Notes under the pieces: model-generated
The model's database searches: none
Told to the model about the DNA's origin: nothing
What the model saw: the letters and a program-made list of their open reading frames with translations, nothing else
Program-made: the position numbers and the translations under genes
In this document: piece after piece, positions 1 to 64,000 of the stretch
Layout of the letters: every line of letters begins with the position of its first letter
How positions within the stretch are numbered: position 1 is the first letter of the stretch
Assembly (NCBI GenBank): GCA_021787535.1
Contig: JAJYLR010000003.1
Coordinates: 56-64,055 of the forward strand
From: a bacterium
GTDB taxonomy: Bacteria > Patescibacteriota > CPR2 > UBA1875 > JAJYID01
Direction of reading: 5' to 3'
DNA length: 64,000 bases

Positions 1-135
1 AACTGGCCGGGCTTAAAGCTTAAACTGCCCTTGTCGAGTTTAATTCTTAAAGCCAAAATGTCACGGCAAAGTCGGTCTGTTGCCAGAACGGTTGCTTCTT
101 TTAGTTTGTAATCGCATGTTTTGCAGTTTTTCATC
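1..135 (-). CDS. Partial CDS (N-terminus only; MKNCKTCDYKLKEATVLATDRL...) running off the window start
   Basis: The reverse complement of 1..135 reads as an open frame from an ATG at 133-135 with no stop before the window edge. A GAGG-type RBS and a GAATGACA repeat end lie just upstream at 145-152. Confidence 0.3.
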
Positions 136-144
136 TCGCCTCGC

Positions 145-234
145 TGTCATTCTGAACTTCCTGCCCGTCCGGCAGGCGGGGATTCAGAATCCAGATTTTA
201 TTGGTATAGATTCCGGATCGAGTCCGGAATGACA
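145..234. repeat. Hairpin repeat element, TGTCATTC...GAATGACA family (complete copy)
   Basis: TGTCATTCTGAA...TTCAGAATCCAGA plus ATTCCGGATCGAGTCCGGAATGACA. The GAATGACA end faces the minus-strand gene at 1..135. Confidence 0.6.
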
Positions 235-281
235 AGTCTTGAAAATTGATTGGAAATTGAGAATTGGTCATTGAAAATTTT

Positions 282-1112
282 CTACCCATATTTTTCCTCC
301 AAATAATCTAATGTTTCGCGGAAATTGATTTTTGCCGGGCAGTAGGTGATGCATCTTTTGCAGCTGACGCATCCGGAAAAGCCGTATTCTTTCGGCATTC
401 GCACAAACTTATGATGATACCAGTTGTAGATTCTGTCTCTCAGCTCCGGCCTGAAGTCGTGGCTGGAAATGGCGGCGAAGTCGGCAGTCATGCACGAGTC
501 CCAGCTTCTTTGCCTGCAGCCTTCACATTTCGTAATCCCTTCGATTTTCACGATATCTTCAGTATCGAAACAGTAACACATCGGGCAAACGTAGGAACAG
601 ATGCCGCAACCGAAACATATCTCTGCCAGCTTGTCCCAAATCTTATCTCCTTTTGAGTTTGCCAGAATCTCAGCTCGTTTGTTTTTCGGGTATTTCTTTG
701 ACGGTTTATATTTTTTTCTTATGTCTTTTGATTTGATAAAAAGGTCTGAGTTTGCGTCGACTATTTTCTGGCCTTGTTTCGATCCGACCCAGGCGATATA
801 CTTGTTGTCACCGGTTTTTCGAAGATGAAGATCAAAAGCTTGATCATTCTTGGGATCGAAGTCTTCGCTCATGCTTATTAAAATTGAGTTCTTCCTAGTT
901 ACACCATAAACCTCATCTTGCGTTGGTTCGCCGAAAATTTTATCCAGCCGGTTTATTGCTTTCAAGTCAAAGAGACTGAGGCCAAAAATAACTTTATTTT
1001 TTTTGTCTGATTCTTTCTCGGCTTCTCTATTATTTTTGAATTCCAAGATCGTTTGGCGCGCCGGGAAGAAATACTTTGCCGGCGGCAGAGTCGTGATCGG
1101 GTAGTGAAGCAC
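282..1112 (-). CDS. 4Fe-4S cluster protein, anaerobic sulfite reductase subunit A (AsrA) / sulfhydrogenase beta (HydB)-like
   Basis: C-terminal pattern CFGCGICSYVCPMCYCFD...W.SCM...HDFRPELRDRIYNWYHHKF...GCVSCKRCITYCPAKINF, which parallels the AsrA/HydB Fe-S C-terminus. The frame stays open upstream of the GTG at 1112 to about 1255 with no in-frame ATG, so the true start is uncertain. Confidence 0.55.
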   Translation of the reverse strand: MLHYPITTLPPAKYFFPARQTILEFKNNREAEKESDKKNKVIFGLSLFDLKAINRLDKIFGEPTQDEVYGVTRKNSILISMSEDFDPKNDQAFDLHLRKTGDNKYIAWVGSKQGQKIVDANSDLFIKSKDIRKKYKPSKKYPKNKRAEILANSKGDKIWDKLAEICFGCGICSYVCPMCYCFDTEDIVKIEGITKCEGCRQRSWDSCMTADFAAISSHDFRPELRDRIYNWYHHKFVRMPKEYGFSGCVSCKRCITYCPAKINFRETLDYLEEKYG

Positions 1113-1378
1113 TAGCTTGTCGCCGTCCTCCAGGCGCTTAAACTGAAACTTTGAATATACGGCCTCGTCACGTACCTTGACTGGTCCATATACTTCATAT
1201 TTTTCTTGGAGATTTTTGGCCAGCTCCCGTATGCCGGCTTCTGTAATAGTGTAAATATGCCCTCCAAAGCTTTAATGATAACTAAATTATAATCTAAGAA
1301 TATTGCAACTTCAATTTAAAGATTGAGTTTGCGGTTAAGTTGCTTGGATTTTAAGAATTTTCAGTCTATAATTATCTT

Positions 1379-1585
1379 ATGTGGTTAATACTGGTTTTAT
1401 ACCTATTATTTTTTCTAGTTTGGCTGATTATCTCGGGTTTTACAATTTATCAAACCCTCCATTTCTATGAGCCAAACTCTAAGATGAAGATGATGATCCA
1501 CGCGTATATTTGGTTGAGTGTTTTGATATTAATCGTTACCTTTTATTTGCTATATCGGGTAAATTGGAGCGCTCATATTACCTAA
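1379..1585 (+). CDS. Small two-TM membrane protein (hypothetical)
   Basis: 68-aa ORF with two hydrophobic segments, located directly upstream of the bPH_2 gene. Confidence 0.3.
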   Translation: MWLILVLYLLFFLVWLIISGFTIYQTLHFYEPNSKMKMMIHAYIWLSVLILIVTFYLLYRVNWSAHIT

Positions 1586-1599
1586 ATCTGAGGAAAAAT

Positions 1600-2328
1600 A
1601 TGCCTGAAATCGATAAAAACCACAAATATTTTGAGACACAAGAGCCAAACGAAAATGTTTTAAGGGTTGTACGAAGACATTGGGTAGTTTATATGCCGTC
1701 AATCGTGGCACCTGTTTTAGTTTATGTGATTTCAATAAGCTTTTTTATCTTTATCTATCATACCTTTTCTTCTCACGAAGTCATTCAGGCACTTAGCGCG
1801 GCCGTACTGAGCGTATTTTTACTCTTTATTACTCTTTTCGCCTATGCTAATTGGCTGGTCAACTATCTTAATATGCAGGTCATCACAGACTCGCACGTTG
1901 TAGATATTGATCAGATGAACCTATTTTCCCGTAAGATTTCTGAACTTGATCTTCAAGAAATTCAGGATGTTTCAGCTACAAAAAAGGGAATTTTCCAATC
2001 ATTCTTGAATTATGGCGATGTCGTAATCCAGACAGCGGGAGAAATGGAGAATTTTACATTTGATATGATTCCAGAGCCAGATCAGCTGGCTAGGGATGTA
2101 ATGCTTATCAGAGATCAGTATGGAAGAGATCAAAGAAGATATGACGCTAACGTAGTAGGTTATCAGGTACGGGAACAATCAGCAAATCAGGGCTTGAATC
2201 AAAACCAACAAACATCTGTTTTAAATCAGAGCAGTTTGGGTGCCAGACAAACGGGTGTCCAAGCACCGAACCCTGACATCCGGCAAACTGACGCAGATGA
2301 CAGCAGCCGGCCATCAGGCGAGAGTTAA
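1600..2328 (+). CDS. Bacterial PH-domain (bPH_2, YdbS/YdbT-like) membrane protein with Q/N-rich C-terminal tail
   Basis: ATG at 1600 is preceded by GAGGAAAAAT. The segment VVRRHWVVYMPSIVAPVLVYV plus a downstream soluble domain is typical of DUF304/bPH_2 proteins. The track ORF starts earlier, at 1510. Confidence 0.5.
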   Translation: MPEIDKNHKYFETQEPNENVLRVVRRHWVVYMPSIVAPVLVYVISISFFIFIYHTFSSHEVIQALSAAVLSVFLLFITLFAYANWLVNYLNMQVITDSHVVDIDQMNLFSRKISELDLQEIQDVSATKKGIFQSFLNYGDVVIQTAGEMENFTFDMIPEPDQLARDVMLIRDQYGRDQRRYDANVVGYQVREQSANQGLNQNQQTSVLNQSSLGARQTGVQAPNPDIRQTDADDSSRPSGES

Positions 2329-2346
2329 TTTTTTAGGAGGGTATGT

Positions 2347-4296
2347 GTGAGAATCAGCGACGAGGAACTAAAACAAATCCTAATCGAAAACCATCTTTTA
2401 AGTGAGGTTAAGTTTAATGATTATCTAAGTGAAGCCAAAGAAAGCAAAGTCCCGCTTTACAACCTTTTAATTATGAAAAAGGTCATCTCTGATCGCGACC
2501 TTGTGAAGTTATATGGAAAAGAAACAGGGATTCCCTATATAGATTTGGCTGATTTTCAAATAGATAAAAAAGTTTTAAAGAATCTCCCTGAGAAAATTGC
2601 CAGAAAATATAATACGATTGTTTTCAGTAAAGAAAAAGACGGCAGATTTTCTCTGGCAATGAGCGACCCCGGGGATATTCAGGCGATTCAGTTTATCAAG
2701 AAAAAATTTGGCAGTAACTTAAGAATTTTTATCACGCCTCAGTCAGACATTGACTTGATTCTTGACCAATACAAGGCGGGTTTCTCTGAGGAAATCTCAA
2801 AGGCCATTGAAGAAAATAAGGAGATATCCGTTGAGGAAGAAGAACTTGAGGAAACCGCTACCGCCGATACCGTCAAAGAAATAGTCCAGGAAGCGCCTAT
2901 TGCAAGGGCGGTTAAAATCATTCTGGAATATGCAGTAAAATCGCGGGCCAGTGATGTGCATATAGAACCAAGGGAAACATTTATTCAGATTAGATATCGT
3001 ATTGATGGCGTGCTCAGGGATACGATGACATTACCTAAACAGATTATGTATTCGATAGTTACAAGAGTGAAGATCCTGTCAAATTTAAGGATTGACGAAC
3101 ATAGAGTCCCTCAAGACGGAAGGATTAAGCTCAAACTTGCCGGTAAAAGCATTTCGATCAGAGTCTCTACCCTGCCGGTTATGGACGGTGAAAAGGTGGT
3201 CATGAGGATTTTAGATGAATCAACTAAGGCAGCTTCTCTTGAAGAGCTGGGATTTCGGGGGCTGGCCCTCAAAGTTATCAAAAGGAATCTTCATCGTCCG
3301 CATGGAATGACTCTTGTAACCGGTCCTACGGGATCAGGAAAGTCGACCACTCTTTATAGTCTGCTGACCTTGCTTAATGATATCGGCGTTAACATTTCCA
3401 CAGTAGAGGATCCCGTGGAGTATCGCATCCCCGGTGTTAATCAAACTCAAGTGAATCCGGCTGTGGGAATGACCTTTGCTTCCGGACTTAGAGCACTGCT
3501 GCGCCAAGATCCGGATGTGATTATGGTTGGGGAAATACGAGATCGGGAAACGGCGGAAATGGCTGTACATGCTTCGCTGACCGGCCACGTAGTTTTATCT
3601 ACTTTACACACAAACTCAGCCATCGGATCTTTGCCAAGATTGGAAGATATGGAAATCGAACCTTTCCTAATCGCTTCAACAGTCAACGATGTCATTGGCC
3701 AGCGGCTGGTCAGAAAGCTTTGTCCTGATTGCAAGCAGCAGTATTCTCTGGATCATAAGGTTTTAGAGCAGCTGATTTGCGATTTCGGGCTCAAAGAGGA
3801 ATTTTTAAAAATAGAGAATGTCCAGAAAGAGAAAAAGAAGCTTTTAAATCTCGGGCTGGAAACAAAAGATATTTCTGCTCTCGCCGGTTTCACAGGAAAG
3901 AAGTCAATCGCGCAGATTCTGGCTGAAAAACCAGAGCTCTTAGATAAGGTCTCTGCCAAAACAGGCCGCGAGGTTCGCGCAGAACTTTTTATCGAAACCG
4001 ACCCCAAAACCTGCCGGCTGAGTTTAGGTAAAATCGATGCATATCATCTAGATCTTTACAAAGCGGTTGGGTGTGCGAAATGTGAACAAACCGGCTACAA
4101 AGGACGGCTCGGCATATATGAAGTGGTGGAAGTGACAGATGAAATCGGTTCTTTAATTGTGCGGAAGGCCTCAGAGGATGAACTGTCGGCTGAAGCCAAA
4201 AAAAACGGGTTTACAAATATGTATCAGGACGGTTTTACCAAAGTTTTAAGCGGCATCACATCAATTGAAGAATTAGTAAGAGTAACTCAAGAATAA
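2347..4296 (+). CDS. pilB: Type IV pilus assembly ATPase PilB (GspE family)
   Basis: GTG start with AGGAGG 9 nt upstream. N-terminal T2SSE_N-like domains, Walker A GPTGSGKST, Asp box, His box, and a CPDC...CAKC tetracysteine motif. Confidence 0.9.
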   Translation: MRISDEELKQILIENHLLSEVKFNDYLSEAKESKVPLYNLLIMKKVISDRDLVKLYGKETGIPYIDLADFQIDKKVLKNLPEKIARKYNTIVFSKEKDGRFSLAMSDPGDIQAIQFIKKKFGSNLRIFITPQSDIDLILDQYKAGFSEEISKAIEENKEISVEEEELEETATADTVKEIVQEAPIARAVKIILEYAVKSRASDVHIEPRETFIQIRYRIDGVLRDTMTLPKQIMYSIVTRVKILSNLRIDEHRVPQDGRIKLKLAGKSISIRVSTLPVMDGEKVVMRILDESTKAASLEELGFRGLALKVIKRNLHRPHGMTLVTGPTGSGKSTTLYSLLTLLNDIGVNISTVEDPVEYRIPGVNQTQVNPAVGMTFASGLRALLRQDPDVIMVGEIRDRETAEMAVHASLTGHVVLSTLHTNSAIGSLPRLEDMEIEPFLIASTVNDVIGQRLVRKLCPDCKQQYSLDHKVLEQLICDFGLKEEFLKIENVQKEKKKLLNLGLETKDISALAGFTGKKSIAQILAEKPELLDKVSAKTGREVRAELFIETDPKTCRLSLGKIDAYHLDLYKAVGCAKCEQTGYKGRLGIYEVVEVTDEIGSLIVRKASEDELSAEAKKNGFTNMYQDGFTKVLSGITSIEELVRVTQE

Positions 4297-4417
4297 ATCT
4301 TGCAATTTCTAAATCCGAATTTCTAATTTCTAAACAAATTCAAATGATCAAAATCCAAAATAATCAAACAAAAATTCCGATTCAAACATTTCACCTTTAA
4401 CATTTAATATTAAAAAT

Positions 4418-5632
4418 ATGGCTAGATTTAAATACACAGGCAAAGATGGGTCAGGCAATATGACCAAAGGTTATGTAAGCGCCTTTTCAGAAGAAGAGGC
4501 AGCTGTACTTTTAGGAAAAAACAAGATTACCCCCATCGTTATTACCAAGGACAATAATATTTTAGTCCGCATTAAAGATATTCATTTGTTTGACCATCTT
4601 TCATTAACCGATAAAATGATGTTTTGCGAGGAATTATCTACTCTCATTAACGCCGGTGTTCCGCTTGCCCAGTCAATAAGCATTATTAAAGAACAGACTC
4701 AAAAGGGAACGATGAAAAAAATCGCTGCCAATCTTCTGGGAGATATAGAAGGGGGCCAGTCGCTCTCGGGGGCGCTTGAAAAACAAGGGAGGTTTTTCTC
4801 TCCGGTGTTTGTGAATATGGTGAAAACCGGTGAAACGAGCGGAACGCTGGACGAAACTTTACGGGATTTAGCTGTGCAAACAGAAAAAGATCATGATCTT
4901 GTCTCGAAGATCAGGGGAGCTATGACTTATCCCGCTGTGATTTTGGTTGTTATGACCGGGGCTATCATCTTTCTTATGGTCAAGGTTGTCCCGGCTATCT
5001 CCGGTCTCTTCGATGAGCTTGGCGCTACGCTTCCTTTGACCACGCGGATTATGATAGCTGCAAGCCGGATCATGGTGCATGACGGCATTTTTCTGGCCAT
5101 CGGCGCGATAGCGGTGATCGCGGGAATATACTTTGCTTTGACCAGGGTTGCGCCTATCCAAAAAAGTTTTCATGCGGCCATTTTAAAAGCCCCGATTATA
5201 GGTAAAATTTCCTTAAGGTTTAATCTGGCTCGATTTTCAAGGACTTTGGGATCGCTCCTTGGAAGCGGTGTGAGTGTCTTGGAGGCACTGGAAATTGTTT
5301 CTCATTCAACCAAAAACGTTATATTTTCAAATGAGATAGAACAAGTCAAAGAAAGAGTAAAAAACGGCGCGCCGCTTGCGGAACCGCTGAAACAGTCTAA
5401 GATTTTCCCGGTCATGGTCTCTCAAATGATCGGCGTTGGAGAAGAAACAGGCAATCTTGACAAAATGCTGATCAAAGTAGCCGAGTTTTATGAGAGGCAG
5501 ATTGAAAGCTTTACCAAAAATCTTTCAAGCATCATTGAGCCGATTATTATGCTCATTGTCGGCGTTGCTGTCGGTTTTATTATTGTTTCTATTATTACTC
5601 CGATTTATCAAGCTACTCAGAACATTAAGTAA
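4418..5632 (+). CDS. pilC: Type IV pilus inner-membrane platform protein PilC (GspF family)
   Basis: About 400 aa with two GspF-like repeats and three TM segments, immediately downstream of pilB. Confidence 0.85.
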   Translation: MARFKYTGKDGSGNMTKGYVSAFSEEEAAVLLGKNKITPIVITKDNNILVRIKDIHLFDHLSLTDKMMFCEELSTLINAGVPLAQSISIIKEQTQKGTMKKIAANLLGDIEGGQSLSGALEKQGRFFSPVFVNMVKTGETSGTLDETLRDLAVQTEKDHDLVSKIRGAMTYPAVILVVMTGAIIFLMVKVVPAISGLFDELGATLPLTTRIMIAASRIMVHDGIFLAIGAIAVIAGIYFALTRVAPIQKSFHAAILKAPIIGKISLRFNLARFSRTLGSLLGSGVSVLEALEIVSHSTKNVIFSNEIEQVKERVKNGAPLAEPLKQSKIFPVMVSQMIGVGEETGNLDKMLIKVAEFYERQIESFTKNLSSIIEPIIMLIVGVAVGFIIVSIITPIYQATQNIK

Positions 5633-5769
5633 AAATGTTGGAAGTGCGGAAACCGTTGGAGATGTTGGATATTAGAAACAAACCCGCGCACCATCTCAAA
5701 GTACGGGGCAGGCAATTCCGACAAGCGAAGCGATCCGCCAATTCTAACAATTCCTGCTTTAATTAATCA

Positions 5770-5799
5770 TTGACATACAGTTTGAAACAAACTTATAAT
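5770..5799 (+). promoter_or_regulatory. Sigma70-type promoter for the major pilin (TTGACA-18-TATAAT)
   Basis: TTGACA at 5770-5775 and TATAAT at 5794-5799, about 40 nt upstream of the pilin start. Confidence 0.5.
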
Positions 5800-5841
5800 G
5801 GCGCTGTAACTTAAAATGGCTATGCCAGAAAGGAGGTGAAA

Positions 5842-6234
5842 ATGTTAAGTAAGCTGCAAAATAAACGAGGTTTTACCTTGATTGAACTTTTGATTGTTGT
5901 CGTTATTTTAGGCGTCCTTATTTTGATTGTTATCGGTGCAACCAGAGGTGATAAAGGCAAGGCAAACGATGCCAAAAGGAAAGCCGACCTCACTCGCATC
6001 CAGAATGCCTTGGAAGATTGTTATTCAGTGCCATCAGGTACAACCGGCGGATATCCGACCAGTTTAAGCGATACCTGTGTTCAACAAAAATTTGATAATA
6101 ACACTGTGCCGACTGATCCAAAAGATGGAGCAAGCTATAGCTATACTACGACAGGTACTCCTCCTACTACCTATAATCTTTCAACCACTGAGATGGAAAG
6201 AGAATCTAATATGACATTGACGCAAAAACAGTAA
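5842..6234 (+). CDS. Type IV major pilin (prepilin-type N-terminal cleavage/methylation domain)
   Basis: MLSKLQNKRGFTLIELLIVVVILGVL matches the class III signal peptide, G/FTLIE. AGGAGG lies 6 nt upstream of the ATG at 5842. A strong promoter sits upstream. Confidence 0.8.
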   Translation: MLSKLQNKRGFTLIELLIVVVILGVLILIVIGATRGDKGKANDAKRKADLTRIQNALEDCYSVPSGTTGGYPTSLSDTCVQQKFDNNTVPTDPKDGASYSYTTTGTPPTTYNLSTTEMERESNMTLTQKQ

Positions 6235-6301
6235 AAGTATTTGTTCTAAAAAACAGTCCTAAGGGGCTGTTTTTTAGTGGGATAAAAGTTATAATAGATA
6301 T

Positions 6302-6691
6302 ATGCGGAGGGGAATCTTAAAAAACAGCCGGGGAGTGACGCTGACTGAGATTATTATCTTGGTGGTGGTTGTTGCTGTTTTTGCTATTACCTTTATTCCG
6401 CTTGTTACTGAAAATATGGTGGCGAATACCAAGGCAAAGACTCAACTTGCCGCTTATGAGGCGGCCCATCAAAAAATGGAGGAGCTTAGAAATACAAGTT
6501 TTGATACTCTTGCAAGCGGCGCATTTCAAACACCTAATGTTCAGGGGGGGAGCGGTACAGTGACGATTACTCCGGATATAAATGGTGACGGACAAGATGA
6601 ACAGGGTATTGTCAAGGCGGATGTTCAGGTGGCTTATCCCGATCGCGGCCAGACGAAAACTGTAACTTTAACGACCTTTATAGCGCAATGA
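6302..6691 (+). CDS. Pilin-like / minor pseudopilin
   Basis: N-terminal GVTLTEIIILVVVVAVFAI resembles a prepilin signal followed by a hydrophobic helix. Confidence 0.5.
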   Translation: MRRGILKNSRGVTLTEIIILVVVVAVFAITFIPLVTENMVANTKAKTQLAAYEAAHQKMEELRNTSFDTLASGAFQTPNVQGGSGTVTITPDINGDGQDEQGIVKADVQVAYPDRGQTKTVTLTTFIAQ

Positions 6692-7266
6692 AAACATTAG
6701 GCCAAAAAGGATTTACCATTATCGAAATGACTATAGCTGTTGTTATTTTAGGCATAATAGTAGTGGTGATCAGCGATATGTATTTAAAGGGCACCATTTC
6801 TTCAAAAACAGAAATGGCGAGGTCTAAGCTGCAGATTGAAGAGAAAAATGCACTTGAAGGAATAACTAACAATGTTACGCTGAGTACAAAAATCGATTCC
6901 GATTACGGCAGCGGCGCATACACGGGAGGGCAACAAACCTTGATTTTAGACTTGCCGGCTATAGACAGCGGCAATAATTTTCTATATAGCGGCAGCCAGA
7001 AAGTCCATGATTATATAATTTATTATCTAAGCGGTTCGGATTTGCATAAGCTTGTTTATTCAAGCGATCCTGATAGCCGGCTGCATTCTGAAGACGGCAG
7101 CGACCAAATATTGCTTTCCGATGTCAAAAGCTTGTCATTTACCTATGATGCTGCTCTGCCAAATAGCGTAACAGTAACAACAAATCTGATAATTCAGGAT
7201 ACTGCCCAAAATCCGCCGCAGGAAGTAAACATGAGCTCAAAAGCAATGAGGAGGAATAGTGACTAG
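6688..7266 (+). CDS. Minor pilin (prepilin-type N-terminal domain)
   Basis: KGFTIIEMTIAVVILGIIVVVI. The gene overlaps its neighbours by 4 nt. Confidence 0.6.
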   Translation: MKTLGQKGFTIIEMTIAVVILGIIVVVISDMYLKGTISSKTEMARSKLQIEEKNALEGITNNVTLSTKIDSDYGSGAYTGGQQTLILDLPAIDSGNNFLYSGSQKVHDYIIYYLSGSDLHKLVYSSDPDSRLHSEDGSDQILLSDVKSLSFTYDAALPNSVTVTTNLIIQDTAQNPPQEVNMSSKAMRRNSD

Positions 7267-8524
7267 CAAGAAATTTTCAATTTTCAATTTTCAATTTTCA
7301 ATGTCCCTGATTTTGCGGCCGCTTAGAAATAGGCAGCTTTTGCCAAGCCGCCAGGGATCAATCTTGGTTCTATTTATTATTGTTCTGTCTGTCATGACTA
7401 CGATCGTTCTGGCCGTTTCGGGGCTTGTTTTAAATAACCGGATTGGAGTTGAGCGGACTTATCAGAAAGACAAAGCTTTAAATATTGCCGAGGCGGGGAT
7501 ACAAAAAGCGCTGTGGGAACTAAAGGGTCATAACCCATCCTATACCGGAGAAACGGGTAATACTTACATTGCGGGCGGGGAATTTGATGTTACAGTCACT
7601 CAAATTGATGCGAACAACGATTACATTACATCAACAGCTTATGTTCCCTCGAAAGCCAATCCTAAATACAAAAAAGCGATCAAAGTTAAAATATCTGATA
7701 CGCCGGTTACTACAAATCCGGCCTTTAGCTACGCTATTCAGGCGGGAGCAGGAGGTATCGATGTGGGCGGATCGAGCGAGGTACATGGCAGTCTTTATTC
7801 TAATGGTGCAATCTCTGTATCAGGCGCATCAGCAACAGTAAATGATCCCGGAGATGCTTGGGCAGTCACAACTATTACCGATCCCAAAGGCGGAATCAAA
7901 GGCACTAAAACGCAAGGAGCCCAGCCGGTAGCTTTGCCGACTATTGACTTGAACCAATGGCGGTCTTTGGCCCAAGCTGGCGGGACCATTACCGGCGACT
8001 ATTCTCCGCCTGCGACCGGTAGTTACACCAATTTTGGACCAAAAGAAATTACGGGGAATTTTTCAATGTCCGGATCAAATCAAAAAATGAATCTAATGGG
8101 GCCTTTGTATATCCACGGCAACCTAAATATTAGCGGTGGCGAATGGAAACTTGATGATTCCTTCGGGTCCAATGGCACGATAGTTTTGGTCGACGGCCAA
8201 ATCAGTATTACCGGAGGCGACTTTCATGGCAATTCCAGCGGATCTTATATTTTATTTATTTCTACTAGTACCGCTAACACTAAAGACAGCGGTTCTGCAA
8301 TATATTATAGAGGCAATGCTAATGGTGAAAAGCTGGCTCTTTATGCATATAATGGAGCGATGACGTTGGCAGGTTCCGGCGAAATTATCGCAATGACCGG
8401 ACAAACCTTGTTTTTAAACGGCAGCGGAGAGATACACTATGACAGCGGCCTGAAGTCCGAACAGTTTGCCGGCGGCCCCGGCGGGACTTGGGTTGTGAAA
8501 GAATGGCAGGAGATATCGCCCTGA
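7259..8524 (+). CDS. PilX-like large minor pilin (PilX N-terminal domain)
   Basis: GTG start after AGGAGG. RQGSILVLFIIVLSVMTTIVLAVSGL resembles PilX_N. The C-terminal region is rich in G, S and T. Confidence 0.55.
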   Translation: MTSKKFSIFNFQFSMSLILRPLRNRQLLPSRQGSILVLFIIVLSVMTTIVLAVSGLVLNNRIGVERTYQKDKALNIAEAGIQKALWELKGHNPSYTGETGNTYIAGGEFDVTVTQIDANNDYITSTAYVPSKANPKYKKAIKVKISDTPVTTNPAFSYAIQAGAGGIDVGGSSEVHGSLYSNGAISVSGASATVNDPGDAWAVTTITDPKGGIKGTKTQGAQPVALPTIDLNQWRSLAQAGGTITGDYSPPATGSYTNFGPKEITGNFSMSGSNQKMNLMGPLYIHGNLNISGGEWKLDDSFGSNGTIVLVDGQISITGGDFHGNSSGSYILFISTSTANTKDSGSAIYYRGNANGEKLALYAYNGAMTLAGSGEIIAMTGQTLFLNGSGEIHYDSGLKSEQFAGGPGGTWVVKEWQEISP

Positions 8525-8733
8525 CGGGAATGACTAATTAACAATTTCTAATGTCTAATCAAATTCAAATGACCAAATTTCAAAAATTGACGTTTATAAA
8601 TTAGGTATTGTTAAGTATTGATTAGACATTAGAAATTAGGATTTAGAAATTACTCATATGAATTGCTTAAATACTTTGGTTTAAATATAATAAAGATAAT
8701 TATAAAAAGATTAGTTAAGTTACCGGAGGGTTT

Positions 8734-9786
8734 TTGCTTAAGCAAGATCTGATTTATAAAGAAAAAGATTGCCTGGGGCTTGATATCGGCGCCAGTTCGG
8801 TTAAAATCGTCCAGCTTAAAAAGAAAAAGTCGCTGACAAAGTTGATGGGCTACGAAAGCAAGGCGCTTCCGGAGAATATCATTATCGAAGGTGTGATTTC
8901 CGAGCCGGAAAAATTGGCTCAAATGATTAAAGGCATGATAAGCGAGACGAAGGAAGGCAAGTTTACTGCAAAAAAAGCCATTGCTTCAATACCAGATGCA
9001 AATGTTTTCACCAGAGTTTTGGAGATGCCGCCTCTTTCCGCTAAGGAACTGAAAGAAGCTCTCATGTGGGAAGCGGATCAGTCAATACCGATGGCTATGA
9101 CTGATCTTGTCATTGATTGGCAGGTCCTCGGCCCGTCTATTACCAAAAAAGGCATGAATGATATCCTGCTTGTTGGGGCGCCGCTTGCGATTGTCAACTC
9201 TTATGTCCAGCTCTTTGACAAACTAGGTCTCCAGCCGGAAGCGATTGAAACTAGTTTGGTCTCAGTTATTCGGGCGCTTGTGTCAAATAAGGAGCGCGAT
9301 GAAGTAATGCTAGTTGTCGATATTGGATCAAGGTCTACAAACTTAGGTTTTTATGATCATACTCTGCGGCTGGCCGACAGTTTGGATTTCGGCGGATTAA
9401 ACTTTACAGATGCGATCAGGGCCGGCGCTCAAGTTGACGAAAAAAAAGCTGAGGAAATGAAAATGAAAATTGGGCTGAAAGATAAAAAAGTCGCCGAAGC
9501 GCTTGATAGTATTCTTGCCAATTTGAAGAGTGAGATGAGCAAAGTTATTAAATATCACGATGAGAGAAATGAAACTAAGACTTCGAAAGTTATTCTTTGC
9601 GGAGGATCTTCGAACCTTATAGGTCTGACAGAATACTTGGCTGAGGCACTGAAAGTAGAGGTTAAGGTCGGAAATCCATGGGTTAATATCGACACTTATC
9701 CTTTAAAGCCCGTGCCGAAAGCCGAAGCTCCTGCATATGCCAATGCTATCGGGCTTTCGCTGAGGGCTATGGAGGCAATAGTATGA
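8734..9786 (+). CDS. pilM: Type IV pilus assembly protein PilM (actin-like ATPase)
   Basis: LGLDIGASSVKIVQL N-terminal actin-fold motif. TTG start after GGAGGG. It is followed by pilN and pilO. Confidence 0.8.
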   Translation: MLKQDLIYKEKDCLGLDIGASSVKIVQLKKKKSLTKLMGYESKALPENIIIEGVISEPEKLAQMIKGMISETKEGKFTAKKAIASIPDANVFTRVLEMPPLSAKELKEALMWEADQSIPMAMTDLVIDWQVLGPSITKKGMNDILLVGAPLAIVNSYVQLFDKLGLQPEAIETSLVSVIRALVSNKERDEVMLVVDIGSRSTNLGFYDHTLRLADSLDFGGLNFTDAIRAGAQVDEKKAEEMKMKIGLKDKKVAEALDSILANLKSEMSKVIKYHDERNETKTSKVILCGGSSNLIGLTEYLAEALKVEVKVGNPWVNIDTYPLKPVPKAEAPAYANAIGLSLRAMEAIV

Positions 9787-10355
9787 TCCAGGTTAATTTA
9801 TTGCCTGAAGAGATACGGGAAAACATTAACTTTTCTAAGAAGAATCGAAAAGTTTTAAATCTTTTGAAAATGATATCTATCCTCTGCCTTTTCATATTAG
9901 CCGGTTTCCTGATCATTGGAGCATCACTTCTTTCCAGCAGCAGTTTCTTTAAAAAAGCGATTAGCGAGTCTACAGATACTCTGAGATCCTATCAGCCCAG
10001 TATCGATGAAAAAGAAAACATAGAAAACAAAGGGGTGATCGTCGCTAATATTCGGAAAAACTATAGATATTGGACTAAGTTCAACTATATCTTAGCTGAG
10101 AACACGCCTCAAGGGATTTATCTCTCCACGGTAGCCAACAAAAATAAGACTTTGCAAATAGAAGGTTATGCGAAGACTAAAAACGATGTCGGGATTTTTA
10201 GGGACGCTCTAGGCAAAAGCTCTGCTTTTTCAAATGTGAACATCGAGAGTATAAAAGAAGTGCCGGATCCTCTAAATCAGAACCTTCAAGTGAATGACTT
10301 CATCATGACTATGGCGCTTGAGAATGCGGCGACAAATCAGGGAGGCGGACGATGA
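9783..10355 (+). CDS. pilN: PilN
   Basis: MIQVNLLPEEIRE N-terminus with one TM segment, translationally coupled to pilM. Confidence 0.7.
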   Translation: MIQVNLLPEEIRENINFSKKNRKVLNLLKMISILCLFILAGFLIIGASLLSSSSFFKKAISESTDTLRSYQPSIDEKENIENKGVIVANIRKNYRYWTKFNYILAENTPQGIYLSTVANKNKTLQIEGYAKTKNDVGIFRDALGKSSAFSNVNIESIKEVPDPLNQNLQVNDFIMTMALENAATNQGGGR

Positions 10356-10933
10356 GAGTGAAAAAAATAAATGCGCGGTCGCTTCTCGGAATCCTTTACG
10401 GATTTTTAGGGCTTATTATAATCTTAACGTTGGCAGCCGGGGTATATCTTGCCCTCAAGGTAAATGACCTGAGCTTAGAGGTAGCAAAAAACAGATATTT
10501 ATCGGTAAATAACAATCAGAAAATAGAGGCCCTCGCTAACCTTCAAAAAAATTTAAAAGAAATGTCTGATGAAAAGGCGCTTTTGGATAGCTATCTGCCT
10601 CAGGATAAAGAAGTTTCCAGTATCTTGAAGGACTTTGAAACATTATCGGGGGCAAATGGCTTAAGTTTCAGTATTTTTACCGCCGGCGAAGGATCTTCAA
10701 CCACAACATTCAAACCTTCGAGCGACCAGACGCAAAAGTCCGGCAACTATTATGTTTTTCCATTTCAGGTGACTGTCAACGGCAGCTTCGCCCGCATCAA
10801 CCTAATGATGAGGGAAATGGAAAATTATAAGAGATTAGTAGAAATCAAAGATATTAAGTATGCAAAAGATACCAGTGCCCCGTCAGATATTACAGAGGCA
10901 GTTTTACAAGTTAACGCTTATTTAAAAAAATGA
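10352..10933 (+). CDS. pilO: PilO-like
   Basis: Single TM plus a periplasmic domain, in operon position after pilN. Confidence 0.5.
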   Translation: MRVKKINARSLLGILYGFLGLIIILTLAAGVYLALKVNDLSLEVAKNRYLSVNNNQKIEALANLQKNLKEMSDEKALLDSYLPQDKEVSSILKDFETLSGANGLSFSIFTAGEGSSTTTFKPSSDQTQKSGNYYVFPFQVTVNGSFARINLMMREMENYKRLVEIKDIKYAKDTSAPSDITEAVLQVNAYLKK

Positions 10934-11238
10934 AAATTCCAAAACCACCAAAGCCACCGAAGCTAAAAAGGCAAATTCAGTTCAATTTCTCTGCGAAGAT
11001 GCCATATATTTTTATAGCGCTCTTTCTTGCCGTTGGTTTGTCTATGGTGGCTTTCGGCTACCTTCTCCTAAACCGCCAGCCGCAGCAGTCGGTTGTCTCA
11101 GGCATGCAAAACGAGATAGACGGTCTGAAACTTAATTATGATAAAAGAAAAACAATGGAACTTTTCAATACGATGTATAATACTTCTGATTTCAAAAACT
11201 CTGCTTTTCAAGGCAAAGATCCTTTCATGAGTTTTTAA
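10930..11238 (+). CDS. Small membrane protein (possible PilP-like, hypothetical)
   Basis: Coupled to pilO and has one TM segment. Confidence 0.3.
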   Translation: MKIPKPPKPPKLKRQIQFNFSAKMPYIFIALFLAVGLSMVAFGYLLLNRQPQQSVVSGMQNEIDGLKLNYDKRKTMELFNTMYNTSDFKNSAFQGKDPFMSF

Positions 11239-11244
11239 AGTGCC

Positions 11245-11273
11245 TTGACCTGTGCGGCCGTTTCGATTATAAT
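11245..11273 (+). promoter_or_regulatory. Sigma70-type promoter (TTGACC-17-TATAAT) driving a ~270-nt leader
   Basis: TTGACC at 11245-11250 and TATAAT at 11268-11273. Confidence 0.5.
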
Positions 11274-11532
11274 TATTCAGCGTTCGAAACGACTTACCGT
11301 TTTCATGAGAAACCAGAAGTATGGTAATTTCTCAAGGTAAAATGTTTTGTTCGTACCTACAGATACAGGGATACGGGTCCCTACAAACTTCCTGAGGCGG
11401 AAGTATACGTAAGGTCTGTAGGTTGATTTCAATGGGTACTAAGAATCTGGCAAAAGCAAGTGAAACTCTGATTGTTGATAGATTCAGTTCTCTTCTTGAA
11501 AAAAATGACATCTCAGCCTCCTCTCTATTCAA

Positions 11533-11558
11533 GGGCGCTCCCGTAAGCGCTCTTTTTC
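11533..11558 (+). terminator. Intrinsic terminator/attenuator inside the leader upstream of the GT4 gene
   Basis: GCGCT-cccgta-AGCGC hairpin followed by TCTTTTTCC. Confidence 0.45.
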
Positions 11559-11633
11559 CTTTGGAAATTTTATCCGGCGGCTTTTTTATGAAAAAAAGCT
11601 TTCCAAAAAAAGCGCATTGTTTATACTTAGGTT

Positions 11634-12869
11634 ATGAATGCAGTCAAAACACAGAGAGGCATCGGTCTAGAGCATTATCAGGGTATTATTGATGATTCCC
11701 TTTTTGATGAGGTTGTTGGTCTGGCCAGGCGGCTCAAGGATGTTCGGGTTTGCCATATAAACGCCACTTCATACGGCGGAGGCGTAGCAGAAATTCTTCA
11801 AAAAGAAATTCCTCTGGCAAAAGGAATGGGTCTTCAGTTTGACTGGAAAACAGTTTCCGCTGAACCGGGATTTTTTGATGTAACCAAAAAAATACACAAT
11901 GGGCTTCAAGGGGCAGATGTGAAAATTTCCGAGCGCGAATGGCAGATATATCAAAGCTGCAATATCGATCAGGTGAAGCGTATTAACCCTAGCGATTATG
12001 ACGTTTTCTTTATTCACGATCCTCAGCCGGCTGAGATCATCGGCTGCATCGGCAAAAACGGCGCCAAGTGGGTCTGGCGATGCCATATCGATACTGATGA
12101 GCCAAACCGGGCGATTGCCGATTATTTCCTGAAGTTTTTAAATTTATATGATGCGTCTATATTCACTATGAAAGATTACGTCTTAAAAGGCATGAAAAAC
12201 GATATTTTTATTATTGAACCGGCCATCGATCCGCTTGCTATAAAAAATCGCTGCTTATCACACAAAGAAGCTGAAGAACTGGTGAGGGGTTTTCATATTG
12301 ATACGAGCAGGCCGCTTGTCACCCAGGTGTCGCGCTTTGATCCCTGGAAAGATCCGATTGGCGTAGTTGATGCCTACCGAGCAGCTAAAAAGGAAATGCC
12401 TGAGCTGCAGCTTGCCATGATCGGTTCCATGGCCGATGATGATCCGGAAGGGCAAGAAATTTATAATCAGCTAAAAGAGTATGCAGGCGAAAATCAAGAT
12501 ATTCATATTCTTACCAACCATGATGCGCTACACGACATCGAAGTCAACGCTTTCCAGACTTATTCGGATGTTATAATCCAGAAATCCGTCAAAGAAGGTT
12601 TTGGGCTGACGGTTTCCGAAGCGCTCTGGAAAGAAACGCCGGTTATAGGCGGCAACGTCGGCGGGATACCGACTCAGATTCAAGATGGCAAGACCGGATT
12701 CCTCGTAAATAATTCGCTAGAATGCGCCGAAAAGATCGTTTATTTAGTTAAAAATAAAAAGATTGGCGAAAAAATGGGAAAACTTGGCAAAGAGGATGTC
12801 CGGAAAAAATTTCTCTTACCCCGGCTTCTGCGAGATGAGCTAAAGCTGATAGAAAAGCTAGTCCACTAA
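11634..12869 (+). CDS. GT4 family glycosyltransferase (trehalose synthase TreT-like)
   Basis: 411 aa. The C-terminal half carries EGFGLTVSEALWKETPVIGGNVGGIP, a GT-B nucleotide-sugar binding motif. Overall layout resembles the TreT/GT4 clade. Confidence 0.55.
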   Translation: MNAVKTQRGIGLEHYQGIIDDSLFDEVVGLARRLKDVRVCHINATSYGGGVAEILQKEIPLAKGMGLQFDWKTVSAEPGFFDVTKKIHNGLQGADVKISEREWQIYQSCNIDQVKRINPSDYDVFFIHDPQPAEIIGCIGKNGAKWVWRCHIDTDEPNRAIADYFLKFLNLYDASIFTMKDYVLKGMKNDIFIIEPAIDPLAIKNRCLSHKEAEELVRGFHIDTSRPLVTQVSRFDPWKDPIGVVDAYRAAKKEMPELQLAMIGSMADDDPEGQEIYNQLKEYAGENQDIHILTNHDALHDIEVNAFQTYSDVIIQKSVKEGFGLTVSEALWKETPVIGGNVGGIPTQIQDGKTGFLVNNSLECAEKIVYLVKNKKIGEKMGKLGKEDVRKKFLLPRLLRDELKLIEKLVH

Positions 12870-13230
12870 TTTGACTTTTAGCTTTATATTGGTTAAATTT
12901 TAATTAAATGTTTGGAAATTTTGCTAGAAAAGCAAGTTCATTGAATCGAAGAAACAAGAGTTGGCAAAGAATCTATTCAATCAAAAAGTTTCGGTTCAGC
13001 CGCTCGAGAGGTCTGAACCGGGCCTGACACCTCCGCGTCGCCCGCTTATACTTCATCTGTTCCTTCAAACACCATTTTGGGTTTTTAGGGTAACATAACA
13101 GACAGGCATAAGCGGGCATTTTTTATTTTATAATTTTTCCGCAAAATTTTTATAAGATTTACAGATGTAAACCTCCTTTAAAAGAGCATAATAAGGATAC
13201 TTTAAATCATAAGAGAAGGAGGTGATCAAG

Positions 13231-13638
13231 ATGGCGGAAGAAGAAAAAAAAGATAAGAAAAAGGAAGAGGAGGGCAAAGAGTTTCATGCTCACGCTTATG
13301 TTGAGAGGCGTTATGGCCAAACAGCGGCAAGCGCCAGCTGGCAGCAGTGGATAAACGGCATTTTAGGCCTCTGGCTGATCGTAGTTGCTTTAATCGGGCT
13401 CTCAACCAGTGCAACCACACTTGTGGTCACTGGTATTGTTATTGCTATAGTCGGATTCTGGGGCGCGGCTATGAGAACTGCGCTATGGCAGCAATGGGTG
13501 AATGCGATTTTGGGACTTTGGACGATAGCAATTCCATTTATTGGCTTGTCAGATATTGCTTTGGGCTGGACGGTGGGTATTACGGGACTTGTTATCGCTG
13601 TTCTCGGCTTCTGGGCGACCGGACGGGAGAGCGCATAA
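13231..13638 (+). CDS. SPW-repeat membrane protein
   Basis: Two copies of W(Q)QW(I/V)N(G/A)ILGLW...IGLS TM repeats. AGGAGG lies 8 nt upstream of the ATG at 13231. Confidence 0.55.
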   Translation: MAEEEKKDKKKEEEGKEFHAHAYVERRYGQTAASASWQQWINGILGLWLIVVALIGLSTSATTLVVTGIVIAIVGFWGAAMRTALWQQWVNAILGLWTIAIPFIGLSDIALGWTVGITGLVIAVLGFWATGRESA

Positions 13639-13777
13639 AGTACTGGTCCTATAAAAGATAAAAGAGACCGGCTCTACGGCGCTCTTTTATCTTAGATTGA
13701 TAGACTTGTACCCTATGTTTTTAGCTTATTTCTTCTAATTTTTGAAAAAAATCGAACCTTGAGGAGGATACTTATTA

Positions 13778-13968
13778 TGCGTGGACTAGGGTTTGAGTAT
13801 GTGAGATGTCCGAAGTGCTTTAAAATGCTTTTTGAGGAAGAATCGGCGAAGGGCAAGATTACCTGCCGGTATTGCAAAACCGTTATAAACATCCGCGACA
13901 TCGATTGGAAGAGCCATGCCGTGAAAGGAAAGGAGAGTGGCAGCGATGAAATACGGGGAGGCAATTAA
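13778..13968 (+). CDS. Small zinc-ribbon protein (CPKC...CRYC), paralog of 14950..15183
   Basis: MRGLGFEYVRCPKCFKMLFEE...CRYCKTVINIRDIDW. GAGGAGG RBS upstream. Confidence 0.5.
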
Positions 13969-14140
13969 AAATCTGGAAAACATTCCTGCAACTAACCGTC
14001 TGGGCTATCTGGAGAATAAAATCTGTCCGCTTTGTCCGAGCACTGTAAATTGCGAAAAGGGAAAGTTAGAGCATCTTCAGTGCTTGGTGCAGCTTGCGCA
14101 GAATTTTACTCCCATGTTCGACTATGGGCGGCCGCGATAG
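13946..14140 (+). CDS. Small Cys-containing protein (hypothetical), translationally coupled to the upstream zinc-ribbon gene
   Basis: ATGA overlap with the upstream gene. Contains CPLCPSTVNC. Its stop codon sits inside a GGGCGGCCGC-gata-GCGGCCGCCC palindrome. Confidence 0.4.
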   Translation: MKYGEAIKNLENIPATNRLGYLENKICPLCPSTVNCEKGKLEHLQCLVQLAQNFTPMFDYGRPR

Positions 14141-14224
14141 CGGCCGCCCCCACAATATCAATTTGAAATAAAAAATTTAAACATTGGCCGATTAAAAGAT
14201 TTTTATTTTTCCTATCATAGAAAT

Positions 14225-14899
14225 ATGGAAAAAGTTTTAATATTTGCATTGATTGGAACAGTCTGTTTTGTCCTTGGCGTTTCAGCCGCATCGGGGCATC
14301 CCGAATTTTTTATTCAAAGCTTAGCAGCCACGGGAACGTTAAGCTTGGCTTCTGTGACAGCGCTCGCATTTTTTCGCAGTTCTAAAATGGCGCGCGACAG
14401 ATTCCATGAAGCTGTCTTGATTTCTATTGATACTGACGGCACTTTTGAAATCAGAAATGATTGGCATAAAAAGATTAAGGTACTTGATGTCAGGCAGCAT
14501 CTGGCTACTATTACCCCCGCGCGAAGTTTACATAGCTGGAGACAGGGCAGAAACCTCTCTTTTGAAGAAAAATACTCCGGCAACAAAGGAGTCTATTTTC
14601 GCAGCAGGCAAAAGCTAAACAAGCGTTTTTTCTTGAAATCAGCCAGGAAGGTTCCAAAAACAAAAATCAGATCGAGAATAATGGAGAATGAGCTGGAAGT
14701 TGCTCCGGGCGAGAGGGTATTTATGGATAGGTCGCATACTCATCAGCTGCCGCTGGGAAGCGAGTGCGCCCTCGGTTATGTTTGCTATAGCTTAGTCAAA
14801 TACCGCGACATGGAAGATTCGATGCAGAAAGAAATTCTCTTGAAACACCGCTATTCTCTCTATATCGATCCGCGGGAGAGGTGGATCAAAATAGGGTAG
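14225..14899 (+). CDS. Hypothetical protein with N-terminal TM/signal
   Basis: 224-aa ORF with no recognised motif. Confidence 0.45.
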   Translation: MEKVLIFALIGTVCFVLGVSAASGHPEFFIQSLAATGTLSLASVTALAFFRSSKMARDRFHEAVLISIDTDGTFEIRNDWHKKIKVLDVRQHLATITPARSLHSWRQGRNLSFEEKYSGNKGVYFRSRQKLNKRFFLKSARKVPKTKIRSRIMENELEVAPGERVFMDRSHTHQLPLGSECALGYVCYSLVKYRDMEDSMQKEILLKHRYSLYIDPRERWIKIG

Positions 14900-14949
14900 T
14901 GTTTGTGAAAGTTGCCGAAGAAACTAATCGGCCGGAGTGATAGGTTATC

Positions 14950-15183
14950 ATGAGCTGGACGGGTTTACATGGAGCAGCTTTATTAAAAGCGATAAAAAGC
15001 GAACTTGAGGGGGATCTGATGCATGGTTATACCAAATGTCCGAGTTGCGGAAAATTTCTTTTTGAGGAAGATTTTCAAGGAGAGTACGAGAAAAAATGCA
15101 GATGGTGCGGTATCGGTCTGAATCCCCGCAATCTAAATTGGCGGGGAGCAGCTGACATAGTATCAGGTAAAAAAGGAAAATAG
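14950..15183 (+). CDS. Small zinc-ribbon protein (CPSC...CRWC), paralog of 13778..13968
   Basis: YTKCPSCGKFLFEE...CRWCGIGLNPRNLNW aligns with the first copy. Followed by a GGGGCGGC-tata-GGCCGCCCC palindrome and a T-run. Confidence 0.5.
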   Translation: MSWTGLHGAALLKAIKSELEGDLMHGYTKCPSCGKFLFEEDFQGEYEKKCRWCGIGLNPRNLNWRGAADIVSGKKGK

Positions 15184-15292
15184 TTTTGGCAACAGAAAGA
15201 GCAGTTGTTTTGAGTATAACCGGCATAAGCTGAAGCTGTCTCCCCTGAAAGTTTTGAGGGGCGGCTATAGGCCGCCCCTTTATCTTATATCT

Positions 15293-15913
15293 TTATACTG
15301 TAATCTGCGAAAACCCTCCCTCTTGATAGACATTGAGCCAGAGGCAGAGAGCTTCTTCTGCATCAAAAATCTTGAGGTGTTCCTGAGATATATTTACAGG
15401 TATTTTCCGGATCGTTTCTTTCAACCAGTTACTCAGCAGAATCGGCTCATATATAGCGTCTTTCTCTTCATAACAAAAGGAGGTTCTGCAATTTCGGGGA
15501 CGGACGTCATATATTGTGCAGGATTGTTTGTAAAGAAAAGGGCATAGATCAACGCGATCAAATACTTCCAAATTAGAGCTCATAAGGCCGATATCCTCTA
15601 CGAAATTTGAAAGGCATTGTCTCATCTTTTTTCTCACCCATCTCTCAGCGCCGCCGCTAAGCTTTTCAATTTCCTGGAGAATAAACATGAACTCTACAGC
15701 CGAAAGCTCGAAATATGGGTGGCAGCAAGTATCGCAGCCATTTCGGCAGGCGATTTTTTTCTGTCTTTTCCGAAAATGATTCACCCACTCCTCATCAAAA
15801 ACCCTGTAAGCGGCAATGAGATGGTCTGCGCCTTGTTCGACGAGTCTTTTAGTCTGACTGTTTAACTGATGAAGCCGTCTTGCTTTACGTCTTTTCGTCA
15901 ACATAAGGTTCAC
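15293..15913 (-). CDS. YkgJ-family CxxCxxCC putative Zn/Fe-chelating protein (UPF0153)
   Basis: ACRNGCDTCCHPYF plus a downstream CRTSFC. Confidence 0.55.
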   Translation of the reverse strand: MNLMLTKRRKARRLHQLNSQTKRLVEQGADHLIAAYRVFDEEWVNHFRKRQKKIACRNGCDTCCHPYFELSAVEFMFILQEIEKLSGGAERWVRKKMRQCLSNFVEDIGLMSSNLEVFDRVDLCPFLYKQSCTIYDVRPRNCRTSFCYEEKDAIYEPILLSNWLKETIRKIPVNISQEHLKIFDAEEALCLWLNVYQEGGFSQITV

Positions 15914-16075
15914 CCTTCCTGAGATGTAAGGATTTGAGGGAAATTGTTAAGTATTATAGCATAAAAAGTGATTATGTTCTATTGTTTTTGAAGTGGAGTC
16001 GGTTGCTTTGGCAAAAGAAAAAGGCGGCCCTGGCAGGCCGCCTTGATCAAGTTTCTAATTTCGGGACAGTGGGGA

Positions 16076-16594
16076 CTAGCCCACTTTGATGTAGCGAGGA
16101 GGCAGCAGCAACTCATTTTCGCTGATAGTTGCTATCTCCCTTACCGTATTCTCATTGGTTAGGCCAAGGTTCAGGCCGGTGATGAGGGTGAAGCTCTCGT
16201 CATGCTTCCATGGCAGACCCGAGCCCGAGAGGATGTAATCTTCTCCGATGAGCACTGCTCCTGGCCACCTTTCCTTCATGTCTGCGCTTTGAAAGCTTGA
16301 GACATGGCCTTCGGCTATGTGTTCGCCGAGTCGGCAGCCCTTTTCTTGGCAGTGATGCCGGTACTTGACTGCGAGGTCAGGTGTCAGCTCTCCGAAGAGA
16401 ACTGTTGCGAGAGGGACCTTGGCTATAGCACTCTCGACCGTGTAGATAGAGCCGTAAAAGCCAGTCTTCGGCGTGTCCTTGCCCTCATCTGACGTGTTGT
16501 AAGCCAATAGTGCTAGCTCGGCCACAGATCTCATTGTATCGAGAGCGTGCACGAGACTGTATGAACCAACTGTGTCAGTAAGCAAATTGTTCAC
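16076..16594 (-). CDS. Hypothetical protein (GC-rich islet)
   Basis: 172-aa ORF. Local GC is noticeably higher than the surroundings. Confidence 0.45.
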   Translation of the reverse strand: MNNLLTDTVGSYSLVHALDTMRSVAELALLAYNTSDEGKDTPKTGFYGSIYTVESAIAKVPLATVLFGELTPDLAVKYRHHCQEKGCRLGEHIAEGHVSSFQSADMKERWPGAVLIGEDYILSGSGLPWKHDESFTLITGLNLGLTNENTVREIATISENELLLPPRYIKVG

Positions 16595-16600
16595 CTCCCT

Positions 16601-17023
16601 TCAGTTAGTCGTGTCCGGATACTCGGACATTTGGACTGCATTTTCCTCTCCAAGCATGAAAATCTCGTCGTATCCATCTTCGTGTCGTAGGAAAAATACG
16701 AACATGTTAGCCACTATCAATTTGGCTGGTTTCGATCCAACACCATAAACATCATTCATACAATCTATGGCGAGTTCATTTCCTTCCAGGAGTGCCTTCT
16801 TGAATTTGTCGAAGTCAGCAGGACTTACGATAATCTGCCATCCTCCCGAAGGGCCAACATCAATGACGGTATGGTCTTCTCGCTTCCAGATGATGAGAGA
16901 TTTCTTTTGAACCTCTCGGCCTTCACTGTCAGTTAGTGCTATGTCTTGTAGGAGCATCTGAAGTCCTTTCTTAGAATGTACACGATTGATCATAAAACCA
17001 AACTTAATGGTAAATATTAACAT
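16601..17023 (-). CDS. Hypothetical protein (GC-rich islet)
   Basis: 140-aa ORF co-directional with the previous one. Confidence 0.45.
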   Translation of the reverse strand: MLIFTIKFGFMINRVHSKKGLQMLLQDIALTDSEGREVQKKSLIIWKREDHTVIDVGPSGGWQIIVSPADFDKFKKALLEGNELAIDCMNDVYGVGSKPAKLIVANMFVFFLRHEDGYDEIFMLGEENAVQMSEYPDTTN

Positions 17024-17063
17024 AAAAATATTAATTTGTCAAAGATTTTTGCGAAAAGGGTAT

Positions 17064-17092
17064 TGACAACTGTATTCGGTATTGCTATATTT
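17064..17092 (+). promoter_or_regulatory. Sigma70 promoter of the hrcA operon (TTGACA-17-TATATT)
   Basis: TTGACA at 17064-17069 and TATATT at 17087-17092, immediately 5' of CIRCE. Confidence 0.6.
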
Positions 17093-17095
17093 TAT

Positions 17096-17122
17096 TAGCA
17101 CTCGGACACCGAGAGTGCCAGA
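17096..17122 (+). promoter_or_regulatory. CIRCE operator (HrcA binding site)
   Basis: TTAGCACTC-ggacaccga-GAGTGCcAg matches the CIRCE consensus TTAGCACTC-N9-GAGTGCTAA. Confidence 0.8.
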
Positions 17123-17170
17123 AATCACATCTTGGTGTAGTATGCAGTATACCGTATTGAGTATTGAGGG

Positions 17171-17251
17171 GATTCTGGACAAGCCAGAATGACAAAGGGA
17201 AAGGGATTCCTCCGCTTGCCCCGTCGGACGGGGTTGTCGGTCGGAATGACA
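17171..17251. repeat. Two repeat units (GATTCTGGACAAGCCAGAATGACA + GGATTCCTCCGC...GTCGGTCGGAATGACA) between CIRCE and the hrcA start
   Basis: Hairpin ATTCTGG-acaag-CCAGAAT followed by GACA. The second unit closely resembles the 3' half of the murD insert. Confidence 0.65.
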
Positions 17252-17258
17252 AAAACCT

Positions 17259-17969
17259 ATGACATCACGCAGAGAAGCGATATTAGAAGCGATTGTTCGT
17301 GAATACGTCGAAACGGCGGAGCCGGTTGGCTCTTTAACGCTTGTTCGGAAGTACGCTTTTCCTTACTCCTCAGCCACGATTCGTGCTGAGATGGCCATGC
17401 TGGAGGAAAATGGCTTCATCATGCAACCGCACACTTCAGCGGGAAGAATTCCGACCGAAAAGGGTTATAAATATTTCGTCAAAATGATTGAGAATGAAGA
17501 AAAAAGCCTGGCCGGTCGTGAGGAGGATATATTAAAAAAGCGCATTGAAGCTATGCATGCTCAATACGAGCGTAAGTTTGACGCCGCCGCGCTGGCACTG
17601 GCCGAGATGACTAGAAATGTAGCGCTTTCTACGCTTGGCCAGGAAGTGTATTCGCATGGTTTGGCAAACCTTTTCCGCCAGCCGGAGTTTATAGATACGG
17701 ATCGCGTGCTGGGGATAGCCGACATGATTGACAACATGAGCACGCTGTTAAACGAATTACCCAGAAGCAAGAATTTCATGGTTCTGGTTGGCTCCGAGAC
17801 GCCTATTGGCAAGTCAGCCGACGCATCACTTGTCATATCGAGAGTAGACACTCCCTACGGGGTTCGCGGATATTTAGGTGTCTTGGGTCCCACCAGGATG
17901 AGTTATGAAAGGGTAATTCCATTAGTTAAACGCACCAGAGATTTGCTGGAGAATGATTTAAATAGGTAG
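17259..17969 (+). CDS. hrcA: Heat-inducible transcription repressor HrcA (short form)
   Basis: N-terminal winged helix ILEAIVREYVETAEPVGSLTL and C-terminal GVLGPTRMSYERVIPLV. CIRCE lies upstream. Confidence 0.8.
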   Translation: MTSRREAILEAIVREYVETAEPVGSLTLVRKYAFPYSSATIRAEMAMLEENGFIMQPHTSAGRIPTEKGYKYFVKMIENEEKSLAGREEDILKKRIEAMHAQYERKFDAAALALAEMTRNVALSTLGQEVYSHGLANLFRQPEFIDTDRVLGIADMIDNMSTLLNELPRSKNFMVLVGSETPIGKSADASLVISRVDTPYGVRGYLGVLGPTRMSYERVIPLVKRTRDLLENDLNR

Positions 17970-18053
17970 CTTTACAAGGGTCCGACCCTTCTAGGGACGA
18001 ATTCTTTGCGAGGGTCGGGCCCTTGTAAAACGGGAGAACAAATCACCTTCTCC

Positions 18054-18087
18054 TGTCATTCCCGCTCAGGCGGGAATCCAGACAAGC
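18054..18087. repeat. Repeat unit TGTCATTCCCGCTCAGGCGGGAATCCAGACAAG
   Basis: Same termini with a different hairpin stem. Lies upstream of grpE. Confidence 0.5.
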
Positions 18088-18141
18088 AATGTTAAATAGT
18101 TAATTATAGAATTTTAAATAAATTTAGAAAGATCAAGAAGT

Positions 18142-18729
18142 ATGAAAGAGAAAGACAAGAAAGCCAAAGGCAAAAAGGAAGACCAACTGGATTCCCGCCG
18201 GAGTTTATCCGACGAAGCTAAAGCGTGGGCGGGTGGGAATGACAAGAAAGAGGTCAGGAATGAAAATATAGAAGCCGAGCATGACAAGGGTCAGACCCTT
18301 GCAATGGAAAATGTTGCTTTGAAGAAGATGCTGCAGCGGGCACAGGCGGATTTTATAAATTACCGCCAGCGTGCAGAGCGGGAGAAGTCAGAAATGGTCG
18401 ATTACGGCAAGCTGGAGACGATTAAGGAGCTTCTGCCGGTATTCGACAACTTCGAACGGGCCAGAAACCATTTCCCGAAGGAGCTGGAGAAGAATGATTG
18501 GGCGCAGGGGATGCTCGCGGTAGAGAAGCAGTTTGTCCAGAAAATGGAAGAAATGGGGATTAAGAGAATCCCGACAGTCGGCGAGCAATTTGATCCAAAT
18601 TTACATGAGGCAATACACATGGAGCCGGCAAAAGGCAAGAAATCGAATGAGATTACCTGCGAATACGAACCGGGATACATATATAAAGATAAAGTTTTAA
18701 GGTATGCAAAGGTAAAGTTGGCAAAATGA
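18142..18729 (+). CDS. grpE: Nucleotide exchange factor GrpE
   Basis: Coiled-coil N-terminus, LLPVFDNFERA motif and a C-terminal beta domain. Confidence 0.8.
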   Translation: MKEKDKKAKGKKEDQLDSRRSLSDEAKAWAGGNDKKEVRNENIEAEHDKGQTLAMENVALKKMLQRAQADFINYRQRAEREKSEMVDYGKLETIKELLPVFDNFERARNHFPKELEKNDWAQGMLAVEKQFVQKMEEMGIKRIPTVGEQFDPNLHEAIHMEPAKGKKSNEITCEYEPGYIYKDKVLRYAKVKLAK

Positions 18730-19412
18730 AGTTTGAACTAAAAAGGTACAATAAAGGTCCTAGAAAAGATTATCGCAATATAACTAATGAGGAGCTGATT
18801 ACTGATTTGCGGGATGTCGCTAATAGGTTACAGAAAGAGTCAGTCACTCATGGAGAATACGACCAGAATGGCAGATTTAATAGTCATATTTTTGGTAGAA
18901 GGTTTGGAGGTTGGTTGAACGCACTTGAAGAAGCTGGTCTTCAAAAAACAAGAAATTATCAAATAGCTGATGAGGAAGCATTTCAAAATTTAGAGAATGT
19001 TTGGATGAAACTGGGGCGACAACCTAGGCGCGAAGATTTACATAGACCACTTTCAAAGTATAGCGGAGCATTCTATGAATATCGATTTGGTGCATGGAGC
19101 AAGGCGCTGGAAAAGTTTATTAATTATATTAACAAGGCAGAACTCAGTACATTAGAGAGATCCGAAAATACAACAAGTAATCCGAGTATTCAACATAAAA
19201 CAAATAGGAATATAAATTTGCAGTTACGTTTTATTGTCATGAAAAGAGATAATTTTAAATGTCAAAAATGTGGTCGATCGCCAGCAACTGACTCGAGCAT
19301 AATTCTACATGTTGATCATAAAAAAGCATGGGCGAATGGTGGTGAAACAGTATTGGAAAACTTGCAGACACTTTGTTCGAAGTGCAACATAGGTAAAAGC
19401 GATTTGGAGTAA
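18726..19412 (+). CDS. Free-standing HNH endonuclease with two homing-endonuclease-associated repeats
   Basis: C-terminal HNH signature: CQKCG...LHVDHKKAWANGGETVLENLQTLCSKCN. N-terminal repeats read RFGGWLNALEEAGL and YRFGAWSKALEKF. ATGA overlap with the grpE stop. Confidence 0.75.
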   Translation: MKFELKRYNKGPRKDYRNITNEELITDLRDVANRLQKESVTHGEYDQNGRFNSHIFGRRFGGWLNALEEAGLQKTRNYQIADEEAFQNLENVWMKLGRQPRREDLHRPLSKYSGAFYEYRFGAWSKALEKFINYINKAELSTLERSENTTSNPSIQHKTNRNINLQLRFIVMKRDNFKCQKCGRSPATDSSIILHVDHKKAWANGGETVLENLQTLCSKCNIGKSDLE

Positions 19413-19446
19413 TTAAAAACGTTAAGGTTAAAGAAGGAGAAATAAA

Positions 19447-19593
19447 ATGGGGAATGAATCAGATTATACATGTGGAAATTGTGGGAGGAATTATCAAATC
19501 AACACAGAGGGTGAACGGATTCAGCCATGCCCTTATTGTGGTGCAAATGAAATGGTAAAGACATTGGAAGGTAAAGTTATTAAGAAAAAATAA
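19447..19593 (+). CDS. 48-aa zinc-ribbon protein (CGNC...CPYC)
   Basis: MGNESDYTCGNCGRNYQINTEGERIQPCPYCGANEMVKTLEGKVIKKK. Its RBS/start GGAGAAATAAAATGGG repeats the dnaK start context. The track missed it because it is shorter than 60 aa. Confidence 0.4.
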   Translation: MGNESDYTCGNCGRNYQINTEGERIQPCPYCGANEMVKTLEGKVIKKK

Positions 19594-19614
19594 TTAAGAA
19601 AGGGGAGAAATAAA

Positions 19615-21567
19615 ATGGGAAAAATTATCGGAATTGACCTTGGTACAACCAACTCAGCCATGGCGGTGATGGAAGGCGGAAAGGCCACCATTATCCCGAA
19701 CGCTGAAGGCGGAAGGACCACACCGTCCATCGTGGCGATGACCAAGGACGGCGCCACGAACCAGACGGTTCATGGCGGCGAGAGGCTAGTCGGACAAGCG
19801 GCCAAAAGGCAAGCAGTTATAAATCATGAGAATACAATCTTCTCAGTGAAGCGTCTGATCGGGCGAAAGTTTGACGATGCGGAGGTGAAGCGCGACATCG
19901 AGCTCATGCCGTACAAAATTGAAAAAGGAAACGGTGGAGTGAAGGTGAAGATGGGCGATAAGGATTACTCACCGGCTGAGATTTCGGCAATGATTTTACA
20001 GAAGCTGAAGGCTGATGCGGAAAGCTATCTGGGCGGTAGCGTGACTGAAGCGGTTATCACCGTGCCGGCCTACTTCAACGACTCACAAAGACAGGCCACC
20101 AAAGATGCAGGAAAGATTGCGGGCTTGGAAGTAAAGAGAATCATCAACGAACCGACCGCAGCCGCGCTGGCTTACGGATTAGACAAAAAGAAGGAAGAGA
20201 AGGTTGCCGTTTATGACCTTGGCGGAGGTACGTTTGACATCTCTATCCTTGAGCTTGGTGATGGCGTCTTTGAAGTAAAGTCAACCAATGGTGACACTCA
20301 TCTTGGCGGTGACGACTTCGACCAGCACTTGATCGATGAGCTGGCTGAAGAGTTTAAGAAAGACCAAGGCGTTGATCTGAAGAAAGATACAGCTGCGCTA
20401 CAGAGACTTAAAGAAGCAGCCGAGAAGGCGAAAATTGAGCTTTCTTCTGCCATGGAGACGGAGATTAACATCCCGTTTATTACGGCTGACGCATCCGGTC
20501 CTAAGCATTTGACCATGAAGTTAAGCCGGGCAAAGTTCGAGTCCATCGTTGGCGAACTAGTCGACAAGACATTAAAGCCGGTTGAAAAGGCTTTGAAGGA
20601 TGCCGGAATTAAAAAGGAAGATGTGAACGAGGTGATCCTGGTCGGCGGTATGACGAGAATGCCGCTGGTGCAGAAGAAGGTGAAGGAGTACTTCGGCAAA
20701 GATCCGCTGAAAGGCGTGAATCCTGACGAGGTGGTGGCGATCGGCGCTGCTATCCAGGGTGGTGTGCTTGGCGGAGAGGTGAAGGATGTTCTTCTTCTCG
20801 ATGTCACTCCACTTTCACTTGGTATCGAGACTCTTGGCGGTGTTTCCACCAGATTAATCGAGAGAAATACGACTATTCCGACGAGCGCTTCGCAGGTGTT
20901 CTCAACGGCGGCTGACAATCAGACTTCTGTAGAGATTAACGTGCTGCAGGGTGAGCGTGAATTTGCCAAAGACAACAAATCGCTTGGACGATTTATACTT
21001 GATGGTATTCCACCGGCACCTCGAGGCATTCCTCAGGTTGAGGTAACCTTTGATATCGATGCCAACGGTATCGTCAATGTTTCTGCTAAGGATAAGGCAA
21101 GCGGGAAATCGCAGCACATAACCATCCAATCTTCATCCGGACTTTCAGAGGAAGAGATCGAGAAGATGAGAAAAGACGCTGAGGCGCATGCCGAGGAAGA
21201 TAAGAAGCAGAAAGAGCTGGTTGAGATCCGAAATATGGCTGACTCCTTAATTTACACTTCGGAAAAGACCGTCAAAGATGCCGGAGACAAGGCAACAGAC
21301 GAGGAGAAGAAGGATGTCGAGGATAAGATTAAAGAGCTTCGTGAAGTGAAGGATAAGGATGACAAGGATGCGATTCAGAAAGCCTATGATGAACTGTCTG
21401 AGGTCATTCAAAAGATTGGTGCAAAGATGTACGAATCTCAAGCCGGCGCTGAAGGCGGTGAATCTACCGAAGAACCAAAGAAAGACGAAGGACCAGTTGA
21501 GGGTGAGGTTGTAGACGAAGATAAGAAAGATCCTTCATCAGATTCAGGACAAGCTGAAGAGAAATAA
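19615..21567 (+). CDS. dnaK: Chaperone DnaK (Hsp70)
   Basis: [18 protein letters not shown] and the canonical substrate-binding domain. Acidic C-terminal tail. Confidence 0.95.
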
Positions 21568-21575
21568 TTCCACTT

Positions 21576-21671
21576 TGTCATCCTCGGACTTGATCCGGGG
21601 ATCCAGACAGTCAGTGGGAAATTGACTGGATCCCCGCCTTCGCGGGAATGACAAAAAGAAGGGGAATGACA
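21576..21671. repeat. Repeat element with nested palindromes (TGTCATCC...CGCGGGAATGACA, GGGGAATGACA)
   Basis: CCGGGGATCC...GGATCCCCG long stem. Two GAATGACA ends. Lies immediately after the dnaK stop. Confidence 0.55.
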
Positions 21672-21824
21672 AATGTAAGTGAATTATTAATTCATTGATC
21701 CGACCAGGGCTCGGAAAGTGATTTCCGGGCCTCATCGGGTTAAGAGCCTGTACATTTTAGCTAAATAGTGGTAAAATTTATGCCACGAAAACCAAAAAAT
21801 TCGAGTACCTGAGGAGGTGTAGCC

Positions 21825-22247
21825 TTGACAGAACTAACGGAAGAACTAAATCAGCTAATGGCAGCTGAAACGATGGCGAATGATCTCTCACGTAAGTTTG
21901 TTAAAGTCATTCGCGGCTTATCTCCGGAAGAATTTTGGGAATTTTTGAAAGACACGAAAGTTCCTATTATCAGAGATATGCCTGAGGGTGTCATAAGAAT
22001 CTTGGTGGTCAGGTTGCGAGATCCGGACATTGTCGCCTTTGAAGACTCTGTCTCTACTTGCAGGAGCAAGATTGCAAAGATCGAAAAGATACACCGTGAC
22101 TTTGTCACCTCTTCACTAGCTACCCTCTCTGATATTGAGAAGGAGAGTCTGGCAAGAAGGCTGGATCCAACTCTTGTTCCGCGAGAAGAAAGATCCTGCG
22201 GGACAGGTTCCTCTGGTTGGGGTGGCGGAGGCGGAGGCGGTAAGTAA
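21825..22247 (+). CDS. Hypothetical protein with C-terminal poly-Gly tail
   Basis: TTG start after GAGGAGG. Ends ...SSGWGGGGGGGK. GC-rich. Confidence 0.4.
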   Translation: MTELTEELNQLMAAETMANDLSRKFVKVIRGLSPEEFWEFLKDTKVPIIRDMPEGVIRILVVRLRDPDIVAFEDSVSTCRSKIAKIEKIHRDFVTSSLATLSDIEKESLARRLDPTLVPREERSCGTGSSGWGGGGGGGK

Positions 22248-22283
22248 GTTCAGTCACAAAAATCACCGAGGAGGTGACCACAT

Positions 22284-22890
22284 GAAAGATAGATTCTCCG
22301 GCGTGGTGCACGGCATAACCCGAGTAGTATTGACCGCTCCGCTGCGCAGGCTCTGGGGCTGCCATGTCATTGGCGCGGAAAATCTTCCAGCGCAGGGCCC
22401 AGCGATATTTGCATCGAACCATGCGAGTTATCTGGACCCCATGATTCTCGGAATCAGCTATGCAGGCAACATTCGCTGGATGGCGAAAGCCGAGCTCTGG
22501 AAGATACCGGTTTTCAGGTGGCTTATCGAAAAGCTGGGGGCATTTCCGGTCAGGCGCGGCAAGCCTGATAGGGCGGCCCTTCGGCAGGCACGCGAACTGC
22601 TTGTCGGGAAAAAGGTCCTCGGGATGTTTCCCCAAGGCACGCGGATTAAGGGGGAAGACCTCGGCGAAGCTTTTCCGGGAGTCGGTATGATTGCCTTGTC
22701 CGAGGATATCCCAGTGATTCCTATTCGGGTGAGAGGCCATAATCAGGTTTTCCGGCGGGGGATACCACGCTTTCCGGCGATAACAATCACTGTCGGTGAA
22801 CCGATAGATCTCGAGATCAAAGGGATGAGGCGGAGTGAGGCAGCTAAGGAGGCGGCCAACCGTATCATGGCAGCAATCAAGGCTTTATGA
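22284..22890 (+). CDS. Lysophospholipid (1-acyl-glycerol-3-phosphate) acyltransferase family protein
   Basis: HX4D motif FASNHASYLDP, a PVRRG-type motif FPVRRGKPDR, and FPQGTR. ATG at 22284 follows GAGGAGGTGA. The track ORF starts earlier, at 22135. Confidence 0.7.
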
Positions 22891-22907
22891 CTCGGGAGGT
22901 GACGGAG

Positions 22908-23054
22908 ATGGAACCAGGAACGGGTACGGCTGTAGGTTTCCTGATGGCTGCTCTGCTAATTGCGGTATTGGTCATTGCAATGATCGCAGATGATAACGAT
23001 ACCGCAGGGAATAACGTTTACCCACAGGTTGCAAAGACAATCAGCCAACCCTAA
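22908..23054 (+). CDS. Small single-TM peptide (hypothetical)
   Basis: 48 aa. RBS GGGAGGTGA. Hydrophobic core AVGFLMAALLIAVLVIAMIA. Confidence 0.25.
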   Translation: MEPGTGTAVGFLMAALLIAVLVIAMIADDNDTAGNNVYPQVAKTISQP

Positions 23055-23070
23055 CACAGGAGGACAGCGT

Positions 23071-23253
23071 ATGCACAAAGGCACTTATGAGAAGCCAGCT
23101 CTTGTTCAGGAAGGTGATCTCAAACGCATCACTGGTACGGATGCGGGTTGGCAGAGCAGTATTGCGACTGCCCACAATACCAAGAAGCATGAGTGCCATT
23201 GTGGTGATGGCGCCCATGGGTGTGGCTGTAGTCACGATCACGACGCCGCCTAG
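23071..23253 (+). CDS. Small Cys/His-rich protein (HECHCGDGAHGCGCSHDHD), putative metal-binding
   Basis: ATG at 23071 after GGAGG. 60 aa ending in a dense C/H cluster. Confidence 0.35.
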   Translation: MHKGTYEKPALVQEGDLKRITGTDAGWQSSIATAHNTKKHECHCGDGAHGCGCSHDHDAA

Positions 23254-23365
23254 AAGGAATGGCGGGGGTGTAAGGATTTGCAAAAGGGCAGGGCGTTCGC
23301 GCCCCGCCCATTCAATTTAAGAGACAATTTAGATAGAAATTTGGTATAATTTTTATATAGATTCC

Positions 23366-23384
23366 TGTTTTCACGGGAATGACA
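23366..23384. repeat. 3'-end fragment of the repeat (TTCACGGGAATGACA), 11 nt before the dnaJ start
   Basis: Matches CTTCGCGGGAATGACA at 21640-21653. Confidence 0.4.
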
Positions 23385-23395
23385 GAAAGAGGAAT

Positions 23396-24514
23396 ATGGC
23401 AAGTAAAGATTATTATGAAATACTAGGCGTCAAGAAGGATGCCGGAGTGGACGAAATCAAGAAGGCTTATCGCAAGCTGGCTTTAAAGTATCATCCGGAT
23501 AAAGGCGGCGGAGCCGAAGCTGAGTCGAAATTTAAAGAGATTAACGAGGCCTACCAGATTCTTTCCGACCCCGAGAAGCGCCAGGCGTATGATCAGTTTG
23601 GTTCCACCCAGCCGGGTGGTGGGTTTAATTGGCAGCAGTACCAGCAGCAGGCCGGGCAAGGTTATGACGGTGGTTTTGAAGGGTTCGACTTTTCGGATCT
23701 TGGAGGATTTGGCGATATATTTGAAACATTTTTCGGCGGTGGCGGAGGCAGGTCTCGCGCGCGAAAAGGCGCTGACCTCGAAACCGTCATTACTGTAGAT
23801 TTCAAAGAGGCGGTTTTCGGTGCGGAAACTTTCATCAAGCTAAACAAACATTTTGAGTGCGAAAAGTGCGGCGGGTCAGGCGCAGAAAAAGGCACGGAAA
23901 TGGTGGAGTGCAAGGTTTGCCATGGCGCCGGCAAGACCCAGACGGCCAGGCGTACAATTCTCGGCACGTTTGCCCAAACTGCCATCTGCGAGGAGTGCCA
24001 AGGGCAGGGTAAGGTGCCAAAAGTCGCCTGCTCGGTCTGCAAGGGTAAGGGAATTGTTAAAACTGAAAAAGAGGTTAAGATCAAAATCCCGGCCGGTGTT
24101 GACGATGGGCAAACTATCCGGCTCTCAGGATTGGGCGAGGCCATGAAGGGCGGTGCAACCGGCGATCTCTATGTCCACATCCGGGTGCGGCCGAATGATA
24201 AGATTAAACGAGAAGGATACAATCTCATGAATACGGCCGTCATTTCATTTGCCGAAGCGGCCATGGGCACGGTCATCGAAGTGCCGACCATTGATGGTAA
24301 TGTAAAACTGAAGATTCCGGCAGGCACCCAAAGTGAAAAGGTCTTTAAATTATCTAGCCGCGGTGTGCCGCATCTTGGTGGAGGTAAGCGTGGTGATCAT
24401 CTGGTGACCATCAAAGTTCGCGTGCCGGAAAAATTAACGAAGAAACAAAAAGAACTCTTGGAAGAATTTCAGAAAGAAGAGGGTAAAGAAAAGCCCAAAT
24501 TCTGGCCGTTCTAA
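23396..24514 (+). CDS. dnaJ: Chaperone DnaJ
   Basis: J-domain with HPD (KYHPDKG), a G/F region, and four CxxCxGxG zinc-finger repeats. Confidence 0.95.
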
Positions 24515-25284
24515 TTATCTTTTCTCTCAACCTGATCGCTCTGCCAAACTAGATTGAATATGGCCCCTAAAGCGCCTGCGAGATATGGATTTTCGATTAA
24601 GGTCCCGTTGATGTTTCCCTTGAAGGAAATAAAGGAAACTTTCTCGGCATAAATATATATTTGGGTATATATGCCGAAAAGATCATTTGGCACGTAAGCT
24701 CTGTCTTTGTAATATATCCGATCTTTTAGGTTCTGAGCTTTAGTTAAGTTGGCAGGGGAAATAATACGAGTTTTTATGTCCGCACTTGCCCGTCTTTTTG
24801 CTTCTTCAGCGAGAAAGTCGTCGACCTTTTTCTTATTTTCAACAGATCTAAAAATTAGAAGTTCTTTTGGCTTTTCTCTTACGATATCGTCGAATAGCTT
24901 TTTTATGCCTTTTCGCCCTTCATAATGAGAAATGCCCGGTTTATTATTTATAAGATTATAGTCAGATATCATATCCGGAAGCATGTTCTCTATAATCTGC
25001 GTATTCTCGAGAGACTCTTTCTCTTTTTTCTCAGCATAGCTTAGAAGTTTCTGCGGATGGCTAATGCGATATGTCAATTTTTTCTTCCTGCTTATGCGTT
25101 CGATTAAGTCTTTTTCCTCGAGCTTATTTAAGACTGAATATGTGTTTGTTCTTGTAAGTTTAGACTTTTTTGCTATATCACTGGCTATAAGCGGCTCGCT
25201 GGCCAAAAGAATTTCGTAAACTCTGGTTTCGCTAGAGGTTAATCCGAGTTTTTCAAGGACTGCTTTTTTCATAATTTCCTCCAA
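24511..25284 (-). CDS. TrmB-family transcriptional regulator
   Basis: N-terminal wHTH: [46 protein letters not shown]. Confidence 0.55.
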
Positions 25285-25403
25285 GGTTATTAATAATTCT
25301 TATTCTAAATTATGTTATTTATAATGTCAATATGATAATGACATTATATATTGAATCTTCATATCTATACTAAAATATTGTTTCACACAGTGTCTTTATA
25401 CTA

Positions 25404-25432
25404 TTGACACTTCTATAGAACAGTTGTACTAT
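25404..25432 (+). promoter_or_regulatory. Sigma70-type promoter (TTGACA-17-TACTAT)
   Basis: TTGACA at 25404-25409 and TACTAT at 25427-25432, ahead of a GC-rich two-gene cassette. Confidence 0.45.
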
Positions 25433-25554
25433 ATGTCTCGCGATAGGGTGAGTCGGGTACATTGAGAGAAAAATGGCTGCGGTTTGGGGCAAGATATATC
25501 CCCCAGACTGCAGCCATCCGGTTGCAGCAAAGACAACCGAAAGGAGAAGAAGAA

Positions 25555-25959
25555 ATGAGAGTATTTGGATGGATCGTTGCGGGATTCCTTGGAATCTTAG
25601 CGGTCATTACACTGGCAACGGCAATCACCTGGTACGCAACAGGTGGGCAGTATCTGATCATCAGATTCTGGGCGCCAAGAATGGCTGCTGTTGAGCGCCA
25701 GATCTTCGTCCAGACGCCTTCCTATGTCCAGGGGATGCAGCAGGAGCTTGACTCCTATCATCTGGACTATCTGAAGGCGCAGTCGAAAGGCGACACCGGC
25801 CATATGGATGCGATTGCCGATATCGTCCTGCATCGCGCAGACGAGATCGATAACAGTCTGCTGTCGGATGATCTTCAGAGCTGGATTCAGCATCTGAAGG
25901 CCGAAAGAGAGGCGAAGGCGATGGGATCCGAAACAAAGACAAGTACCACTGGTTACTAG
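25555..25959 (+). CDS. Hypothetical membrane-anchored protein (GC-rich)
   Basis: ATG at 25555 after AAAGGAGAAGAAGAA. N-terminal TM VFGWIVAGFLGILAVITLATAI. The track ORF starts at 25462. Confidence 0.4.
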   Translation: MRVFGWIVAGFLGILAVITLATAITWYATGGQYLIIRFWAPRMAAVERQIFVQTPSYVQGMQQELDSYHLDYLKAQSKGDTGHMDAIADIVLHRADEIDNSLLSDDLQSWIQHLKAEREAKAMGSETKTSTTGY

Positions 25960-25986
25960 ATACACCAAAAACAAGGAGGAATTACC

Positions 25987-26520
25987 ATGAAAAAGTGGTT
26001 TATTGCACTAGCGATCGTGGTTTTCGCCGGTGTAACCCTGATAGCCGCCGGCTGCAACGACGCACCGAAGACTGCGGACAGCGCCCAGCGCGATCGGCAG
26101 GAAAAGCTTCAGTCTGATGAAGCAAACCAGGTCGGCATGCCGGATATCAAGAACTTCAGGGAAGCGAAGATCCTGAAGGATCTCTACGAGAAGCGCGACC
26201 AGATGGACCTCGCGACCTACACCTACGTTTACAACGAGATGAGCGGGAAGTTCGTCTTCCTTGGCGAAAGCGTGGGGTACGGTATTCCTTACTCGACCCA
26301 GTTCAGCAATCCAGATAAGGTTGAGTATCATGGCGATCAGGGTGCTGGCAACGTTGTAATACCTCAAGCTGAACCGAACGGTCTCTTCACCCCCAGTTCC
26401 ACCGAAGGAACTTGGGTCATGTTGAAGGATCCGAACGGCTCAGGTGTCACACCGGTCTACGTCGAACCTCGCGTTCTCGTTTCGCAGTTCAAACTGCCAG
26501 ACAGCATCGTGCAACACTAA
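25987..26520 (+). CDS. Lipoprotein (hypothetical, GC-rich)
   Basis: Signal peptide with lipobox LIAAGC. RBS AAGGAGGAAT. Confidence 0.5.
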   Translation: MKKWFIALAIVVFAGVTLIAAGCNDAPKTADSAQRDRQEKLQSDEANQVGMPDIKNFREAKILKDLYEKRDQMDLATYTYVYNEMSGKFVFLGESVGYGIPYSTQFSNPDKVEYHGDQGAGNVVIPQAEPNGLFTPSSTEGTWVMLKDPNGSGVTPVYVEPRVLVSQFKLPDSIVQH

Positions 26521-26547
26521 CAGGACTGAGCAGGCCTACTGCTCAAT

Positions 26548-26578
26548 GCCCCGGAACTATGTTTCGGGGCCTTTCTTA
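26548..26578 (+). terminator. Intrinsic terminator after the lipoprotein gene
   Basis: GCCCCGGAA-ctatg-TTTCGGGGC followed by a T-run. Confidence 0.5.
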
Positions 26579-26602
26579 TAAAATGCCCAGAAGACATTTC
26601 GT

Positions 26603-26628
26603 TTCTGGTGGGTCGGCTGGGATTCGAA
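26603..26628 (-). repeat. 26-nt duplicate of the tRNA-Lys 3' end (T-arm + acceptor + CCAGAA)
   Basis: TTCTGGTGGGTCGGCTGGGATTCGAA is identical to 26707-26732, 104 bp away. Confidence 0.7.
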
Positions 26629-26676
26629 GCGGCTCGCCGCATTCGGCTTAACTGGGTTCTCACCAAGCACTCCACC

Positions 26677-26701
26677 AAAATAAAAACTCCACTTCGTGGA
26701 G
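26677..26701 (-). terminator. Intrinsic terminator downstream of tRNA-Lys
   Basis: Minus strand reads CTCCACGAAGTGGAG followed by TTTTTATTTT. Confidence 0.5.
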
Positions 26702-26709
26702 ATTTATTC

Positions 26710-26785
26710 TGGTGGGTCGGCTGGGATTCGAACCCAGGACATCCTGCTTAAAAGGCAGGCGCTCTACCAACTGAGCTACCGACCC
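26710..26785 (-). tRNA. tRNA-Lys (anticodon TTT)
   Basis: Reverse complement is GGGTCGGTAGCTCAGTTGGTAGAGCGCCTGCCTTTTAAGCAGG...GGTTCGAATCCCAGCCGACCCACCA, a cloverleaf with CCA encoded. Confidence 0.85.
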
Positions 26786-26801
26786 GAATTGTACTTGAAA
26801 A

Positions 26802-26825
26802 GATTCTGGACAAGCCAGAATGACG
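26802..26825. repeat. Repeat unit GATTCTGGACAAGCCAGAATGAC
   Basis: Identical to the unit at 17171-17195. Confidence 0.55.
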
Positions 26826-26934
26826 CTGAAATAACTATGATATTTTAGCAGATTTAAGGCGAAGGGTCAATCAAATCAAGGGTTTTTTTCTGTCATTTGA
26901 CAAGCACTTTCAAAAAAGCCATAATACTTATATT

Positions 26935-27432
26935 ATGCGAGCGAGGGTGTTAAACAAAAGAAAAGAAGGTTTCACTCTAATTGAAGTTGTAGTGGTAATG
27001 GCTATTATTGCAGTTCTTGCGGTATTGGTTATTGGCGCCATAACTGTGGCAAAAAATACAGCCATAGAAACACAAAACAGAACTAATGCCCATATCTTAC
27101 AATCGTCATTTGAGGCGTATTATGCAAAGTATAAAACCTGGCCTACCTTCAATAGCAACACCTGTCCAGGTGATTATTACTGCTCCTTTAGAGATTTAGC
27201 TAATGATGGCACGGCCGGTTCAGGTTCATATACGAGCCAAAACTGGACTCCTCCCAAAATCCAGCCCTCATGTTCCGGTACTGGTAATAAATGGGCGGGG
27301 ACTTTTTCTGATGATGATGGCGGTCTTGTCACTTCTTCATCTTCTGGCGGTTATACTATATATATGGCTAACTATAATTGCAGCACTGGCATTGCTTCTA
27401 ATTTTAATGATGATGTTATCCAAGGGCAATAA
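26935..27432 (+). CDS. Type IV pilin-like protein (prepilin N-terminal methylation domain)
   Basis: KRKEGFTLIEVVVVMAIIAVLAVLVIGAI. Confidence 0.6.
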   Translation: MRARVLNKRKEGFTLIEVVVVMAIIAVLAVLVIGAITVAKNTAIETQNRTNAHILQSSFEAYYAKYKTWPTFNSNTCPGDYYCSFRDLANDGTAGSGSYTSQNWTPPKIQPSCSGTGNKWAGTFSDDDGGLVTSSSSGGYTIYMANYNCSTGIASNFNDDVIQGQ

Positions 27433-27464
27433 AAATTTATCTAAATTTTCAAGTTTATCTCGAC

Positions 27465-27953
27465 CTATTTAGAAACCTTGCCTTTTACAAAATCGGCTAC
27501 GAAGAGAAAGCCGATTGGTGCCACTATCCAGACTAGCTTTAACTGGTCTATTTTTGTGATGAGAACTGATTTAGCAAGCAAATCCACCTTTGCTCCCGGA
27601 TCGAGGAAGGATAAAATTGCCGTTGCCATAAAGCCGGCAGCTAGAAGACCGTAGATTATTCCGATAACTAAAGATCCGTCATCTCCTCCTTTACCGCTCA
27701 GTTCGGTTTTGGCGTTCAAAATGATAATTGTAGCGAAAAAGAGAGCGACTTTAACCAAAAATAACGAGAAATTTTGTGTATGGGCGAAATGTTTTGCTTC
27801 ATCAAATGCAAGTGATCCAAGCTCCGTGGCAACAACATAGCCCATAAAAGATCCCATGAGAATGCCAAGCGCTTTTCCGCGCCCCAGAAGAGCGCCGACA
27901 GCACCCAACGCTGCGAAAAACACGATTGTAAACAAGTCCCAGGATAATGTCAT
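27465..27953 (-). CDS. CvpA-like membrane protein (putative)
   Basis: Four TM segments in a 162-aa protein. Resemblance to CvpA is weak. Confidence 0.35.
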   Translation of the reverse strand: MTLSWDLFTIVFFAALGAVGALLGRGKALGILMGSFMGYVVATELGSLAFDEAKHFAHTQNFSLFLVKVALFFATIIILNAKTELSGKGGDDGSLVIGIIYGLLAAGFMATAILSFLDPGAKVDLLAKSVLITKIDQLKLVWIVAPIGFLFVADFVKGKVSK

Positions 27954-28172
27954 GTATTCCCTCCAGTCTTAGAGTATAAACAATTTTATTATAGGTAGAA
28001 GGGATGATCAGTGTAAAGGGGATTTTATAAATGACTAATTAAGAATTTCTAATGTCTAATCAATAACCAATGAGCTAATTTTAAATTTTGCTAACAAGGA
28101 CTGTCCTTGAAAGACAGTCCTGAAGAACAATCATTTTGTACTTTACACTTCTTCTATTACAATAAATACATT

Positions 28173-28784
28173 ATGTTTGTTGAATCTTTAGCTCATTTTA
28201 TAATGTCAGCTATCTCATCTTTCGGATATCTGGGAGTTTTTTTGGCGATGGCGGTAGAATCAGCATGTATACCTTTGCCATCTGAAATCATCATGCCTTT
28301 TTCGGGATTTTTAGCTTTCAAAGGTGAGTTTAATCTGGTTTTAGTTGGGGTTGTCGGGGCTTTCGGTAACCTGGCCGGATCCTTAATCGCCTATTACATC
28401 GGCAAATGGGGTGGACTGCCTCTAGTGGAAAAATATGGCAAATACATTTTAATCTCGCATCATGACATCAAAAAGGCCCACAAATGGTTTGATCGCCACG
28501 GCAAAAGTACTGTATTTTTTACCCGTCTCATCCCGGTTGTCAGAACTTTCATTTCATTTCCGGCCGGCGTCAGCGAGATGAATGTAGTGACATTTTCGAT
28601 TTACACATTTCTCGGCGCGCTGCCCTGGTCTCTCTTGCTTGCTTATGTCGGATATAAACTCGGGGCAAACTGGAATACCCTGGGAGCATATTTTCATAAG
28701 GCAGATTTGGCAGTTGGTATAGTGATTATTATCGCGATTGCGTGGTACATTAGAAGACACGTTAAGCATCTTAAGAAAGATTAA
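28173..28784 (+). CDS. DedA/SNARE-associated family membrane protein
   Basis: GYLGVFLAMAVESACIPLPSEII...G.L..VVRTFISFPAG. The track ORF starts at 28107. Confidence 0.7.
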   Translation: MFVESLAHFIMSAISSFGYLGVFLAMAVESACIPLPSEIIMPFSGFLAFKGEFNLVLVGVVGAFGNLAGSLIAYYIGKWGGLPLVEKYGKYILISHHDIKKAHKWFDRHGKSTVFFTRLIPVVRTFISFPAGVSEMNVVTFSIYTFLGALPWSLLLAYVGYKLGANWNTLGAYFHKADLAVGIVIIIAIAWYIRRHVKHLKKD

Positions 28785-28851
28785 GATTTAATTTTCAATT
28801 TACAATTTGAAATTTTCAGTCGATTATTAAATAATAAATTTTCTAGTAAAG

Positions 28852-28876
28852 GATTCTGGTCAAGCCAGAATGACAG
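28852..28876. repeat. Repeat unit GATTCTGGTCAAGCCAGAATGACA
   Basis: One substitution relative to the 17171 copy. About 60 nt upstream of the M16 peptidase gene. Confidence 0.55.
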
Positions 28877-28934
28877 AATAAAAATTCTAAATTTCAGATT
28901 CCCATTCAAAATACTAAATACGAGATACCAATCA

Positions 28935-30194
28935 ATGATCGAACGGCATACATTAAAAAATGGACTTAGGGTCATGGAGCAAAGACAAAAAAATACCTTT
29001 GCCTGCAGTGTCTTGGTGATGGTGAAAACCGGTTCGCGTAATGAAACTGAGCAAATCCATGGTATCTCACATTTCTTAGAGCATATGTCTTTTAAAGGAA
29101 CTAAAAAAAGGCCCTCTTTTCAGGTCATTACCAGGGAAGTTGATTCTCTGGGTGCTCTTCACAATGCCTTTACCGGGAAAGAATATACGGGCTATTATCT
29201 AAAAGCTGACAACGAACATTTTGAGCAGTCGCTGGATATTCTATCCGACATAGCTTTCCATTCTAAACTGGAGGAGGCGGAAATTAGCAAAGAAAAAGGC
29301 ACTATCATAGAGGAAATCAATATGTATGAAGATGATCCCTCTACCCTGGTGTATCTTCTTTTTGATACTTTGCTTTATAAAAATCAACTCGTTGCCCAAG
29401 ATGCTTTAGGCCGAAAAGAGTCGGTCCAAGCTATGAGCCATGATGCCATGAGTGCTTACCGCAACAGGTACTATAAATCTGATAATGTGATCGTTTCCTG
29501 TGTCGGCAATCTTCCCCAAAACTATCTTAAATTAATCAATAAATACTTTGGCGATATTGAGGTTGGCGGAGAAAAATATTTGCCGGCAAAAGAAAACGAA
29601 ATGTATGAGCGCCGCGTCATTTTAAGAGAAAAGGACACAGAACAGTCCCATATCGCTTTGGGCATCGAGTCTTTTGATATCTATCACAAAGAAAGATACG
29701 CTGCTGATATTTTGTCGGTCATTTTAGGAGGCAATGCAAGTTCTCGGCTGATGACTGAAATCAGAGAAAAAAGAGGATTGGCTTACTTTGTGGCATCCAT
29801 GGTCGATAGAGGATCAGACAATGGAGCTTTCCTTGTGAAAGCTGACTTGAATCTGAAAGGGACCGAGGAGGGCATAAAAATTATTTTGAATGAGATGCAG
29901 AAAATGAAGCAGGAAATTACCGAAGAGGACCTCAAAAGAGCCAAAGATTATATCAAAGGATCACTGGCTCTTTCTGAAGAAAATTCCCTTGTTGTGTCCG
30001 AAAAAAATGCTCTTGAAGATATTTTGGGCGCCAAGGCTCTGTCTCTTTCCGAGCGAATCAAGAAGTATGAAGCGGTTAACTTGAGCGATGTTGAAAAAAT
30101 GGCCCGAGAAATTTTAATTCCCTCAAAAATGAAGCTGGCTATAATAGGACCCTTTAAAACGCCAGAAAAATTTGCTAAAATACTGGAAAGCTGA
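28935..30194 (+). CDS. M16 family zinc peptidase (insulinase-like)
   Basis: Inverted zinc motif HFLEHMSFKGT. Two-domain length of about 420 aa. Confidence 0.8.
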   Translation: MIERHTLKNGLRVMEQRQKNTFACSVLVMVKTGSRNETEQIHGISHFLEHMSFKGTKKRPSFQVITREVDSLGALHNAFTGKEYTGYYLKADNEHFEQSLDILSDIAFHSKLEEAEISKEKGTIIEEINMYEDDPSTLVYLLFDTLLYKNQLVAQDALGRKESVQAMSHDAMSAYRNRYYKSDNVIVSCVGNLPQNYLKLINKYFGDIEVGGEKYLPAKENEMYERRVILREKDTEQSHIALGIESFDIYHKERYAADILSVILGGNASSRLMTEIREKRGLAYFVASMVDRGSDNGAFLVKADLNLKGTEEGIKIILNEMQKMKQEITEEDLKRAKDYIKGSLALSEENSLVVSEKNALEDILGAKALSLSERIKKYEAVNLSDVEKMAREILIPSKMKLAIIGPFKTPEKFAKILES

Positions 30195-30239
30195 AGTAAA
30201 TCTTTAATTTGAGATTCGAAATTTATAATTTAAAGAAAA

Positions 30240-30264
30240 GATTCTGGTCAAGCCAGAATGACAA
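30240..30264. repeat. Repeat unit GATTCTGGTCAAGCCAGAATGACA overlapping the annotated ndk start
   Basis: The ATG of the GAATGACA motif is in frame with ndk. Confidence 0.55.
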
Positions 30265-30278
30265 AAAAAGGACAACTT

Positions 30279-30779
30279 ATGTCGTCACATATAGAAAAAA
30301 CTTTAGTGCTTTTGAAGCCGGATGCAGTGCAAAGGGGTTTGATTGGAAAGGTTATCTCAAGATTTGAAGACGCGGGCTTAAAAATTATCGGACTGAAAAT
30401 GGTGCAGGCGGATGAAGCCAGGGCTCTGGAACATTATGACGAAGACCTAGCCAGAAGGAGAGGCGAGCATATCAGAAAGTATAATGTTGACTTCCTCACC
30501 TCCGGACCGGTTGTGGCTATGGTTATAGAAGGTGTCAATGCCATCGAGAATATCAGGAAAATGTGCGGGACGACCGAACCGAAGTCCTCGCCACCTGGAA
30601 CCATAAGAGGCGATTTTTCCCACGTCAGTTACGGCCACTGCGATGATAAAAAAATGGTAACCAGAAATATCATCCATGCTTCCGAAGACAAGAAATTTGC
30701 TGAGAAAGAAATAAAGATCTGGTTCAAACCGGAAGAAATTACCGATTACACGGCTGTCCATGAAGTGCATACGAGGTAA
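30279..30779 (+). CDS. ndk: Nucleoside diphosphate kinase
   Basis: TLVLLKPDAVQRGLIGKVISRFEDAGLKII with the catalytic His in NIIHASED. The track ORF begins at 30258, at an ATG contributed by the upstream repeat. The biological start is probably the ATG at 30279. Confidence 0.85.
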   Translation: MSSHIEKTLVLLKPDAVQRGLIGKVISRFEDAGLKIIGLKMVQADEARALEHYDEDLARRRGEHIRKYNVDFLTSGPVVAMVIEGVNAIENIRKMCGTTEPKSSPPGTIRGDFSHVSYGHCDDKKMVTRNIIHASEDKKFAEKEIKIWFKPEEITDYTAVHEVHTR

Positions 30780-30893
30780 AATGATCAATAACCAATTGCC
30801 AATATCCAATCAATGTTAAATAACTGAGTTTTAAAATTTCAAATTGGGATTTGATTAGTCATTGGTAATTGAAAATTAGAAATTTACAAACCT

Positions 30894-30968
30894 GCCCCCA
30901 TAGTTCAAGGGATAGAACAAGGGACTCCTAAGCCCTAGATCTAAGTTCGAGTCTTAGTGGGGGCACCA
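30894..30968 (+). tRNA. tRNA-Arg (anticodon CCT)
   Basis: GCCCCCATAGTTCAAGGGATAGAACAAGGGACTCCTAAGCCCT...TAAGTTCGAGTCTTAGTGGGGGCACCA. Anticodon loop CUCCUAA, with one mismatch at the base of the anticodon stem. Confidence 0.7.
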
Positions 30969-30997
30969 GGTATTAATTCAAAATTCATAATTATATT

Positions 30998-31330
30998 ATG
31001 TCGCTTTCGTTACATCATTTCATTCATACTCATAATGTTGATGAGGAAAAATTTGAACGTCTGCATACGAAAAAGTACGTTCGATTCTTTGATAAATTTA
31101 TTTTTCTTATTGCCTTTATCGGGCCTTTAGCTACAGCGCCTCAAGCTTTTCAGATATTTATTACTCATAACGCAAGCGGAGTGTCTGCTGTAACATGGCT
31201 TTTCTATGACTTTGTCCAGCTGTCATGGCTCTTATATGGTATCGCGCATAGAGATAAGCCCATTATTTTGAGTAATATATTTTGGGTTTTTTGGCAAACT
31301 CTGGTCTTAATCGGCGCTATAATTTACTAA
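30998..31330 (+). CDS. PQ-loop (SemiSWEET/MtN3-like) small membrane protein
   Basis: GPLATAPQAFQIFITH and three TM segments. Confidence 0.4.
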   Translation: MSLSLHHFIHTHNVDEEKFERLHTKKYVRFFDKFIFLIAFIGPLATAPQAFQIFITHNASGVSAVTWLFYDFVQLSWLLYGIAHRDKPIILSNIFWVFWQTLVLIGAIIY

Positions 31331-31381
31331 TTTTAGATATCTGATTATTAATTTATTTTTAACATAAGATAAGGTGATAAT

Positions 31382-31774
31382 ATGAAAGACATGAAGAAAG
31401 ACAAAAACCTAATAGGGCCTGAAAATTGGCCGAAAATACCGATTGTAGAAATAAAGGGCGTAAAAGAAGCAAAGAAGCTGGATTCAAAGATGTCTATGGA
31501 AGAAGGTGAAAAGGTTTTAAAGTCTTGGGAAGATATTGCTGTCCTCAAAGCTTCGCCAGATATACCTTTTTATGTTGGTTTTATTGCGGGTAATCACTCG
31601 CAGTTTTTAAAATATGATACTGAAACTGCAGGCGGTATGTTTGGTATGCGAGTCGGCCCGGAAGATGTAAAGTTCTTTATTTTGCCCAAGGACCTAAAGA
31701 CTGAAATGAATCTTGAGCTTATAGAGATGACAGCTATTGATAACCCAAAGTATCAAGATTTGCCTCTTTATTGA
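31382..31774 (+). CDS. Hypothetical protein
   Basis: 130-aa ORF. RBS AAGGTGATAATATG. Confidence 0.4.
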   Translation: MKDMKKDKNLIGPENWPKIPIVEIKGVKEAKKLDSKMSMEEGEKVLKSWEDIAVLKASPDIPFYVGFIAGNHSQFLKYDTETAGGMFGMRVGPEDVKFFILPKDLKTEMNLELIEMTAIDNPKYQDLPLY

Positions 31775-31889
31775 TAGTCACAAAGTTTGGTATCATTTCA
31801 TCACTGTTGATTTTTGAGGTCGAATCGGGTAAAATTATAACAAATGGAGGCCTAGCCTCCCTTTATTTTCCTATTACTAGGAGGCTACC

Positions 31890-32735
31890 TTGGAAATTTT
31901 AGCGGAAGGCAAGACGAAGAGGATTATTCCTGTCGTATTAATTTATTCAAAAGACGACGTGACGGCTGGAGACGGCAACCGGCAAATCAAGCTGCAAGAT
32001 AAGGGCCGGTTTGCCAATGAAACGACCTGCAATGTCTTTGAATTCTTAAAGACGCAGTTCATTCCAATGGCTTACCTAGGCAGATTCAACGAACTGGCTT
32101 TTATAGCCGAGGAGTTGAAAATGCTGCCGCTCGAGTTTGTGGCCAGACGGGTTGCCTGGGGATCGTTCATGGACAGAGCGGAGGATGGCGTCAAGAAGGG
32201 TGACAGGTTCGAAACGGTTGTCACTGAGATGTTCCTAAAAGATGACAGCCGGCATGATCCGCTGATAGTTTACAGCGAAGAACGCGGGCAATACCTTCTC
32301 TATGATGCCCATAAAACGCTTTCGTCGGGTGAAATCGGCGTTTTTGATCCTGAGTCTATTGGTTACACGCTTGCTGATTTTCGAGCGCTCGAGCTGAAAC
32401 TTAAGAGTTTAACGGCAGAGATCTTTATCGCTCTCGAAGGGGAACTCTTAAAGCAAGATGTTATGCTTGTTGACTTCAAGGTTGAGTTTGGAGTTGACTC
32501 TGCCGGCAAAGTTAAGCTCGGTGATGTTATCGACGCTGACTCATGGCGGGCTTGGATAGGCGGTGATCCGGAGCAAGGCATTGATAAGCAGTACTTTCGG
32601 GATAATCCTGATTTTAACAGTGATCATCTTGAAAAACTCTATGCCAAATATCGGCAAGCCACTGAAATCACCAGCCGTTTTACCGGTTTGGATCTAAGCG
32701 AAGTTGACTTGGGATTTCAGATCAGGCCTGCTTAA
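31890..32735 (+). CDS. purC: Phosphoribosylaminoimidazole-succinocarboxamide synthase (SAICAR synthetase)
   Basis: N-terminal EGKTKRII and a C-terminal LVDFKVEFGVD...GKVKLGDVIDADSWRAW signature. TTG start after AGGAGG. Confidence 0.7.
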   Translation: MEILAEGKTKRIIPVVLIYSKDDVTAGDGNRQIKLQDKGRFANETTCNVFEFLKTQFIPMAYLGRFNELAFIAEELKMLPLEFVARRVAWGSFMDRAEDGVKKGDRFETVVTEMFLKDDSRHDPLIVYSEERGQYLLYDAHKTLSSGEIGVFDPESIGYTLADFRALELKLKSLTAEIFIALEGELLKQDVMLVDFKVEFGVDSAGKVKLGDVIDADSWRAWIGGDPEQGIDKQYFRDNPDFNSDHLEKLYAKYRQATEITSRFTGLDLSEVDLGFQIRPA

Positions 32736-33061
32736 GGAGTGTGAAGTATGAGAGTGATTTGTGAAGCGAATTAGCTTTCTCCGGTAGCACAACTGATGAA
32801 GGATAATGTTGCAGCATTATTCCCAAAGTCAATGTTCGAAGGAGGTGACAAAGATGCCGTGCGGCTTTCTTAATCCCGACGAACTTCCGGCTGATCTTAG
32901 CAGACTGGATTTCGACCTCGATCCTGAAGTCGAGGAAGAGCTAAGGGAGATGGACGAGGCAGATCCGTGGTAGCGGGGAAGAGGATTTTGGGCATTGGGC
33001 CGGCGCTTTTTAAAAGCGCCGGCCCATTTAAATTTAGGCAACTTGTGCTATACTTTTTCTA

Positions 33062-33621
33062 TGGCAGAAGACTTTCCTGGACAAAACACAGGTGAAAAAA
33101 CCATCAAAACCTTTAGAAAAAATCCTCTAACTCTTACTAAAAGGATCTTAAAATTTTTGATATTTTTAGTTGTTTCAATCTTTTTTCTTACTTACATCAG
33201 CCAGCTTGAAATTCTATCGTTTGCCGCAAGCTACATTAATATCGCTGCTCTCGCCGGTGTTGTTTTTTCCTTTTCCTACGGATTTTATGTTTGGATGACT
33301 TGGTATTATGACGTATATATTTTAACCAGCGAGAGAATTATCGAGGCGCGCCAAAAGGGATTTTTTAGCCGCGAGGTCAAAGAAATAGATCTCCATAAAA
33401 TCCAGGACATTACCTATAATGTCTCGGGCTTTATTGCAACTATTATCGGACTCGGCAATGTGCATATTAAGTCCGTGTCCGGTCTTGAGATAGAAATGGA
33501 GCGAGTGGGTAAGCCCTCGGTCGTTCGCGAAGTTATATTAAAACTAGCCGAGAAAAAAGCAAAAAAGGAGCTCTCCGCCGATGATATTGCGAAAGCTCTG
33601 GCAGAGCGGCTTACGAGCTAG
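33062..33621 (+). CDS. Bacterial PH-domain (bPH_2/YdbS-like) membrane protein
   Basis: Two TM segments then YYDVYILTSERIIEARQKGFFSREVKEIDLHKIQDI. The track ORF starts at 32995. Confidence 0.5.
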
Positions 33622-33680
33622 CAATTTTCTTATTGCTCGGGTACAGAAAAAATAATATTATTAAATGAGTATTTAAAGGG

Positions 33681-34781
33681 ATGGAGAAAATGGCAGAAAA
33701 AAAGAAAGCAGGTTCTTTAGCGAAAAAAGCCGGCGCAGTTGCGGGGCTGGCGAAAAATAAGGTAAAAAAGCTATCCGACAGCGATAAAAAAAGCAGTGGA
33801 GCGGGCAAAAAAGATAAGGTCCTAGCTTTTTTTCAGACAAAGGCGGGGTTGGCTGTCGGGACGCTTATAGCTCTCGCTCTGATAATCTTCGCTGTTTTTA
33901 CAGCCGGAATTTATAAATTTGGATGGAGCGATGATGCAACTCTGGCTCTGGCGAGAGTTGTACCGTATCCGGCGATATTTGTTAACGGTCATGTAGTTTC
34001 CTATGCCAAATATGAGGATTATCAGAAAGCTTATATGACCTATGTAAAAGAATTCTACATTAAAGAGCAGCAAAAGATGGATGTTAACTCTGCTGATGCC
34101 AAAAAAATCTTAGCCGATGCTCAAAGCAGAGTTCAAGACATATTAGTGAGAAATGCTGTCATTGAAAATGAAGCTAAAAAACGCCATATTAAATACACCC
34201 GGAAAGATATTGATGATTCCTTTAATGATTTTGTAAAAAGAACCGGGGGGGATCAAGAAGTCGCAAAAAACCTTAAAAAGTATTACGGCCTGACGGTTGA
34301 GAGGTTTAAGCAAGAATTTTATGTGGACACGTTCCTTTCCGGCAAGCTGCAAAATGATATTCAAAACGATAAATCTCTAAATGCCGATGCCAAAAAGAAG
34401 GCCGAGGATGTGCTGGCTAAAGTGAAGGCCGGCCAGGATTTTGCCGAACTGGCTAAAAAATACAGCGATGATTCAACGGCTTCAAAGGGCGGCGACTTGG
34501 GATTTGTTAAGAAAGGTACTCTTGTGCCTGAGTTTGAAGACGCTCTCTGGAAGCTGAAAAATCCCGGGGATGTCTCGGGACTAGTCAAAACTGTTTATGG
34601 CTATCACATTATTAAACTGACAGCTATTAATGGCGATGAAAGGCAGGCCAGCCATATCTTAATCAAAACCATGGACTATGACAGCTGGTTGAATGACCAG
34701 GTAAAAAAAGCCAAAGTCTCTTATTGGGTGAAGGAGTTCAAAAGTAATAACCCTACATCCCAACCTACTTCGGGAAAATAA
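33681..34781 (+). CDS. PpiC-type peptidyl-prolyl isomerase (PrsA/SurA-like foldase)
   Basis: Parvulin domain: FAELAKKYSDDSTASKGGDLGFVKKGTLVPEFEDALWKLKNPGDVSGLVKTVYGYHIIKL. Confidence 0.7.
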   Translation: MEKMAEKKKAGSLAKKAGAVAGLAKNKVKKLSDSDKKSSGAGKKDKVLAFFQTKAGLAVGTLIALALIIFAVFTAGIYKFGWSDDATLALARVVPYPAIFVNGHVVSYAKYEDYQKAYMTYVKEFYIKEQQKMDVNSADAKKILADAQSRVQDILVRNAVIENEAKKRHIKYTRKDIDDSFNDFVKRTGGDQEVAKNLKKYYGLTVERFKQEFYVDTFLSGKLQNDIQNDKSLNADAKKKAEDVLAKVKAGQDFAELAKKYSDDSTASKGGDLGFVKKGTLVPEFEDALWKLKNPGDVSGLVKTVYGYHIIKLTAINGDERQASHILIKTMDYDSWLNDQVKKAKVSYWVKEFKSNNPTSQPTSGK

Positions 34782-34968
34782 TTAAAAATTCCAATATAAA
34801 TTTTAAAATCATTTGATTTTCCAAAAATCTTATTTTAAAATTTTTACAAGGGTGATTGAGAGCTTTCTGTAAACTTACAGAGCCTTCAAGCAAGCTAGAA
34901 AAGATCCGCCGTGCGCGGGTCTTTTTTAACTCTTTTTTCACGTCTTTTACTTTGCTACAATAGTTCTT

Positions 34969-36588
34969 ATGAAACTAAAGGATTTGGCAACTGATAAATT
35001 TCGCTGGCTGGCACTTGTGGTGTTGGCTCTATCACTTGCCATTGTGGTGATCGACAATAGCGTTTTAAATGTGGCGGTGCCCTATATTATCCGTGACCTC
35101 AAAACAAATCTCTCTTCAATGGAATGGGTTATCTCCGGTTACGCTCTGATTATCGCCACACTTCTCATCACAGTTGGGCGGTTGGGTGACATCTATGGCC
35201 GCAGAAAAATCTTTATGGTCGGACTCGTCTTTTTTGCCATCGGTTCATTTATCGCTTCTATTGCTCCGAATGTAGGGATTCTGTTTTTCGGCGAGGCGTT
35301 TGTAGAAGCTATCGGCGCCTCAATGATGCTGACTTCGTCACTATCACTAATTGTGACAGAGTTTCGCGGCCGTGAAAGAGCCATAGCCTTTGGCGTCTGG
35401 GGATCGGTGGCCGGAGCGGCGGCAGCGCTTGGGCCGCTTCTCGGAGGATATTTTACATCATATTATTCCTGGCGCTGGTCGCTCAGGATTAATGTAGTCG
35501 TAGCGATCGTGGCTATCCTCGGATGTGTCTTTGTGAAGGAAGCCAAAGGGGAACAGGAGAAGCACTTCGACTTTCCGGGCATGTTTCTCTCCGGCGCCGG
35601 ACTCTTTTCTCTCGTCTTTGCTTTAATCGAAGGAAAAAAATACGGCTGGTTTGGCGTCAATGAGATTTTTAAAATAGACAGCTGGCAGTGGCCTTTCACT
35701 CGGGTATCGGTCATACCTTTTGCATTTTTAGCGGCGGCTGTTCTTCTGGCGGGATTTTTCCTCTGGGAGTACAGGCTGGAAAAGGCCGGACGAGCTCCTT
35801 TGATGAGGCCGTCAATTTTTAAAAATATCAGTTTTAGTGTCGGGCTTGCCACGGTTGTAATCATTGGTCTCGGACAGTTTGGCATTTTCTTCGTGATGCC
35901 GATATATTTGCAAAATGTGCTTGGACTGGACGCTTTTCACACGGGTCTCCTTTTCTTGATCGCGGCGGCTACTATGTTTGTGGTGGGGCCGGTGACCGGT
36001 TTTATCGCATCAAGAATCAGTCCGAAATGGATAGTGACAAGCGGTATGTTTATTCTAGCTGCCGGCGCACTTCTGCTGCGCAGTGAACTCTCGTCTACTG
36101 CCACCGGGTGGACTCTGGCGCCGGGGCTTTTTGTCTTCGGGGTTGGTATGGCGATGGCTTCGGCTCAGCTGACCAATATAGTGCTTTCTTCCGTTCCGCA
36201 GAAACTTTCAGGTGAAGCCTCTGCCATAAATGCCACGGCGCGCCAGGTCGGCACCAGCGTCGGTATCGCCATTATCGGCATGGTTCTGGCCGGAGCTATT
36301 ACAACCGGCGTTCAAAATAATGTTAAAAATGACTCTAAACTTCCGCTTCCCGTCAAAAACAAAGTTATCGAATCTGCCGGCTCAACAAGCTTTGAAGGAG
36401 GGCAGTTTAGCCAAGAAGAACAAAAAGCTCCGGTAGAAATTGTGGATGCAATAAAGTCGGATGTTGAAAACGCCATCGTTGATGCTTCCAAGGAAGCCAT
36501 TGCGATAGCCACTGCCTTTATAGTACTCGGCGGCTTCATATCTGTCTTTACCAAAAAGCCCGTTGGTGAGAAAAGTCAAAAGAGCTAG
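34969..36588 (+). CDS. MFS transporter (DHA2-like, 14 TM)
   Basis: GRLGDIYGRRKIF motif A and 14 predicted helices. Confidence 0.75.
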   Translation: MKLKDLATDKFRWLALVVLALSLAIVVIDNSVLNVAVPYIIRDLKTNLSSMEWVISGYALIIATLLITVGRLGDIYGRRKIFMVGLVFFAIGSFIASIAPNVGILFFGEAFVEAIGASMMLTSSLSLIVTEFRGRERAIAFGVWGSVAGAAAALGPLLGGYFTSYYSWRWSLRINVVVAIVAILGCVFVKEAKGEQEKHFDFPGMFLSGAGLFSLVFALIEGKKYGWFGVNEIFKIDSWQWPFTRVSVIPFAFLAAAVLLAGFFLWEYRLEKAGRAPLMRPSIFKNISFSVGLATVVIIGLGQFGIFFVMPIYLQNVLGLDAFHTGLLFLIAAATMFVVGPVTGFIASRISPKWIVTSGMFILAAGALLLRSELSSTATGWTLAPGLFVFGVGMAMASAQLTNIVLSSVPQKLSGEASAINATARQVGTSVGIAIIGMVLAGAITTGVQNNVKNDSKLPLPVKNKVIESAGSTSFEGGQFSQEEQKAPVEIVDAIKSDVENAIVDASKEAIAIATAFIVLGGFISVFTKKPVGEKSQKS

Positions 36589-37634
36589 ATTTTAAATAAT
36601 AGGAAAATACCGGCTGCATAGACTAAAATTTCCAAGACTGAATCCCAGCCCAAACGGAGGTGGCGCTTTTTTAATTTAAAAATAAAAGCAACTCCGTAAA
36701 TAGCCATAAGAGCGACACCGAGGTCGCCAAGGAAAATAGTTTGGTGATCTGCATATGAAAGAACCGGTTTTTTCGCTAAAATATCTGCTATTAAAAATAT
36801 TACCAGCATAAAGGCGTTGCCGCCAAGAATGTCGCTGATAGCAAGGTGGTTATCTCCGATAAAAATCGACTCAAGACCGGTGCTTATTTCCGGTAGAGAA
36901 GTCACAAGCGCCAGAGCAGTAGCTGCAAAAATACCGGTGCCGATGCCGAAGTGATTGGCGATGGCTACGCCGGATTCTTCAAGCAGGACGCCGGCCGCTA
37001 GAGTGGCAATGGAAGCAGCAGCGAAAATTAAAACCACATGCAAAGTCGACTTTTTGGCATAGAAAGGATGATTTTCGGTCTTACGGCGTTCTCTGCGGCT
37101 GCGGCCCGGAGCGGCGTCTTCAACACTTACCGCCAGACGCGGATTTTCTCTCGCTTTATTTATAATGAAAAGGCCGGCCACCCAAGCAATAACGATTATG
37201 ATCGAAAAGGGATTGAGGTGAAGAAATGACTTTGCGGCCGGAACGAAAGCGCCGGCAACGGCAAGTAAAGTTAAGACAATGGCAAAAAGAGCTTCAAAGA
37301 GCAGCTCTACCGATCCGGCCAAGTATGAAAGCGGCTTTTTGCCCTTTATAGCAAAGTCGAAAATAACAATAACGAGAGTTTGAAAAGCGATGCCGCCCAG
37401 GAGATTGCCAATTATGACCGGTATGTCTCCGCGAATGGCAGCACTCGACACAATAGCCAGTTCCGGCAGGCTGCCGGCAATACCAAGCAAGATCAGACCG
37501 CCCAAAGCATCGCCAAGTTTGAAACGGGTGTCCAGCGAATCGGTGGTTTTGGTCAGCGCAATCCCGGCAAACCAGGTGACAGCCGATGCAGCGACGAAAA
37601 TGATTATCAAAAAGATAATATTCATGCCTTCCAT
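36585..37634 (-). CDS. Na+/Ca2+ exchanger (CaCA family) membrane protein
   Basis: Two alpha-repeat signatures, GDALGGLILLGIAGSLPELAIV and GNLLGGIAFQTLVI. Confidence 0.65.
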   Translation of the reverse strand: MEGMNIIFLIIIFVAASAVTWFAGIALTKTTDSLDTRFKLGDALGGLILLGIAGSLPELAIVSSAAIRGDIPVIIGNLLGGIAFQTLVIVIFDFAIKGKKPLSYLAGSVELLFEALFAIVLTLLAVAGAFVPAAKSFLHLNPFSIIIVIAWVAGLFIINKARENPRLAVSVEDAAPGRSRRERRKTENHPFYAKKSTLHVVLIFAAASIATLAAGVLLEESGVAIANHFGIGTGIFAATALALVTSLPEISTGLESIFIGDNHLAISDILGGNAFMLVIFLIADILAKKPVLSYADHQTIFLGDLGVALMAIYGVAFIFKLKKRHLRLGWDSVLEILVYAAGIFLLFKI

Positions 37635-37705
37635 AGGTTTTATTATAAGCGAAAGAATTTAATATGGTAGAGTTATCGTAAAAGTTTTATTTCCATTTGC
37701 CTTAA

Positions 37706-39280
37706 TTGAAAAACAAGAATATTATAGTCCTAATGTTACGGAAAAAGCATTTAATCATTGGCGGATTTGCTCTGGCGGTAGTAATCTTGGCCGTTGCCGG
37801 AATACTTCTTTTTCCCTATTTTAAATCATTAGCCGTTTATGGCAGCTTTTCAGGCGATTTCTCAAAAGCCGGCCTGCCGGTCAATGTTAAACTAGTTCTT
37901 GATAATAAGATTAAGTCTTCGGCAAATGTCGGTTCTGCCGGCGGCGATGTTGCTGTGCCGGCGCAGAATACCAAACTAAACATTCCTCAAGGCGCTTTAA
38001 TCGCTAACGAAAACATAACGGCTGCGAAAATCATCTCGCTTCAAGGCTTGCCTTCCGGATGGAAACTCGTTGACGGCTACAGCTTTGAACCATCCGGGAT
38101 TATTTTTGGAAAGCCGGCCATATTTAGCGCAAACTCTAGCGTTGTAGGCAAAGAGATCTATGCTTTTACAATTGAGAATGGGCAGTTGAAACGCGTCCCA
38201 TACTTTATCAAAGGGAATCAGGCTCAGGTGGGAATGAGCGGATTTTCCGGCGTTGCTTTCATTCAAATAACCGGCCACGTACCATATGTGTCCAACAATC
38301 ATTCCGTCGAGGACCGGGCGGTGGAAATTATCGGAGAAGGGCTTTCGATAGATTATTATGCAAATCCGATCGACCCCAAAATCTCTGACAGCCAAAAGGC
38401 GAGGTTTCTCAAGATTTTGCAAATTTGGTATTCCAACTCGGTCAAGCTGCACCTAGAAGACGCGGCCAAAGACCCGGCCAAGATCAAAGACTCAGGCCGA
38501 GAATATAACCACTGGCTTTCGTCCGCAATGCTTCTTGGCCTGGACGGCCAACTGTCGCAGCAAGCCAGTGAAGGCAAGCAGCTTCTTGCCCAAGATCTGA
38601 AAAATGCCCTCGAAGACGCAAGCAAAAAATGTACAGCCGGCGGAGATGCCACTCAAATAGCCAATATGCTTCAGTGGGAAAGCTTGGCTATGGTTTTGGG
38701 GATCGAAAATCAGCCCGGCTTGACCCAGACGGACCTGAATAATTACATAAAAAGCTGCGGTAAATTTGAACTGGATTTCACCTCTCACTTTTCGGACAAC
38801 CAAGGAGGTCAGGCAACAGCCAGCGGAAAGGCTGAGCTTGCTATTGCCGATGATATGACCCTGCAAGGTAGCGGCACCATGAAAGAAGATTCTATGGCCT
38901 ACCCCGGCACATCCGATACAGACGGGATGATCGGGATGCCATTTGCTTTTACAATTCCCAAAACGCCTATCTCCATCAATGCAGGGACATCGCCTTCAGC
39001 ATCCATCGCGCTTCGAATGAATATGGATGCAATAGCTAACGCTCAAGATACGTTAAATAAAAGCTGTTGGTGGGTTGTTAACTGGGCTTTGGCACACCAA
39101 TCAGATGCAATTTTCGGCACTTCTCTCACTTCCAATATACGCGATTGGCAATATGTCGGCAAAAACAGCATTTTCGCCCAAAAGGTTTTCAACCGCACAG
39201 TCAACGTTCCTCTATACCCCGGTAAAATCGACAGTATTACTGAGAATACAATCTTCACATTAAAGCCCGCCTCTCATTAG
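37706..39280 (+). CDS. Large hypothetical secreted/membrane-anchored protein
   Basis: N-terminal TM (GGFALAVVILAVAGILLF) followed by a 480-aa extracytoplasmic region. Confidence 0.5.
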   Translation: MKNKNIIVLMLRKKHLIIGGFALAVVILAVAGILLFPYFKSLAVYGSFSGDFSKAGLPVNVKLVLDNKIKSSANVGSAGGDVAVPAQNTKLNIPQGALIANENITAAKIISLQGLPSGWKLVDGYSFEPSGIIFGKPAIFSANSSVVGKEIYAFTIENGQLKRVPYFIKGNQAQVGMSGFSGVAFIQITGHVPYVSNNHSVEDRAVEIIGEGLSIDYYANPIDPKISDSQKARFLKILQIWYSNSVKLHLEDAAKDPAKIKDSGREYNHWLSSAMLLGLDGQLSQQASEGKQLLAQDLKNALEDASKKCTAGGDATQIANMLQWESLAMVLGIENQPGLTQTDLNNYIKSCGKFELDFTSHFSDNQGGQATASGKAELAIADDMTLQGSGTMKEDSMAYPGTSDTDGMIGMPFAFTIPKTPISINAGTSPSASIALRMNMDAIANAQDTLNKSCWWVVNWALAHQSDAIFGTSLTSNIRDWQYVGKNSIFAQKVFNRTVNVPLYPGKIDSITENTIFTLKPASH

Positions 39281-39380
39281 GTTTGATTGGTGTTGACGGA
39301 AAGTTGGCAAAAATTGTCTTTTTGCCACTATTTTTTTGCAAACAATCAATTAGAATGGAGTCAGTTTATTTGGAGATAAA

Positions 39381-39578
39381 ATGGCAAAGAATCAAAATTG
39401 GAAATGCGGCGGTGGGGGAGCCGGGGCCGGAGCAGTCTACGGGCTAGGATTTATTGGCGCGCTCGTCTACTACATCCAGCATGCGGCAACGTTCTGGCTG
39501 GGAGTCTGGGGCATTCTAAAAGCTCTCGTCTGGCCGGCGCTCTTAATCTACGAAGCGCTGAAATTCCTCAGAATGTAA
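39381..39578 (+). CDS. Small Gly-rich membrane peptide (hypothetical)
   Basis: GGGGAGAGAVYGLGFIGALVYYI. RBS GGAGATAAAATG. Confidence 0.3.
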   Translation: MAKNQNWKCGGGGAGAGAVYGLGFIGALVYYIQHAATFWLGVWGILKALVWPALLIYEALKFLRM

Positions 39579-40189
39579 GTTCTTTCATATTTGCGCACTG
39601 AAAATAGTAAAACGGCAGCCAAGGAAGCAAAGGCGAACTTTTGCAGGATATAGGATAAGGGATCGATACTCAGGAAATATGTTCCGGCATAGGCGAGGAT
39701 AGGGATTTGCAGCAATATTTGTAGAATGACAAACTTTGTCCAGCCGACGTTTTTTCTTATGTCAAAAAGATAGATGAGAGCCAAGGCCCAAAGTGATGCG
39801 ATGAACATACCCGAGCCGAAGGCATGATAGGGATGAGCGATATCATCCGGAGAAAAGGCGGCGATGATAGCGCCAAGTCCGCCGATCACACCGAGAGCCG
39901 GTTTAAAAATATTCATTTTATGATCGCTCCGAAAACGGTTGGCGATTAAAAACATGACAAAAGCGGACAGAGCCATATCTGCGCTGTACAGGAAAGATGA
40001 TATTGGGTTTGGCAACCCTTTTGCATTGAAGGCATCGCCCAAATCGCTCAAAGGGTCAGTCCAGAAGTGAAAATGGCCGTTATAGAAAATCCCGGCTATA
40101 GTCATTACAACAAGATTGATGGCAAAAAGCCCTAGAAAATAATGAAAGGGGGTAAAATTTTTTCTGCTGAATTTTGATTCCTTTGCCAT
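39548..40189 (-). CDS. Hypothetical polytopic membrane protein
   Basis: 213 aa with about 6 TM segments. Confidence 0.5.
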   Translation of the reverse strand: MAKESKFSRKNFTPFHYFLGLFAINLVVMTIAGIFYNGHFHFWTDPLSDLGDAFNAKGLPNPISSFLYSADMALSAFVMFLIANRFRSDHKMNIFKPALGVIGGLGAIIAAFSPDDIAHPYHAFGSGMFIASLWALALIYLFDIRKNVGWTKFVILQILLQIPILAYAGTYFLSIDPLSYILQKFAFASLAAVLLFSVRKYERTYILRNFSAS

Positions 40190-40233
40190 ACAACTATTTT
40201 AGCACTTTAGAGTTTTCAAATTAATTCACAAAT

Positions 40234-40272
40234 CAAAAACCGCCCAATTCTTCTTGCGAAGAGTTGGGCGGT
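40234..40272 (-). terminator. Intrinsic terminator
   Basis: ACCGCCCAA...TTGGGCGGT stem followed by TTTTTG on the minus strand. Confidence 0.5.
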
Positions 40273-40293
40273 ATGAAGGCCATATTGGGATTA

Positions 40294-40938
40294 TCAGACC
40301 TTTTTCTGGCCCTTGCGCAACTTACCCTCCTTTTTACGGATGGTAATCTCTCCAACATCGACTCTGATTTTATTGTTCAAGGCCTCCGTCCAAGCCAGCT
40401 GTTTATAGGTGTCATTTTTGTCATTCTCGTTGAGGAGGAACTCGTACTGCCAGATTTTTTCCGGTGCCTGAGTTTGATCAGATTCCTCAAACTCCTCAGC
40501 TGCGTCTCCCTGCTTGTATTCTCTGGTGATGTAGTGATAACCCGGTAAGATGACTTCAGTTCTCTTGATCCTTGCGTGAACCCACTCCTGGCCAAAGAGC
40601 TCTGCTAAGTCATTATATTGCTTTTCCCCAGCGTCGTTCTCAGCCATTTTCAGATTGGGGATTAGCATAGCAAGGGTTCGCCCTGACACCCACTCTACTG
40701 CACCTTGGCGAAGAATCAGGTCGGCGATTCTCATCTCAAACTCTGTTTTATAGACTCCCGATCGGCCATGAGTGGTCTTAATACGCCTATCTTGCCGAAT
40801 CAGCACATTAAGCTCTGCCACGTCAAGTTTTACAGGGGGAGTTTCCCAGCTTAGTAGAACGCGTATCCGCTTTCTCGCCTCTTTGGCTGCCTTTTTCCAG
40901 ATCGCTTTCTGGGATAATTTCTTAGCCATCTTGGACAC
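40294..40938 (-). CDS. Hypothetical basic protein
   Basis: 214-aa ORF. Lys/Arg-rich at both ends. Confidence 0.45.
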   Translation of the reverse strand: MSKMAKKLSQKAIWKKAAKEARKRIRVLLSWETPPVKLDVAELNVLIRQDRRIKTTHGRSGVYKTEFEMRIADLILRQGAVEWVSGRTLAMLIPNLKMAENDAGEKQYNDLAELFGQEWVHARIKRTEVILPGYHYITREYKQGDAAEEFEESDQTQAPEKIWQYEFLLNENDKNDTYKQLAWTEALNNKIRVDVGEITIRKKEGKLRKGQKKV

Positions 40939-41096
40939 CTTCTTTCTAAGGTTCGCGGTTTCAAAAAGGTCACTGCCCGTGACCCTCTGTCTTTCCAGAA
41001 CTGATTATATCATAAATTAGCATGTTTTAATATAGGAAGATGTCAGAAAAATCTTTAATGATTAATGTAAAATAATGTAAGAATAATATATTTAAA

Positions 41097-41126
41097 AGAA
41101 AAAACCCTCGAGTGAGGGTTTTTTGC
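41097..41126 (-). terminator. Intrinsic (bidirectional-capable) terminator
   Basis: AAAAAACCCTCGAGTGAGGGTTTTTTG. Confidence 0.55.
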
Positions 41127-41148
41127 CTTACCCGAGGGTGATGGAGAT

Positions 41149-41481
41149 TCAGCCCAGCATTCCACCGAAGGTTATGCCACGACTGTGTGCTATATTCAGG
41201 ATACGATTGCAGAAGCGGTGCCAATTCTCCGAATGATCAGGAGTTCTGAGCAGATCTGAGTACGCGCTGTCGGCGAAGAACCGGTAAGCAAGCTCGAGGA
41301 ACTTGATGGGCTCTGTCTGCGCGAAGATCTCGAGCGAGTCGATTGGTATCACGGTGTTGCTGCGCTTGAAGACGTATCCGATGATACCTCTTGGCCACTC
41401 CGTGATTCTCAAAATGATCGTGCCATTACTCTCTTCGACCACTTGCTTGGTACAACGCGCTTTGTTTTTCTTCTTCTTCAC
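41149..41481 (-). CDS. Hypothetical protein
   Basis: 110-aa ORF in a GC-rich minus-strand block. Confidence 0.4.
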   Translation of the reverse strand: MKKKKNKARCTKQVVEESNGTIILRITEWPRGIIGYVFKRSNTVIPIDSLEIFAQTEPIKFLELAYRFFADSAYSDLLRTPDHSENWHRFCNRILNIAHSRGITFGGMLG

Positions 41482-41548
41482 TTCGTTTCACCTTCTTGTT
41501 ACTAGTCGGAAGTCGGGAGTTGTTACGGCTTCAACGGACAGAAAAGTA

Positions 41549-41860
41549 TCACTGCCAGTCAGGGATGATTGAGCGGATCAAAGTCAGCATATCTTCCCGT
41601 TCTTGATCGGCGATCTCGGCGATAGCTTTGTAAGCAGCTTCCTCCATGTGCTGGGACAGCTCAAGTTCAGAGTTCTTGGAGATCAGTTTGAGATGCGGCA
41701 TTCCGTTCACCATTCTGTCTCCGATGCAGGCTCTAATCACCGCATCAAGGTGTTTTTTCTGGGTGAACCATTCACCGATCTGAGCGTACTGCTCCCGTGA
41801 AATCTGGCCGGGCTTGAGCTCTACCTGTGTTTTAGTACCTTGTTTAGCCATTTGCTTCAC
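41549..41860 (-). CDS. Hypothetical protein
   Basis: 103-aa ORF, same block. Confidence 0.4.
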   Translation of the reverse strand: MKQMAKQGTKTQVELKPGQISREQYAQIGEWFTQKKHLDAVIRACIGDRMVNGMPHLKLISKNSELELSQHMEEAAYKAIAEIADQEREDMLTLIRSIIPDWQ

Positions 41861-41889
41861 CTCCTTTGTGATCCGCCAGAGATCAGTCT

Positions 41890-42585
41890 CTACAGAGTGA
41901 AAAGCGGGTCAGGGATTTCTTCGGTGTAGCGGCGGTCGGGGATATTATCATTATTCATCCACCAACCTTCCTTATTCTCCTTGGCGTTCTTCCACTTCTC
42001 GATGAACTGCTGAACTCGATAGTTGAAGTCCGCGCCCAGGATGGTTGCTTCGCGCCGGTCCTGAATAGAACTAGCTCCGCTGGCACCTACAATAGTGCCG
42101 TCGACATCCGCGGAGAAGCCGAAGCGGAAAGCGCCTTGCTGCAGCCGATGCTGGGAGACGAAGACGCCGACGCCGCAGTTTGCGTTCAGATTACGGTGTT
42201 CGAAGGCCTTTGCTCGGGCATTGATACCGAAGCGTTCGCCTTCCGGGCCGACCTCGGCCAAAACCATGAGTGTCTGCGAGGTTGGTATATCAGCTGGAGC
42301 GGTTGGATCGAGGATAGCATACCCCATGGAAGGTCTGGAGTATTCGCCGCTGGCATGCAGTCTGGCGAGTGCTTCTGCGCGATCGGTGATAATTTGCCTG
42401 ATGATTTCTTTGAAAGTATTATTGTCCATAAAATTGGAGTAAGGGGTACGGTAAATCATGATTTGTCTTTGCTGATTGCTCACGTATATTCCTTTCCTAG
42501 GTGCTTTCTGCGAGACCCTCGCAGCAGGGATTATCGAATAAATTCGGTAATGCTTAATCATAACATAAAAGCAACATAAAGTCAA
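41890..42585 (-). CDS. GlcG/HbpS-like (DUF336) domain protein, putative
   Basis: FRFGFSADVDGTIVGASGASSIQDRREATILGA resembles the GG.P..DG..IGA.GVSG...QD core of DUF336. Match is weak and the true start is probably internal. Confidence 0.3.
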   Translation of the reverse strand: MTLCCFYVMIKHYRIYSIIPAARVSQKAPRKGIYVSNQQRQIMIYRTPYSNFMDNNTFKEIIRQIITDRAEALARLHASGEYSRPSMGYAILDPTAPADIPTSQTLMVLAEVGPEGERFGINARAKAFEHRNLNANCGVGVFVSQHRLQQGAFRFGFSADVDGTIVGASGASSIQDRREATILGADFNYRVQQFIEKWKNAKENKEGWWMNNDNIPDRRYTEEIPDPLFTL

Positions 42586-42611
42586 TCTTTTTCGGGCCGG
42601 GTTTTTGTAAT

Positions 42612-43115
42612 ATGATTATTATTATGAATACGCTTGTTATTTTATCTGCCAAATATCTCTACATTGTCATCATTTTGGCGGCGATAGGTTTGACATTTTA
42701 TAAAACCAAGATGGAAAAGCGCATAGAAATGATTGTCACAGCTATTTTTGCAGCTATTATTGTTTTGGCTCTTATTTGGTTATCCAGACACTTAATCTAT
42801 TCAGCCAGGCCTTTTGTCGTCGGTCACTTCACACCCCTCATTCCGCACGTGGCTGACAACGGCTTCCCGTCAGACCACACCGCCATTTCCATGGGCGCGG
42901 CTCTCGTAATTTATCTATTCAACAAATATGCCGGCATCATCCTGGCCGTTTTGGCTCTCTGGGTCGGCATCGCCAGGGTTCTGGCCGGTGTCCATCATCC
43001 GATCGATATTTTTGGCAGTATTATCATTGCTCTCATTGCCATCATGGCGGCAAAACTAATTTTAAAGCGCTGTCCAAAGCTCCTATCCTGCCCAATGAAG
43101 AAGTTGGGGAAGTGA
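42612..43115 (+). CDS. PAP2-superfamily phosphatase (undecaprenyl-diphosphatase-like)
   Basis: PSDHTAISMGAAL and GVHHPIDIFG motifs. Confidence 0.7.
   Translation: MIIIMNTLVILSAKYLYIVIILAAIGLTFYKTKMEKRIEMIVTAIFAAIIVLALIWLSRHLIYSARPFVVGHFTPLIPHVADNGFPSDHTAISMGAALVIYLFNKYAGIILAVLALWVGIARVLAGVHHPIDIFGSIIIALIAIMAAKLILKRCPKLLSCPMKKLGK
43027..43112 (+). repeat. Direct repeat A: the functional 3' end of the PAP2 gene
   Basis: About 85% identical to 44564-44650. Confidence 0.65.
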
Positions 43116-43128
43116 GTTTAGAGGCATT

Positions 43129-43731
43129 ATGACGAACTCACAGTATAAAATAGATCCAGCGAAAGCCTTTGGGCATTTAGTGTATGAATATAGATGCTTA
43201 GTGCGTGCGGAATTTGCCTACAAGCAGGCTGATAAGCATAAATGCATCAATGATTTCATTCCTGAGATAGGAACTGTTGCACGCAATGCAGTTCTACAAA
43301 AAGCCCGCTCATTAATTAAGTTTTATATGCCATTAAGTCGGGACACTGATATTACTTCAGAAAAGTATTTTGGAATCTCTTTGAGTGTTATTGATAATAA
43401 ATTATACAAAAAGCTAGAAAACATTTATCGATCAATCGAAGTCCACGATTTGCATTTAACGGTGTGGCGTGATCCAAGCTATCGTAATAATAAATCTGAT
43501 AAGATGCAACGGAGAGAATGGAATATAGAACAAGACAAAATAGTGGAGAATCTCATTAAAGCACTAGAGGTGATATCAAAAACATCTGGATTGAATGATA
43601 AGTGGCAAAGAGTTTTCCGAGAGCTTCATGATTGTTGTGCCAATGTATTGAAGGGCGATAGGGAATGGCCTGAAGAATTCTCAAGTCCTGAAAAAATTGA
43701 AAAGCATCTCAAAAGTATAGGTATACCTTAG
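43129..43731 (+). CDS. Hypothetical protein (cargo of the PAP2-3'-end insertion)
   Basis: 200-aa ORF. RBS GAGGCATTATG. Confidence 0.45.
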   Translation: MTNSQYKIDPAKAFGHLVYEYRCLVRAEFAYKQADKHKCINDFIPEIGTVARNAVLQKARSLIKFYMPLSRDTDITSEKYFGISLSVIDNKLYKKLENIYRSIEVHDLHLTVWRDPSYRNNKSDKMQRREWNIEQDKIVENLIKALEVISKTSGLNDKWQRVFRELHDCCANVLKGDREWPEEFSSPEKIEKHLKSIGIP

Positions 43732-43801
43732 CTTTATAATTTATACCATCCATGATTGAAGGAGCCCTTGGCTTGTCAGTAGTTTCTCAGCAAGATGCCG
43801 G

Positions 43802-44563
43802 ATGATAACCTTTATGTATAGACGAAGACTGGCAAGACAAAGAGCATCCAGGAAACGAATCAAAAGCTTCTTTGTTGTTGTCATTGTCATCGGCACTACG
43901 CTTGCAATAATAAAAGGTGTGAGTTTAATCCCGGATGGCCTTGTTCATGCTAAAAAATCGGATAAAAGGACGCTTGGGTCAGTTTGCCTTGACCCCGGCC
44001 ACGGCGGCAGCGACACTGGCGCGAACAACCAAGATCTCTATGAACGCGACCTCAATCTGCGGGTGGCTGAGCGTGTAGAGAGTATCCTTGAAAATGATGG
44101 CTACAAGGTCTATATGACTAGAACGACCAACGATCCGTATCTGACAAACAACGACCGGGTCACTTTTTGTAATGGCAAAAATACCGACATTTTAGTAGCG
44201 ATTCATCAAAACTACTTTACCGACAGCGCCACTGATTACACGACAGCGCTTTATTATAATCAGAATTCACGAGGGCTGGCGGCCAGCCTCGCAAATGCTG
44301 AAGCGGCTCGCCTGGGCACTACAAATAATGGTATAGCGAGTTTTGATGATGGAGAACTCATGAGAGCCAAGATGCCGGCAGCACTTGTAGAAGGCTTTTT
44401 TATAAGCAGTGATCGTGAATATTCACTCATAAGTGCGGCCGGCTCGACACGGCTTGCAGACGAAGCGTCGGGAATCGTCCAGGGAGTTGAAAACTATTTT
44501 AAAAATCCGAATCAGAAGCCGACCCAAGACACAGTGCTTGACCAGGCCGACTCACCGGAATAG
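43802..44563 (+). CDS. N-acetylmuramoyl-L-alanine amidase (Amidase_3 / CwlD-like)
   Basis: VCLDPGHGGSDTGA...DILVAIHQNYF...EGFFIS with an N-terminal TM anchor. Confidence 0.75.
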   Translation: MITFMYRRRLARQRASRKRIKSFFVVVIVIGTTLAIIKGVSLIPDGLVHAKKSDKRTLGSVCLDPGHGGSDTGANNQDLYERDLNLRVAERVESILENDGYKVYMTRTTNDPYLTNNDRVTFCNGKNTDILVAIHQNYFTDSATDYTTALYYNQNSRGLAASLANAEAARLGTTNNGIASFDDGELMRAKMPAALVEGFFISSDREYSLISAAGSTRLADEASGIVQGVENYFKNPNQKPTQDTVLDQADSPE

Positions 44564-44650
44564 TTGCTCTCATTGCCGTCATGGCGGCAAAACTAATTTT
44601 AAAGCGCTACCCCAAACTCATATCCTGCCCAATGAAAAAGATAGGGAAAG
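44564..44650 (+). repeat. Direct repeat B: a non-coding remnant copy of the PAP2 3' end
   Basis: TTGCTCTCATTGCCGTCATGGCGGCAAAACTAATTTTAAAGCGCT...TATCCTGCCCAATGAA. Confidence 0.65.
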
Positions 44651-44670
44651 CTTAGCTAAAGTTTAGGGAA

Positions 44671-44916
44671 TTATTTCTTAATATATTTTTTGCCGCGGAC
44701 GCCCTCGACATATATCTTATGCCAGGCAAGAGGCCCAAGGACAATGCCCAAAACTACGCCTTGAGCTATCATGATGCCATAAAGCACTGCAGTCAGATTG
44801 AGCGCGCCATAGAGCTCAAGAGAAACGAACTCAATAATTCCGCCAAGCGTTACCATAAAAAGGATTCCGGTTATCACCCAGAGCACAATGTAAATTATTT
44901 CTTTAGTATTTTTCAT
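44671..44916 (-). CDS. Small membrane protein
   Basis: 81 aa with two TM segments. Confidence 0.3.
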   Translation of the reverse strand: MKNTKEIIYIVLWVITGILFMVTLGGIIEFVSLELYGALNLTAVLYGIMIAQGVVLGIVLGPLAWHKIYVEGVRGKKYIKK

Positions 44917-44929
44917 ATTCGCCGGTAAG

Positions 44930-45259
44930 TTATATTTTTTTCACGGTCACAGCGGTGCCATAGGCAGCCACCTCACTAACTATGCCGGCCAGCTCATTGC
45001 AGTCAAAACGCATAGCGATGACAGCGTTAGCGCCCTTAGCGGCCGCAGCTGCGCGCAATCTGTCTACTGCCTGGTCGCGGCTGTCTGTCAAAAGTTTGGT
45101 GTAGCCCTTGGCTTCGCCGCCGACGATAGTTCTGAGATTTGCCCCAAAGTTCGAGAAAGCATTTCTGGCTCGAGTGATAAGGCCAAAAACCTCTCCCTGT
45201 ACCTCGATGATTTCGTATCCAGGCAAGTCGTTCATAGTTGTCACAATCACTTCTTCCAT
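44930..45259 (-). CDS. YbjQ/UPF0145 family protein
   Basis: Full-length match to the family pattern: MNDLPGYEI..VQGEVFGL..RA.N.....ANLR.IVGGE...Y...L...R..A..RL...A...GANAVI..RFD. Confidence 0.7.
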   Translation of the reverse strand: MEEVIVTTMNDLPGYEIIEVQGEVFGLITRARNAFSNFGANLRTIVGGEAKGYTKLLTDSRDQAVDRLRAAAAAKGANAVIAMRFDCNELAGIVSEVAAYGTAVTVKKI

Positions 45260-45340
45260 TTTTTAAATCTCCTTTTCTTTATGAGTTATTGCTATTTCTA
45301 ATTTAACATAATACGGGCAGTTTTAAAATTTATGAATATA

Positions 45341-45523
45341 TTATTTCCACTTGTAGACGTGGACGGCGATGTACATTGCAAGCATCCCAAGCAGAAAACC
45401 GGCAGAGAAAGTCATTACCACGGTCGATTCTGCACTGCCTCGCAGGTACCACACTAGAAGATTGAGAATAATGAGGACAATCACAACTGCTATAACATAT
45501 ACTTTGAGTGGATATTTTTTCAT
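45341..45523 (-). CDS. Small membrane protein
   Basis: 60 aa with two TM segments. Confidence 0.3.
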   Translation of the reverse strand: MKKYPLKVYVIAVVIVLIILNLLVWYLRGSAESTVVMTFSAGFLLGMLAMYIAVHVYKWK

Positions 45524-45538
45524 ATTTTGATTATACCA

Positions 45539-46045
45539 TTAAAACTCTTCAAAAATTCTTTTGCCATTTCCGTCTTTTCCCAGATTCATCAAAACTTTCT
45601 TGCCTTCATTGACCCAGGAGGCGACAACATCGGCAAGGAATATGTCGTGATCGCCGGCATCAAAAATACCTGTCACTCTGCATTCATGATTTATGGTCGC
45701 GTCAGTGAGCAGTGGAGCATTTACGTATTTGCCTTTCGTTGTTTTAACTCGCGTTTCTTTAAATTTATCCATATCTCTTCCTGAAGTAGTGCCGAAAACG
45801 AGAGCTGTATTTTCCAAATCTTTATTGGGTATGGCAACCACAAACTCTTTGTTTTCTTTGAGCGGATTATAGGTATATCTCTCCTTGCCGATCGAAACCA
45901 TGATTCTCGGCGGGTCAAAAGATACTTGGGAAAACCAGCTGGCCGTCATGCCTGTCGGCTTGCCATCCCGGTCCGTGCAAATAACGAGCGTGCACAAAAG
46001 CGGATGGAGGATATTCAGGCCCTCGGTTGGAGTGATTTCTTTCAT
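45539..46045 (-). CDS. Flavin reductase-like domain protein (FMN-binding split barrel)
   Basis: LLCTLVICTDRDGKPTGMTASWFSQVSFDPPRIMVSIG. Confidence 0.65.
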   Translation of the reverse strand: MKEITPTEGLNILHPLLCTLVICTDRDGKPTGMTASWFSQVSFDPPRIMVSIGKERYTYNPLKENKEFVVAIPNKDLENTALVFGTTSGRDMDKFKETRVKTTKGKYVNAPLLTDATINHECRVTGIFDAGDHDIFLADVVASWVNEGKKVLMNLGKDGNGKRIFEEF

Positions 46046-46208
46046 AGTTTAAATTATAACATAGACGTAAATAATGCCTATTCAAAGACATTATTGATTA
46101 TTATTTTTTGACAAGCCGAAGCAGAGGTAATGCCAATGCTTTACAAATACCTTAGATTATGATACTATATAGTCTGTCTTGGTGAAAAATTGACAAGGAG
46201 GTTTAGGA

Positions 46209-46429
46209 TGTGTGGCGGTAATTGTCGGCACAAACCGCCGCAAGCAGTTTGCATGGCTTGCCTTGCGGCAAACGATGGATGCACGGCACGTTGCCGTGAC
46301 GCATTCGTCTACGACCCTGAGCTTACTGATGAACAAATCGTTGGCATGCTGAAAGCCGACTATACCATCGGCCAGGGGCGCTTCGAGTTAGGAGTCAAGA
46401 TCCCCGAACGGATACAGGCACTCCTGTAG
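46209..46429 (+). CDS. Small Cys-rich protein (hypothetical)
   Basis: MCGGNCRHKPPQAVCMACLAANDGCTARC. ATG at 46209 is preceded by AGGAGG. Terminator at 46472-46508. Confidence 0.35.
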
Positions 46430-46471
46430 CAAGCAGCGTTTTTGCTAGAGATTATTTCACTAAGAACAAAA

Positions 46472-46508
46472 ATGGCTCCGTAGTTGTACGGAGCCATTTC
46501 TCTTTTTG
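46472..46508 (+). terminator. Intrinsic terminator
   Basis: AATGGCTCCGTAGTTGTACGGAGCCATTT followed by a T-run. Confidence 0.55.
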
Positions 46509-46637
46509 TCTGTTTATCTAAACTTTGTAATTTTTGACGCAGCGGGGTATATAGAGGAACCAAAAAGAAAACCCGCCCTCGGAAGAACCGAGATTCACTT
46601 TCGTGAAAACGGGTTCTCCCTTGAGCGGGCGGCTGTG

Positions 46638-47207
46638 CTAGTCCACTTTTAGCGGACCTCGGCACTGGTTATGGCACTGGCCGTATGGTATTAGACAAAT
46701 GTCGCATAGGAGTGCAATTGCCTTTTCGAGAGTGTCTTCGAGGTTCTCGCCGATCGGAACGTTCGGGAGGGATTTAAGACGGTGTCGAATGTAATGATCA
46801 CCATCAAATCCTTCCTCAAAACCAACGACGATATTGGTGCCGTCGATCTCATGATGTGCAATCCATTCGCCGAACTCAATACGAGTTGTTCGGGCAAACG
46901 GCCTATCACAGTAGTGCGTCTCCTCTTTGGCGAAAAAGAAGATGATTACACCGCGCATTGCGGCTCTTCGCAGGTAATGAGACTCCCAGTCGGCCTGACT
47001 AATGTAATCCTTTTCGCTGTAGTCATTAGCTTGATCGAGATTTCTCCTAGGAGATGCAACATTGAGGATGGGAATCTTTCTTTGTAGATACGAGATTGCC
47101 TCATCTTGCCACCTGGCGGAACCTTTGATAGGACCAGCCAGAAAGGCAAGTGCACCCTCTACTTCCACCATCTCCGGCGGAAAAATGACTTTGCTCACCG
47201 AATTCAT
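46638..47207 (-). CDS. Hypothetical protein (GC-rich)
   Basis: 189-aa ORF. A terminator hairpin lies downstream at 46560-46635. Confidence 0.45.
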   Translation of the reverse strand: MNSVSKVIFPPEMVEVEGALAFLAGPIKGSARWQDEAISYLQRKIPILNVASPRRNLDQANDYSEKDYISQADWESHYLRRAAMRGVIIFFFAKEETHYCDRPFARTTRIEFGEWIAHHEIDGTNIVVGFEEGFDGDHYIRHRLKSLPNVPIGENLEDTLEKAIALLCDICLIPYGQCHNQCRGPLKVD

Positions 47208-47351
47208 GTTTACCTCCTAGGTTCTGAATCGAGAAAGGCCATACCGTTTCTGGTATGACCCTCCTGTTTGAATTCCGAAATCATAATAACACAAAAAGGA
47301 TAAAAAAAGAAGAGCGAGACTATGTCTCGCTCCCGTTCTTTTGTGGCAGGA

Positions 47352-47828
47352 TTAGCAGATTTTCGGGTATGACCGCCAAGCCGGTTTGAGTTGGCTAAGG
47401 TCAGCGAGATCAGGATCAGGGCAAGGACAAGGAGGCATTTCAATTTCGAGATCTTTGAAGAGGGTAGGAAATCCTCCTCGCATGGCGCAGGGGAGACCCC
47501 GGAATTCTTCAGTATTGCAGATGTGGAGACTTTCACACTTTGTCGGATCTTCGTCGAACTCGCACATGCCGATCATATTACAGCGCATACATGCGGGCTG
47601 ATATTCTGTTCTGTCCTTTAAGAACGCTTGTATATTTGCGTTGCAAATATCACAGCTGCCGTCGGCATGGCTGTAACTTTGGAGGATATGCGGAGGAATA
47701 CGCCCATCTTGAACATCCACGAGGGTATTAAGCGGGACATGAGGTTCCACATCCGTAGCCAGTGGCTCCAAAGTTCTGTGTAAAAGCTTATGGCCGTATT
47801 GCTTCATTATGCTTTTTGGATCTGCCAT
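47352..47828 (-). CDS. Cys-rich hypothetical protein
   Basis: 158 aa with 14 Cys including CDIC, CMRC and CPCPDPD. Confidence 0.4.
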   Translation of the reverse strand: MADPKSIMKQYGHKLLHRTLEPLATDVEPHVPLNTLVDVQDGRIPPHILQSYSHADGSCDICNANIQAFLKDRTEYQPACMRCNMIGMCEFDEDPTKCESLHICNTEEFRGLPCAMRGGFPTLFKDLEIEMPPCPCPDPDLADLSQLKPAWRSYPKIC

Positions 47829-47829
47829 A

Positions 47830-48054
47830 TCACCGCTCCTTTGTGGGTTGTAATAGTGAATGTACGCTCTTTGTTTGTGTGAGGCCCCCGATAAACCAGA
47901 ACATCATCAAAACAAAAATAGCAAGGAGTACAAAACCGGGCTCTGACCATGCCACACAAAGATCTCTGATCATTGCGACAGTTCCTATAAGTCCAATCAA
48001 GACCATAAAGGAACAAAAACTTACCCAGACTTTTTGTTCAACTGTTAGGTTCAT
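47830..48054 (-). CDS. Small membrane protein
   Basis: 74 aa with two TM segments. Confidence 0.3.
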   Translation of the reverse strand: MNLTVEQKVWVSFCSFMVLIGLIGTVAMIRDLCVAWSEPGFVLLAIFVLMMFWFIGGLTQTKSVHSLLQPTKER

Positions 48055-48204
48055 TAGTTAGTCCTTTCCCGATTGAAAGATGAAGATTATGGACAGCTAA
48101 AAGTACCATATTATATCATAGAAGCCTCTTAATAAACTAACGATTTTGAATCATAAATAAAAAATAAGCCATCTCTGGATAGCTTATTAAGTATGTGTCC
48201 GACT

Positions 48205-48281
48205 TGGCGACCCGGACCGGACTCGAACCGGCGACCTCCTGCGTGACAGGCAGGCGCTCTAACCAACTGAGCTACCGGGCC
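48205..48281 (-). tRNA. tRNA-Asp (anticodon GTC)
   Basis: Reverse complement is GGCCCGGTAGCTCAGTTGGTTAGAGCGCCTGCCTGTCACGCAGGAGGTCGCCGGTTCGAGTCCGGTCCGGGTCGCCA. Confidence 0.8.
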
Positions 48282-48478
48282 ACGTCGGAATCCTCTATTA
48301 GATTATGAAATTGTCGAAACAATTTCTCCACCTTTTCGAGATTCCTCCTCTTCAATCAAAACCGACAGATTTTGACTGGGATTAACTTTGTTATTTTAGC
48401 AGAAAATGGGCTTTTTAGCAACGGATTTAGAATTTTTGTCTACTTGAATCGGCAAATTTTAACCATTAGAATTTTAGA

Positions 48479-49057
48479 ATGAAGAAGGATCCTAGAAAGT
48501 TTGGGGCGGTTGTTTTGGTGGCGGCTTTGATAGCCGGCGTTTACGGATTTTCGCAGATTTCATCGAAAACGGCTGCTGTTTCAAACAAACCGAAACCGCA
48601 TTACACTGCGCCAAAAGAAGCGCCGAAACCGGGGTTTAACTGGGTGACGCACGTGGTGGATGGCGACACTATTGACGTCGATATGAACGGAAAAACGGAG
48701 CGGATTAGATTAATCGGCATAGATACACCTGAAACGGTCGATCCCAGGAAACCGGTACAATGCTTCGGCAAGGAGGCATCGGATGAAACTAAGAAAATGC
48801 TCTCAGGCAAGCAAATTAGGTTAGAATCTGATCCTACTCAGGATGACCGCGACAAGTACGGCCGGCTGCTTCGCTATGTTTTCCTGCAGGATGGAACGAA
48901 TTACAACCAGTGGCTGATCGACCAGGGATATGCTCACGAGTATACCTATCATATTCCTTATAAATACCAAGCCGAGTTTAAAGCTGCCGAGCGCGCCGCT
49001 CGCGACTCAAACCTTGGCCTGTGGTCGCCTAAAACCTGTGGCGGAATTACAAAATAA
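48479..49057 (+). CDS. Thermonuclease (SNase/micrococcal nuclease family), secreted
   Basis: VVDGDTIDV...RIRLIGIDTPE...YGRLLRYV core with an N-terminal TM/signal. Confidence 0.75.
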   Translation: MKKDPRKFGAVVLVAALIAGVYGFSQISSKTAAVSNKPKPHYTAPKEAPKPGFNWVTHVVDGDTIDVDMNGKTERIRLIGIDTPETVDPRKPVQCFGKEASDETKKMLSGKQIRLESDPTQDDRDKYGRLLRYVFLQDGTNYNQWLIDQGYAHEYTYHIPYKYQAEFKAAERAARDSNLGLWSPKTCGGITK

Positions 49058-49172
49058 GAACATTGGAGCATCAAGTGTGCTTAAAAAATGCAACTTTCAC
49101 TGCTCTAATACAAATTAGCGTGGTGGTTGTGGGAAAGATTTTTCCAATACAGTGATTGCCGTATTAAAAATA

Positions 49173-49799
49173 TTAATTTTTTTTAGAAGACAGTTTCTTG
49201 CCAAAATGTTTGTGAAAGTAGTAGATGATAATGATGGCCAAAACGACGAACCCGGCCCATCTGAAGTAGTGGAGAAAGCGGAGAACCGTATCCAGGTTTT
49301 TGCTGAAATGATAGCTCAGGAGGGAAATGATTGTGACGAAAGAGATTGCCCCTAAAATATTGAAAGTCAGAAATCTCTTGTAAGCCATGTGCGACATGCC
49401 GGCGGTAAGAGCGGCCAGGATTCTGGTGGTGGCGAAAAAGTGGGCTGTGTAGACGGTTCGTCCGCCTTTTTCCTTGAAAAGCGTTTCCATTTCACCCAAT
49501 TTCTTCTGGTCTATGCGTACATATTTGCCGTATTTCTCAACCAGCGGCCGTCCGCCTTCGCGTCCGATCCAGAAGCCGAGGTTGTCACCGACCACGTCGC
49601 CAACTATTGCAATCGGAATAACCAGCCAGATATTTAAAACCTTTTGGCCGGCAAAAAAAGCCATGGCGACGAGAGTTGACTCTGCCGGGACCGGTATGCC
49701 GGCGTTTTCAAGCATCATGCCGAAAAAGGCAACCAGATAGCCGTAAGTATGGACATACGGCGAAAGCAGATTAACATAATATTGGATCTCGGTGTGCAT
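49173..49799 (-). CDS. DedA family membrane protein (second copy)
   Basis: GYLVAFFGMMLENAGIPVPAESTLV. Confidence 0.7.
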   Translation of the reverse strand: MHTEIQYYVNLLSPYVHTYGYLVAFFGMMLENAGIPVPAESTLVAMAFFAGQKVLNIWLVIPIAIVGDVVGDNLGFWIGREGGRPLVEKYGKYVRIDQKKLGEMETLFKEKGGRTVYTAHFFATTRILAALTAGMSHMAYKRFLTFNILGAISFVTIISLLSYHFSKNLDTVLRFLHYFRWAGFVVLAIIIIYYFHKHFGKKLSSKKN

Positions 49800-49879
49800 T
49801 AACTAATTATCTTTGATTTATCTGTAATATGCAAAATTTATCTTGCAGAATTGACTAGATCTCTGGTTATGTTTACAAT

Positions 49880-50341
49880 TTGTTTATGGTCAATCAACAA
49901 TTAATTGATTACGTAAAACAAGAATTGGCAAAAGGCAACAGTCCTGAAAAAATCAGCGCCGATCTTTTAGCTCAAGGGTGGAAAAAGATAGATATAGATT
50001 ATGCCTTTGATGAGTTGAATATGGAGAAGTCGGATTCACAGACTTCGGGACCATCCCAGTTACCTGAAAAAGGGCAGCCGCAACAATATTATGAGGCAAT
50101 GATTCCGGTGGAGAAAAAAGGTTCCAAAGGCATGGTTGAGGGGATTATTTCTGTCACGTGCGCGGTCATATCTTTGATTTTTTTGCCGATAATTTTTGGT
50201 CCGGTGGGGATAGTACTTGGTGTTTTGGCACGCAAAAAAGGCCAAAAAACTTTGGGTCTTGTAGGTATTATTCTCTCATCAATATTTCTAGCATTGGGCG
50301 TAATCTTTATGGTTCTGATCATTTTAACCAAATACCATTAG
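49880..50341 (+). CDS. Hypothetical membrane protein (DUF4190-like C-terminus)
   Basis: Soluble N-terminus followed by two C-terminal TM segments. Confidence 0.4.
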   Translation: MFMVNQQLIDYVKQELAKGNSPEKISADLLAQGWKKIDIDYAFDELNMEKSDSQTSGPSQLPEKGQPQQYYEAMIPVEKKGSKGMVEGIISVTCAVISLIFLPIIFGPVGIVLGVLARKKGQKTLGLVGIILSSIFLALGVIFMVLIILTKYH

Positions 50342-50362
50342 AAGAAATTTTAATTTGATTGC

Positions 50363-51103
50363 ATGTTAATACTTCTCTACTTTCTGTTTGTTTTATGTCC
50401 GATTATTTTCTGGTTTTCCTTTTTTTATTGGGAAGACCGTGCTGATCCCGGTCCTAAGAAGCTGATGGCTTTTATTTTTTTACTCGGTATAGGTATGGCC
50501 ATACTAGCCGGCGCTTTCAATTCGTTAATTTCTTATTATTTGCTGCCCGATCATACCAAGGGGCTGATGGATTTTATTAAACATCCCGTTCCAATGTTTT
50601 TTGTTGTTCTTGCCATAGGCAGTGTTTTAGAAGAGAGTTTAAAGTATTTGACTCTCAGAGAATTTTTTTATGATAGGGTACAGTTTAACCAAATTGCAGA
50701 TGGGATCTTTTATGGAGTGACTTTAGCACTCGGTTTTAGCTTGGTAGAAAACACATCATATTTTTTTATGATTCATCAAAGTATGCCATATGTTAAATTT
50801 TTGATCGATATTGCCGGACGGGCTGTATTTAGCGTCACATTACACATTACCACAGCCGGCATCTTGGGTTTCTACCTTGGCAAAAGAAAATATTCGCTGC
50901 AACATAGCAGGAAATATTTATTTCTCAGTTTAGCGATAGCATACTCTTTGCATCTTTCATTTAATTTATTGAGCATTGTCGGGTTTATTGCGGTGATTCC
51001 TGCCCTAACTTTCCTAATCGTACAATTAAAAAATCCCGATGTCTTGGCTGTGTGGAGGCTAGTTGAGGTTGATGCGGGCGGACATGTAATTCGTGTCGAT
51101 TAA
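50363..51103 (+). CDS. PrsW-family intramembrane metalloprotease
   Basis: EESLKYL (EExxK) and FSLVENTSYF motifs. Confidence 0.6.
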   Translation: MLILLYFLFVLCPIIFWFSFFYWEDRADPGPKKLMAFIFLLGIGMAILAGAFNSLISYYLLPDHTKGLMDFIKHPVPMFFVVLAIGSVLEESLKYLTLREFFYDRVQFNQIADGIFYGVTLALGFSLVENTSYFFMIHQSMPYVKFLIDIAGRAVFSVTLHITTAGILGFYLGKRKYSLQHSRKYLFLSLAIAYSLHLSFNLLSIVGFIAVIPALTFLIVQLKNPDVLAVWRLVEVDAGGHVIRVD

Positions 51104-51126
51104 CCACACTTACTGGCTGACAATCA

Positions 51127-51621
51127 TTGAAGATTAAGTTGTTGCATGCTAAAATTGCTGCCATGAAAATCAGAAGTATTCAGAGCAAAGATCGGCAAGG
51201 ATGCCTGAAAATAGCAGATTGTTTAAATGATTGGTTTAGTGAAGAAACTCTTCAGGAAATGGCAAAAAAGATTTTAGATTATTCTACTTTTGTTTACGAA
51301 GAGAAGGGTGATATTCTTGGTTTTATAACTCTGAGAGAAGTAAATAGTGGAGTTGAAGAAATCGTTTGGATTGCAGTGGCGAAAAATTATCATCGTGCAG
51401 GTATTGGTACAAAACTTTTAAAATATGCGGAAAATCATCTTAAAAGTAAGCAAATTTTGAAGGTTAAAACCCTGGATAACACTGAGGATTATAAACCTTA
51501 TGAAATCTCCAGGGCTTTTTATGAAAATAACGGTTTTATAAAAATAACAGTAATCGATCCTTATCCCGGTTGGGAGCTGGGGAACCCTTGTGCCATTTAT
51601 ATTAAGCCAATTAACTGGTAA
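51127..51621 (+). CDS. GNAT family N-acetyltransferase
   Basis: Motif A: VWIAVAKNYHRAGIGTKLLKYAENHL. Confidence 0.6.
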   Translation: MKIKLLHAKIAAMKIRSIQSKDRQGCLKIADCLNDWFSEETLQEMAKKILDYSTFVYEEKGDILGFITLREVNSGVEEIVWIAVAKNYHRAGIGTKLLKYAENHLKSKQILKVKTLDNTEDYKPYEISRAFYENNGFIKITVIDPYPGWELGNPCAIYIKPINW

Positions 51622-51714
51622 TTAAGCTTAACTCGTGCTAAAATATGCAGGTTATTATTTAGAATTTTGGATTTGATTGTAAATGATTCATTGGAAATTG
51701 AAAATTAATATATA

Positions 51715-51787
51715 GCGGGTATAGTTAAGTGGTATAACGTGACCTTCCCAAGGTCGAGTGACGGGTTCGATTCCCGTTACCCGCTCC
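51715..51787 (+). tRNA. tRNA-Gly (anticodon CCC)
   Basis: GCGGGTATAGTTAAGTGGTATAACGTGACCTTCCCAAGGTCGAGTGACGGGTTCGATTCCCGTTACCCGCTCCA. Confidence 0.8.
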
Positions 51788-51803
51788 AAATGAGACGGAA
51801 TTG

Positions 51804-51878
51804 AGCCGCCTTAGCTCAGTGGTAGAGCAATGCTTTCGTAAAGCAGAGGTCCCGAGTTCAACTCTCGGAGGCGGCTCC
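51804..51878 (+). tRNA. tRNA-Thr (anticodon CGT)
   Basis: GCCGCCTTAGCTCAGTGGTAGAGCAATGCTTTCGTAAAGCAGAGGTCCCGAGTTCAACTCTCGGAGGCGGCTCCA. Confidence 0.8.
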
Positions 51879-51924
51879 ATTACATATTCAATAAAAACTA
51901 AGGTATAATGTATCCGCTTTTGTT

Positions 51925-52332
51925 ATGTATAAACAATACTTAAAAAAAATAGATACGGATTCTTTGAGGAAAAAAGCTGTGAAGGCGCACGGCAAATCTT
52001 TCCTTCAGGAAAAACCATTTAAATATATTTTAATGGCAGTTGGTCTTTTGCTTGCAATTGATTTAGTATTTATTTTAACTCATCTCAAGGTGGATCAAAC
52101 TTCACAGCCGATTAAGTATAATTATCTTTTTGGGATTACGAAAACCGGTTCATGGATCTCTACTTTAATTTTACCCGCCATTTTGATTATAGTTACGTTG
52201 ACCAATGTATTAGCTGCTGAGTATTTTTACAAAAAAGATAAGCTTCTGACTTATATTTTCTTAAGTATTAATCTTTTTCTGACCATTATTGTTTTTCTTG
52301 AGACTATTGCTTTAAATGCTCGAGGTTCTTAG
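51925..52332 (+). CDS. Hypothetical membrane protein
   Basis: 135 aa with 3-4 TM segments. Confidence 0.4.
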   Translation: MYKQYLKKIDTDSLRKKAVKAHGKSFLQEKPFKYILMAVGLLLAIDLVFILTHLKVDQTSQPIKYNYLFGITKTGSWISTLILPAILIIVTLTNVLAAEYFYKKDKLLTYIFLSINLFLTIIVFLETIALNARGS

Positions 52333-53977
52333 GATGCAAACTTGGGTTGATTCGCATTGGTTTCAGAGATTGCTGGAAATTATTCCAGGGCTTAGCGTCT
52401 GGGCAGTTATAATTTTTCCGTTTGCTTTTGCTTATCCTTTCCCACTCATGGTTGCTTATTTTATTCTGATTTTTAACCTTTATTGGTTTTTGAAAGCGTT
52501 CAATATTGCCCGCCATCTCCTAAACGGACTCTATCACATGAAATATAACATGCATACTAATTGGTACGAGAGGTGCAAAGCGGTTTCGGGAGACCTGCCG
52601 GGTTCTCGATCAAAGTTGAAAGAAGACTATAAGAAAAATGCTAAAAATGTTTTTCAAAAAATCAGGTATCGCGATCTAAAGAAAGAGATTGAAGAACTTG
52701 AAAATCTGGATGACAAGGAGTATTTGGTGAAAAAACTTGACGACATTCTGCATTTGGCGGTTATTCCGACTTACAAAGAGTCTTTTCAGATTTTGGATGA
52801 AACACTTGAATATATTTTGAAATCTAACTACCCCTCGAAGAAAATTATGATTGTAGTAACGGGCGAAGAGAGGGATGAAAAAAATTTTAAAAAAATTTCA
52901 AAACAGCTTGAAGGGAAATATCACGGTAAGTTTAGGAATCTTATCTTTTATGTCCACAAAGATAAAGCTGGCGAAGTAAAAGGGAAGGGCTCTAATATTG
53001 CCTCGGCCGGTAAAAAGGTTATGAAATTTATCACTCAGGAAGGAATCGATCCTGAAAATATCTTAGTTACCACCTTGGATGCCGATCATGTGGTGCACAG
53101 GGAATATTTCTCTCGTCTGACATATAAATATATTACTGATCCCGATAGAGACAGAAAGACTTATCAGCCGGTAGCGCTTCTTTTCAATAATATCTGGGAT
53201 GCGCCGGCGCCAAACAGGGTGGCGGCTATCGCGTCGTCGTTTTGGATTATTGTTGAGTCAATGCGGCCATACCGCTTAAGAACATTTGCTTCGCATACTC
53301 AGAGCTTGAAAACTTTGCTCGTGACGGATTTCTGGTCGACCCAGACTATCGTCGAAGACGGCCATCAGTATTTCCGCACCTATTTTGCCTTTAACGGCAA
53401 TATAGAAATGGTCCCATTGCTCGTTCCGATTTATCAGGATTGTCTCCTAGATAAAACACTTTGGAAAACTTTCAAAAGCCAGTATTTGCAGCGCAGGCGC
53501 TGGGCATGGGGAGCGAGCGATTTTCCGTACGTAGTCAAAAATTTTCTAAAACATCCTGAAATTCCAAAGAGAGAAAAGTTTATCCAAACATTTCGCCAAT
53601 ATATTTCTCATCTCTCATGGGCTTCCTCATCACTGCTTCTTGCTACAGCTTGGGTTCCGCTTCTCTTTAACAAGGTTTTTATGAACTCGGTCATTGCTCA
53701 TAATGTTACAAGCTACAGTTCCAATCTGGCTCTCACTGCCTGGATAGGAGTTTTCTTCAGCGTCTGGACATACCTATTTCTTTTGCCTAAAAAACCAAAA
53801 AAGTATTCTCACTTTCGTTATGTTGGTATGGTGGTTCAATGGATTTTCACTCCGATTGTCGCCATTATACTTAGCTCGCTGCCCTCAATTGACGCCCAAA
53901 CCCGGTTGATGTTCGGTAAATATCTGGAGTTTTTTATTACGCCGAAAATTCGCAAATCAAAGATCGAGATTAGTTAA
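52316..53977 (+). CDS. Membrane-embedded processive GT2 glycosyltransferase (cellulose/PNAG-synthase-like)
   Basis: IPTYKE, TLDADH and QYLQRRRWAWG (QxxRW) motifs, with TM segments on both sides of the catalytic domain. Confidence 0.7.
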   Translation: MLEVLRMQTWVDSHWFQRLLEIIPGLSVWAVIIFPFAFAYPFPLMVAYFILIFNLYWFLKAFNIARHLLNGLYHMKYNMHTNWYERCKAVSGDLPGSRSKLKEDYKKNAKNVFQKIRYRDLKKEIEELENLDDKEYLVKKLDDILHLAVIPTYKESFQILDETLEYILKSNYPSKKIMIVVTGEERDEKNFKKISKQLEGKYHGKFRNLIFYVHKDKAGEVKGKGSNIASAGKKVMKFITQEGIDPENILVTTLDADHVVHREYFSRLTYKYITDPDRDRKTYQPVALLFNNIWDAPAPNRVAAIASSFWIIVESMRPYRLRTFASHTQSLKTLLVTDFWSTQTIVEDGHQYFRTYFAFNGNIEMVPLLVPIYQDCLLDKTLWKTFKSQYLQRRRWAWGASDFPYVVKNFLKHPEIPKREKFIQTFRQYISHLSWASSSLLLATAWVPLLFNKVFMNSVIAHNVTSYSSNLALTAWIGVFFSVWTYLFLLPKKPKKYSHFRYVGMVVQWIFTPIVAIILSSLPSIDAQTRLMFGKYLEFFITPKIRKSKIEIS

Positions 53978-54125
53978 TCAATTCATAAGTTTCCGCTCAA
54001 TATCTGTCTGTCGGTAAGGCAGATGATTTGCTGAGGTATACTGGTATGATATTTGGATTAAAGTTATGATTGACAATTAGTTTGCCTGCATCTATAACTA
54101 TGTTAGAATAAATAGAGGAGAGCAG

Positions 54126-54455
54126 ATGGACGGGAAACAATTTTTCGAACTTATAAAAAATATTTATACGGCACTCAAATGTCCGGCTTGCGGAGAAGTT
54201 TATGAGATTGAGGAGATACAATTCATAGGCCAGTTTGACGGGCTATTTCTTATTCAGATGACTTGTTCTAAATGCAAACTGCCTGTTAGTGTTAACTTTT
54301 ATGCGAAAGAAAACCCAAAAGATTTCTTAAGCGACCTTAAAATAATGGATCTCAAAAGCATACCCAGAGAACCTATTTCGACTAACGAAGTTATAGATTT
54401 TCACTCATCACTCAAAAACTTTGACGGCGATCTGAAAAACATTTTAAATAAATAA
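54126..54455 (+). CDS. Zinc-ribbon hypothetical protein
   Basis: CPACGEVY...CSKCKLPV. Confidence 0.4.
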   Translation: MDGKQFFELIKNIYTALKCPACGEVYEIEEIQFIGQFDGLFLIQMTCSKCKLPVSVNFYAKENPKDFLSDLKIMDLKSIPREPISTNEVIDFHSSLKNFDGDLKNILNK

Positions 54456-54565
54456 TCTGATTTCTTATCTAACAATTGACCTTTTGGGGAATTTTTGGTA
54501 AGATGAATTTTGTCTTAAGGATTGATAAGGTCCCGGCTTATGTCGGGATTATCTAAATAAGGTTT

Positions 54566-55264
54566 ATGGAAAAAATTAAACTACAGGCAAAGAAAAGGGA
54601 AGTCTTGGGTAAGAAAGTAGCTGCTCTTAAAAGGCAAGGTTTGGTACCGGCTGTTTTGTATGGTAAAGGTAAGGATAATATTGCGCTTTCGGTTGAAAAT
54701 AAGGCGTTTAATCATGCTTATAAACTATCCGGCGGAAGCACGCTAATACTTTTAGAGATCGAGGGTGATAAAGCGAAGAATGTTTTAGTGAAAGATGTGC
54801 AGAAAGATCCTGTGAAAGATGAGGTGGTACATGCGGACTTCTATCAGGTTAAGATGAGCGAGAAAATCACAGCAACCGTACCGCTCAACTTCATTGGCGA
54901 CTCCAAGGCAGTGATTGACCTATCAGGCAGTCTTATAACCAATAAAAGCGAGCTTGAAGTTGAATGTTTGCCCGCTGATTTGCCGCATGAGCTGGAAGTC
55001 GATATTTCAGCGCTCGAAAACTTTGACTCAGTTATCCATATTAGTGACATTAGAATACCTGAAGGTGTTGAGGTCAAGGATGATCTAGAAGAAGCGGTTG
55101 CTTTCGTAGAGCCGCCTAGAAGCGAAGAGGAATTAGCCGAACTTGAGGAGCCAGTAGAAGAAGGCGAAATGCCGGAGGCAGAACAGGGCGGCAAAGAAGT
55201 AAAAACTGAGGCGGAAGAAGGTGAAGAAAAATCGGTTGAGCCCCAGGAACAAAAAAGTGAATAA
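54566..55264 (+). CDS. rplY: Ribosomal protein bL25 / general stress protein Ctc
   Basis: N-terminal LQAKKREVLGKKVAALKRQGLVPAVLYGKG and an acidic C-terminal extension. Confidence 0.8.
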   Translation: MEKIKLQAKKREVLGKKVAALKRQGLVPAVLYGKGKDNIALSVENKAFNHAYKLSGGSTLILLEIEGDKAKNVLVKDVQKDPVKDEVVHADFYQVKMSEKITATVPLNFIGDSKAVIDLSGSLITNKSELEVECLPADLPHELEVDISALENFDSVIHISDIRIPEGVEVKDDLEEAVAFVEPPRSEEELAELEEPVEEGEMPEAEQGGKEVKTEAEEGEEKSVEPQEQKSE

Positions 55265-55322
55265 ATTATATTTCAAAAAGACCTCTTCTTAATAGGTCTT
55301 TTTTAGTGTAAAATGGTTACAA

Positions 55323-55577
55323 ATGTTCAATTTAGAAATATTAGGTTATCTGGGCGGTGGATTGGTTACCATATCATTATTGCCTCAGGTTATAAAATCC
55401 TTTAAGACAAAGTCCACTTCTGATATTTCTATAGTTTATACTTTGGTTTTAATCTCCGGACTTGCACTTTGGGTTCTGTATGCAGCCTTAAATACTATAA
55501 CTCCCCTCTTAATCGCAGCAAGTATTGAGCTGGCTATCACGATTAGTTTGTTTATTTTAAAGTTAATCTATAAATAG
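55323..55577 (+). CDS. SemiSWEET (PQ-loop) sugar transporter
   Basis: 84 aa, three TM segments, and an LPQVIK PQ motif in TM1. Confidence 0.55.
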   Translation: MFNLEILGYLGGGLVTISLLPQVIKSFKTKSTSDISIVYTLVLISGLALWVLYAALNTITPLLIAASIELAITISLFILKLIYK

Positions 55578-55582
55578 AAAAA

Positions 55583-56662
55583 ATGAGAAAAATTAAATTA
55601 TTTTTTAACAGGATTAAACTGGTACTCAAAAACAAGTATTTTCTTTTATGCGCTGCCGTAATTGTAATCGCCGGAGGGGCGCTTATTTATGTGGCACTGA
55701 CAAAGCCGGCGGAAATGCCCAATATTCAAATACCTGTCAAAAAACCGGCACCGGTTGATACAAGGGTTCAGTCGAAACTCGAGGGTATCAAAGTTGATCC
55801 CAGTGTGAATAACAGAAAGATCTTAGCCGTAGTGGTCGAGAACCATCCGGATGCCAGGCCGCAATCGGGGCTGGATAAGGCAAGCATTATTTACGAAACG
55901 CTGGCCGAAGGAGGCATAACCAGATTTTTAGCGCTTTATCAAGAAAATCAGGCGGAAGAAATTGGTCCGGTCAGATCGGCCCGGCTGTGCTTTCTTGATT
56001 GGACTCTTGAGTATGATGCGCTTTTCGCTCATGTGGGGGGGAACGTACTCGCTTTGAATAAAATAGGCCCACTGGGTATACAAGATATCAACCAGTTTTA
56101 TTATGCAAACTACTTCTGGCGGGACAACTCTCGTTATGCTCCCCATAATGTTTATACCTCTACAGAAAAGCTTCGAGCCGCTGGAGCTCAGAAAAAATAC
56201 CCGACAACCAGTGATTTTAAAGGATTAGATTTTAAAGCGGACGCATCTCCGGATCAAAGGCCGGCATCTGCCCAACTGACCGTTCATTTTTCCGGTTATG
56301 AATTTGACCCTACCTACACTTATGATAGAAATAACAATGTCTGGCTGAGAAGCGAGGCTGGCGTACCTTTTAAAGATAAGGTTACAGGCAAGCAAATAGC
56401 GCCCAAGAATGTAATCGTGCAGTATGAGGGCTACAGCAATATAACCGACATTTATGACCACACTTTGAGCAATTTTCAAACGCTGGGGTCGGGTAAAGCT
56501 GAGTTTTACATGGATGGCAAGCAGATTGTCGGCACCTGGGAAAAGGCAGACAGAAAGTCCCAAACCGTTTATAAAGACTCGGTCGGTAATCCGATCAAGC
56601 TTGATACTGGCCAGACTTGGATTGAAGTAGTACCAAGCGGCAACACAGTTGATTTCAGGTAA
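55583..56662 (+). CDS. DUF3048 (YerB-like) domain protein
   Basis: ILAVVVENHPDARPQSGLDKASIIYETLAEGGITRFLALY. Confidence 0.6.
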   Translation: MRKIKLFFNRIKLVLKNKYFLLCAAVIVIAGGALIYVALTKPAEMPNIQIPVKKPAPVDTRVQSKLEGIKVDPSVNNRKILAVVVENHPDARPQSGLDKASIIYETLAEGGITRFLALYQENQAEEIGPVRSARLCFLDWTLEYDALFAHVGGNVLALNKIGPLGIQDINQFYYANYFWRDNSRYAPHNVYTSTEKLRAAGAQKKYPTTSDFKGLDFKADASPDQRPASAQLTVHFSGYEFDPTYTYDRNNNVWLRSEAGVPFKDKVTGKQIAPKNVIVQYEGYSNITDIYDHTLSNFQTLGSGKAEFYMDGKQIVGTWEKADRKSQTVYKDSVGNPIKLDTGQTWIEVVPSGNTVDFR

Positions 56663-56716
56663 TTAGGGATTAGGTAAATAGGAAATTTGGAGACCGTTGA
56701 AAAAGCTAACTTAATT

Positions 56717-56796
56717 TGTCATTCTGGCGACGATAGGAGACCAGAATCTAAAGGTTACCACACAAGATACAGATTCTGGACAAGCCAGAATGACAC
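56717..56796. repeat. Composite repeat (TGTCATTCTGGCGACGATAGGAGACCAGAATC ... GATTCTGGACAAGCCAGAATGACA)
   Basis: Left-end and right-end units separated by about 25 nt. About 60 nt upstream of mntH. Confidence 0.6.
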
Positions 56797-56852
56797 CCAA
56801 AATAGTTTTCAACAGTTTCAGGAATGAGGTTTTAAATTGTTAAGGAAATGTA

Positions 56853-58316
56853 ATGGCAGAGATTAAAACAAAGAAAGATTCAAAACAAAAGAGCATAAAG
56901 CTTTATTCTTTGACCCAGCTTGAGAAAGAGTTTAAAATCCCGCTTCGCTATGCCAGACACTTAATAATGGCGCGCCACGTGGAATCGGTCTTAAAAAACG
57001 GGCGGGTTTACGTGACGGCGGAAAGCTTGAAGAATTTTCTTGCGAAACCAAAAAATGAAAGAGAAGTTCACAAGCATAAAGGATTAATGAAGAGGATGGG
57101 GCCGGGTGTCATCACCGGTGCCGCAGATCATGATCCGTCCGGTATCGGTACCTACTCGACCGTTGGGGCTCAGTTTGGCCTGGAGCTTTCTTGGTTGGCT
57201 CTATATCTTCTGCCTCTCATGTTTGCGGTTCAGGAAACATGTGCCCGCATAGGTATCGTAACCGGCAAAGGTCTCTCCGGCGCGCTTCGCAAAAAGTTTG
57301 GCAGAAATACTATATTCATACTCATTCTTCTTCTGATTGTCGCAAACACTATAAACATCGGCGCCGATCTCGGCGCTATGGCGGCATCATTTCGAATGAT
57401 TACAGGCGCCAGTTATGCGCTGTCGGCCATTGTCTTTGCCGGCATCATTATCTTTTTCACTGTTTTTCTCTCTTATCATACTTTTGCTAAATACTTGCGG
57501 TGGCTGGTGATTGTACTTTTGGCGTATGTGATCACAGGTATCATTATTAAGCCGGATTGGCTGCAAGTCGCTCACTCGATCGTGATTCCGAAAATGCATT
57601 TAAACAAAGACTTTTTGATGGCCAATATCGCCGTTATCGGGACGACCATCTCACCTTACCTTTTCTTTTGGCAGAGCTCTCAAGAAGTGGAAGAGGAGCG
57701 CGACGACGGCACTTTGAGCGACCGGCACGCCGCCATTATCAGGGAAGAAGTCCGCGAAATGCGAAAGGATGTTCTCTCCGGCATGTCGCTCACCAATATA
57801 ATCTTTCTTTTCATTATTATTACCACGGCTTTCGTGCTTTTTGCCCATGGTATTACCAATATACAGACGGCCGAACAGGCGGCTTCGGCCTTAAAGCCGC
57901 TTGCCGGTAACTTAGCATACCTCATCTTTGCCCTCGGCATCGTCGGAACCGGTTTTCTGGCCATTCCGGTTTTAGCCGGGGCCAGCGCTTATGCCATTGC
58001 CGAAGTCATGAAGTGGCATGAGGGCTTAAACTTAAAATACAAACGGGCGCACGGCTTTTATGGCATTATTATCGCTTCAACTTTGGTTGGGCTGCTTATA
58101 AACTTTGTCGGCATCAACCCCATAGCGGCGCTCTACTGGACGGCGGTTATAAACGGCATTATTTCATCAGTGCTTCTGGTCTTTATCTTTAAAATCGGCA
58201 ATGACAAGAAAATCATGGGGGCTCATACCAGTCCCGGTTGGATAAAAACATTGGGGTTTATTGTGACGGCTCTTATGATCATAAGTTCGGCAGCCTTCAT
58301 TATCGCTTCATTATAG
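56853..58316 (+). CDS. mntH: Nramp-family divalent metal transporter (MntH-like)
   Basis: GPGVITGAADHDPSGIGTYSTVGAQFG and MFAVQE signatures. About 11 TM segments plus a roughly 70-aa N-terminal extension. Confidence 0.75.
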   Translation: MAEIKTKKDSKQKSIKLYSLTQLEKEFKIPLRYARHLIMARHVESVLKNGRVYVTAESLKNFLAKPKNEREVHKHKGLMKRMGPGVITGAADHDPSGIGTYSTVGAQFGLELSWLALYLLPLMFAVQETCARIGIVTGKGLSGALRKKFGRNTIFILILLLIVANTINIGADLGAMAASFRMITGASYALSAIVFAGIIIFFTVFLSYHTFAKYLRWLVIVLLAYVITGIIIKPDWLQVAHSIVIPKMHLNKDFLMANIAVIGTTISPYLFFWQSSQEVEEERDDGTLSDRHAAIIREEVREMRKDVLSGMSLTNIIFLFIIITTAFVLFAHGITNIQTAEQAASALKPLAGNLAYLIFALGIVGTGFLAIPVLAGASAYAIAEVMKWHEGLNLKYKRAHGFYGIIIASTLVGLLINFVGINPIAALYWTAVINGIISSVLLVFIFKIGNDKKIMGAHTSPGWIKTLGFIVTALMIISSAAFIIASL

Positions 58317-58323
58317 GACTCGT

Positions 58324-59058
58324 ATGATCGGAATATTTGACTCAGGGATAGGCGGCCTTTCTTTATACAAAAAAGCCAAGAAAGCAATGTCGGATAAGAC
58401 ATTTATATATTTAGCTGATCAGGATAGCTTTCCTTACGGCGAAAAATCGGAAAAAGAGTTGCGTGCCCTCACTAGGAAAAATATTAAGCTGCTGGAAAAC
58501 TTAGGGGCAAAGGTTGTACTCATTGCTTGCAATAGTGCTACGGTTAGTTCAAGAGACAGGATCAGAAGAGAGTTTGACATTCCGCTTGTCGGGGTTGAGC
58601 CGGCAGTCAAGGTTGTACATGATCTATACAGTAATAAAAAAGCATTAGTCCTTGCCACAGACAGGACTTCTCGCTCGCATTTGAAAAACAAAGCCGCAAG
58701 CTATGGTAATGTCAAAATTATCGGCGCAAACGGCCTAGTGAGTTTAATTGAAGAAAAATTTCCAAATATTCAAGCAAGTGAATTAAAGAATATTCTGGAT
58801 AATAAGATTGATGGAGAAGAAGTCATCGTTCTTGGCTGTACGCATTATCATTTAATCCAAAAGATATTAGAAAGCATATATCCCGATAAGATATTCATCG
58901 CTCCGGAAGAGGCGGTGATAAAGCAGCTCAGTAAATTCTCTGACTTGGCGACAGGCAGCGGGGCGGATGACATCTTTCTGACAACTGGAGATTTGGCAGG
59001 TTTTCAGGTAAAATTAGAGGCGATTATAGGCAGGAAATGTGATGTTAGAAAAATATAA
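58324..59058 (+). CDS. murI: Glutamate racemase
   Basis: IGIFDSGIGGLS, LIACNSAT and VLGCTHY. Confidence 0.85.
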   Translation: MIGIFDSGIGGLSLYKKAKKAMSDKTFIYLADQDSFPYGEKSEKELRALTRKNIKLLENLGAKVVLIACNSATVSSRDRIRREFDIPLVGVEPAVKVVHDLYSNKKALVLATDRTSRSHLKNKAASYGNVKIIGANGLVSLIEEKFPNIQASELKNILDNKIDGEEVIVLGCTHYHLIQKILESIYPDKIFIAPEEAVIKQLSKFSDLATGSGADDIFLTTGDLAGFQVKLEAIIGRKCDVRKI

Positions 59059-60538
59059 AGGCAAAAAAATATTGATTGCGGGGTTTGAAACGGAAGGCAA
59101 AGCTACTTTCGATTTTCTAAGGCAAAACGGCATCAGGGCCGACATTGCCGATCTTCTCACCCCCGTCATTCCCGCCCCCGATCGGGTCGAGGGTAAAGCT
59201 CCGGCGGGAATCCAGCCCAGCCCTACCCAAGTTTTTACGGGAAAAGACTATCTTAATTCTGCTTCGGATTATGATGTTATCTTCCGGACGCCCGGCTTAT
59301 CTCCGCTCAATCCTTTACTTTTAGGGGCGCAGAAGAACGGAACTGAGGTAACAAGCCAGATCAAGCTTTTTATGGAGCTTTGTTCGGCTAAGACCATCGG
59401 CGTTACAGGGACGAAAGGTAAGGGCACAACAGCCACTCTGATTTATGAAATTTTGCAGGCAAGCGGCAAGGATGTGTATCTGGGCGGAAACATTGGGGTG
59501 CCGGCTATTTCCTTGATTGATGAATTAAACAAAGATTCGATCGTTGTCCTGGAGCTTTCCAGCTTTCAGCTCATGGATTTGGACAGGAGTCCAAATATTG
59601 CTGTGGTTTTGGGGATTACAAGCGAGCACCTGGATTATCACAAAAACAGGGATGAATATGTTGATGCCAAGAAATCTATTGTTAAGTTTCAGAGGTCAGA
59701 AGACTTTGCGGTTATCAATACAGATTACGAAACCTCCAGTTCGTTTGCCGGTCTCACTCAAGCAGATATTTTTGAAGTTTCAACCCTCTCCCCTGTCATC
59801 CCGAGCGAAGCGTTAGCGAAGTCGAGGGATCTCTTAAATTATGATGAGAGAAAGGGATTCCTCCGCTCGTCCTTGCAGGAAGTCGGTCGGAATGACAGGA
59901 TTTGCGGCGGTTGTTATGTCGATGAAAATGATGAAATTATCTTGATCGGGAAAAATGAGGAAGAAAAAATTGCTTCATTCAGTGAATTACAGCTTCGCGG
60001 CCGGCATAACCTGGAAAATGTTTGTGCAGCCGTCATGGGGTCATCTCTTGCCGGAGCCGACTTTGAATTAATCCGCAAAACAGTGAGGTCTTTCAAAGGG
60101 CTTGAACATCGGCTCGAGTTTGTTGCCGAAAAAGGCGGAGTTAAATATTATAACGATTCATTCTCGACGACTCCGGAATCAACAATTGCCGCAGTCAAAG
60201 CTTTCGAAGAACCGGTGCTACTCATAGCCGGAGGAAGCGAAAAAGGGTCGGATTATTCGGAAATGAGTGAGGTAATAGCTAAGAAAGCCAAAACTATATT
60301 TCTGATAGGACAAACAGCTAACAAAATAAAAAGACAAATCTTAAAAATAAACCCTAAAGCAGATGTCCGGGAGGGATATGAAAATATGGAAGATTTGGTA
60401 AAAAGGGTGGATAACGCCAGTAAACCCGGAGATGTGGTTGTGCTTTCACCTGGATGCGCCTCTTTTGATATTTTTCAAAATTACAAGGAGCGCGGTGATC
60501 TTTTTAAGGAAGCAGTTGCTAAGTTAATTAGGGATTAG
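59039..60538 (+). CDS. murD: UDP-N-acetylmuramoylalanine--D-glutamate ligase (MurD) carrying an in-frame repeat-element insertion
   Basis: GVTGTKGKGTTATLIYEIL P-loop and Mur ligase middle and C-terminal domains. The residues STLSPVIPSEALAKSRDLLNYDERKGFLRSSLQEVGRNDRI are translated from the repeat at 59794..59897. Confidence 0.8.
   Translation: MMLEKYKGKKILIAGFETEGKATFDFLRQNGIRADIADLLTPVIPAPDRVEGKAPAGIQPSPTQVFTGKDYLNSASDYDVIFRTPGLSPLNPLLLGAQKNGTEVTSQIKLFMELCSAKTIGVTGTKGKGTTATLIYEILQASGKDVYLGGNIGVPAISLIDELNKDSIVVLELSSFQLMDLDRSPNIAVVLGITSEHLDYHKNRDEYVDAKKSIVKFQRSEDFAVINTDYETSSSFAGLTQADIFEVSTLSPVIPSEALAKSRDLLNYDERKGFLRSSLQEVGRNDRICGGCYVDENDEIILIGKNEEEKIASFSELQLRGRHNLENVCAAVMGSSLAGADFELIRKTVRSFKGLEHRLEFVAEKGGVKYYNDSFSTTPESTIAAVKAFEEPVLLIAGGSEKGSDYSEMSEVIAKKAKTIFLIGQTANKIKRQILKINPKADVREGYENMEDLVKRVDNASKPGDVVVLSPGCASFDIFQNYKERGDLFKEAVAKLIRD
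59794..59897. mobile_element. MITE-like repeat copy inserted in-frame within murD
   Basis: TGTCATCCCGAGCGAAGCG...AGGGATTCCTCCGCTCGTCCTTGCAGGAAGTCGGTCGGAATGACA. Its 3' half is near-identical to 17200-17251. Confidence 0.65.
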
Positions 60539-60684
60539 GTAAATAGGACACATAACCAAATTAACTACTTAACTAATCTCCTAGTTGCCTAACGTACAAC
60601 TTATTTGAACAATTTACCCATAAAACCCTTTACAAATATTTCGTTTCGTGCTAGAATGCCTTTACTAAATAAGGAGTAAGAAAA

Positions 60685-61317
60685 GTGCACGAAAAACTTT
60701 TTGGGTCAAAAACCAGAGCCAAACTTTTGAATTTATTTCTCAATAATCAAGATAAATCATATTACGTTCGTGAAATTACCAGGACTATCAACGAACAGAT
60801 CAACTCAGTCAGAAGGGAACTGGCAAATCTAAAATCCTTAGGTCTGGTGGTAAGCCAAGGTAAAAAAGGCAAACTTTACTATAAGGCAAACAAAAAATCT
60901 CCTCTTTATCCAGATCTCAAAAAAATATTTACTAAAACCGCAAAAGAAGAGAAGAAGACCAAAGAAGCTGATCTGGCTGAAACTATCAGGAAGCTGGGTG
61001 AAGTTTCATATGCCGCCAAGATGGGTTATTTTGTTAAAGATAACTCATCGCCAATTGATTTCTTTATTGTTGGAAAAGTCAACAAGCGCCGTTTGAAAAC
61101 TTTTATTGCTCAGCTTGAGAAAGAATCGCGCAAAGAGTTGAACTATTCTGTCATGACCTTGGATGAGTTCGAAAATAGGCGTTTAATGTTTGATAGATTT
61201 ATGACTGAAATTATGGCTAGCCCAAAAGATGTAGTCATCGATTATATCGATGAAACCGGCGAGGGAGAAGGCCTTAGAAGCTCGAAATCTAATAACGAAG
61301 AAAAGGCAGCAGATTAA
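60685..61317 (+). CDS. Hypothetical protein with N-terminal winged-helix-like segment
   Basis: SKTRAKLLNLFLNNQDKSYYVREITRTINEQINSVRRELANLKSLGLV. Confidence 0.4.
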   Translation: MHEKLFGSKTRAKLLNLFLNNQDKSYYVREITRTINEQINSVRRELANLKSLGLVVSQGKKGKLYYKANKKSPLYPDLKKIFTKTAKEEKKTKEADLAETIRKLGEVSYAAKMGYFVKDNSSPIDFFIVGKVNKRRLKTFIAQLEKESRKELNYSVMTLDEFENRRLMFDRFMTEIMASPKDVVIDYIDETGEGEGLRSSKSNNEEKAAD

Positions 61318-62339
61318 TGGAGAAACAACCGTTAAGGTTTGATGTTCCTACACTAACGGTTCTTAAAATAATCGGGATCTTGCTTTTTGTGTTTTTTCTT
61401 TACTTAATTAAAGATGTCCTGGTAATACTTGCAGTCAGCTTTATTGTTTCAGCTGCACTGGAGCCGGCTGTAGACAAACTCCAGAAAAACATGAAAATAC
61501 CAAGATGGATTGGTGTTCTTGCGATTTATTTGCTCTTTATCGGGGTTCTCGCCGTTCTTATAAATCTCATTGTTCCTATCTTAAATGAACAGGTAGGTAC
61601 CTTGATTGCAAACCAAGATACTTATATGAAAGATATTAGCGGCATGATCTCTACTTGGCCCCAGGGAGTCCAGACGTATATTAACACCTCAATACAAAAC
61701 ATCCCCGCAGTTATCCAAAACTGGCAAATCGGGGGACTATCACATAGGGTCTTTGGTTTCTTTTCCGGCGTCGGGTCATTTATAGCGGTACTGGTTATTA
61801 GCGCGTACGTGCTTTCTCTGAAAAACGGCATGAAACAGACTGTATCGGCTTTTGTGCCTGAGTCGAGGCGAGAAATTTTTCTCAAAATATTCAGTGAAAT
61901 CACTAGAAAGGTTAGCTTATGGTTTCGCGGCCAGCTGATCTTATCATTTACAGTAGGACTGGCGACATTTATCGGGCTTTGGATTATGCATATTCCCTTT
62001 GCTTTAATCTTGGCTTTGATTGCCGCTTTTACCGAACTTATTCCAATGGTCGGACCGATACTCGGGGCCATTCCGGCGGTACTTGTGGCTCTTTTTATCA
62101 GTCCGGTTATGGCGATTATTGTGGCTGCATTTTATATATTCGTTCAAGAATTTGAAAGCCATGTCCTAGTTCCGCAAGTTATGAAAAAAGCGGTGGGTTT
62201 AAACCCCGTCATTATTATCTCTTCAATGCTTATCGGAGCAAAACTTCTCGGAATACTAGGCGTGATCTTAGCTGTTCCGGTAGCTTCAAGCGTAGTCGTC
62301 GTTTTGAAGGAATGGCCGGCTATCAAAAACGGCTCATAG
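61317..62339 (+). CDS. AI-2E family transporter (UPF0118/PerM-like)
   Basis: 340 aa with about 8 TM segments and the characteristic GQL...L.LI..F.E..P..GP and AVPV motifs. Confidence 0.65.
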   Translation: MEKQPLRFDVPTLTVLKIIGILLFVFFLYLIKDVLVILAVSFIVSAALEPAVDKLQKNMKIPRWIGVLAIYLLFIGVLAVLINLIVPILNEQVGTLIANQDTYMKDISGMISTWPQGVQTYINTSIQNIPAVIQNWQIGGLSHRVFGFFSGVGSFIAVLVISAYVLSLKNGMKQTVSAFVPESRREIFLKIFSEITRKVSLWFRGQLILSFTVGLATFIGLWIMHIPFALILALIAAFTELIPMVGPILGAIPAVLVALFISPVMAIIVAAFYIFVQEFESHVLVPQVMKKAVGLNPVIIISSMLIGAKLLGILGVILAVPVASSVVVVLKEWPAIKNGS

Positions 62340-62406
62340 TTGTTCGATATACTTGGAGGCGCGGTGCTACTGTGTTATCTTAGAATAAGTAAAAAATAGG
62401 AGAAAA

Positions 62407-63039
62407 ATGGAAATAACACATCTGGGCCATTCGTGTTTTAAGATAGTCGGGAAAAACCTGGCTGTTATAACGGATCCTTTTAATCATCCGCGAATCAGTT
62501 TCAAAATGCCAAAGGTGGAAGCCGATGTAGTTACTATCAGCCATGGTCATCAGGACCACAACTATAAAGAAGGGGTAAAGGGTGACTCTCTGCTTCTGGA
62601 CTCTCCCGGCGAATATGAAGTGAAAGAAAATTTTTTTCAGGGAATTTTATCTTATCACGATGATCAAAAGGGAGAAGAGCGCGGTTTAAATACCATTTTT
62701 ACCATGGAAATAGACGGGATTCATCTCTGCCACTTGGGAGATCTTGGAATAGAGCTTGATAATGACCAAATAGAAGCTATGGATGGCGTGGATATTCTCA
62801 TGATTCCTGTTGGAGGCGTCTATACGATAGACGCTAAAACAGCCGTTAAGGTTATAAACGATGTCAGTCCGAAGATTGTGATTCCTATGCATTACAAGGT
62901 ACCCGGAGGATTTGATAATATCGATCCGGTTGATAAATTTATCAAGGAGATTGGCGAACAGCCAGAAACTCTCGACAAGCTAAAGATTACAAAAAAAGAC
63001 CTTCCGGAAGAGATGAAAGTGGTAGTGCTCAAAAGCTAG
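62407..63039 (+). CDS. MBL-fold metal-dependent hydrolase
   Basis: ISHGHQDH metal-binding motif. Confidence 0.65.
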   Translation: MEITHLGHSCFKIVGKNLAVITDPFNHPRISFKMPKVEADVVTISHGHQDHNYKEGVKGDSLLLDSPGEYEVKENFFQGILSYHDDQKGEERGLNTIFTMEIDGIHLCHLGDLGIELDNDQIEAMDGVDILMIPVGGVYTIDAKTAVKVINDVSPKIVIPMHYKVPGGFDNIDPVDKFIKEIGEQPETLDKLKITKKDLPEEMKVVVLKS

Positions 63040-63047
63040 ATTCATTG

Positions 63048-63110
63048 TGTCATTCTGGCTTGTCCAGAATCTCTATTTTGTCATTCCACGTCTGATTCGG
63101 GATCTAAAAT
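63048..63110. repeat. Two left-end repeat units (TGTCATTCTGGCTTGTCCAGAATC; TGTCATTCCACGTCTGATTCGGGATC)
   Basis: Lies downstream of the MBL hydrolase gene. Confidence 0.5.
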
Positions 63111-63322
63111 TTAATTTTTTCTTTCTACTTTTTTAGAAAAAGTAGAGCAAAAATCGCGGCTTAGACGGCTCCTCAAAGGGTCGGCTTACAACTTACTTCA
63201 TGTTTGAAAAATCATAACTCCCATGGTCGGCCTAAAGGCAAATCGATTTTTCAAATATTTAGCAAGTCTGATCCTCGCTTTTCGAACCGATAGCCGCATA
63301 ACAAAAATTTGAATTTAAAAAA

Positions 63323-63346
63323 ATCGGCTGTTAGGCCGATTTTTTA
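63323..63346. terminator. Hairpin with a T-run on one side and an A-run on the other, at the rpmB 3' end
   Basis: AAAAAAATCGGCTGTTAGGCCGATTTTTTA. Confidence 0.45.
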
Positions 63347-63534
63347 GTTGTTCTGATTTTGCTCTGAGTTTTTATGCATTTGGCGCAGGCTTTTACTTTT
63401 TGCTCTTTGCCGTCAATGACCATTGTTGCTTTTTGGATATTGGGAAGCCAGCGTCTCTTTGTTTTCCTGTGGGAGTGGGAGACGTTATGGCCGGTCATCG
63501 GCTTCTTGCCGCAAACTTCGCATTCGATAGACAT
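63331..63534 (-). CDS. rpmB: Ribosomal protein bL28
   Basis: [32 protein letters not shown]. Confidence 0.85.
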
Positions 63535-63628
63535 TTTTAACCTTAATTAGAATAATGTAGATTGATAAACTGACTGGTCAATGTTACCATATTTCCGTTG
63601 TCCAGTCAACTAAAATCCGAGGTAATAT

Positions 63629-64000
63629 ATGCTCTCACTTTTATCACAAAATCCGATACTTTTTGTTTTTCTGATAGTTGCGCTGCTTCTGGCAGTGACT
63701 TTTCATGAGTTTATGCATGCGTTTACCGCTAACTACTTCGGCGATCCGACAGCGAAACATATGGGCAGGGTTTCTCTAAATCCTTTGCATCACCTTGATA
63801 CACTAGGGACTCTGGCGATTCTTTTGATTGGCATCGGCTGGGGAAAACCGGTGCAAATTAACGAAAGAAACTTTAAAAATCCCAGATTGGATTCGGCTCT
63901 TGTATCGCTTGCCGGTCCTCTGACAAACCTAGTTTTAGCTATCGTTTTTTCTGTGCCTGTCCTTCTGCGCTTAGTGGATATTAACTCGCTTATCTATATA
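63629..64000 (+). CDS. M50-family (site-2 protease-like) metallopeptidase, 5' partial at the window edge
   Basis: HEFMHA zinc motif in TM1 and LAGPLTN. The frame is open to the end of the window. Confidence 0.6.
   Translation, partial: MLSLLSQNPILFVFLIVALLLAVTFHEFMHAFTANYFGDPTAKHMGRVSLNPLHHLDTLGTLAILLIGIGWGKPVQINERNFKNPRLDSALVSLAGPLTNLVLAIVFSVPVLLRLVDINSLIYI

Follow-up and report, generated by a model that had tools for sequence, protein, structure and literature searches.

The window, by which we mean the whole 64-kb stretch of DNA analysed here, has hairpin repeats at 13 places, comprising 19 full units and one half unit. Each full unit is a single asymmetric hairpin, YGTC|ATYC-variable stem/loop-GRAT|C, which opens with YGTCATYC and closes with GRATC. 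In a logo of the 19 units, positions G2, T3, C4, A5, T6, C8, G-4, A-2, T-1 and C+1 are all invariant, while the stem interior covaries and loop length is free. As the original prediction had it, the commonest stem is ATTCTGG-N5-CCAGAAT (seven units, and one more with a 13-nt loop). All 11 places that it listed hold the motif, but the units at 18187-18244 and 59164-59215 had been missed. Sixteen of the 20 units are intergenic, in a window whose intergenic share is only ~18%; they are found both upstream and downstream of genes, so that the proposed location in mostly 5′ intergenic regions stands for intergenic and not for 5′.

The repeats had been described as bounded by 8-nt terminal inverted repeats, TGTCATTC and GAATGACA. 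These 8-mers are enriched, with 18 occurrences against 2.15 +/- 1.61 expected from dinucleotide shuffles (18 was reached in 0 of 100 shuffles), and a hairpin-aware detector reports 33 sites in the window against 8.3 +/- 2.6 in shuffles. The stem base ATYC...GRAT-C is common to the 19 full units and the half unit, which are among these 33 sites. However, the pattern TGTCATTC-N(5-35)-GAATGACA has no match in the window, and the two 8-mers occur together only at converging units (145/234, 21576/21653, 56717/56795 and 59794/59897). The appearance of terminal repeats therefore arises because two units face each other, and is no property of the single unit. Solitary 8-mers at 39724 and 40419 were rejected as units, since they lack the hairpin and occur at chance frequency. 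Convergent pairs predominate: doublets were convergent in 117 cases, tandem in 15 and divergent in 5, and the halves differ in stem type in 45 of the 117 convergent ones.

Stem covariation bears out a REP-like family of hairpins with varying stems: 93.2% of cells are paired, compared with 79.9% in shuffles, and double-sided changes number 141 against 48.5, a value reached by none of 500 shuffles. Pairs 6 and 7, which are not forced by the detector, form in 103 of the 135 sequences, with six standard pair types seen at the former and five at the latter. The units also fold as DNA hairpins, with z-scores of -3.3 to -4.9 for the five shortest, -2.3 and -2.9 for two long units and -3.8 to -5.8 for convergent doublets, except the weak unit at 59164 (z -0.6). 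Nested palindromes are present in the longer copies, as predicted. No Rfam family matches the units.

At the left end of the window, an SRM-type unit with a long hairpin (145..194, plus strand, TGTC ATTCTGAA ... TTCAGAAT C, z -2.85; for SRM see below) and a second SRM-type unit (206..234, minus strand, TGTC ATTCCGGA ctcga TCCGGAAT C, z -3.33) form the left and right halves of a convergent doublet, 145-234, downstream of a Fer4 gene (282-1112, minus strand). Another convergent doublet starts 9 nt past the dnaK stop codon with the unit at 21576..21606 (plus strand, TGTC ATCCTCGGA cttga TCCGGGGAT CCAGA, z -3.34) and has as its right half a canonical unit at 21626..21653 (minus strand, TGTC ATTCCCGC gaag GCGGGGAT CCAG); on the minus strand at 21654..21671 lies the half unit, a 5′ half only (TGTCATTCCCC), without its own partner arm. 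A unit with one stem mismatch (23357..23384, minus strand, TGTC ATTCC cgtgaaaaca GGAAT C) follows a promoter-like site (23321-23350) and lies ahead of dnaJ, which starts at 23396. Three type-A units on the minus strand precede genes: one (26799..26825, CGTC ATTCTGG cttgt CCAGAAT C) lies 13 nt ahead of the minus-strand tRNA-Lys gene (26710-26785), one (28849..28875) is upstream of the M16 peptidase gene at 28935, and one (30237..30263) is upstream of ndk. The M16-peptidase spacer carries two long-loop units in relative L121, and relative L119 has no spacer there. The ndk site is empty in L119, and L121 has a unit there with an identical stem and a loop of 31 nt; at this one clean filled/empty site, no target-site duplication is visible. 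Between the DUF3048 and Nramp genes, a type-A stem with a 13-nt loop (56717..56751, plus strand) and a type-A unit (56769..56795, minus strand) make up a convergent doublet with a z-score of -5.77. Finally, a plus-strand type-A unit (63048..63074) begins 9 nt past the stop of a lactamase-B-fold gene, in tandem with a second plus-strand unit (63079..63107, TGTC ATTCC acgtctgattc GGGAT C). Both are decayed in L121, where the orthologue of the first reads CTTCATTCTGG...CCAGAATC with an expanded loop, so decay occurs in this clade.

Two units separate the CIRCE operator (17095-17118) from the start of hrcA (17259): a type-A unit (17168..17194, minus strand, TGTC ATTCTGG cttgt CCAGAAT C, z -4.31), with an orthologous copy in L119 and none in L120 or L121, and a long type-D unit (17202..17251, minus strand, TGTC ATTCC gaccgac...gcgga GGAAT CCC, z -2.25), whose hairpin type is the one bracketing ssn genes in relatives. 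The hrcA-grpE intergenic slot itself (17970..18141) is geneless in the window and keeps two units. On its left side lies a canonical NTS-like unit (18054..18081, plus strand, TGTC ATTCCCGC tcag GCGGGAAT CCAGA, z -4.89), and on its right a long unit (18187..18244, minus strand, TGTC ATTCCC ... GGGAAT CCAG), which may encode an in-frame QLDSRRSLSDEAKAWAGGND in the GrpE N-terminus if grpE starts at 18142. Relatives L120, L121 and L122 hold unit(+)-ssn-unit(-) in this slot, where ssn encodes a 96-aa GIY-YIG protein with a single PF01541 domain (E = 3.8e-16), and L119 has a PTPS gene there. By tblastn, no ssn gene was found within the 64-kb window. The unit(+)-ssn-unit(-) arrangement recurs at eight independent loci with gaps of 3-24 nt, in varying slots (hrcA|grpE, xerC|comEC, DUF3467|comEA-like and tpi|fba). 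In an unbiased bracket test, GIY-YIG genes were 8 of the 11 ORFs tightly enclosed by units and transposases 0; across close relatives and unrelated phyla, the Ssn-type GIY-YIG gene (~95 aa) is the sole one recurrently enclosed by a convergent pair. NCBIfam and PADLOC returned nothing specific for the WS5 GIY-YIG proteins, and the solved structures nearest to the WS5 protein are UPF0213 proteins.

One copy had been placed inside a coding sequence. Coding units do exist, but there are three of them, in frame at two sites of murD (59039..60538, plus strand), perhaps with the grpE unit as a fourth. MurD has 499 aa, compared with ~455 aa in most orthologues, and in its AF2 model pLDDT falls below 50 only at residues 47-59 and 250-285. 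The first unit (59164..59215, plus strand, CGTC ATTCCCGCC cccgatcgggtcgagggtaaagctcc GGCGGGAAT CC) translates as VIPAPDRVEGKAPAGIQ, a module that recurs in frame in recG of L131, in P0122 and P0123 (second murD site) and in four long ORFs from metagenomes. At the second site, a 104-bp insert (59794-59897, z -3.83 as a whole) has at its left end a type-E unit (59794..59834, plus strand, TGTC ATCCC gagcgaagcg...gtcga GGGAT C) and at its right end a type-D unit (59853..59897, minus strand). It adds ~35 in-frame residues, predicted to be disordered, to the essential MurD. In L120 and L121, a type-E hairpin precedes ssn, and in every cassette of the window's clade a type-D hairpin follows it. At least this composite copy, the murD insert, looks like a gene-less, MITE-like derivative of a gene-carrying cassette: its end types match those of the ssn cassette of relatives, and its 18-nt spacer is similar to the cassette leader with the ssn start codon, at 21 of 27 positions in a short, AT-rich stretch. 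To this extent the suggestion of a MITE stands, although true terminal inverted repeats are absent and the ndk site shows no target-site duplication.

The repeats had been thought genome-specific and had not been matched to any database. They are neither confined to this genome nor unknown: at least 118 stretches, in Nitrospirota, Gammaproteobacteria, many Patescibacteria and further phyla, contain the exact 24-mer TGTCATTCTGGCTTGNCCAGAATC, and the family corresponds to the NTS (Neisseria) or Ssn-related motif (SRM) elements published in Nat Commun in 2025, ssDNA hairpins bound and cut by ~95-aa GIY-YIG Ssn nucleases (PMC11893778). The published NTS reads CGTCATTCCCGCGMAVGCGGGAATCYRG (PMC11893778), and the units at 18054 (TGTCATTCCCGCTCAGGCGGGAATCCAGA) and 21626 (TGTCATTCCCGCGAAGGCGGGGATCCAG) match it, so that some copies are near-identical to the consensus. 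Both families share the asymmetric hairpin (C/T)GTC-ATTCC...GGAAT-C(C/T)(A/G)G, a mostly intergenic location and strong enrichment over shuffles, and the invariant positions of our units are those critical in NTS mutagenesis, where GTC 5′ of the stem is required for cutting and the C just 3′ of it for binding (PMC11893778). Cleavage by Ssn is restricted to ssDNA and tolerates loop changes, and the NTS-ssnA-NTS architecture (PMC11893778) is that of the convergent cassettes in relatives of the window, which itself holds units without an ssn gene. The strict published search pattern fits two of the 19 units (21576..21606 and 21626..21653): the dominant ATTCTGG/CCAGAAT stem departs from it at a single degenerate position, and in types D and E the loop is longer than it allows. 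Of metagenome-assembled genomes of the candidate phyla radiation (CPR), most are not known to form part of the NCBI reference/representative RefSeq set. It was from that set that the published survey drew (PMC11893778); it had already found NTS-like repeats beyond Neisseria, with Rhizorhabdus wittichii and Wolbachia pipientis as examples, and it names Rickettsia, Wolbachia and Sphingomonas among the species in which SRM elements exceed 300 (PMC11893778). Unlike the published hosts named here, ours is a WS5-like member of the CPR/Patescibacteria. The repeats are thus local copies of a known, widespread hairpin, unusually dense in a CPR bacterium. What is modestly new is the evidence that cassettes are mobile and that units insert into coding sequence. 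In-frame units make up 3-4 of 20 here, compared with 2% in N. meningitidis (PMC11893778).

On this sequence evidence, we consider it probable that the repeats are SRM (NTS in Neisseria), the predicted signal that, as ssDNA, a small GIY-YIG nuclease of the single-domain Ssn family recognises and cuts. Units and doublets would have spread along with unit-ssn-unit cassettes, or as their deletion derivatives. A cognate Ssn, encoded elsewhere in the genome or lost, would nick ssDNA just 5′ of forward-oriented units and, as in N. meningitidis, could trim incoming or exposed ssDNA and thereby modulate recombination of DNA taken up. The organism of the window encodes type IV pilus genes and, in relatives, ssn adjoins comEC and comEA; by analogy and gene neighbourhood, we infer a link of the units and Ssn to competence. 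The units might instead be orphan relics, SRM-type hairpins persisting after ssn loss, neutrally or through RNA or DNA structural side-effects, with no nuclease partner. The empty slot that is filled in L120, L121 and L122, the half unit at 21654-21671, the mismatched stem at 23357 and the decayed L121 orthologues are consistent with this rather unlikely reading. However, every invariant position is kept in nearly all 19 units, unlike long neutral decay, and of the published genomes that hold over 200 SRMs, 81% carry an SsnA homologue (PMC11893778). Furthermore, an Ssn homologue that adjoins comEC (P0245) lies on a WS5-like contig from the metagenome sample that yielded the window, and may be part of the same genome.

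Action at the RNA level, as intrinsic terminators, mRNA-stabilising 3′ hairpins or 5′-leader structures, appears improbable as the main role, though secondary RNA effects are possible. Several units do stand directly past stop codons (dnaK, the lactamase-B-fold gene, hrcA) or between promoter-like sites and starts (hrcA, dnaJ, ndk, M16, tRNA-Lys); against this, only 1 of 11 units in the 16.5-31.5 kb region is terminator-like, and on the wrong strand, orientation relative to transcription is mixed, some units lie in frame within genes, Rfam has no match, and the conserved flanks are strand-asymmetric, as an ssDNA nuclease requires. A classical MITE, non-autonomous, with 8-nt terminal repeats, target-site duplications and a DDE transposase acting in trans, is largely refuted and very improbable. 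Convergent doublets resemble repeat-bounded elements of 80-105 bp, and in L121 an IS1595-family transposase lies 155 nt from a unit. Nevertheless, most copies are single units with one 'terminus', doublet halves often differ in stem type, the ndk site lacks a duplication, and units bracket GIY-YIG genes with no transposase so enclosed at any locus and none adjoining a unit in the window. It is scarcely credible that a site-specific recombinase or filamentous phage uses the repeats as attachment sites, a role proposed for dRS3, which lies within NTS and is a phage recombinase target in Neisseria (PMC11893778). A tyrosine recombinase gene adjoins ssn in L129, yet no integrase or prophage adjoins any unit in the window, and the 24-mer is found in just 5 stretches among 2.9 million viral contigs. 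By definition, dRS3 of the Neisseria NIME (ATTCCC-N8-GGGAAT) is a symmetric 20-mer; the units at 18054 and 21626, which likewise lie in mosaic intergenic arrays, have a dRS3-like core or near match, whereas the window units conserve oriented flanks and most of their stems are not CCC/GGG.

The REP/BIME/REPIN elements of Enterobacteria and Pseudomonas follow the same logic, with an asymmetric hairpin bearing a conserved 5′ tetranucleotide, a predominance of inverted doublets, intergenic sites, repeats on both sides of a single-copy gene and recognition in single-stranded form, and the analogy was drawn by the Ssn authors themselves (PMC11893778). Mobilisation by a RAYT, an IS200/IS605-type Y1 transposase, is nonetheless extremely unlikely here: the REP/RAYT enzyme is an HUH Y1 transposase, whereas in all 8 recurrent cases the enclosed gene codes for a GIY-YIG nuclease, and in none for a Y1 transposase. 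We know of no transposition chemistry for Ssn. Correia elements (CREE) of Neisseria had been evoked because they too are short, abundant, intergenic and bounded by inverted repeats; the window units show neither their 26-bp terminal repeats nor their TA target duplication nor their promoter/IHF features. Rickettsia palindromic elements (RPE), palindromes of ~100-150 bp, occur in frame in coding genes, where they add surface peptide segments and leave the host protein intact. Compared by description, the murD units resemble them in their in-frame insertion. A link between RPE and SRM is possible, Rickettsia being listed as an SRM-rich genus (PMC11893778).

The octamer TGTCATTC occurs 18 times in the window, counting either strand, against 2.15 ± 1.61 copies in dinucleotide shuffles, none of 100 of which reached 18. 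It or its complement is present at all eleven places listed in the original prediction, which had described a genome-specific MITE/REP-like family whose copies are bounded by 8-nt terminal inverted repeats (TGTCATTC and GAATGACA). The repeat family is real; this description of it is not. A search of the window for TGTCATTC-N(5-35)-GAATGACA returned no match. Both ends are found at only 4 of 13 places (145/234, 21576/21653, 56717/56795 and 59794/59897), and the TIR-like look of each is due to a convergent pair of independent units, that is, two units facing each other. The unit in register is a single asymmetric hairpin that can lie on either strand and reads 5′-YGTC, ATYC, variable stem, loop, variable stem, GRAT, C(Y)-3′.

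A loose hairpin-aware detector found 33 sites in the window (8.3 ± 2.6 in shuffles). The subset with an ATYC/GRAT-C stem base comprises 19 full units, plus one half unit, spread over 13 places. Units 18187-18244 and 59164-59215 had been overlooked in the original prediction. Positions G2, T3, C4, A5, T6 and C8 on the 5′ side and G-4, A-2, T-1 and C+1 on the 3′ side are invariant in 19/19 units, and the 10 nt located 5′ of these 19 units are pyrimidine-rich and nearly devoid of G. Two lone TGTCATTC/GAATGACA octamers, at 39724-39731 and 40419-40426, lack a hairpin partner; they are consistent with chance (about two are expected) and lie outside the repeat family. Sixteen of the 20 units are intergenic, in a window where the intergenic share is only about 18%.

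These repeats are a new lineage-level instance, strongly non-random, of a recently described kind of motif, and not a novel genome-specific MITE. The Neisseria Transformation Sequence (NTS), CGTCATTCCCGCGMAVGCGGGAATCYRG, belongs to a wider class named Ssn-related motif, SRM (PMC11893778, Nat Commun 2025). SsnA, a 94-aa single-domain GIY-YIG protein, binds and cuts the NTS hairpin only as ssDNA and in one orientation only; binding depends most on the C that directly follows the palindrome on its 3′ side and cleavage on the three bases that precede it on the 5′ side, and both loop identity and loop extensions are tolerated (PMC11893778). The oriented SRM motif, a palindromic stem preceded by (H)GTC and directly followed by a C, is present in 19/19 units of the window. 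The features found to be critical for SsnA in the published mutagenesis are those that are invariant here, and units 18054 and 21626 hardly differ from the NTS.

The published degenerate SRM pattern, HGTCWY-N(0-2)-YYVSBRH-N(0-5)-WNVSBRG-N(0-2)-RNCYNB, recovers two true units (21576 and 21626) and one dubious site in the window, compared to 0.21 in shuffles. The dominant stem of the window (type A, ATTCTGG/CCAGAAT) misses this pattern at one degenerate position, and types D (ATTCC/GGAAT, with a long loop) and E (ATCCC/GGGAT) surpass its loop limit. Though outside the published pattern, all three types directly bracket ssn genes at other loci. These stem and loop variants are modestly new. No known Rfam RNA family accounts for the repeats: a scan of the window at gathering threshold matched no family to the units and yielded five tRNAs alone. 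Literature searches for the peptide signatures VIPAQAGIQ, LDSRLRGND and others found no papers, and we found no further Ssn literature beyond PMC11893778.

Nor is the family specific to one genome. The exact 24-mer TGTCATTCTGGCTTGNCCAGAATC was found in at least 118 stretches of species-representative genomes, whose hosts, among the matches listed, include Nitrospirota/Thermodesulfovibrionales, Gammaproteobacteria, many Patescibacteria classes, Bacteroidota, Ignavibacteria, Nitrospinota, Omnitrophota and Desantisbacteria. The window itself belongs, by its DnaK, to a WS5-like CPR (Patescibacteria) lineage, the nearest named relatives being 'candidate division WS5' at 93-94% identity. The reading of these repeats thereby shifts from an unknown genome-specific MITE to a known, cross-phylum nuclease target site.

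The stem of the unit covaries. We collected 384 units from 949 kb (the window and all fetched loci) and cut them to the flank and outer stem, which left 135 distinct sequences. In this set 93.2% of stem cells are paired and 141 double-sided changes are seen, against 79.9% and 48.5 in shuffles; 0/500 shuffles matched the observed pairing, double-sided changes or covariation score, and pairing falls to 40-56% when the partner is shifted by one column. Stem pairs 1-5 provide no independent evidence because they are forced by the detector, but pairs 6 and 7, which are not, are each paired in 103/135 sequences and show 6 (pair 6) and 5 (pair 7) standard pair types. Folding as ssDNA gave the expected hairpin for the five shortest units, with z from -3.3 to -4.9; z was -2.3 and -2.9 for two long units, and convergent doublets formed long composite hairpins (z -3.8 to -5.8). 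Unit 59164 folds weakly (z -0.6).

ssnA typically carries the motif on both sides, as NTS-ssnA-NTS (PMC11893778). No GIY-YIG or ssn gene was found in the 64-kb window with an approximate GIY-YIG consensus or with a real WS5 Ssn as probes, and no transposase adjoins any unit there. The source genome as read consists of the window and about 6.5 kb past its end (L123, the twin contig of the window). The unit-ssn-unit architecture is present in close relatives. In one of them (L085/L121, MAG DBS2-1.bin143), which is syntenic with the window, the order is hrcA, a type-E unit (+), a 96-aa gene, a type-D unit (-), another unit, grpE and dnaK. The 96-aa product consists of a single GIY-YIG domain (PF01541, E = 3.8e-16). 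The Ssn-like proteins of the relatives are 92-96 aa long with PF01541 as sole domain, and are thus single-domain GIY-YIG proteins of less than 150 aa. They have 1,207 homologues at E <= 1e-10, the best 120 of which are almost all of 85-123 aa with PF01541 as sole precomputed domain. The nearest solved structures are those of UPF0213 proteins (PDB 1zg2 and 1ywl); NCBIfam and PADLOC gave no specific family for these proteins.

The hrcA-grpE slot is polymorphic. Relatives L120 and L122 are arranged as L121, L119 has a PTPS gene instead, and the window harbours two units only, 18054(+) and 18187(-). The ssn-filled and ssn-less states co-occur, since L122, with ssn, and L123 share the metagenome assembly ERZ27233565.

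Across all loci, each close Ssn homologue is bracketed at 3-24 nt by a convergent unit pair, of types E and D in L120 and L121, of type D on both sides in L129, L131 and L132, and of type A, the commonest in the window, in L024 and L054. Together with L101, these are the eight comparison loci, from relatives and other phyla, in which an Ssn-type GIY-YIG gene has units on either side, an arrangement that is not seen in the window. L129, L131 and L132 were fetched for encoding Ssn; the other five were not. As an unbiased test, we asked which single ORFs sit tightly inside a convergent pair. Eleven ORFs were obtained: eight, from eight loci, encode GIY-YIG proteins of about 90-96 aa, and three are fragments of ordinary genes. 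No transposase, hence no Y1 (HUH) transposase, is among the 11. Unit pairs in non-convergent orientations enclose unrelated housekeeping genes. Ssn homologues with 69-74% identity occupy differing slots (xerC-like/comEC, DUF3467/comEA-like and tpi/fba), which fits a mobile cassette.

Of the adjacent units no more than 80 nt apart, 117 pairs are convergent, 15 tandem and 5 divergent, with a median spacer of 17 nt, and the two halves of a doublet often differ in stem type. The impression of TGTCATTC...GAATGACA termini in the original prediction arose because convergent doublets, which have the same orientation as the units around ssn, predominate. Orthologous sites differ in their content. The region 5′ of ndk is empty in L119, carries a minimal unit in the window and in L121 has that stem around a 31-nt loop; at this sole clean site no target-site duplication is visible when the filled sites (window, L121) are compared to the empty one (L119). 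Both window units located 3′ of the lactamase-B-fold gene are decayed in L121. The unit 5′ of hrcA occurs in the window and in L119, but in neither L120 nor L121. After dnaK, a doublet is present in all four genomes, with a different stem interior in each.

Orthologues of minimal window units in L121 (18125-18177, 16702-16752 and 4523-4600) retain the same outer stem around loops of 29-31 nt that contain palindromes of their own; the loop thus looks prone to secondary insertion or expansion. In the same genome (L121 5322-6140), the murD...lactamase-B block (window 59-63.5 kb) lies directly 5′ of hrcA (window 17 kb), with an IS1595-family DDE transposase and a type-A unit at the junction. The two are not adjacent in the window, which indicates a rearrangement between the two lineages.

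Some units lie inside genes. ORF 59039-60538 is murD (TIGR01087, E = 7.6e-117) and encodes 499 aa, compared to 441 positions in the profile and 457 aa in L121. It contains two in-frame inserts, of +6 and +35 aa. Residues 43-59, VIPAPDRVEGKAPAGIQ, are encoded by unit 59164-59215, and about 35 extra residues after VSTLS are encoded by a 104-bp element at 59794-59897. In this element an 18-nt spacer separates a type-E unit (+) from a type-D unit (-), the same two hairpin types as on either side of ssn in L120 and L121, and the spacer is identical at 21/27 positions, a short match, to the cassette leader and ssn start codon (ATG). The arrangement and this short spacer match suggest that the 104-bp element may be an ssn cassette without its gene. 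The comparative evidence for cassette gain or loss and for such a gene-less derivative is modestly new.

The MurD orthologues P0122 and P0123 have different unit-derived inserts at the same loop as the 104-bp element, and P0123 and P0126 have doublet-derived inserts (VIPAQAGIY...LDSRLRGND) at the N-terminal site; most MurD orthologues lack both. The AlphaFold2 model of the window MurD has a mean pLDDT of 79, with values below 50 only at residues 47-59 and 250-285, that is, in the inserts, which are therefore predicted to form disordered loops on an intact fold. The long-loop unit of murD (59164-59215) recurs in frame in the recG gene of a WS5 genome (L131), and four of its six metagenomic occurrences fall within ORFs 633-744 aa long, in each case with the reading VIPAPD(R/Q)VEGKAPAGIQ. 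Coding units thus make up 3-4/20 in the window, the fourth depending on a grpE start at 18142, and 2% of copies are reported to be coding in N. meningitidis (PMC11893778). That units insert repeatedly and in frame into essential genes of CPR bacteria is a modestly new result. Rickettsia palindromic elements likewise insert in frame, and the murD units would resemble them, judging from the structural model, in sparing the host fold; the likeness is one of behaviour. In grpE (window 18142-18300), the start at 18142 is suggested by the ORF and by a Lys-rich N-terminus like that of the relatives. With this start, unit 18187-18244 would be translated in frame as QLDSRRSLSDEAKAWAGGND (...LDSR...GGND...); L119 has a unit at the equivalent place within its called grpE. 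For annotators, the identification of the repeats shows what to make of the many spurious or extended ORFs that they create, VIPA...AGIQ and LDSRLRGND peptides among them.

By analogy with SsnA, a cognate Ssn, encoded elsewhere in the genome or since lost, would nick ssDNA just 5′ of forward-oriented units, and units and doublets may have spread with ssn cassettes or as cassette remnants. Mobility was only hypothesised by the authors who described Ssn (PMC11893778). We propose tentatively, as a possibility that we rate somewhat below even, that the CPR unit-ssn-unit cassette is genuinely mobile between the hrcA/grpE, xerC/comEC, DUF3467/comEA and tpi/fba slots, that it decays to gene-less convergent doublets, the commonest form of the repeat, and that cassettes or units insert in frame into essential genes, the 'coding-compatible' unit VIPAPD(R/Q)VEGKAPAGIQ recurring in murD, recG, a ligase-like gene and others. 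Were this the case, the present comparison would be the first comparative evidence for mobility, and would reveal one origin of peptide insertions in CPR proteins. Two populations in one sample, in which the hrcA-grpE ssn cassette is present or absent, and one of which has a gutted cassette in murD, provide a natural comparison. The spread of NTS/SRM repeats is directly testable because of this contrast between co-occurring populations.

The main live alternative to units served by a cognate nuclease is that the units of the window are orphans without one. An Ssn gene lies beside comEC on a WS5-like contig (L129) from the same sample, which may or may not belong to the genome of the window, as its tetranucleotide composition gave no clear assignment. 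Other origins and roles of the units fare less well. A classical MITE would be at odds with the failure of the TIR search, the lack of a target-site duplication at the one clean site and the lack of an enclosed transposase; a REP/RAYT system, with the enclosure of GIY-YIG genes by convergent units in 8/11 cases, the other three being ordinary-gene fragments. A phage attachment site or phage origin is opposed by the rarity of the 24-mer TGTCATTCTGGCTTGNCCAGAATC in viral contigs (5 stretches among 2.9 million). A role as RNA terminators was also rejected, as only 1/11 units in the 16.5-31.5 kb region is terminator-like, and on the wrong strand. The units may in addition have secondary effects on transcript leaders, in keeping with the promoter-like sites that precede five of them.

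In L129 the Ssn homologue (4001-4291) is directly beside comEC (DUF4131 + Competence + Lactamase_B), and in L131 (4001-4282) directly beside a comEA-like HHH_3 protein. L129 comes from the same metagenome sample as the population of the window, and its host genome is not necessarily that of the window. The window encodes a type IV pilus gene cluster at 2347-11238, with a PilB-type ATPase and, by orthology with L119, PilN and PilO, and elsewhere, at 26935-27432, a pilin-like gene whose product has an N-terminal methylation motif. By analogy, the comEC/comEA neighbours of ssn and the type IV pilus proteins of the window would agree with a role in limiting transformation, as shown in Neisseria. 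CPR bacteria are considered dependent on DNA uptake; an ssDNA-specific nuclease system beside comEC or comEA in the relatives may therefore matter for the handling of imported DNA.

Other features were observed around hrcA, grpE and dnaK. An HNH homing-endonuclease-like gene (18726-19412, +; two HNH_repeat domains and HNH, E = 9e-26 and 3e-11) lies between grpE and dnaK, whereas this slot contains unrelated small ORFs in the relatives; this difference points to the hrcA-grpE-dnaK operon as a hotspot for selfish insertions. Another palindrome family, (A)AGGGTCNGACCCT(T), unrelated to the SRM units, has three copies in the window (17977-17989, 18011-18023 and 18287-18299) against 0.09 expected. 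It is also found in L119 (12622), L121 (11941, 11957, 13294 and 13318), L120 and L132, often as inverted pairs and often beside SRM units in the intergenic regions of the clade. The twin contig of the window in ENA, k141_1432381 (74 kb), starts at about 19601, the dnaK start, and runs about 30 kb past the window end; its assembly break is at the variable hrcA-grpE-HNH region, which distinguishes co-occurring strains. Finally, a CIRCE-like operator, TTAGCACTC-N9-GAGTGC, is located at 17095-17118, 3′ of a strong promoter-like site (17063-17091) and 5′ of hrcA. It is kept in all four relatives, and in the window the stretch from it to the hrcA start codon contains two SRM units.

Follow-up and report, generated by a model that had tools for sequence, protein, structure and literature searches.

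Palindromic repeats, a lineage-specific unit of four genes and a selfish nuclease gene in the loosened chaperone operon of a candidate division WS5-like bacterium

Introduction

Small palindromic repeats known as CGTC-REPs have been described, intragenic copies of them have been reported, and the Rickettsia elements RPE-4/-6 and the Neisseria element dRS3 have been equated with the same superfamily (PMC3733652). The locus examined here is the promoter-CIRCE-hrcA-grpE-dnaK-dnaJ cluster at positions 17063-24514 of a 64-kb stretch of DNA (hereafter the window) from an uncultivated ultra-small bacterium of the Patescibacteria that belongs to a candidate division WS5-like lineage. Type IV pilus genes are also encoded in the window. 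A preliminary description held that the operon is interrupted four times by mobile and repeat DNA. Every element that it listed was found in place, to within 1 nt, and its four sites stand, but the number does not, as further interruptions exist.

Results

Pfam assignments across the operon comprise HrcA_C, GrpE, two HNH-associated repeats plus HNH, HSP70, Acyltransferase and DnaJ. The first part contains the following features.

17063..17091, + strand: sigma-70-type promoter, TTGACA (17063-17068), 17-nt spacer, TGcTATATT with extended -10 (-10 at 17086-17091)
17095..17121, + strand: CIRCE operator, TTAGCACTC-N9-GAGTGCCAG, two mismatches to the consensus
17170..17194, + strand: A-type REP unit (GGATTCTGGacaagCCAGAATGACA) in the hrcA 5' leader, dG -9, z -3.6
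17203..17251, + strand: B-type REP unit (long loop) in the hrcA leader, its GACA tag ending 7 nt before the hrcA ATG
17259..17969, + strand: hrcA, 236 aa, the short form typical of Patescibacteria
17968..18032, + strand: very stable palindrome directly 3' of the hrcA stop, two half sites of the CAAGGGTC-N-GACCCTTG type, without a U tract
18054..18081, - strand: C-type REP unit, TGTC|ATTCCCGC|TCAG|GCGGGAAT|CCAG
18142..18729, + strand: grpE, 195 aa
18187..18244, + strand: C-type REP unit (long loop) within the GrpE N-terminal tail, from repeat searches and folding
18278..18304, + strand: second-family palindrome CAAGGGTCAGACCCTTG, in frame in grpE

The promoter and operator reported ahead of hrcA are borne out: the promoter matches 11 of 12 consensus positions and is kept in alignments of the three closest relatives (loci L081-L083), and the CIRCE is the sole such match in 64 kb (chance expectation 0.01); the dnaK-dnaJ block has no second one. 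A CIRCE element also lies upstream of hrcA in many relatives. HrcA is 71-75% identical to its counterparts in L081-L083 and scores 194.5 bits against TIGR00331 (cutoff 197.2). As described, the leader is lengthened by two repeat units downstream of CIRCE and ahead of hrcA; the end of CIRCE is 137 nt from the ATG (the earlier figure for the 5' UTR was about 135 nt), versus a distance of about 10 nt in L087 and L089. The A-type unit has identical 24-nt copies elsewhere in the window and in L081, and the B-type unit has an orthologous copy in the L083 leader and a paralog inside murD at 59855-59897. The palindrome that follows hrcA (dG -41 kcal/mol, z -7.3) and the adjacent C-type unit together form an interruption between hrcA and grpE (17968-18081) beyond the original four.

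These repeats are a genuine dispersed family, as had been claimed, and one specific to this lineage. A search for the hairpin (ATYC-stem...GRAT-GAC) returned 16 units in the window compared with 1.5 in Markov shuffles, and all of them fold. This clade has 2.4-3.5 units per 10 kb, compared with 0.04 for Saccharibacteria loci and about 0.2 for other loci. Altogether the 64 kb hold about 20 hairpin units, grouped into about 13 clusters. The operon, 12% of the window, has 5 of these clusters, a modest enrichment. The units have a TGTC tag, a 7-9 bp stem starting with AT, a short loop and a CCA tail, and occur as singlets and inverted doublets. Judged by these traits they fit the published definition of CGTC/TGTC-tagged REPs, which the C-type unit at 18054..18081 matches (PMC3733652), although the 7-bp stems of the A type and the long loops of the B and D types fall outside the strict published ranges. 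The CAAGGGTC-N-GACCCTTG palindrome accompanies the REPs as a second type in the family census. A transposase or recombinase able to move REPs was not found among the genes of the operon and the 30 non-operon ORFs scanned, which agrees with CGTC REPs in general.

An in-frame insertion in GrpE, which the preliminary description had overlooked, adds repeat DNA at 18187-18304 to the interruptions. GrpE has 28-37 more residues than the proteins of L081-L083, and the extra residues lie exactly over its two palindromes; the REP is absent in L083 and decayed in L081 and L082, and the second-family palindrome is unique to the window. The repeat would be coding if translation starts at 18142, a start that is backed by a short alignment of the N-terminus (MKEKDKKAKGKKEDQLD) with that of L083; if translation began at 18304, the repeat would lie in a non-coding leader. 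Likewise, a REP doublet in MurD coincides with about 40 residues that PDB 3lk7 lacks.

The region from the end of grpE through dnaK holds two inserted genes.

18726..19412, + strand: HNH endonuclease gene, two homing-endonuclease-associated repeats plus HNH
19410..19454, + strand: dnaK leader copy 1 with ribosome-binding site and ATGGGGAA, best matched by the dnaK leaders of L081-L083; drives the zinc-ribbon ORF
19447..19593, + strand: 48-aa zinc-ribbon ORF (CxxC...CxxC), weak zinc-ribbon matches in Pfam and NCBIfam
19571..19622, + strand: dnaK leader copy 2 with ribosome-binding site and start, directly ahead of dnaK in the leader alignment
19615..21567, + strand: dnaK, 650 aa, HSP70 at 888 bits
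21540..21567, + strand: candidate degenerate A-type REP (AGATTCaGGACAAGCtGAA...), read from the sequence as the last 9 dnaK codons and stop

The HNH module reported between grpE and dnaK is present, and its suggested mobility is well founded: the gene is an ORF-exact mobile unit. Among its 3270 homologs the closest, at 75-81% identity, have unrelated genes on either side, and at the DNA level it is 78% identical to copies in unrelated contexts, with the similarity bounded exactly by ATG...TAA. GC3 is low (0.30). The junctions are codon-exact and both neighbouring genes are intact; the ATG overlaps the grpE stop (ATGA), and the gene is translationally coupled to grpE. No terminator-like site occurs on the + strand between grpE and dnaK. 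The zinc-ribbon ORF, a further interruption, has about five small homologs among 1.8 billion representatives. DnaK is 94% identical to that of L081 (83% in nucleotides); its C-terminus departs from L081 over 21540..21567. The degenerate unit there, tentatively one more interruption, probably supplies the last dnaK codons, with the qualification that a fuzzy REP search at this site was not significant.

Between the dnaK stop and the dnaJ ATG are 1828 nt with four ORFs.

21576..21653, unstranded: REP doublet directly 3' of dnaK, two inverted units with tags outward
21661..21671, + strand: REP 3' fragment GGGGAATGACA, from repeat comparison
21678..21780, + strand: conserved left block end with a stem-loop at 21695-21743 and, at 21749-21777, a promoter-like TGTACA, 17-nt spacer, TGgTAAAAT
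21825..22247, + strand: orf140, all-helical ORFan with a Gly-rich tail and TTG start
22282..22890, + strand: PlsC-like lysophospholipid acyltransferase (Pfam/NCBIfam), ATG at 22282 after GAGGAGGTGAC
22908..23054, + strand: 48-aa hydrophobic peptide ORF, ribosome-binding site GGGAGGTGACGGAG then ATG
23071..23253, + strand: 60-aa peptide, conserved leader (YEKPALVQEGDLKRIT), Cys/His-rich tail; homologous leader with a different core in L172
23286..23309, + strand: GC-rich terminator-like hairpin at the block end, dG -18.9, weak U tract
23321..23350, + strand: promoter-like site upstream of dnaJ, GAGACA, 18-nt spacer, TGgTATAAT, 10 of 12 positions, extended -10
23359..23384, + strand: REP unit with an 8-bp stem; the purine-rich tail GAAAGAGG is a Shine-Dalgarno sequence 11 nt before the dnaJ ATG
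23396..24514, + strand: dnaJ, 372 aa; DnaJ, DnaJ_CXXCXGXG and DnaJ_C

The block of roughly 1.8 kb with repeats on either side is thus as described (21576-21653 and 21661-21671 on the left, 23359-23384 on the right). The repeat before dnaJ does end 11 nt ahead of the ATG, but it is a complete 8-bp hairpin rather than a 3' fragment. The term GC-rich holds if the window mean of 0.43 is the yardstick, since plsC is at 0.56, but dnaK and dnaJ are already at 0.49-0.50; other genes in the window reach 0.53-0.54. In three of the four ORFs the true start (22282, 22908 and 23071) lies downstream of that of the longest reading frame. Neither a mobility gene nor a match to phage or defence systems is present in the block, and we therefore do not extend to it the earlier label of mobile DNA. 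Its left end is 81% identical to L081 8443-8544, with no other occurrence found, and includes a stable stem-loop (dG -28, z -4.3); L081 also has a REP doublet at the same place, and it encodes the one homolog of orf140 (AF2 pLDDT 51) among 5.8 billion proteins. The right end is kept in a WS5 MAG (L172), in the order plsC, leader peptide, terminator, dnaJ and TrmB. There the PlsC-like protein is 81% identical and likewise upstream of dnaJ, the block-end hairpin also follows the leader-peptide gene, and the GAGACAATTT motif also precedes dnaJ. The 48-aa hydrophobic peptide had no family match in Pfam or NCBIfam. Sequence comparison points to a clade-specific, self-contained transcription unit that is partly common to L081 and L172.

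That the insertions are lineage-specific rather than ancestral follows from synteny. The same inserts are not conserved phylum-wide, because almost all of the fetched loci lack them: the HNH gene, the zinc-ribbon ORF, orf55 and orf87 had homologs in none, and block genes were matched only by the orf140 homolog, which in L081 follows dnaK, and by a weak plsC-like protein (26%) in L017, a non-Patescibacteria locus. More distant relatives in the comparison have compact operons, and just 10 of the 33 Patescibacteria loci with both genes have a compact dnaK-dnaJ arrangement (gap under 150 nt), which together argue for lineage-specific inserts. In the sister group L084-L089 (78-81% DnaK identity) the grpE-dnaK gaps are 27-198 nt. 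L081-L083 carry different cargo between grpE and dnaK (peptidase S51, cupin, 23S_rRNA_IVP and ORFans), flanked by grpE and dnaK of 78-85% DNA identity. The timing and number of insertions are coarse, because dnaK DNA identity to the nearest relatives is only about 83%, and replaced cargo is indistinguishable from genes gained and lost independently. Outside the operon too, downstream of dnaJ in the window compared with L172, variable genes lie between conserved anchors, and thus the operon is only modestly special.

Discussion

The explanation that best fits the locus is that of an HrcA/CIRCE chaperone cluster enlarged by REPs, an HNH gene and a four-gene unit, to which we assign a probability of roughly 0.7. 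A compact ancestral promoter-CIRCE-hrcA-grpE-dnaK-dnaJ operon probably grew by the addition of DNA of three independent kinds. REP copies sit in the hrcA leader, in the hrcA-grpE spacer, after dnaK and before dnaJ, and the disordered N-terminal tail of GrpE probably includes one that is translated in frame. The selfish HNH endonuclease gene, promoterless and exact to its ORF, is fused to the grpE stop codon, and the tiny zinc-ribbon ORF behind it has probably captured a duplicated dnaK ribosome-binding site and start. The third addition is the unit of orf140, the PlsC-like acyltransferase, the membrane peptide and the Cys/His-rich peptide, with its own promoter-like site and terminator-like hairpin. 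Gene-sized cargo may have been gained and exchanged as the chaperone genes on either side, which are conserved, recombined; in the case of the HNH gene, nuclease-stimulated repair may have contributed.

The promoters and terminators named here are matches to consensus sequences only, and from them we infer that hrcA through dnaK, together with the HNH and zinc-ribbon genes, would form one CIRCE-repressed, heat-inducible transcript under HrcA control, with the block and dnaJ transcribed separately. The block would be a nested independent unit. Predicted to be read mainly from its own promoter, dnaJ would therefore be largely uncoupled from HrcA, and its mRNA would start with the REP hairpin, whose purine tail could serve as the Shine-Dalgarno sequence. 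Because the U tract of the block terminator is weak, transcription from dnaK may run on into the block and dnaJ.

A less probable, though reasonable, alternative is that the hairpins serve the operon as RNA or DNA elements under selection and are not mainly selfish insertions, either as 5' stem-loops whose Shine-Dalgarno-like tails stabilise or tune translation of the downstream cistron, or as processing or attenuation sites that set the hrcA : grpE-dnaK : dnaJ ratio. In most units upstream of genes the GACA tag is next to the start codon, with about 7 purine-rich nucleotides after it; L089 has the same arrangement 11 nt before dnaJ, its stem showing compensatory changes, the B unit of the hrcA leader is common to L083, and every clade relative keeps some hairpin in that leader. 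The strong hairpin after hrcA would also suit such a role, and REPs of E. coli and Neisseria affect mRNA fate (PMC3733652). Units are found in both orientations, however, inside coding regions (grpE and murD) and at many unrelated loci; the leader copy content varies from relative to relative, and the sister clade is without units at several of these positions. Selection is also compatible, by exaptation, with the enlargement that we favour. Where the preliminary description spoke of invasion, the dispersed family stands, but some copies are old and common to relatives; the copies shared with L083 and L089 are settled parts of leaders rather than fresh invasions.

It is quite improbable that an integron-like cassette system recombines at the hairpins and that the inserted genes are cassettes captured there. 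They do bracket the four-gene block, their conserved ends with variable stems and loops superficially resemble attC sites, and the genes in the slots differ among genomes. This reading is already disfavoured: the HNH and zinc-ribbon genes are without bounding hairpins, as are the cargo borders in L082 and L083, the TGTC...CCA termini differ from the attC R''/R' cores (RYYYAAC/GTTRRRY), units lie within essential ORFs, and an integrase was as absent from the scanned genes as the recombinase sought above. No easier to credit is an ancestral, conserved arrangement, or a chimera that the assembly of a metagenome bin created at repeats. Many Patescibacteria do have genes between dnaK and dnaJ, and the block-flanking repeats could mislead assemblers, but slot contents vary by lineage (HSP20, NYN, NUDIX, VKOR, RpiB, DUF5680 and others), compact operons exist, the HNH gene is joined exactly to intact neighbours, and two independent assemblies from other samples reproduce the left junction (L081: dnaK, repeats, the conserved 103 nt and the orf140 homolog) and the right junction (L172: plsC, terminator, dnaJ and TrmB).

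The elements of the enlarged operon are of already known kinds, now in a new phylum, and make it an instructive case. The repeats can be placed in the superfamily of Neisseria dRS3 and Rickettsia RPE-4/-6, and the REP in GrpE would be like the Rickettsia RPEs, which are also translated in frame. The varying cargo between grpE and dnaK follows a pattern like that of the minimal mobile elements of Neisseria.

The hrcA-grpE-dnaK-dnaJ operon and its inserts

The preliminary description of this DNA portrayed its heat-shock operon as interrupted by inserts, an observation that is borne out and extended by the analysis, with its interpretation supported in part. The main features of the operon are as follows.

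17063-17091, + strand: sigma-70-type promoter from the promoter scan (TTGACA, 17-nt spacer, TGcTATATT)
17095-17121, + strand: CIRCE operator, left arm perfect, right arm GAGTGCCAG
17259-17969, + strand: hrcA
18142-18729, + strand: grpE
18726-19412, + strand: HNH endonuclease gene with two 'homing endonuclease associated repeat' domains
19447-19593, + strand: Zn-ribbon ORF, 48 aa
19615-21567, + strand: dnaK
23396-24514, + strand: dnaJ

The CIRCE inverted repeat (TTAGCACTC-N9-GAGTGCTAA), located between the promoter and the first gene, agrees at 25 of 27 positions with the spacer counted, is the sole match in the 64 kb (0.01 expected) and is kept in relatives. HrcA scores 76 bits against Pfam HrcA_C, over the cutoff for that family, and is predicted to bind CIRCE. 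Its score against TIGR00331 (194.5 bits) falls below the cutoff of 197.2 because ~100 central residues are absent. With ~236 aa against the 338 positions of that model, HrcA aligns in two stretches in the window and in all Patescibacteria relatives, and this pattern, together with the score just under the curated cutoff, implies that the central segment is absent throughout this phylum. In some Saccharibacteria-type loci (L-numbers denote fetched relative or comparison loci) a second CIRCE lies immediately 5' of dnaK (L009 9910-9936, L023 9901-9927, L011 9024-9047, L030 1739-1762), where it often coincides with an enlarged grpE-dnaK gap.

Within 185,579 species genomes, DnaK has its best matches, at 75% or less, in Saccharibacteria and other Patescibacteria, and an exact search with the window DnaK yielded no record. 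Closer relatives came from scanning metagenomes with HrcA, namely three loci (L081-L083) with DnaK at 91-94% protein identity and ~83% DNA identity and a sister group (L084-L091) at ~80%. Homologs of the HNH gene, the Zn-ribbon ORF and the four ORFs of the dnaK-dnaJ block (orf140, plsC and two peptide genes) are missing from at least 100 fetched chaperone loci with two exceptions, an orf140 homolog in L081 and a weak (26%) plsC-like match in the non-Patescibacteria locus L017. The grpE-dnaK spacer of the sister group is 27-198 nt long, and the distance from CIRCE to the hrcA ATG is ~10 nt in L087 and L089 and 137 nt in the window. The preliminary description had reasoned that the same inserts, if conserved across the phylum, would mark an ancestral arrangement; they are not so conserved, since they are absent from relatives, sister-group spacers are short and CIRCE stands ~10 nt from hrcA there. 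Judged from this comparison of loci, the HNH, Zn-ribbon and block genes are insertions.

REP hairpins in and around the operon

All of the small hairpin repeats (REP units) have the form (G/A)GAT(T/C)C-stem-loop-stem-G(A/G)AT-GACA, which reads TGTC-ATYC...GRAT-CCA on the opposite strand, and all end in an unpaired GACA or GACG tag (TGTC or CGTC on the other strand). The inner stems are variable yet complementary and define types A (CTGG/CCAG), C (CCGCC/GGCGG) and E and the long-loop types B and D. Types C and E have 8-9 bp stems beginning with AT and 4-5 nt loops (18054-18081, 21576-21606, 23359-23384), type A has a 7-bp stem and a 5-nt loop, and types B and D have long structured loops. The stem is followed by CCAG in types C and E and by CC or CT in type A. 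The units fold as predicted.

The census was a motif and pairing search (tag plus at least 7 paired bases); a covariance model was set aside, MAFFT having misaligned C-type against A-type units, and a fuzzy consensus search under-counted the units. The window holds 16 units by this search, against 1.5 in shuffles, and by eye ~20 units in ~13 clusters across the 64 kb, five of these within the operon. Both singlets and inverted dimers are dispersed in multiple copies, with doublets at 146-233, 21576-21653, 56718-56795 and 59793-59897. REP density per 10 kb is 2.4-3.5 in the clade, ~0.04 in Saccharibacteria loci and ~0.2 in the remaining fetched loci. A degenerate A unit may have given rise to the final nine codons of dnaK, a tentative reading because the fuzzy consensus search did not confirm it.

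In most units the ~7 nt after the tag are purine-rich, and before dnaJ this tail is the sole Shine-Dalgarno-like sequence. That unit, with tail GAAAGAG and located 11 nt 5' of the dnaJ ATG, also occurs in L089 with compensatory stem changes, and the B unit of the hrcA leader is common to L083; these copies are old.

CGTC-tagged REPs often carry a TGTC (or CCTC) tag and have 8-9 bp stems starting with A-T/T-A, 4-5 nt loops with recorded exceptions and a CCA tail; they form inverted dimers and are not associated with a transposase (PMC3733652, Di Nocera et al. 2013). Units such as 18054-18081 agree exactly with this description. The same study places Neisseria dRS3 and Rickettsia RPE-4/-6 in the CGTC REP superfamily and documents intragenic copies. 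A tblastn search of the window and loci found no RAYT-like gene, a weak test with an approximate IS200 TnpA query. In the operon, Rfam gave nothing at gathering or E<=1 save two sub-threshold matches at chance level. A 47-nt stretch of REP units (21627-21673) is 89% identical to positions 187162-187208 of Microcystis phage MaAM05 (MW495066.1), which is consistent with a wide distribution of this repeat superfamily.

An ATG within the GAATGACA tag gives false upstream starts (30241-30263, 17244-17251); for the mechanical ORF at 30258-30779, the following ATG (MSSHIEK...) is the probable start. Translation of repeats accounts for many of the short 'ORFs' on either strand.

A second palindrome and in-frame repeats

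A second palindrome, CAAGGGTC-N-GACCCTTG, has three copies in the window (17975-17991, 18009-18025, 18285-18301), all three after hrcA and ahead of the conserved portion of grpE, and two of them make a -41 kcal/mol hairpin directly 3' of the hrcA stop. The family, including relatives such as AAAGGTCTGACCTTT, is restricted within the window to the chaperone locus and recurs in the operon of relatives (L081 and L082 hrcA leaders, L081 8280-8325). It could represent a further REP family, or else a site at which a protein binds.

The operon is interrupted by repeats, as had been proposed, and the proposal overlooked those that are in frame in the N-terminal tail of GrpE, a REP unit (18187-18244) and a second-family palindrome (18278-18304). 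The three closest relatives form a graded series with the window, in which L083 has neither palindrome, L081 and L082 have a decayed REP copy and the window has both. The common start M-x-K-K...KKEDQ(I/L)D makes 18142 the probable true start of grpE. MurD (59039-60538) likewise holds one REP unit (59165-59211) and a 105-nt REP doublet (59793-59897), both in frame, and is ~40 residues longer between domains than solved structures (query 253-308 against 249-263 of 3lk7). The elements lie in the ORF and keep its frame, and they appear to be absent from orthologs when GrpE is set against L081-L083 and MurD against PDB homologs, as for RPEs.

Variable genes between grpE and dnaK

The HNH protein matches PF01844 at 43.7 bits and two PF18780 repeats (Pfam), and the CxxC...HxxH/N...CxxC nuclease motif of the HNH (beta-beta-alpha-Me) domain of homing endonucleases is intact in its translation. 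The family has 3270 matches, with the closest members 75-81% identical and lying between quite different genes; the DNA similarity of 78% is confined from the ATG to the TAA. One gene thus stands in unrelated neighbourhoods and is missing from the cognate site in at least 100 related operons. Its GC3 of 0.30 is at the low end for the window. The HNH ATG overlaps the grpE stop (ATGA) and its stop adjoins the ancestral dnaK leader TAATTAAAAAC, and the cargo of L081 and L083 starts at the same grpE-stop ATG or its remnant. No conserved flanking target was found among four HNH contexts.

The closest HNH homolog (L161-L166; L161 4001-4687) sits in a tight HTH_XRE-HNH-orf263 module with 4-nt spacers, which adjoins varied genes including a phage-type integrase. 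The role of this module may lie in defence or addiction, and not in homing alone. PADLOC gave generic HNH/restriction-enzyme matches only. A better copy of the dnaK leader, with RBS and ATGGGGAA, precedes the Zn-ribbon ORF and a second copy precedes dnaK. Because this leader is present twice, the Zn-ribbon ORF, which has a handful of small homologs only, appears to be a separate event with a ~45-nt duplication.

Across Patescibacteria, the grpE-dnaK and dnaK-dnaJ slots are repeatedly filled by unrelated genes (HSP20, NYN, NUDIX, VKOR, RpiB, methyltransferase, DUF5680), and the cargo differs in every slot among the three closest relatives. It consists of orf176 and a peptidase S51 in L081 (S51 in grpE-dnaK), three ORFans in the grpE-dnaK slot of L082, and a 23S-rRNA-IVP protein, a cupin and orf147 in L083 (the last two in grpE-dnaK); the window has HNH and Zn-ribbon genes in grpE-dnaK. 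As far as the definition quoted in PMC3082526 goes, such variable cargo follows the pattern of a Neisseria minimal mobile element, a likeness limited by the genus-level distance of the relatives and by the small-gene differences seen outside the operon. The dnaK-dnaJ slot of the sister clade contains a DUF5680 gene whose stop adjoins the dnaJ ATG (L084 6106-6573, L087 13292-13759, L088 6724-7221).

In L083 (4100-4180) and L082 (3895-3955), the last ~40 nt of grpE are duplicated: the new 3' end has diverged, and behind it come a small hairpin and what is left of the old end (..VKLAK*). In L083 the ATG overlapping the old grpE stop still starts a cargo gene. The window also contains a type IV pilus cluster (2347-12869) with PilB-like T2SSE, PilC-like T2SSF, pseudopilin-like ORFs and PilM, which is relevant to DNA uptake in the Candidate Phyla Radiation (CPR). 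The duplicated grpE 3' ends and the pilus genes are only circumstantial evidence that cargo may enter by DNA uptake and homologous recombination in the flanking genes.

Downstream of dnaJ, small genes between conserved anchors also differ between the window and L172, a locus from a 'candidate division WS5 bacterium' MAG, which weakens the idea of the operon as a uniquely special landing pad. An integron origin, with attC-bounded cassettes, an IntI integrase, attI and Pc, was rejected: the hairpin termini differ from attC R''/R' cores, the L082 and L083 cargo and the HNH gene have no flanking hairpins, and the scanned ORFs include no recombinase (IntI or other).

The block between dnaK and dnaJ

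Reading ribosome-binding sites moved three block starts (PlsC-like acyltransferase to 22282, 48-aa membrane peptide to 22908, 60-aa Cys/His-rich peptide to 23071); orf140 keeps its TTG start at 21825. The REP doublet is followed by 103 nt that are shared with L081 alone, at 81% identity, and that include a stable stem-loop and a promoter-like site (TGTACA, 17-nt spacer, TGgTAAAAT). The block genes have strong GGAGGTGAC-type ribosome-binding sites, as do the small genes of a longer array in L081. The sole homolog of orf140 in 5.8 billion proteins is that of L081, and the AlphaFold model from this two-sequence alignment has a pLDDT of 51, too low to be of use.

PlsC is 81% identical to a protein of the WS5 MAG, in which plsC likewise lies 5' of dnaJ and a divergent TrmB gene. 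Relatives below 81% lie in cmk-plsC-ispH contexts in other lineages, which hints at a horizontal origin of the gene. At the end of the block stand a leader-peptide-like gene and, after it, a GC-rich hairpin; the WS5 MAG keeps both. The 60-aa peptide (23071-23253) has a leader, TYEKPALVQEGDLKRITG, followed by a Cys/His-rich core; we take this leader to fit the YxxPxLx3Gx5Tx motif of lasso- and ranthipeptide-type precursors. No maturase gene lies near it. The WS5 MAG (L172 ~1000-1120) has a homologous leader with another core, and the same terminator follows both peptides.

The block is not a chimera, because independent assemblies reproduce both junctions. The preliminary reading of insertion and a derived state holds for it, and mobility is not supported, since PADLOC and the phage collection gave no defence or phage match for the block and it has no mobility gene. 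A prophage origin is likewise not supported, the phage collection yielding only C-terminal HNH-domain matches and the one 47-nt REP-like match. The GC richness of the block had also been pointed out; the computed profile shows that window gene GC spans 0.31 to 0.56, so that GC richness by itself was not accepted as a sign of foreign origin.

Proposed transcription

The HNH and Zn-ribbon ORFs would be expressed with grpE and dnaK from the CIRCE-controlled promoter, because there is no terminator-like site on the + strand from hrcA to the end of dnaK and both ORFs show coupling to the adjacent genes. The block has the look of an independent transcription unit nested in the operon, with read-through past its terminator possible because the U tract is weak. 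A promoter-like GAGACA, 18-nt spacer, TGgTATAAT (23321-23350) may start the dnaJ mRNA from the foot of the REP hairpin. Since the 64-kb window has no second CIRCE, dnaJ would be largely HrcA-independent.

One possibility is that the REP unit, a hairpin with a purine-rich tail, serves as a portable leader and RBS module and is tolerated in frame as a decoration in essential proteins, and that operon junctions are landing pads at which promoterless selfish ORFs replace one another with codon precision where stop and start overlap. In this way a homing-type nuclease would come under HrcA/heat-shock regulation, with stress-induced breaks driving cargo turnover. We regard this whole set of propositions as improbable when taken jointly (about 0.15).

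Significance and comparison with known systems

Each component has known counterparts: the repeats are CGTC/TGTC REPs, some of them in frame like RPEs, the HNH gene is of the free-standing kind, and the variable slots resemble minimal mobile elements. New are the host phylum and the number of such elements packed into a single essential operon. The tiny genomes of the CPR are usually regarded as streamlined. The CGTC/TGTC REPs (dRS3, RPE-4/-6 class) are here extended to this radiation, their in-frame ability included. The locus lends itself to comparison, with four related genomes and four cargos, and bears on how REPs, selfish nucleases and small genes enter a vital and tightly regulated operon and leave it unbroken. 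There is also an annotation hazard, in that repeat-derived peptides and ATGs in the tag produce false starts and false small ORFs.

The Bacillus subtilis-type operon has the order hrcA-grpE-dnaK-dnaJ and is under CIRCE/HrcA control. In the window operon the gene order is the same, hrcA likewise comes first, and a sigma-70-type promoter precedes a CIRCE that overlaps the predicted start of the transcript. It differs in its short HrcA (236 aa), its right CIRCE arm, a leader lengthened by REPs, foreign ORFs in grpE-dnaK and an independent unit in dnaK-dnaJ.

Like CGTC/TGTC REPs, the window units have an unpaired TGTC tag, an A-T/T-A stem start and a CCA(G) tail, an 8-bp stem and 4-5 nt loop in types C and E, and occur as singlets and inverted dimers, mostly intergenic among co-oriented genes, with some copies translated inside ORFs and no linked transposase. 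Unlike them, they reside in a host phylum (Patescibacteria/WS5-like) outside the five of PMC3733652, stems of 7 bp occur in the A type and structured loops of 20-30 nt in types B and D, and the purine-rich tail often serves also as SD. As in Rickettsia RPEs, palindromes appear to encode extra peptide in essential conserved proteins (the GrpE tail and MurD between domains) with the frame intact; the window elements are shorter, with units of 25-60 nt and doublets of 105 nt.

The HNH gene resembles free-standing HNH homing endonuclease genes such as phage T4 mobE (PMC2790892) in being a small gene between conserved genes, with near-identical copies in unrelated surroundings and 'homing endonuclease associated repeat' domains. 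In contrast to mobE, it is chromosomal in a CPR bacterium, its homing is putative, it lacks its own promoter and is tied to grpE by the ATGA overlap, and its close relatives often belong to the HTH-HNH-orf263 module, which could be a defence/addiction unit. Finally, as in the minimal mobile elements of Neisseria, to the extent that PMC3082526 describes them, grpE/dnaK and dnaK/dnaJ enclose whole-gene cargo that differs by genome, with REP/dRS3-type repeats close by and type IV pilus genes present in the window, although the comparison here is among genus-level relatives and not strains.

Follow-up and report, generated by a model that had tools for sequence, protein, structure and literature searches.

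The spacer between the chaperone genes grpE and dnaK measures 885 nt in the genome of a WS5-like bacterium and is occupied by an HNH endonuclease gene and a zinc-ribbon gene. How did these two genes come to lie there, and do they belong together? The initial annotation had read them as one module homing into the conserved dnaK 5' end, and a repeated stretch at the dnaK start as a target-site duplication or a captured start signal. We analysed the surrounding 64,000 nucleotides (the window) and compared the grpE-dnaK junction, hereafter the slot, with that of related genomes, whose loci carry the designations L021 to L040.

The slot within the hrcA-grpE-dnaK operon

All features described here lie on the + strand. 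A σ70-like promoter of the hrcA-grpE-cargo-dnaK operon (17063..17091; TTGACA-17-TATATT, TG-extended), predicted from its consensus match only (11 of 12 positions), is directly followed by a CIRCE operator (17095..17121; TTAGCACTC-N9-GAGTGCCAG), the predicted binding site of HrcA. This operator was the sole match in the window at three or fewer mismatches, and only one of 100 shuffled sequences contained a match. Downstream follow hrcA (17259..17969; Pfam HrcA, 3.7e-21), grpE as the conserved left flank of the slot (18142..18729; Pfam GrpE, 8.8e-41, the match reaching the profile end) and dnaK as the conserved right flank (19615..21567; Pfam HSP70, 2e-267). As judged from sequence, this arrangement corresponds to the layout of a CIRCE/HrcA heat-shock operon. 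Neither promoter-like nor terminator-like sites were found on the + strand between grpE and dnaK, and the cargo would be co-transcribed under heat-shock control. An Rfam scan of the window detected tRNAs only. The GC content of the insert is 0.357, compared to 0.47-0.52 in the flanks and 0.432 in the whole window; because of this low value and its absence from nine relatives, the HNH reading frame is regarded as foreign to the operon.

Two MEGAHIT contigs of one sample both stop 129 nt into dnaK, which points to a branch in the assembly graph and would fit a chimera in which the cargo had been misjoined to grpE and dnaK via the dnaK 5' tract that other genomes share without a difference. However, in three assemblies a single contig contains the junctions from grpE through both cargo genes into the first 129 nt of dnaK, at 100% identity, and we consider such a misjoin extremely improbable. 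An ENA MEGAHIT contig corresponds to window positions 12142-19744 and a Logan contig to 18663-19633, each at 100%. As the contigs break inside the identical dnaK tract, linkage of the cargo to the dnaK body beyond 19744 rests on the metagenome-assembled genome. The ends of the Logan contig (18663 and 19633) were rejected as insertion boundaries; more simply, they mark places where SNPs between co-occurring strains split the assembly graph.

The HNH endonuclease gene and its relatives

The first cargo gene (18726..19412; 228 aa) starts inside an ATGA that overlaps the grpE stop codon, as originally described. It has no obvious Shine-Dalgarno sequence of its own and its translation is probably coupled to grpE via this overlap. 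The Pfam run placed the protein in two families with scores above the cut-offs, PF18780 HNH_repeat in two stretches (90.4 bits, cut-off 26) and PF01844 HNH (43.7 bits, cut-off 21.4), which bears out the earlier reading of two homing-endonuclease-type repeats plus HNH; the motif CQKCG...HVDHKKAW...N..TLCSKCN is likewise present. The protein thus consists of two HNH_repeat DNA-binding modules (two to four in its relatives), a disordered linker and a C-terminal HNH nuclease domain with a Cys4 zinc site and the D-H...N...N residues of the ββα-metal motif. By these sequence features the gene is intact and free-standing and encodes an endonuclease whose architecture is of the homing-endonuclease type, the HNH domain being of the McrA/Cas9 type and the N-terminal repeats helical and DNA-binding; nuclease activity would be expected.

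Free-standing HNH homing endonuclease genes are known in phages, e.g. mobE of T4 (reviewed in PMC2790892, PMC2988022). The gene in the slot resembles them: one nuclease gene, with neither intron nor intein, fits tightly between conserved genes, a modular DNA-binding part is joined to an HNH catalytic domain, and presence among relatives is patchy. Unlike the phage genes, it resides in a cellular WS5-like host, lacks full-length homologues in phage collections, has no recurrent insertion site and no attributable cleavage or co-conversion, and appears to be under strong purifying selection.

Its architecture, its free-standing position between conserved genes and its absence from relatives are what one would expect if the nuclease cut the 5' end or start of dnaK in genomes lacking the module, repair copied HNH and zinc-ribbon genes together and the start signal became duplicated in the process. 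The relatives of the gene speak against this scenario. The closest homologues, with 73-82% amino acid identity, occupy four unrelated genomic contexts, none of them between grpE and dnaK, so the gene seems to lack site specificity, and among the examined homologues the same gene did not recur at the same genomic site; the proposed aim at the dnaK 5' end thus found no support. Across very divergent hosts dN/dS was 0.03-0.08, which indicates strong purifying selection, and a value of about 0.06 is unlike that of a decaying homing gene. Moreover, no recent donor is visible, since dS to every sampled relative is saturated (>1.5). The idea of a mobile unit restricted to the reading frame, with nucleotide homology spanning exactly ATG to stop, was dropped because synonymous-site saturation would erase any flanking homology anyway.

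The strong constraint would also suit a host-beneficial defence nuclease, for instance a McrA-like modification-dependent (Type IV) enzyme that works without a methylase, sits in a defence-island-like slot and is heat-shock-induced during infection stress. In line with such a role, PADLOC reported REase_II (1.8e-9), limited to the HNH domain (residues 153-224). Genes next to the relatives of the HNH gene encode an XRE-type HTH protein, an integrase, an NTP_transf_2 protein and AAA_15/AAA_21 ATPases, which we take to resemble defence or mobile-island neighbourhoods. In L024 the same slot holds a match to PADLOC PDC-S11/DUF4268 (3.6e-126), a candidate defence gene, and 50,697 phage records contained no full-length match to the HNH protein. 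On the other hand, no PADLOC model matched the HNH protein over its full length, and similarity to modification-dependent HNH enzymes of the McrA/TagI type is limited to the HNH core, whereas the N-terminal domain is unrelated to theirs (HNH_repeat helical modules with weak TetR-like HTH similarity). The repeats, named for homing endonucleases, are not known to be linked to modified bases and vary in number like modular site readers; furthermore, only one of ten slot cargos includes a recognised defence candidate. We regard a defence function as a tentative possibility. It concerns the role of the gene and is compatible with its arrival by hotspot recombination.

A phage origin was rejected, as phage and IMG/VR collections gave matches to the HNH domain alone, below 45% identity. 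We found no literature linking the grpE-dnaK spacer with homing endonucleases, and PF18780 was mentioned only incidentally. Taken by itself, the HNH gene adds one more ordinary member to a large and uncharacterised family, whose free-standing genes occur scattered among uncultivated bacteria and archaea.

The zinc-ribbon gene and the second dnaK start region

The second cargo gene (19447..19593) encodes, as predicted earlier, a 48-aa CxxC...CxxC protein, which belongs to a small conserved family (CGNCG...IQPCPxCG..EMVK). Homologues of 40-47 aa share 41-59% identity with the query by HMMER and 43-55% in a MAFFT alignment; all zinc-ribbon matches in Pfam were below threshold and PADLOC gave none. 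None of the loci of HNH relatives encodes a homologue, and tblastn against all fetched loci returned a single match, on the 626-nt contig L039, next to what we read by eye from the translation as an IS200/RAYT-like transposase fragment. Since this only homologue with context sits elsewhere and without HNH relatives, the view of HNH and zinc-ribbon genes as one module was abandoned. For a pattern search of viral contigs, the aligned family proved too short and too variable.

The start of this gene repeats that of dnaK. The 16-mer GGAGAAATAAAATGGG occurs exactly at 19436-19451 and 19604-19619; its presence at both starts had been recognised correctly, with each position shifted by one base. None of 100 shuffled sequences gave two matches, and the 64-kb window holds no further site within two mismatches. 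The similarity extends to 19 nt ungapped and to about 27 nt with one gap. The left copy (19428..19454; TTAAAGAAGGAGAAATAAAATGGGGAA), which precedes the zinc-ribbon reading frame, matches the dnaK starts of relatives: it is identical to that of L025 at 24 of 24 positions and to that of L023 at 22 of 22, its score as a translation initiation region is 23/24, and L026, a contig from the same metagenome as the ENA contig of the window, shows the same 27-nt match at 96%. The right, resident copy (19596..19622) is identical to that of L040.

Could the repeated 16 nucleotides be a product of convergence, through separate selection for a strong ribosome-binding site at each of the two starts in a highly expressed operon? 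Cargo starts in general carry AAGGAG and an A-rich spacer, and both initiation regions lack structure, a property of efficient start regions. However, the identity with L025 reaches upstream of the Shine-Dalgarno sequence and into the first codons (ATGGGG/ATGGGA), the next-nearest site in 64 kb has three mismatches, and none of the remaining gene starts in the window approaches this similarity, so that generic similarity of ribosome-binding sites does not account for the repeat. A dnaK initiation region was matched at 18 or more of 24 positions by 10 of 20 cargo starts and by none of 76 control reading frames, each of which was given its best candidate start and did not exceed 17/24. Convergence is hence very unlikely, and judged by these matches the left copy is a genuine second copy of the dnaK translation initiation region. 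AT-rich cargo with strong Shine-Dalgarno sequences could explain part of the general resemblance between cargo and dnaK starts. Neither the initiation regions nor the conservation at the 5' end of dnaK is explained by an RNA structure or thermosensor (z-scores +1.4, +0.5, +0.95 and -1.3). A 31-nt element upstream of dnaK in L023, L024 and L036 is absent from the window.

The two copies bracket the body of the zinc-ribbon gene only and both lie to the right of the HNH gene. As the HNH gene has no flanking direct repeats of the kind left by transposons, the repeat does not represent a target-site duplication made by an HNH element; homing is not expected to generate such duplications. The case shows that a repeated start region beside a nuclease gene calls for comparative data before it is taken for a target-site duplication.

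Cargo of the slot in related genomes

A scan of genome contigs, a scan of metagenome contigs and a search for GrpE homologues with context yielded ten loci of relatives (GrpE identity 75-91%). In each of the ten, the genes between grpE and dnaK form a different set; neither the empty-site alleles predicted by the homing scenario nor a conserved copy of the same two genes was found among them. The HNH gene is missing from nine relatives, which have other cargo instead. Because all relatives carry other cargo between syntenic flanks, the grpE-dnaK site is a general hotspot. Where dnaK follows directly, the slot measures about 0.5-1.4 kb and contains one to three small genes, a C39-like peptidase among them; only one cargo family, that of a coiled-coil zinc-ribbon protein, recurs, in three of the ten genomes. 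Cargo GC content is 0.31-0.36 in nine of ten genomes, compared to 0.42-0.53 in the flanks, the exception being L027 (0.42), in which no dnaK comes next and the value refers to an arbitrarily chosen stretch. In L023 the grpE 3' end is duplicated and in L027 a grpE 3' fragment is fused to a second CIRCE promoter, both of which look like recombination footprints.

The two flanks differ. Synonymous codon differences in dnaK amount to 9-15% in codons 1-100 versus 26-50% elsewhere (3-4 times fewer), at equally high amino acid identity inside and outside this part. Within this zone of about 300 nt, the first 131 nt (19615..19745) are 100% identical in the window, L021 and L025 despite different cargo, and L022 first differs at nt 96. 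Such homogenisation resembles a co-conversion tract, and related populations with other cargo (L026, L028) co-occur in the same metagenome, both in line with homing; yet the homogenisation is equally strong in genomes without any HNH gene. Altogether, we judge homing of a joint module into dnaK to be unlikely. Unrecognised selection on the mRNA could in principle lower synonymous divergence. The dnaK 5' ends of L023 and L036 tolerate synonymous changes. The grpE 3' end shows ordinary divergence (27-35 differences in 150 nt) and the same protein tail in all relatives, and its AT-rich sequence was rejected as a co-conversion tract. Without a homogenised tract in the grpE flank, a simple two-arm exchange is not demonstrated.

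We consider it probable that the slot is a lineage-wide hypervariable, recombination-driven cargo hotspot in the HrcA/CIRCE operon of this WS5-like bacterium, with the HNH gene as a passenger. The window genome would hold two independent passengers, the HNH endonuclease and the zinc-ribbon protein, the latter translated from the duplicated dnaK initiation region. Cargo turnover would rely on recombination, with the leader and 5' end of dnaK as anchor: upon insertion at the dnaK start codon the newcomer would take the old ribosome-binding site, and the incoming DNA would bring a fresh one for dnaK. Recombination is deduced from comparing loci in metagenome assemblies, in which no event, donor or empty site was directly observed. 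Most likely, such exchange brought in the HNH nuclease as a passenger of selfish or defensive nature; there is no demonstrable self-homing into dnaK.

Integration hotspots between syntenic core genes are a general concept of comparative genomics. The slot shares with them conserved flanks and different AT-rich accessory genes, defence candidates included, but differs in that it is small, lies inside a single regulated heat-shock operon, is homogenised in the dnaK flank alone, and holds cargo that appears to use the transcription of the operon and copies of the dnaK initiation region. No integrase turned up in the flanking sequence covered (about 3.5 kb either side in relatives), which makes exchange through flanking homology plausible. 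Like integron cassette arrays, the slot has promoter-less small reading frames that all point the same way behind a fixed promoter, and short repeats at their boundaries. Unlike in integrons, these repeats consist of a ribosome-binding/start region; Pfam calls about 6 kb upstream in the contig of the window include no integrase, and the fetched flanks contain neither attC-like imperfect palindromes nor a conserved palindromic element at cassette 3' ends. A more speculative extension, which we think rather unlikely, is that the junction acts as an integrase-free cassette-capture platform, with the dnaK initiation region as the site of repeated insertion and recombination and with the homology arm supplied by the invariant 5' end of dnaK. 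Selfish or defence genes (the HNH nuclease, PDC-S11 and others) would thereby be serially installed under HrcA/CIRCE control and switched on by proteotoxic or infection stress.

The locus is thus more instructive than the HNH gene alone. An essential, tightly regulated chaperone operon of an uncultivated lineage seems to tolerate, and may exploit, constant turnover at one junction, where passengers would draw on the operon promoter and on duplicated dnaK ribosome-binding sites. Should this view be confirmed, the slot would be a source of candidate small proteins and nucleases, a marker locus with conserved flanks and a variable core for strain-level recombination in WS5-like populations, and a natural example, in compact form, of the way in which stress-responsive expression is gained by accessory or defence genes.

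Layout of the operon and cargo of the grpE-dnaK interval

In the window, the heat-shock genes hrcA (17259-17969), grpE (18142-18729) and dnaK (19615-21567), with dnaJ (23396-24514) beyond dnaK, lie behind a sigma-70-like promoter (17063-17091) directly followed by a CIRCE element (17095-17121, two mismatches), the sole such match in the window. The 885-nt spacer between grpE and dnaK has a GC content of 0.357, compared with 0.47-0.52 in its flanks and 0.432 in the whole window. As described in the initial annotation, a 228-aa HNH ORF (18726-19412) starts inside the ATGA containing the grpE stop; it is followed by Zn48, a 48-aa CxxC...CxxC zinc-ribbon ORF (19447-19593). Mis-assembly of the junctions is unlikely, because they are matched at 100% identity by two contigs, one from ENA (window 12142-19744) and one from Logan (18663-19633). 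The ENA contig ends just upstream of an in-frame 27-nt insertion in dnaK (19753-19779, ATNQTVHGG after TKDG), which is without counterpart in 8/8 relatives and could be true strain variation or the mark of an assembly join.

Searches with GrpE added nine loci, designated by L numbers, whose GrpE is 75-91% identical; among the GrpE cluster members, one bears the name candidate division WS5. The genes found between grpE and dnaK differed in every locus: a C39-like peptidase in L021; a membrane protein, a 58-aa zinc-ribbon protein and another 58-aa protein in L022; proteins of 190, 130 and 63 aa in L023; PDC-S11/DUF4268 (PADLOC 3.6e-126) and a 122-aa coiled-coil zinc-ribbon protein in L024; a 214-aa protein in L025; proteins of 160, 136 and 168 aa and more in L027, where dnaK was not found within the fetched locus; a 115-aa coiled-coil zinc-ribbon protein in L035; proteins of 222 and 115 aa in L036; and a 128-aa coiled-coil zinc-ribbon protein plus a 121-aa protein in L040. 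An empty site, which had been expected to define the insertion boundaries, was not found among the ten loci, and the converse prospect of one module common to all relatives did not hold either. The GC content of the cargo was 0.31-0.36 in nine of ten genomes; the exception, L027 (0.42), represents an arbitrary stretch, since dnaK does not follow. The only cargo family common to several loci, the coiled-coil zinc-ribbon proteins (L024 5048-5416, L035 4105-4452, L040 3995-4381; 115-128 aa, C-terminal zinc ribbon, N-terminus MGID(I/V)K.IGKVLQEAGK, 58-64% identity), may be a longer-standing member of the operon.

On the + strand, no promoter-like or terminator-like site was detected between grpE and dnaK; by inference, cargo and heat-shock genes would be transcribed together. 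Three loci that differ in cargo, L023 (5170-5200), L024 (5443-5473) and L036 (5036-5066), have an exact 31-nt hairpin-forming element, GACCCGCCTACGCTAAAGCTACGGACGGGCA, directly upstream of the dnaK Shine-Dalgarno; it does not occur in the window.

The hrcA-grpE spacer is a second variable slot. It harbors a 96-aa GIY-YIG nuclease-family gene in L022 (3514-3804) and L040 (3080-3370) and a 120-aa PTPS/QueD-like gene in L021 (3504-3866) and L025 (3067-3429); in the window (17970-18141) it is geneless, with only REP-like palindromes (17971-18029). Short palindromic repeat units (CTGGATTCCCGCC..., ACAAGGGTC.GACCCTTG) are present at 18065-18081 and, in the grpE N-terminal region, at 18187-18203 and 18280-18306, where they are translated within the variable GrpE N-terminal tail (LDSRR..., DKGQTLA). 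The GrpE proteins of L021 and L024 contain related units.

Duplicated dnaK start region and probable traces of recombination

The 16-mer GGAGAAATAAAATGGG occurs exactly at 19436-19451 and 19604-19619, so the repeat noted in the initial annotation stands, with both coordinates shifted by one base. Two occurrences were obtained in 0/100 shuffles, and no other site within two mismatches exists in the 64-kb window. The left copy (19428-19454, TTAAAGAAGGAGAAATAAAATGGGGAA) matches the L025 dnaK start region at 24/24 positions (27 nt at 96% in BLAST) and the L023 dnaK start at 22/22, through ATGGGGAA; L026, a contig from the metagenome that also gave the ENA contig, contains the same 27-nt match. The resident dnaK start forms the right copy (19596-19622), and L040 has an identical dnaK start. 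When start regions were scored against nine dnaK start regions, Zn48 reached 23/24 and 10 of 20 cargo starts from ten loci at least 18/24, whereas none of 76 control ORFs, each scored at its best candidate start, exceeded 17/24. The dnaK-start identities, the scores relative to the controls and the rarity of the 16-mer in the window argue that the duplication is homologous and not generic; the L025 match and the controls contradict generic RBS similarity as its explanation.

The duplication flanks the zinc-ribbon body, with both copies to the right of HNH, and the earlier proposal, in which homing targeted to dnaK produced a target-site duplication, is therefore unsupported as stated. We confidently read the repeat as a duplicate of a dnaK initiation region and assign it to the zinc-ribbon insertion. 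In the simplest reading, a segment would have been inserted at or just 3' of the dnaK start codon; the old dnaK initiation region would now drive Zn48, and the one that dnaK now uses would have been supplied by the incoming DNA. Comparable paired start regions are found in L022 (AGGAGAAAAAATG twice, plus a dnaK-like start on the third of its cargo genes), and L024 has pairs of similar kind.

Among five full-length dnaK genes, codons with identical amino acids differed synonymously in 9.3% of cases in codons 1-50 and 14.6% in codons 51-100, compared with 26-50% in the rest of the gene, even in blocks with 100% amino-acid identity. The window, L021 and L025 are identical over dnaK nt 1-131, and L022 first departs from the window at nt 96. 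Because these 131 nt contain many synonymous changes in L023 and L036, constraint alone fails to explain the 5' identity; RNA folding revealed no significant structure. The last 150 nt of grpE show 27-35 differing sites to every relative, thus homogenisation was one-sided. Two MEGAHIT contigs from one sample both stop 129 nt into dnaK, as expected if several populations have that tract in common. The dnaK 5' tract of low synonymous divergence (window 19600-19900) is also the GC maximum of the region (0.555-0.56, versus about 0.47-0.52 deeper in the gene).

L023 contains the grpE 3' end twice; the additional copy (about 3941-3957, GGTAAAGTTGGCAAAGTAA) is found 45 nt past the true grpE stop and directly 5' of the first cargo gene. 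In L027 (about 7440-7564), about 3.4 kb after grpE, a fusion joins a second TTGACA/TATATT promoter plus CIRCE directly to a 3' fragment of grpE, which begins ...HEAIHMEPAKGKKS, and the same arrangement, with a split operon, recurs in the related loci L029 and L030 (about 5200-5335). Promoter and operator seem to have been duplicated in L027-type genomes, presumably preserving the heat-shock control of dnaK once a large insertion had occurred. We infer that cargo is swapped by recombination, with the dnaK leader and 5' end as anchor.

The HNH and zinc-ribbon genes

In agreement with its initial assignment, the HNH ORF scores above the Pfam gathering cut-offs, with 90.4 bits for HNH_repeat (in two copies) and 43.7 bits for HNH; it is a new member of an already known Pfam architecture. 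At E ≤1e-5, 3,270 homologues were retrieved by indexed search from 5.8 billion proteins; their source names include Omnitrophica, Kaiserbacteria, Paceibacterota and Methanobacteriaceae. Alignment of 30 homologues showed D197, H198, N221 and C179 to be invariant and N212, C182, C217 and C220 to be conserved in at least 90%; the number of N-terminal repeats was two, three or four. AlphaFold predicted confident domains (pLDDT about 85-93) separated by a disordered linker (143-160). The N-terminus MKFEL (window 18726-18740) is at least 90% conserved family-wide despite predicted disorder (pLDDT about 36), and conservation reaches the final residues (NIGKSDLE). We are confident that the gene encodes an intact predicted nuclease of a widespread free-standing family. 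With the ATGA overlap, no clear Shine-Dalgarno by inspection and a start region scoring 13/24 against dnaK start regions, it is probably translated through coupling to grpE.

Against four relatives, dN/dS was 0.03-0.08 and dS was saturated (>1.5); judged from these sequences, HNH is a functional protein maintained long-term, and no recent donor appears among those sampled. Nucleotide homology runs exactly from ATG to stop, which is uninformative on mobile-unit boundaries because synonymous sites are saturated. The closest relatives (73-82% amino-acid identity) occupy four unrelated neighbourhoods: 3' of an XRE-type HTH gene and 5' of a 263-aa gene, with an integrase nearby; 5' of a His_Phos_1 gene that is followed, two genes on, by an AAA_15/AAA_21 ATPase gene; 3' of an NTP_transf_2 gene and a small ORF; and 3' of an M48 peptidase gene. 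In L004 (3781-5483), a locus with a close HNH relative, the XRE-type HTH gene precedes this relative by a 4-nt gap and the 263-aa protein has a weak N-glycosylase/DNA-lyase match (5.5e-5); in L012, another such locus, we read an unannotated XRE-type HTH tail or remnant directly upstream (about 3940-4000). The three genes may form a module, which adjoins an integrase in several contigs. The phage records searched held no full-length HNH relative, and IMG/VR matches were confined to the HNH domain.

Matches of Zn48 to zinc-ribbon families were all sub-threshold. When 1.84 billion cluster representatives were searched exhaustively with HMMER, a handful of same-size homologues (40-47 aa; 41-59% identity by HMMER, 43-55% in a MAFFT alignment) emerged that share the pattern CGNCG...G..IQPCPxCG..EMVK, which argues for a genuine small-protein family and rules out a by-product ORF. 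The sole homologue with fetchable context adjoins an apparent IS200/RAYT-like transposase fragment (translation read by eye), with no dnaK or HNH gene nearby. The supposed pairing of HNH and Zn48 did not recur: tblastn found no Zn48 homologue in the loci of the HNH relatives and detected each of the two genes only once inside the window. The two genes are independent passengers.

Nature of the slot and role of the nuclease

The nuclease may be a selfish homing-type element, as suggested by its architecture, the varying repeat number and the scattered free-standing positions. Alternatively, it may be a defence nuclease; strong purifying selection, McrA/TagI-like fold matches, the defence- or mobile-island-like neighbourhoods of its relatives and the occupation of the same slot by PDC-S11 in L024 are consistent with this role.

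A literature search returned nothing on a grpE-dnaK slot. The slot is alike in kind to known core-gene-flanked hotspots, but unlike these it is tiny, lies inside a CIRCE heat-shock operon, is always occupied, is marked by start-region duplications and has only one flank homogenised. With confidence, HNH and Zn48 can be regarded as accessory cargo of a slot that varies throughout the lineage.
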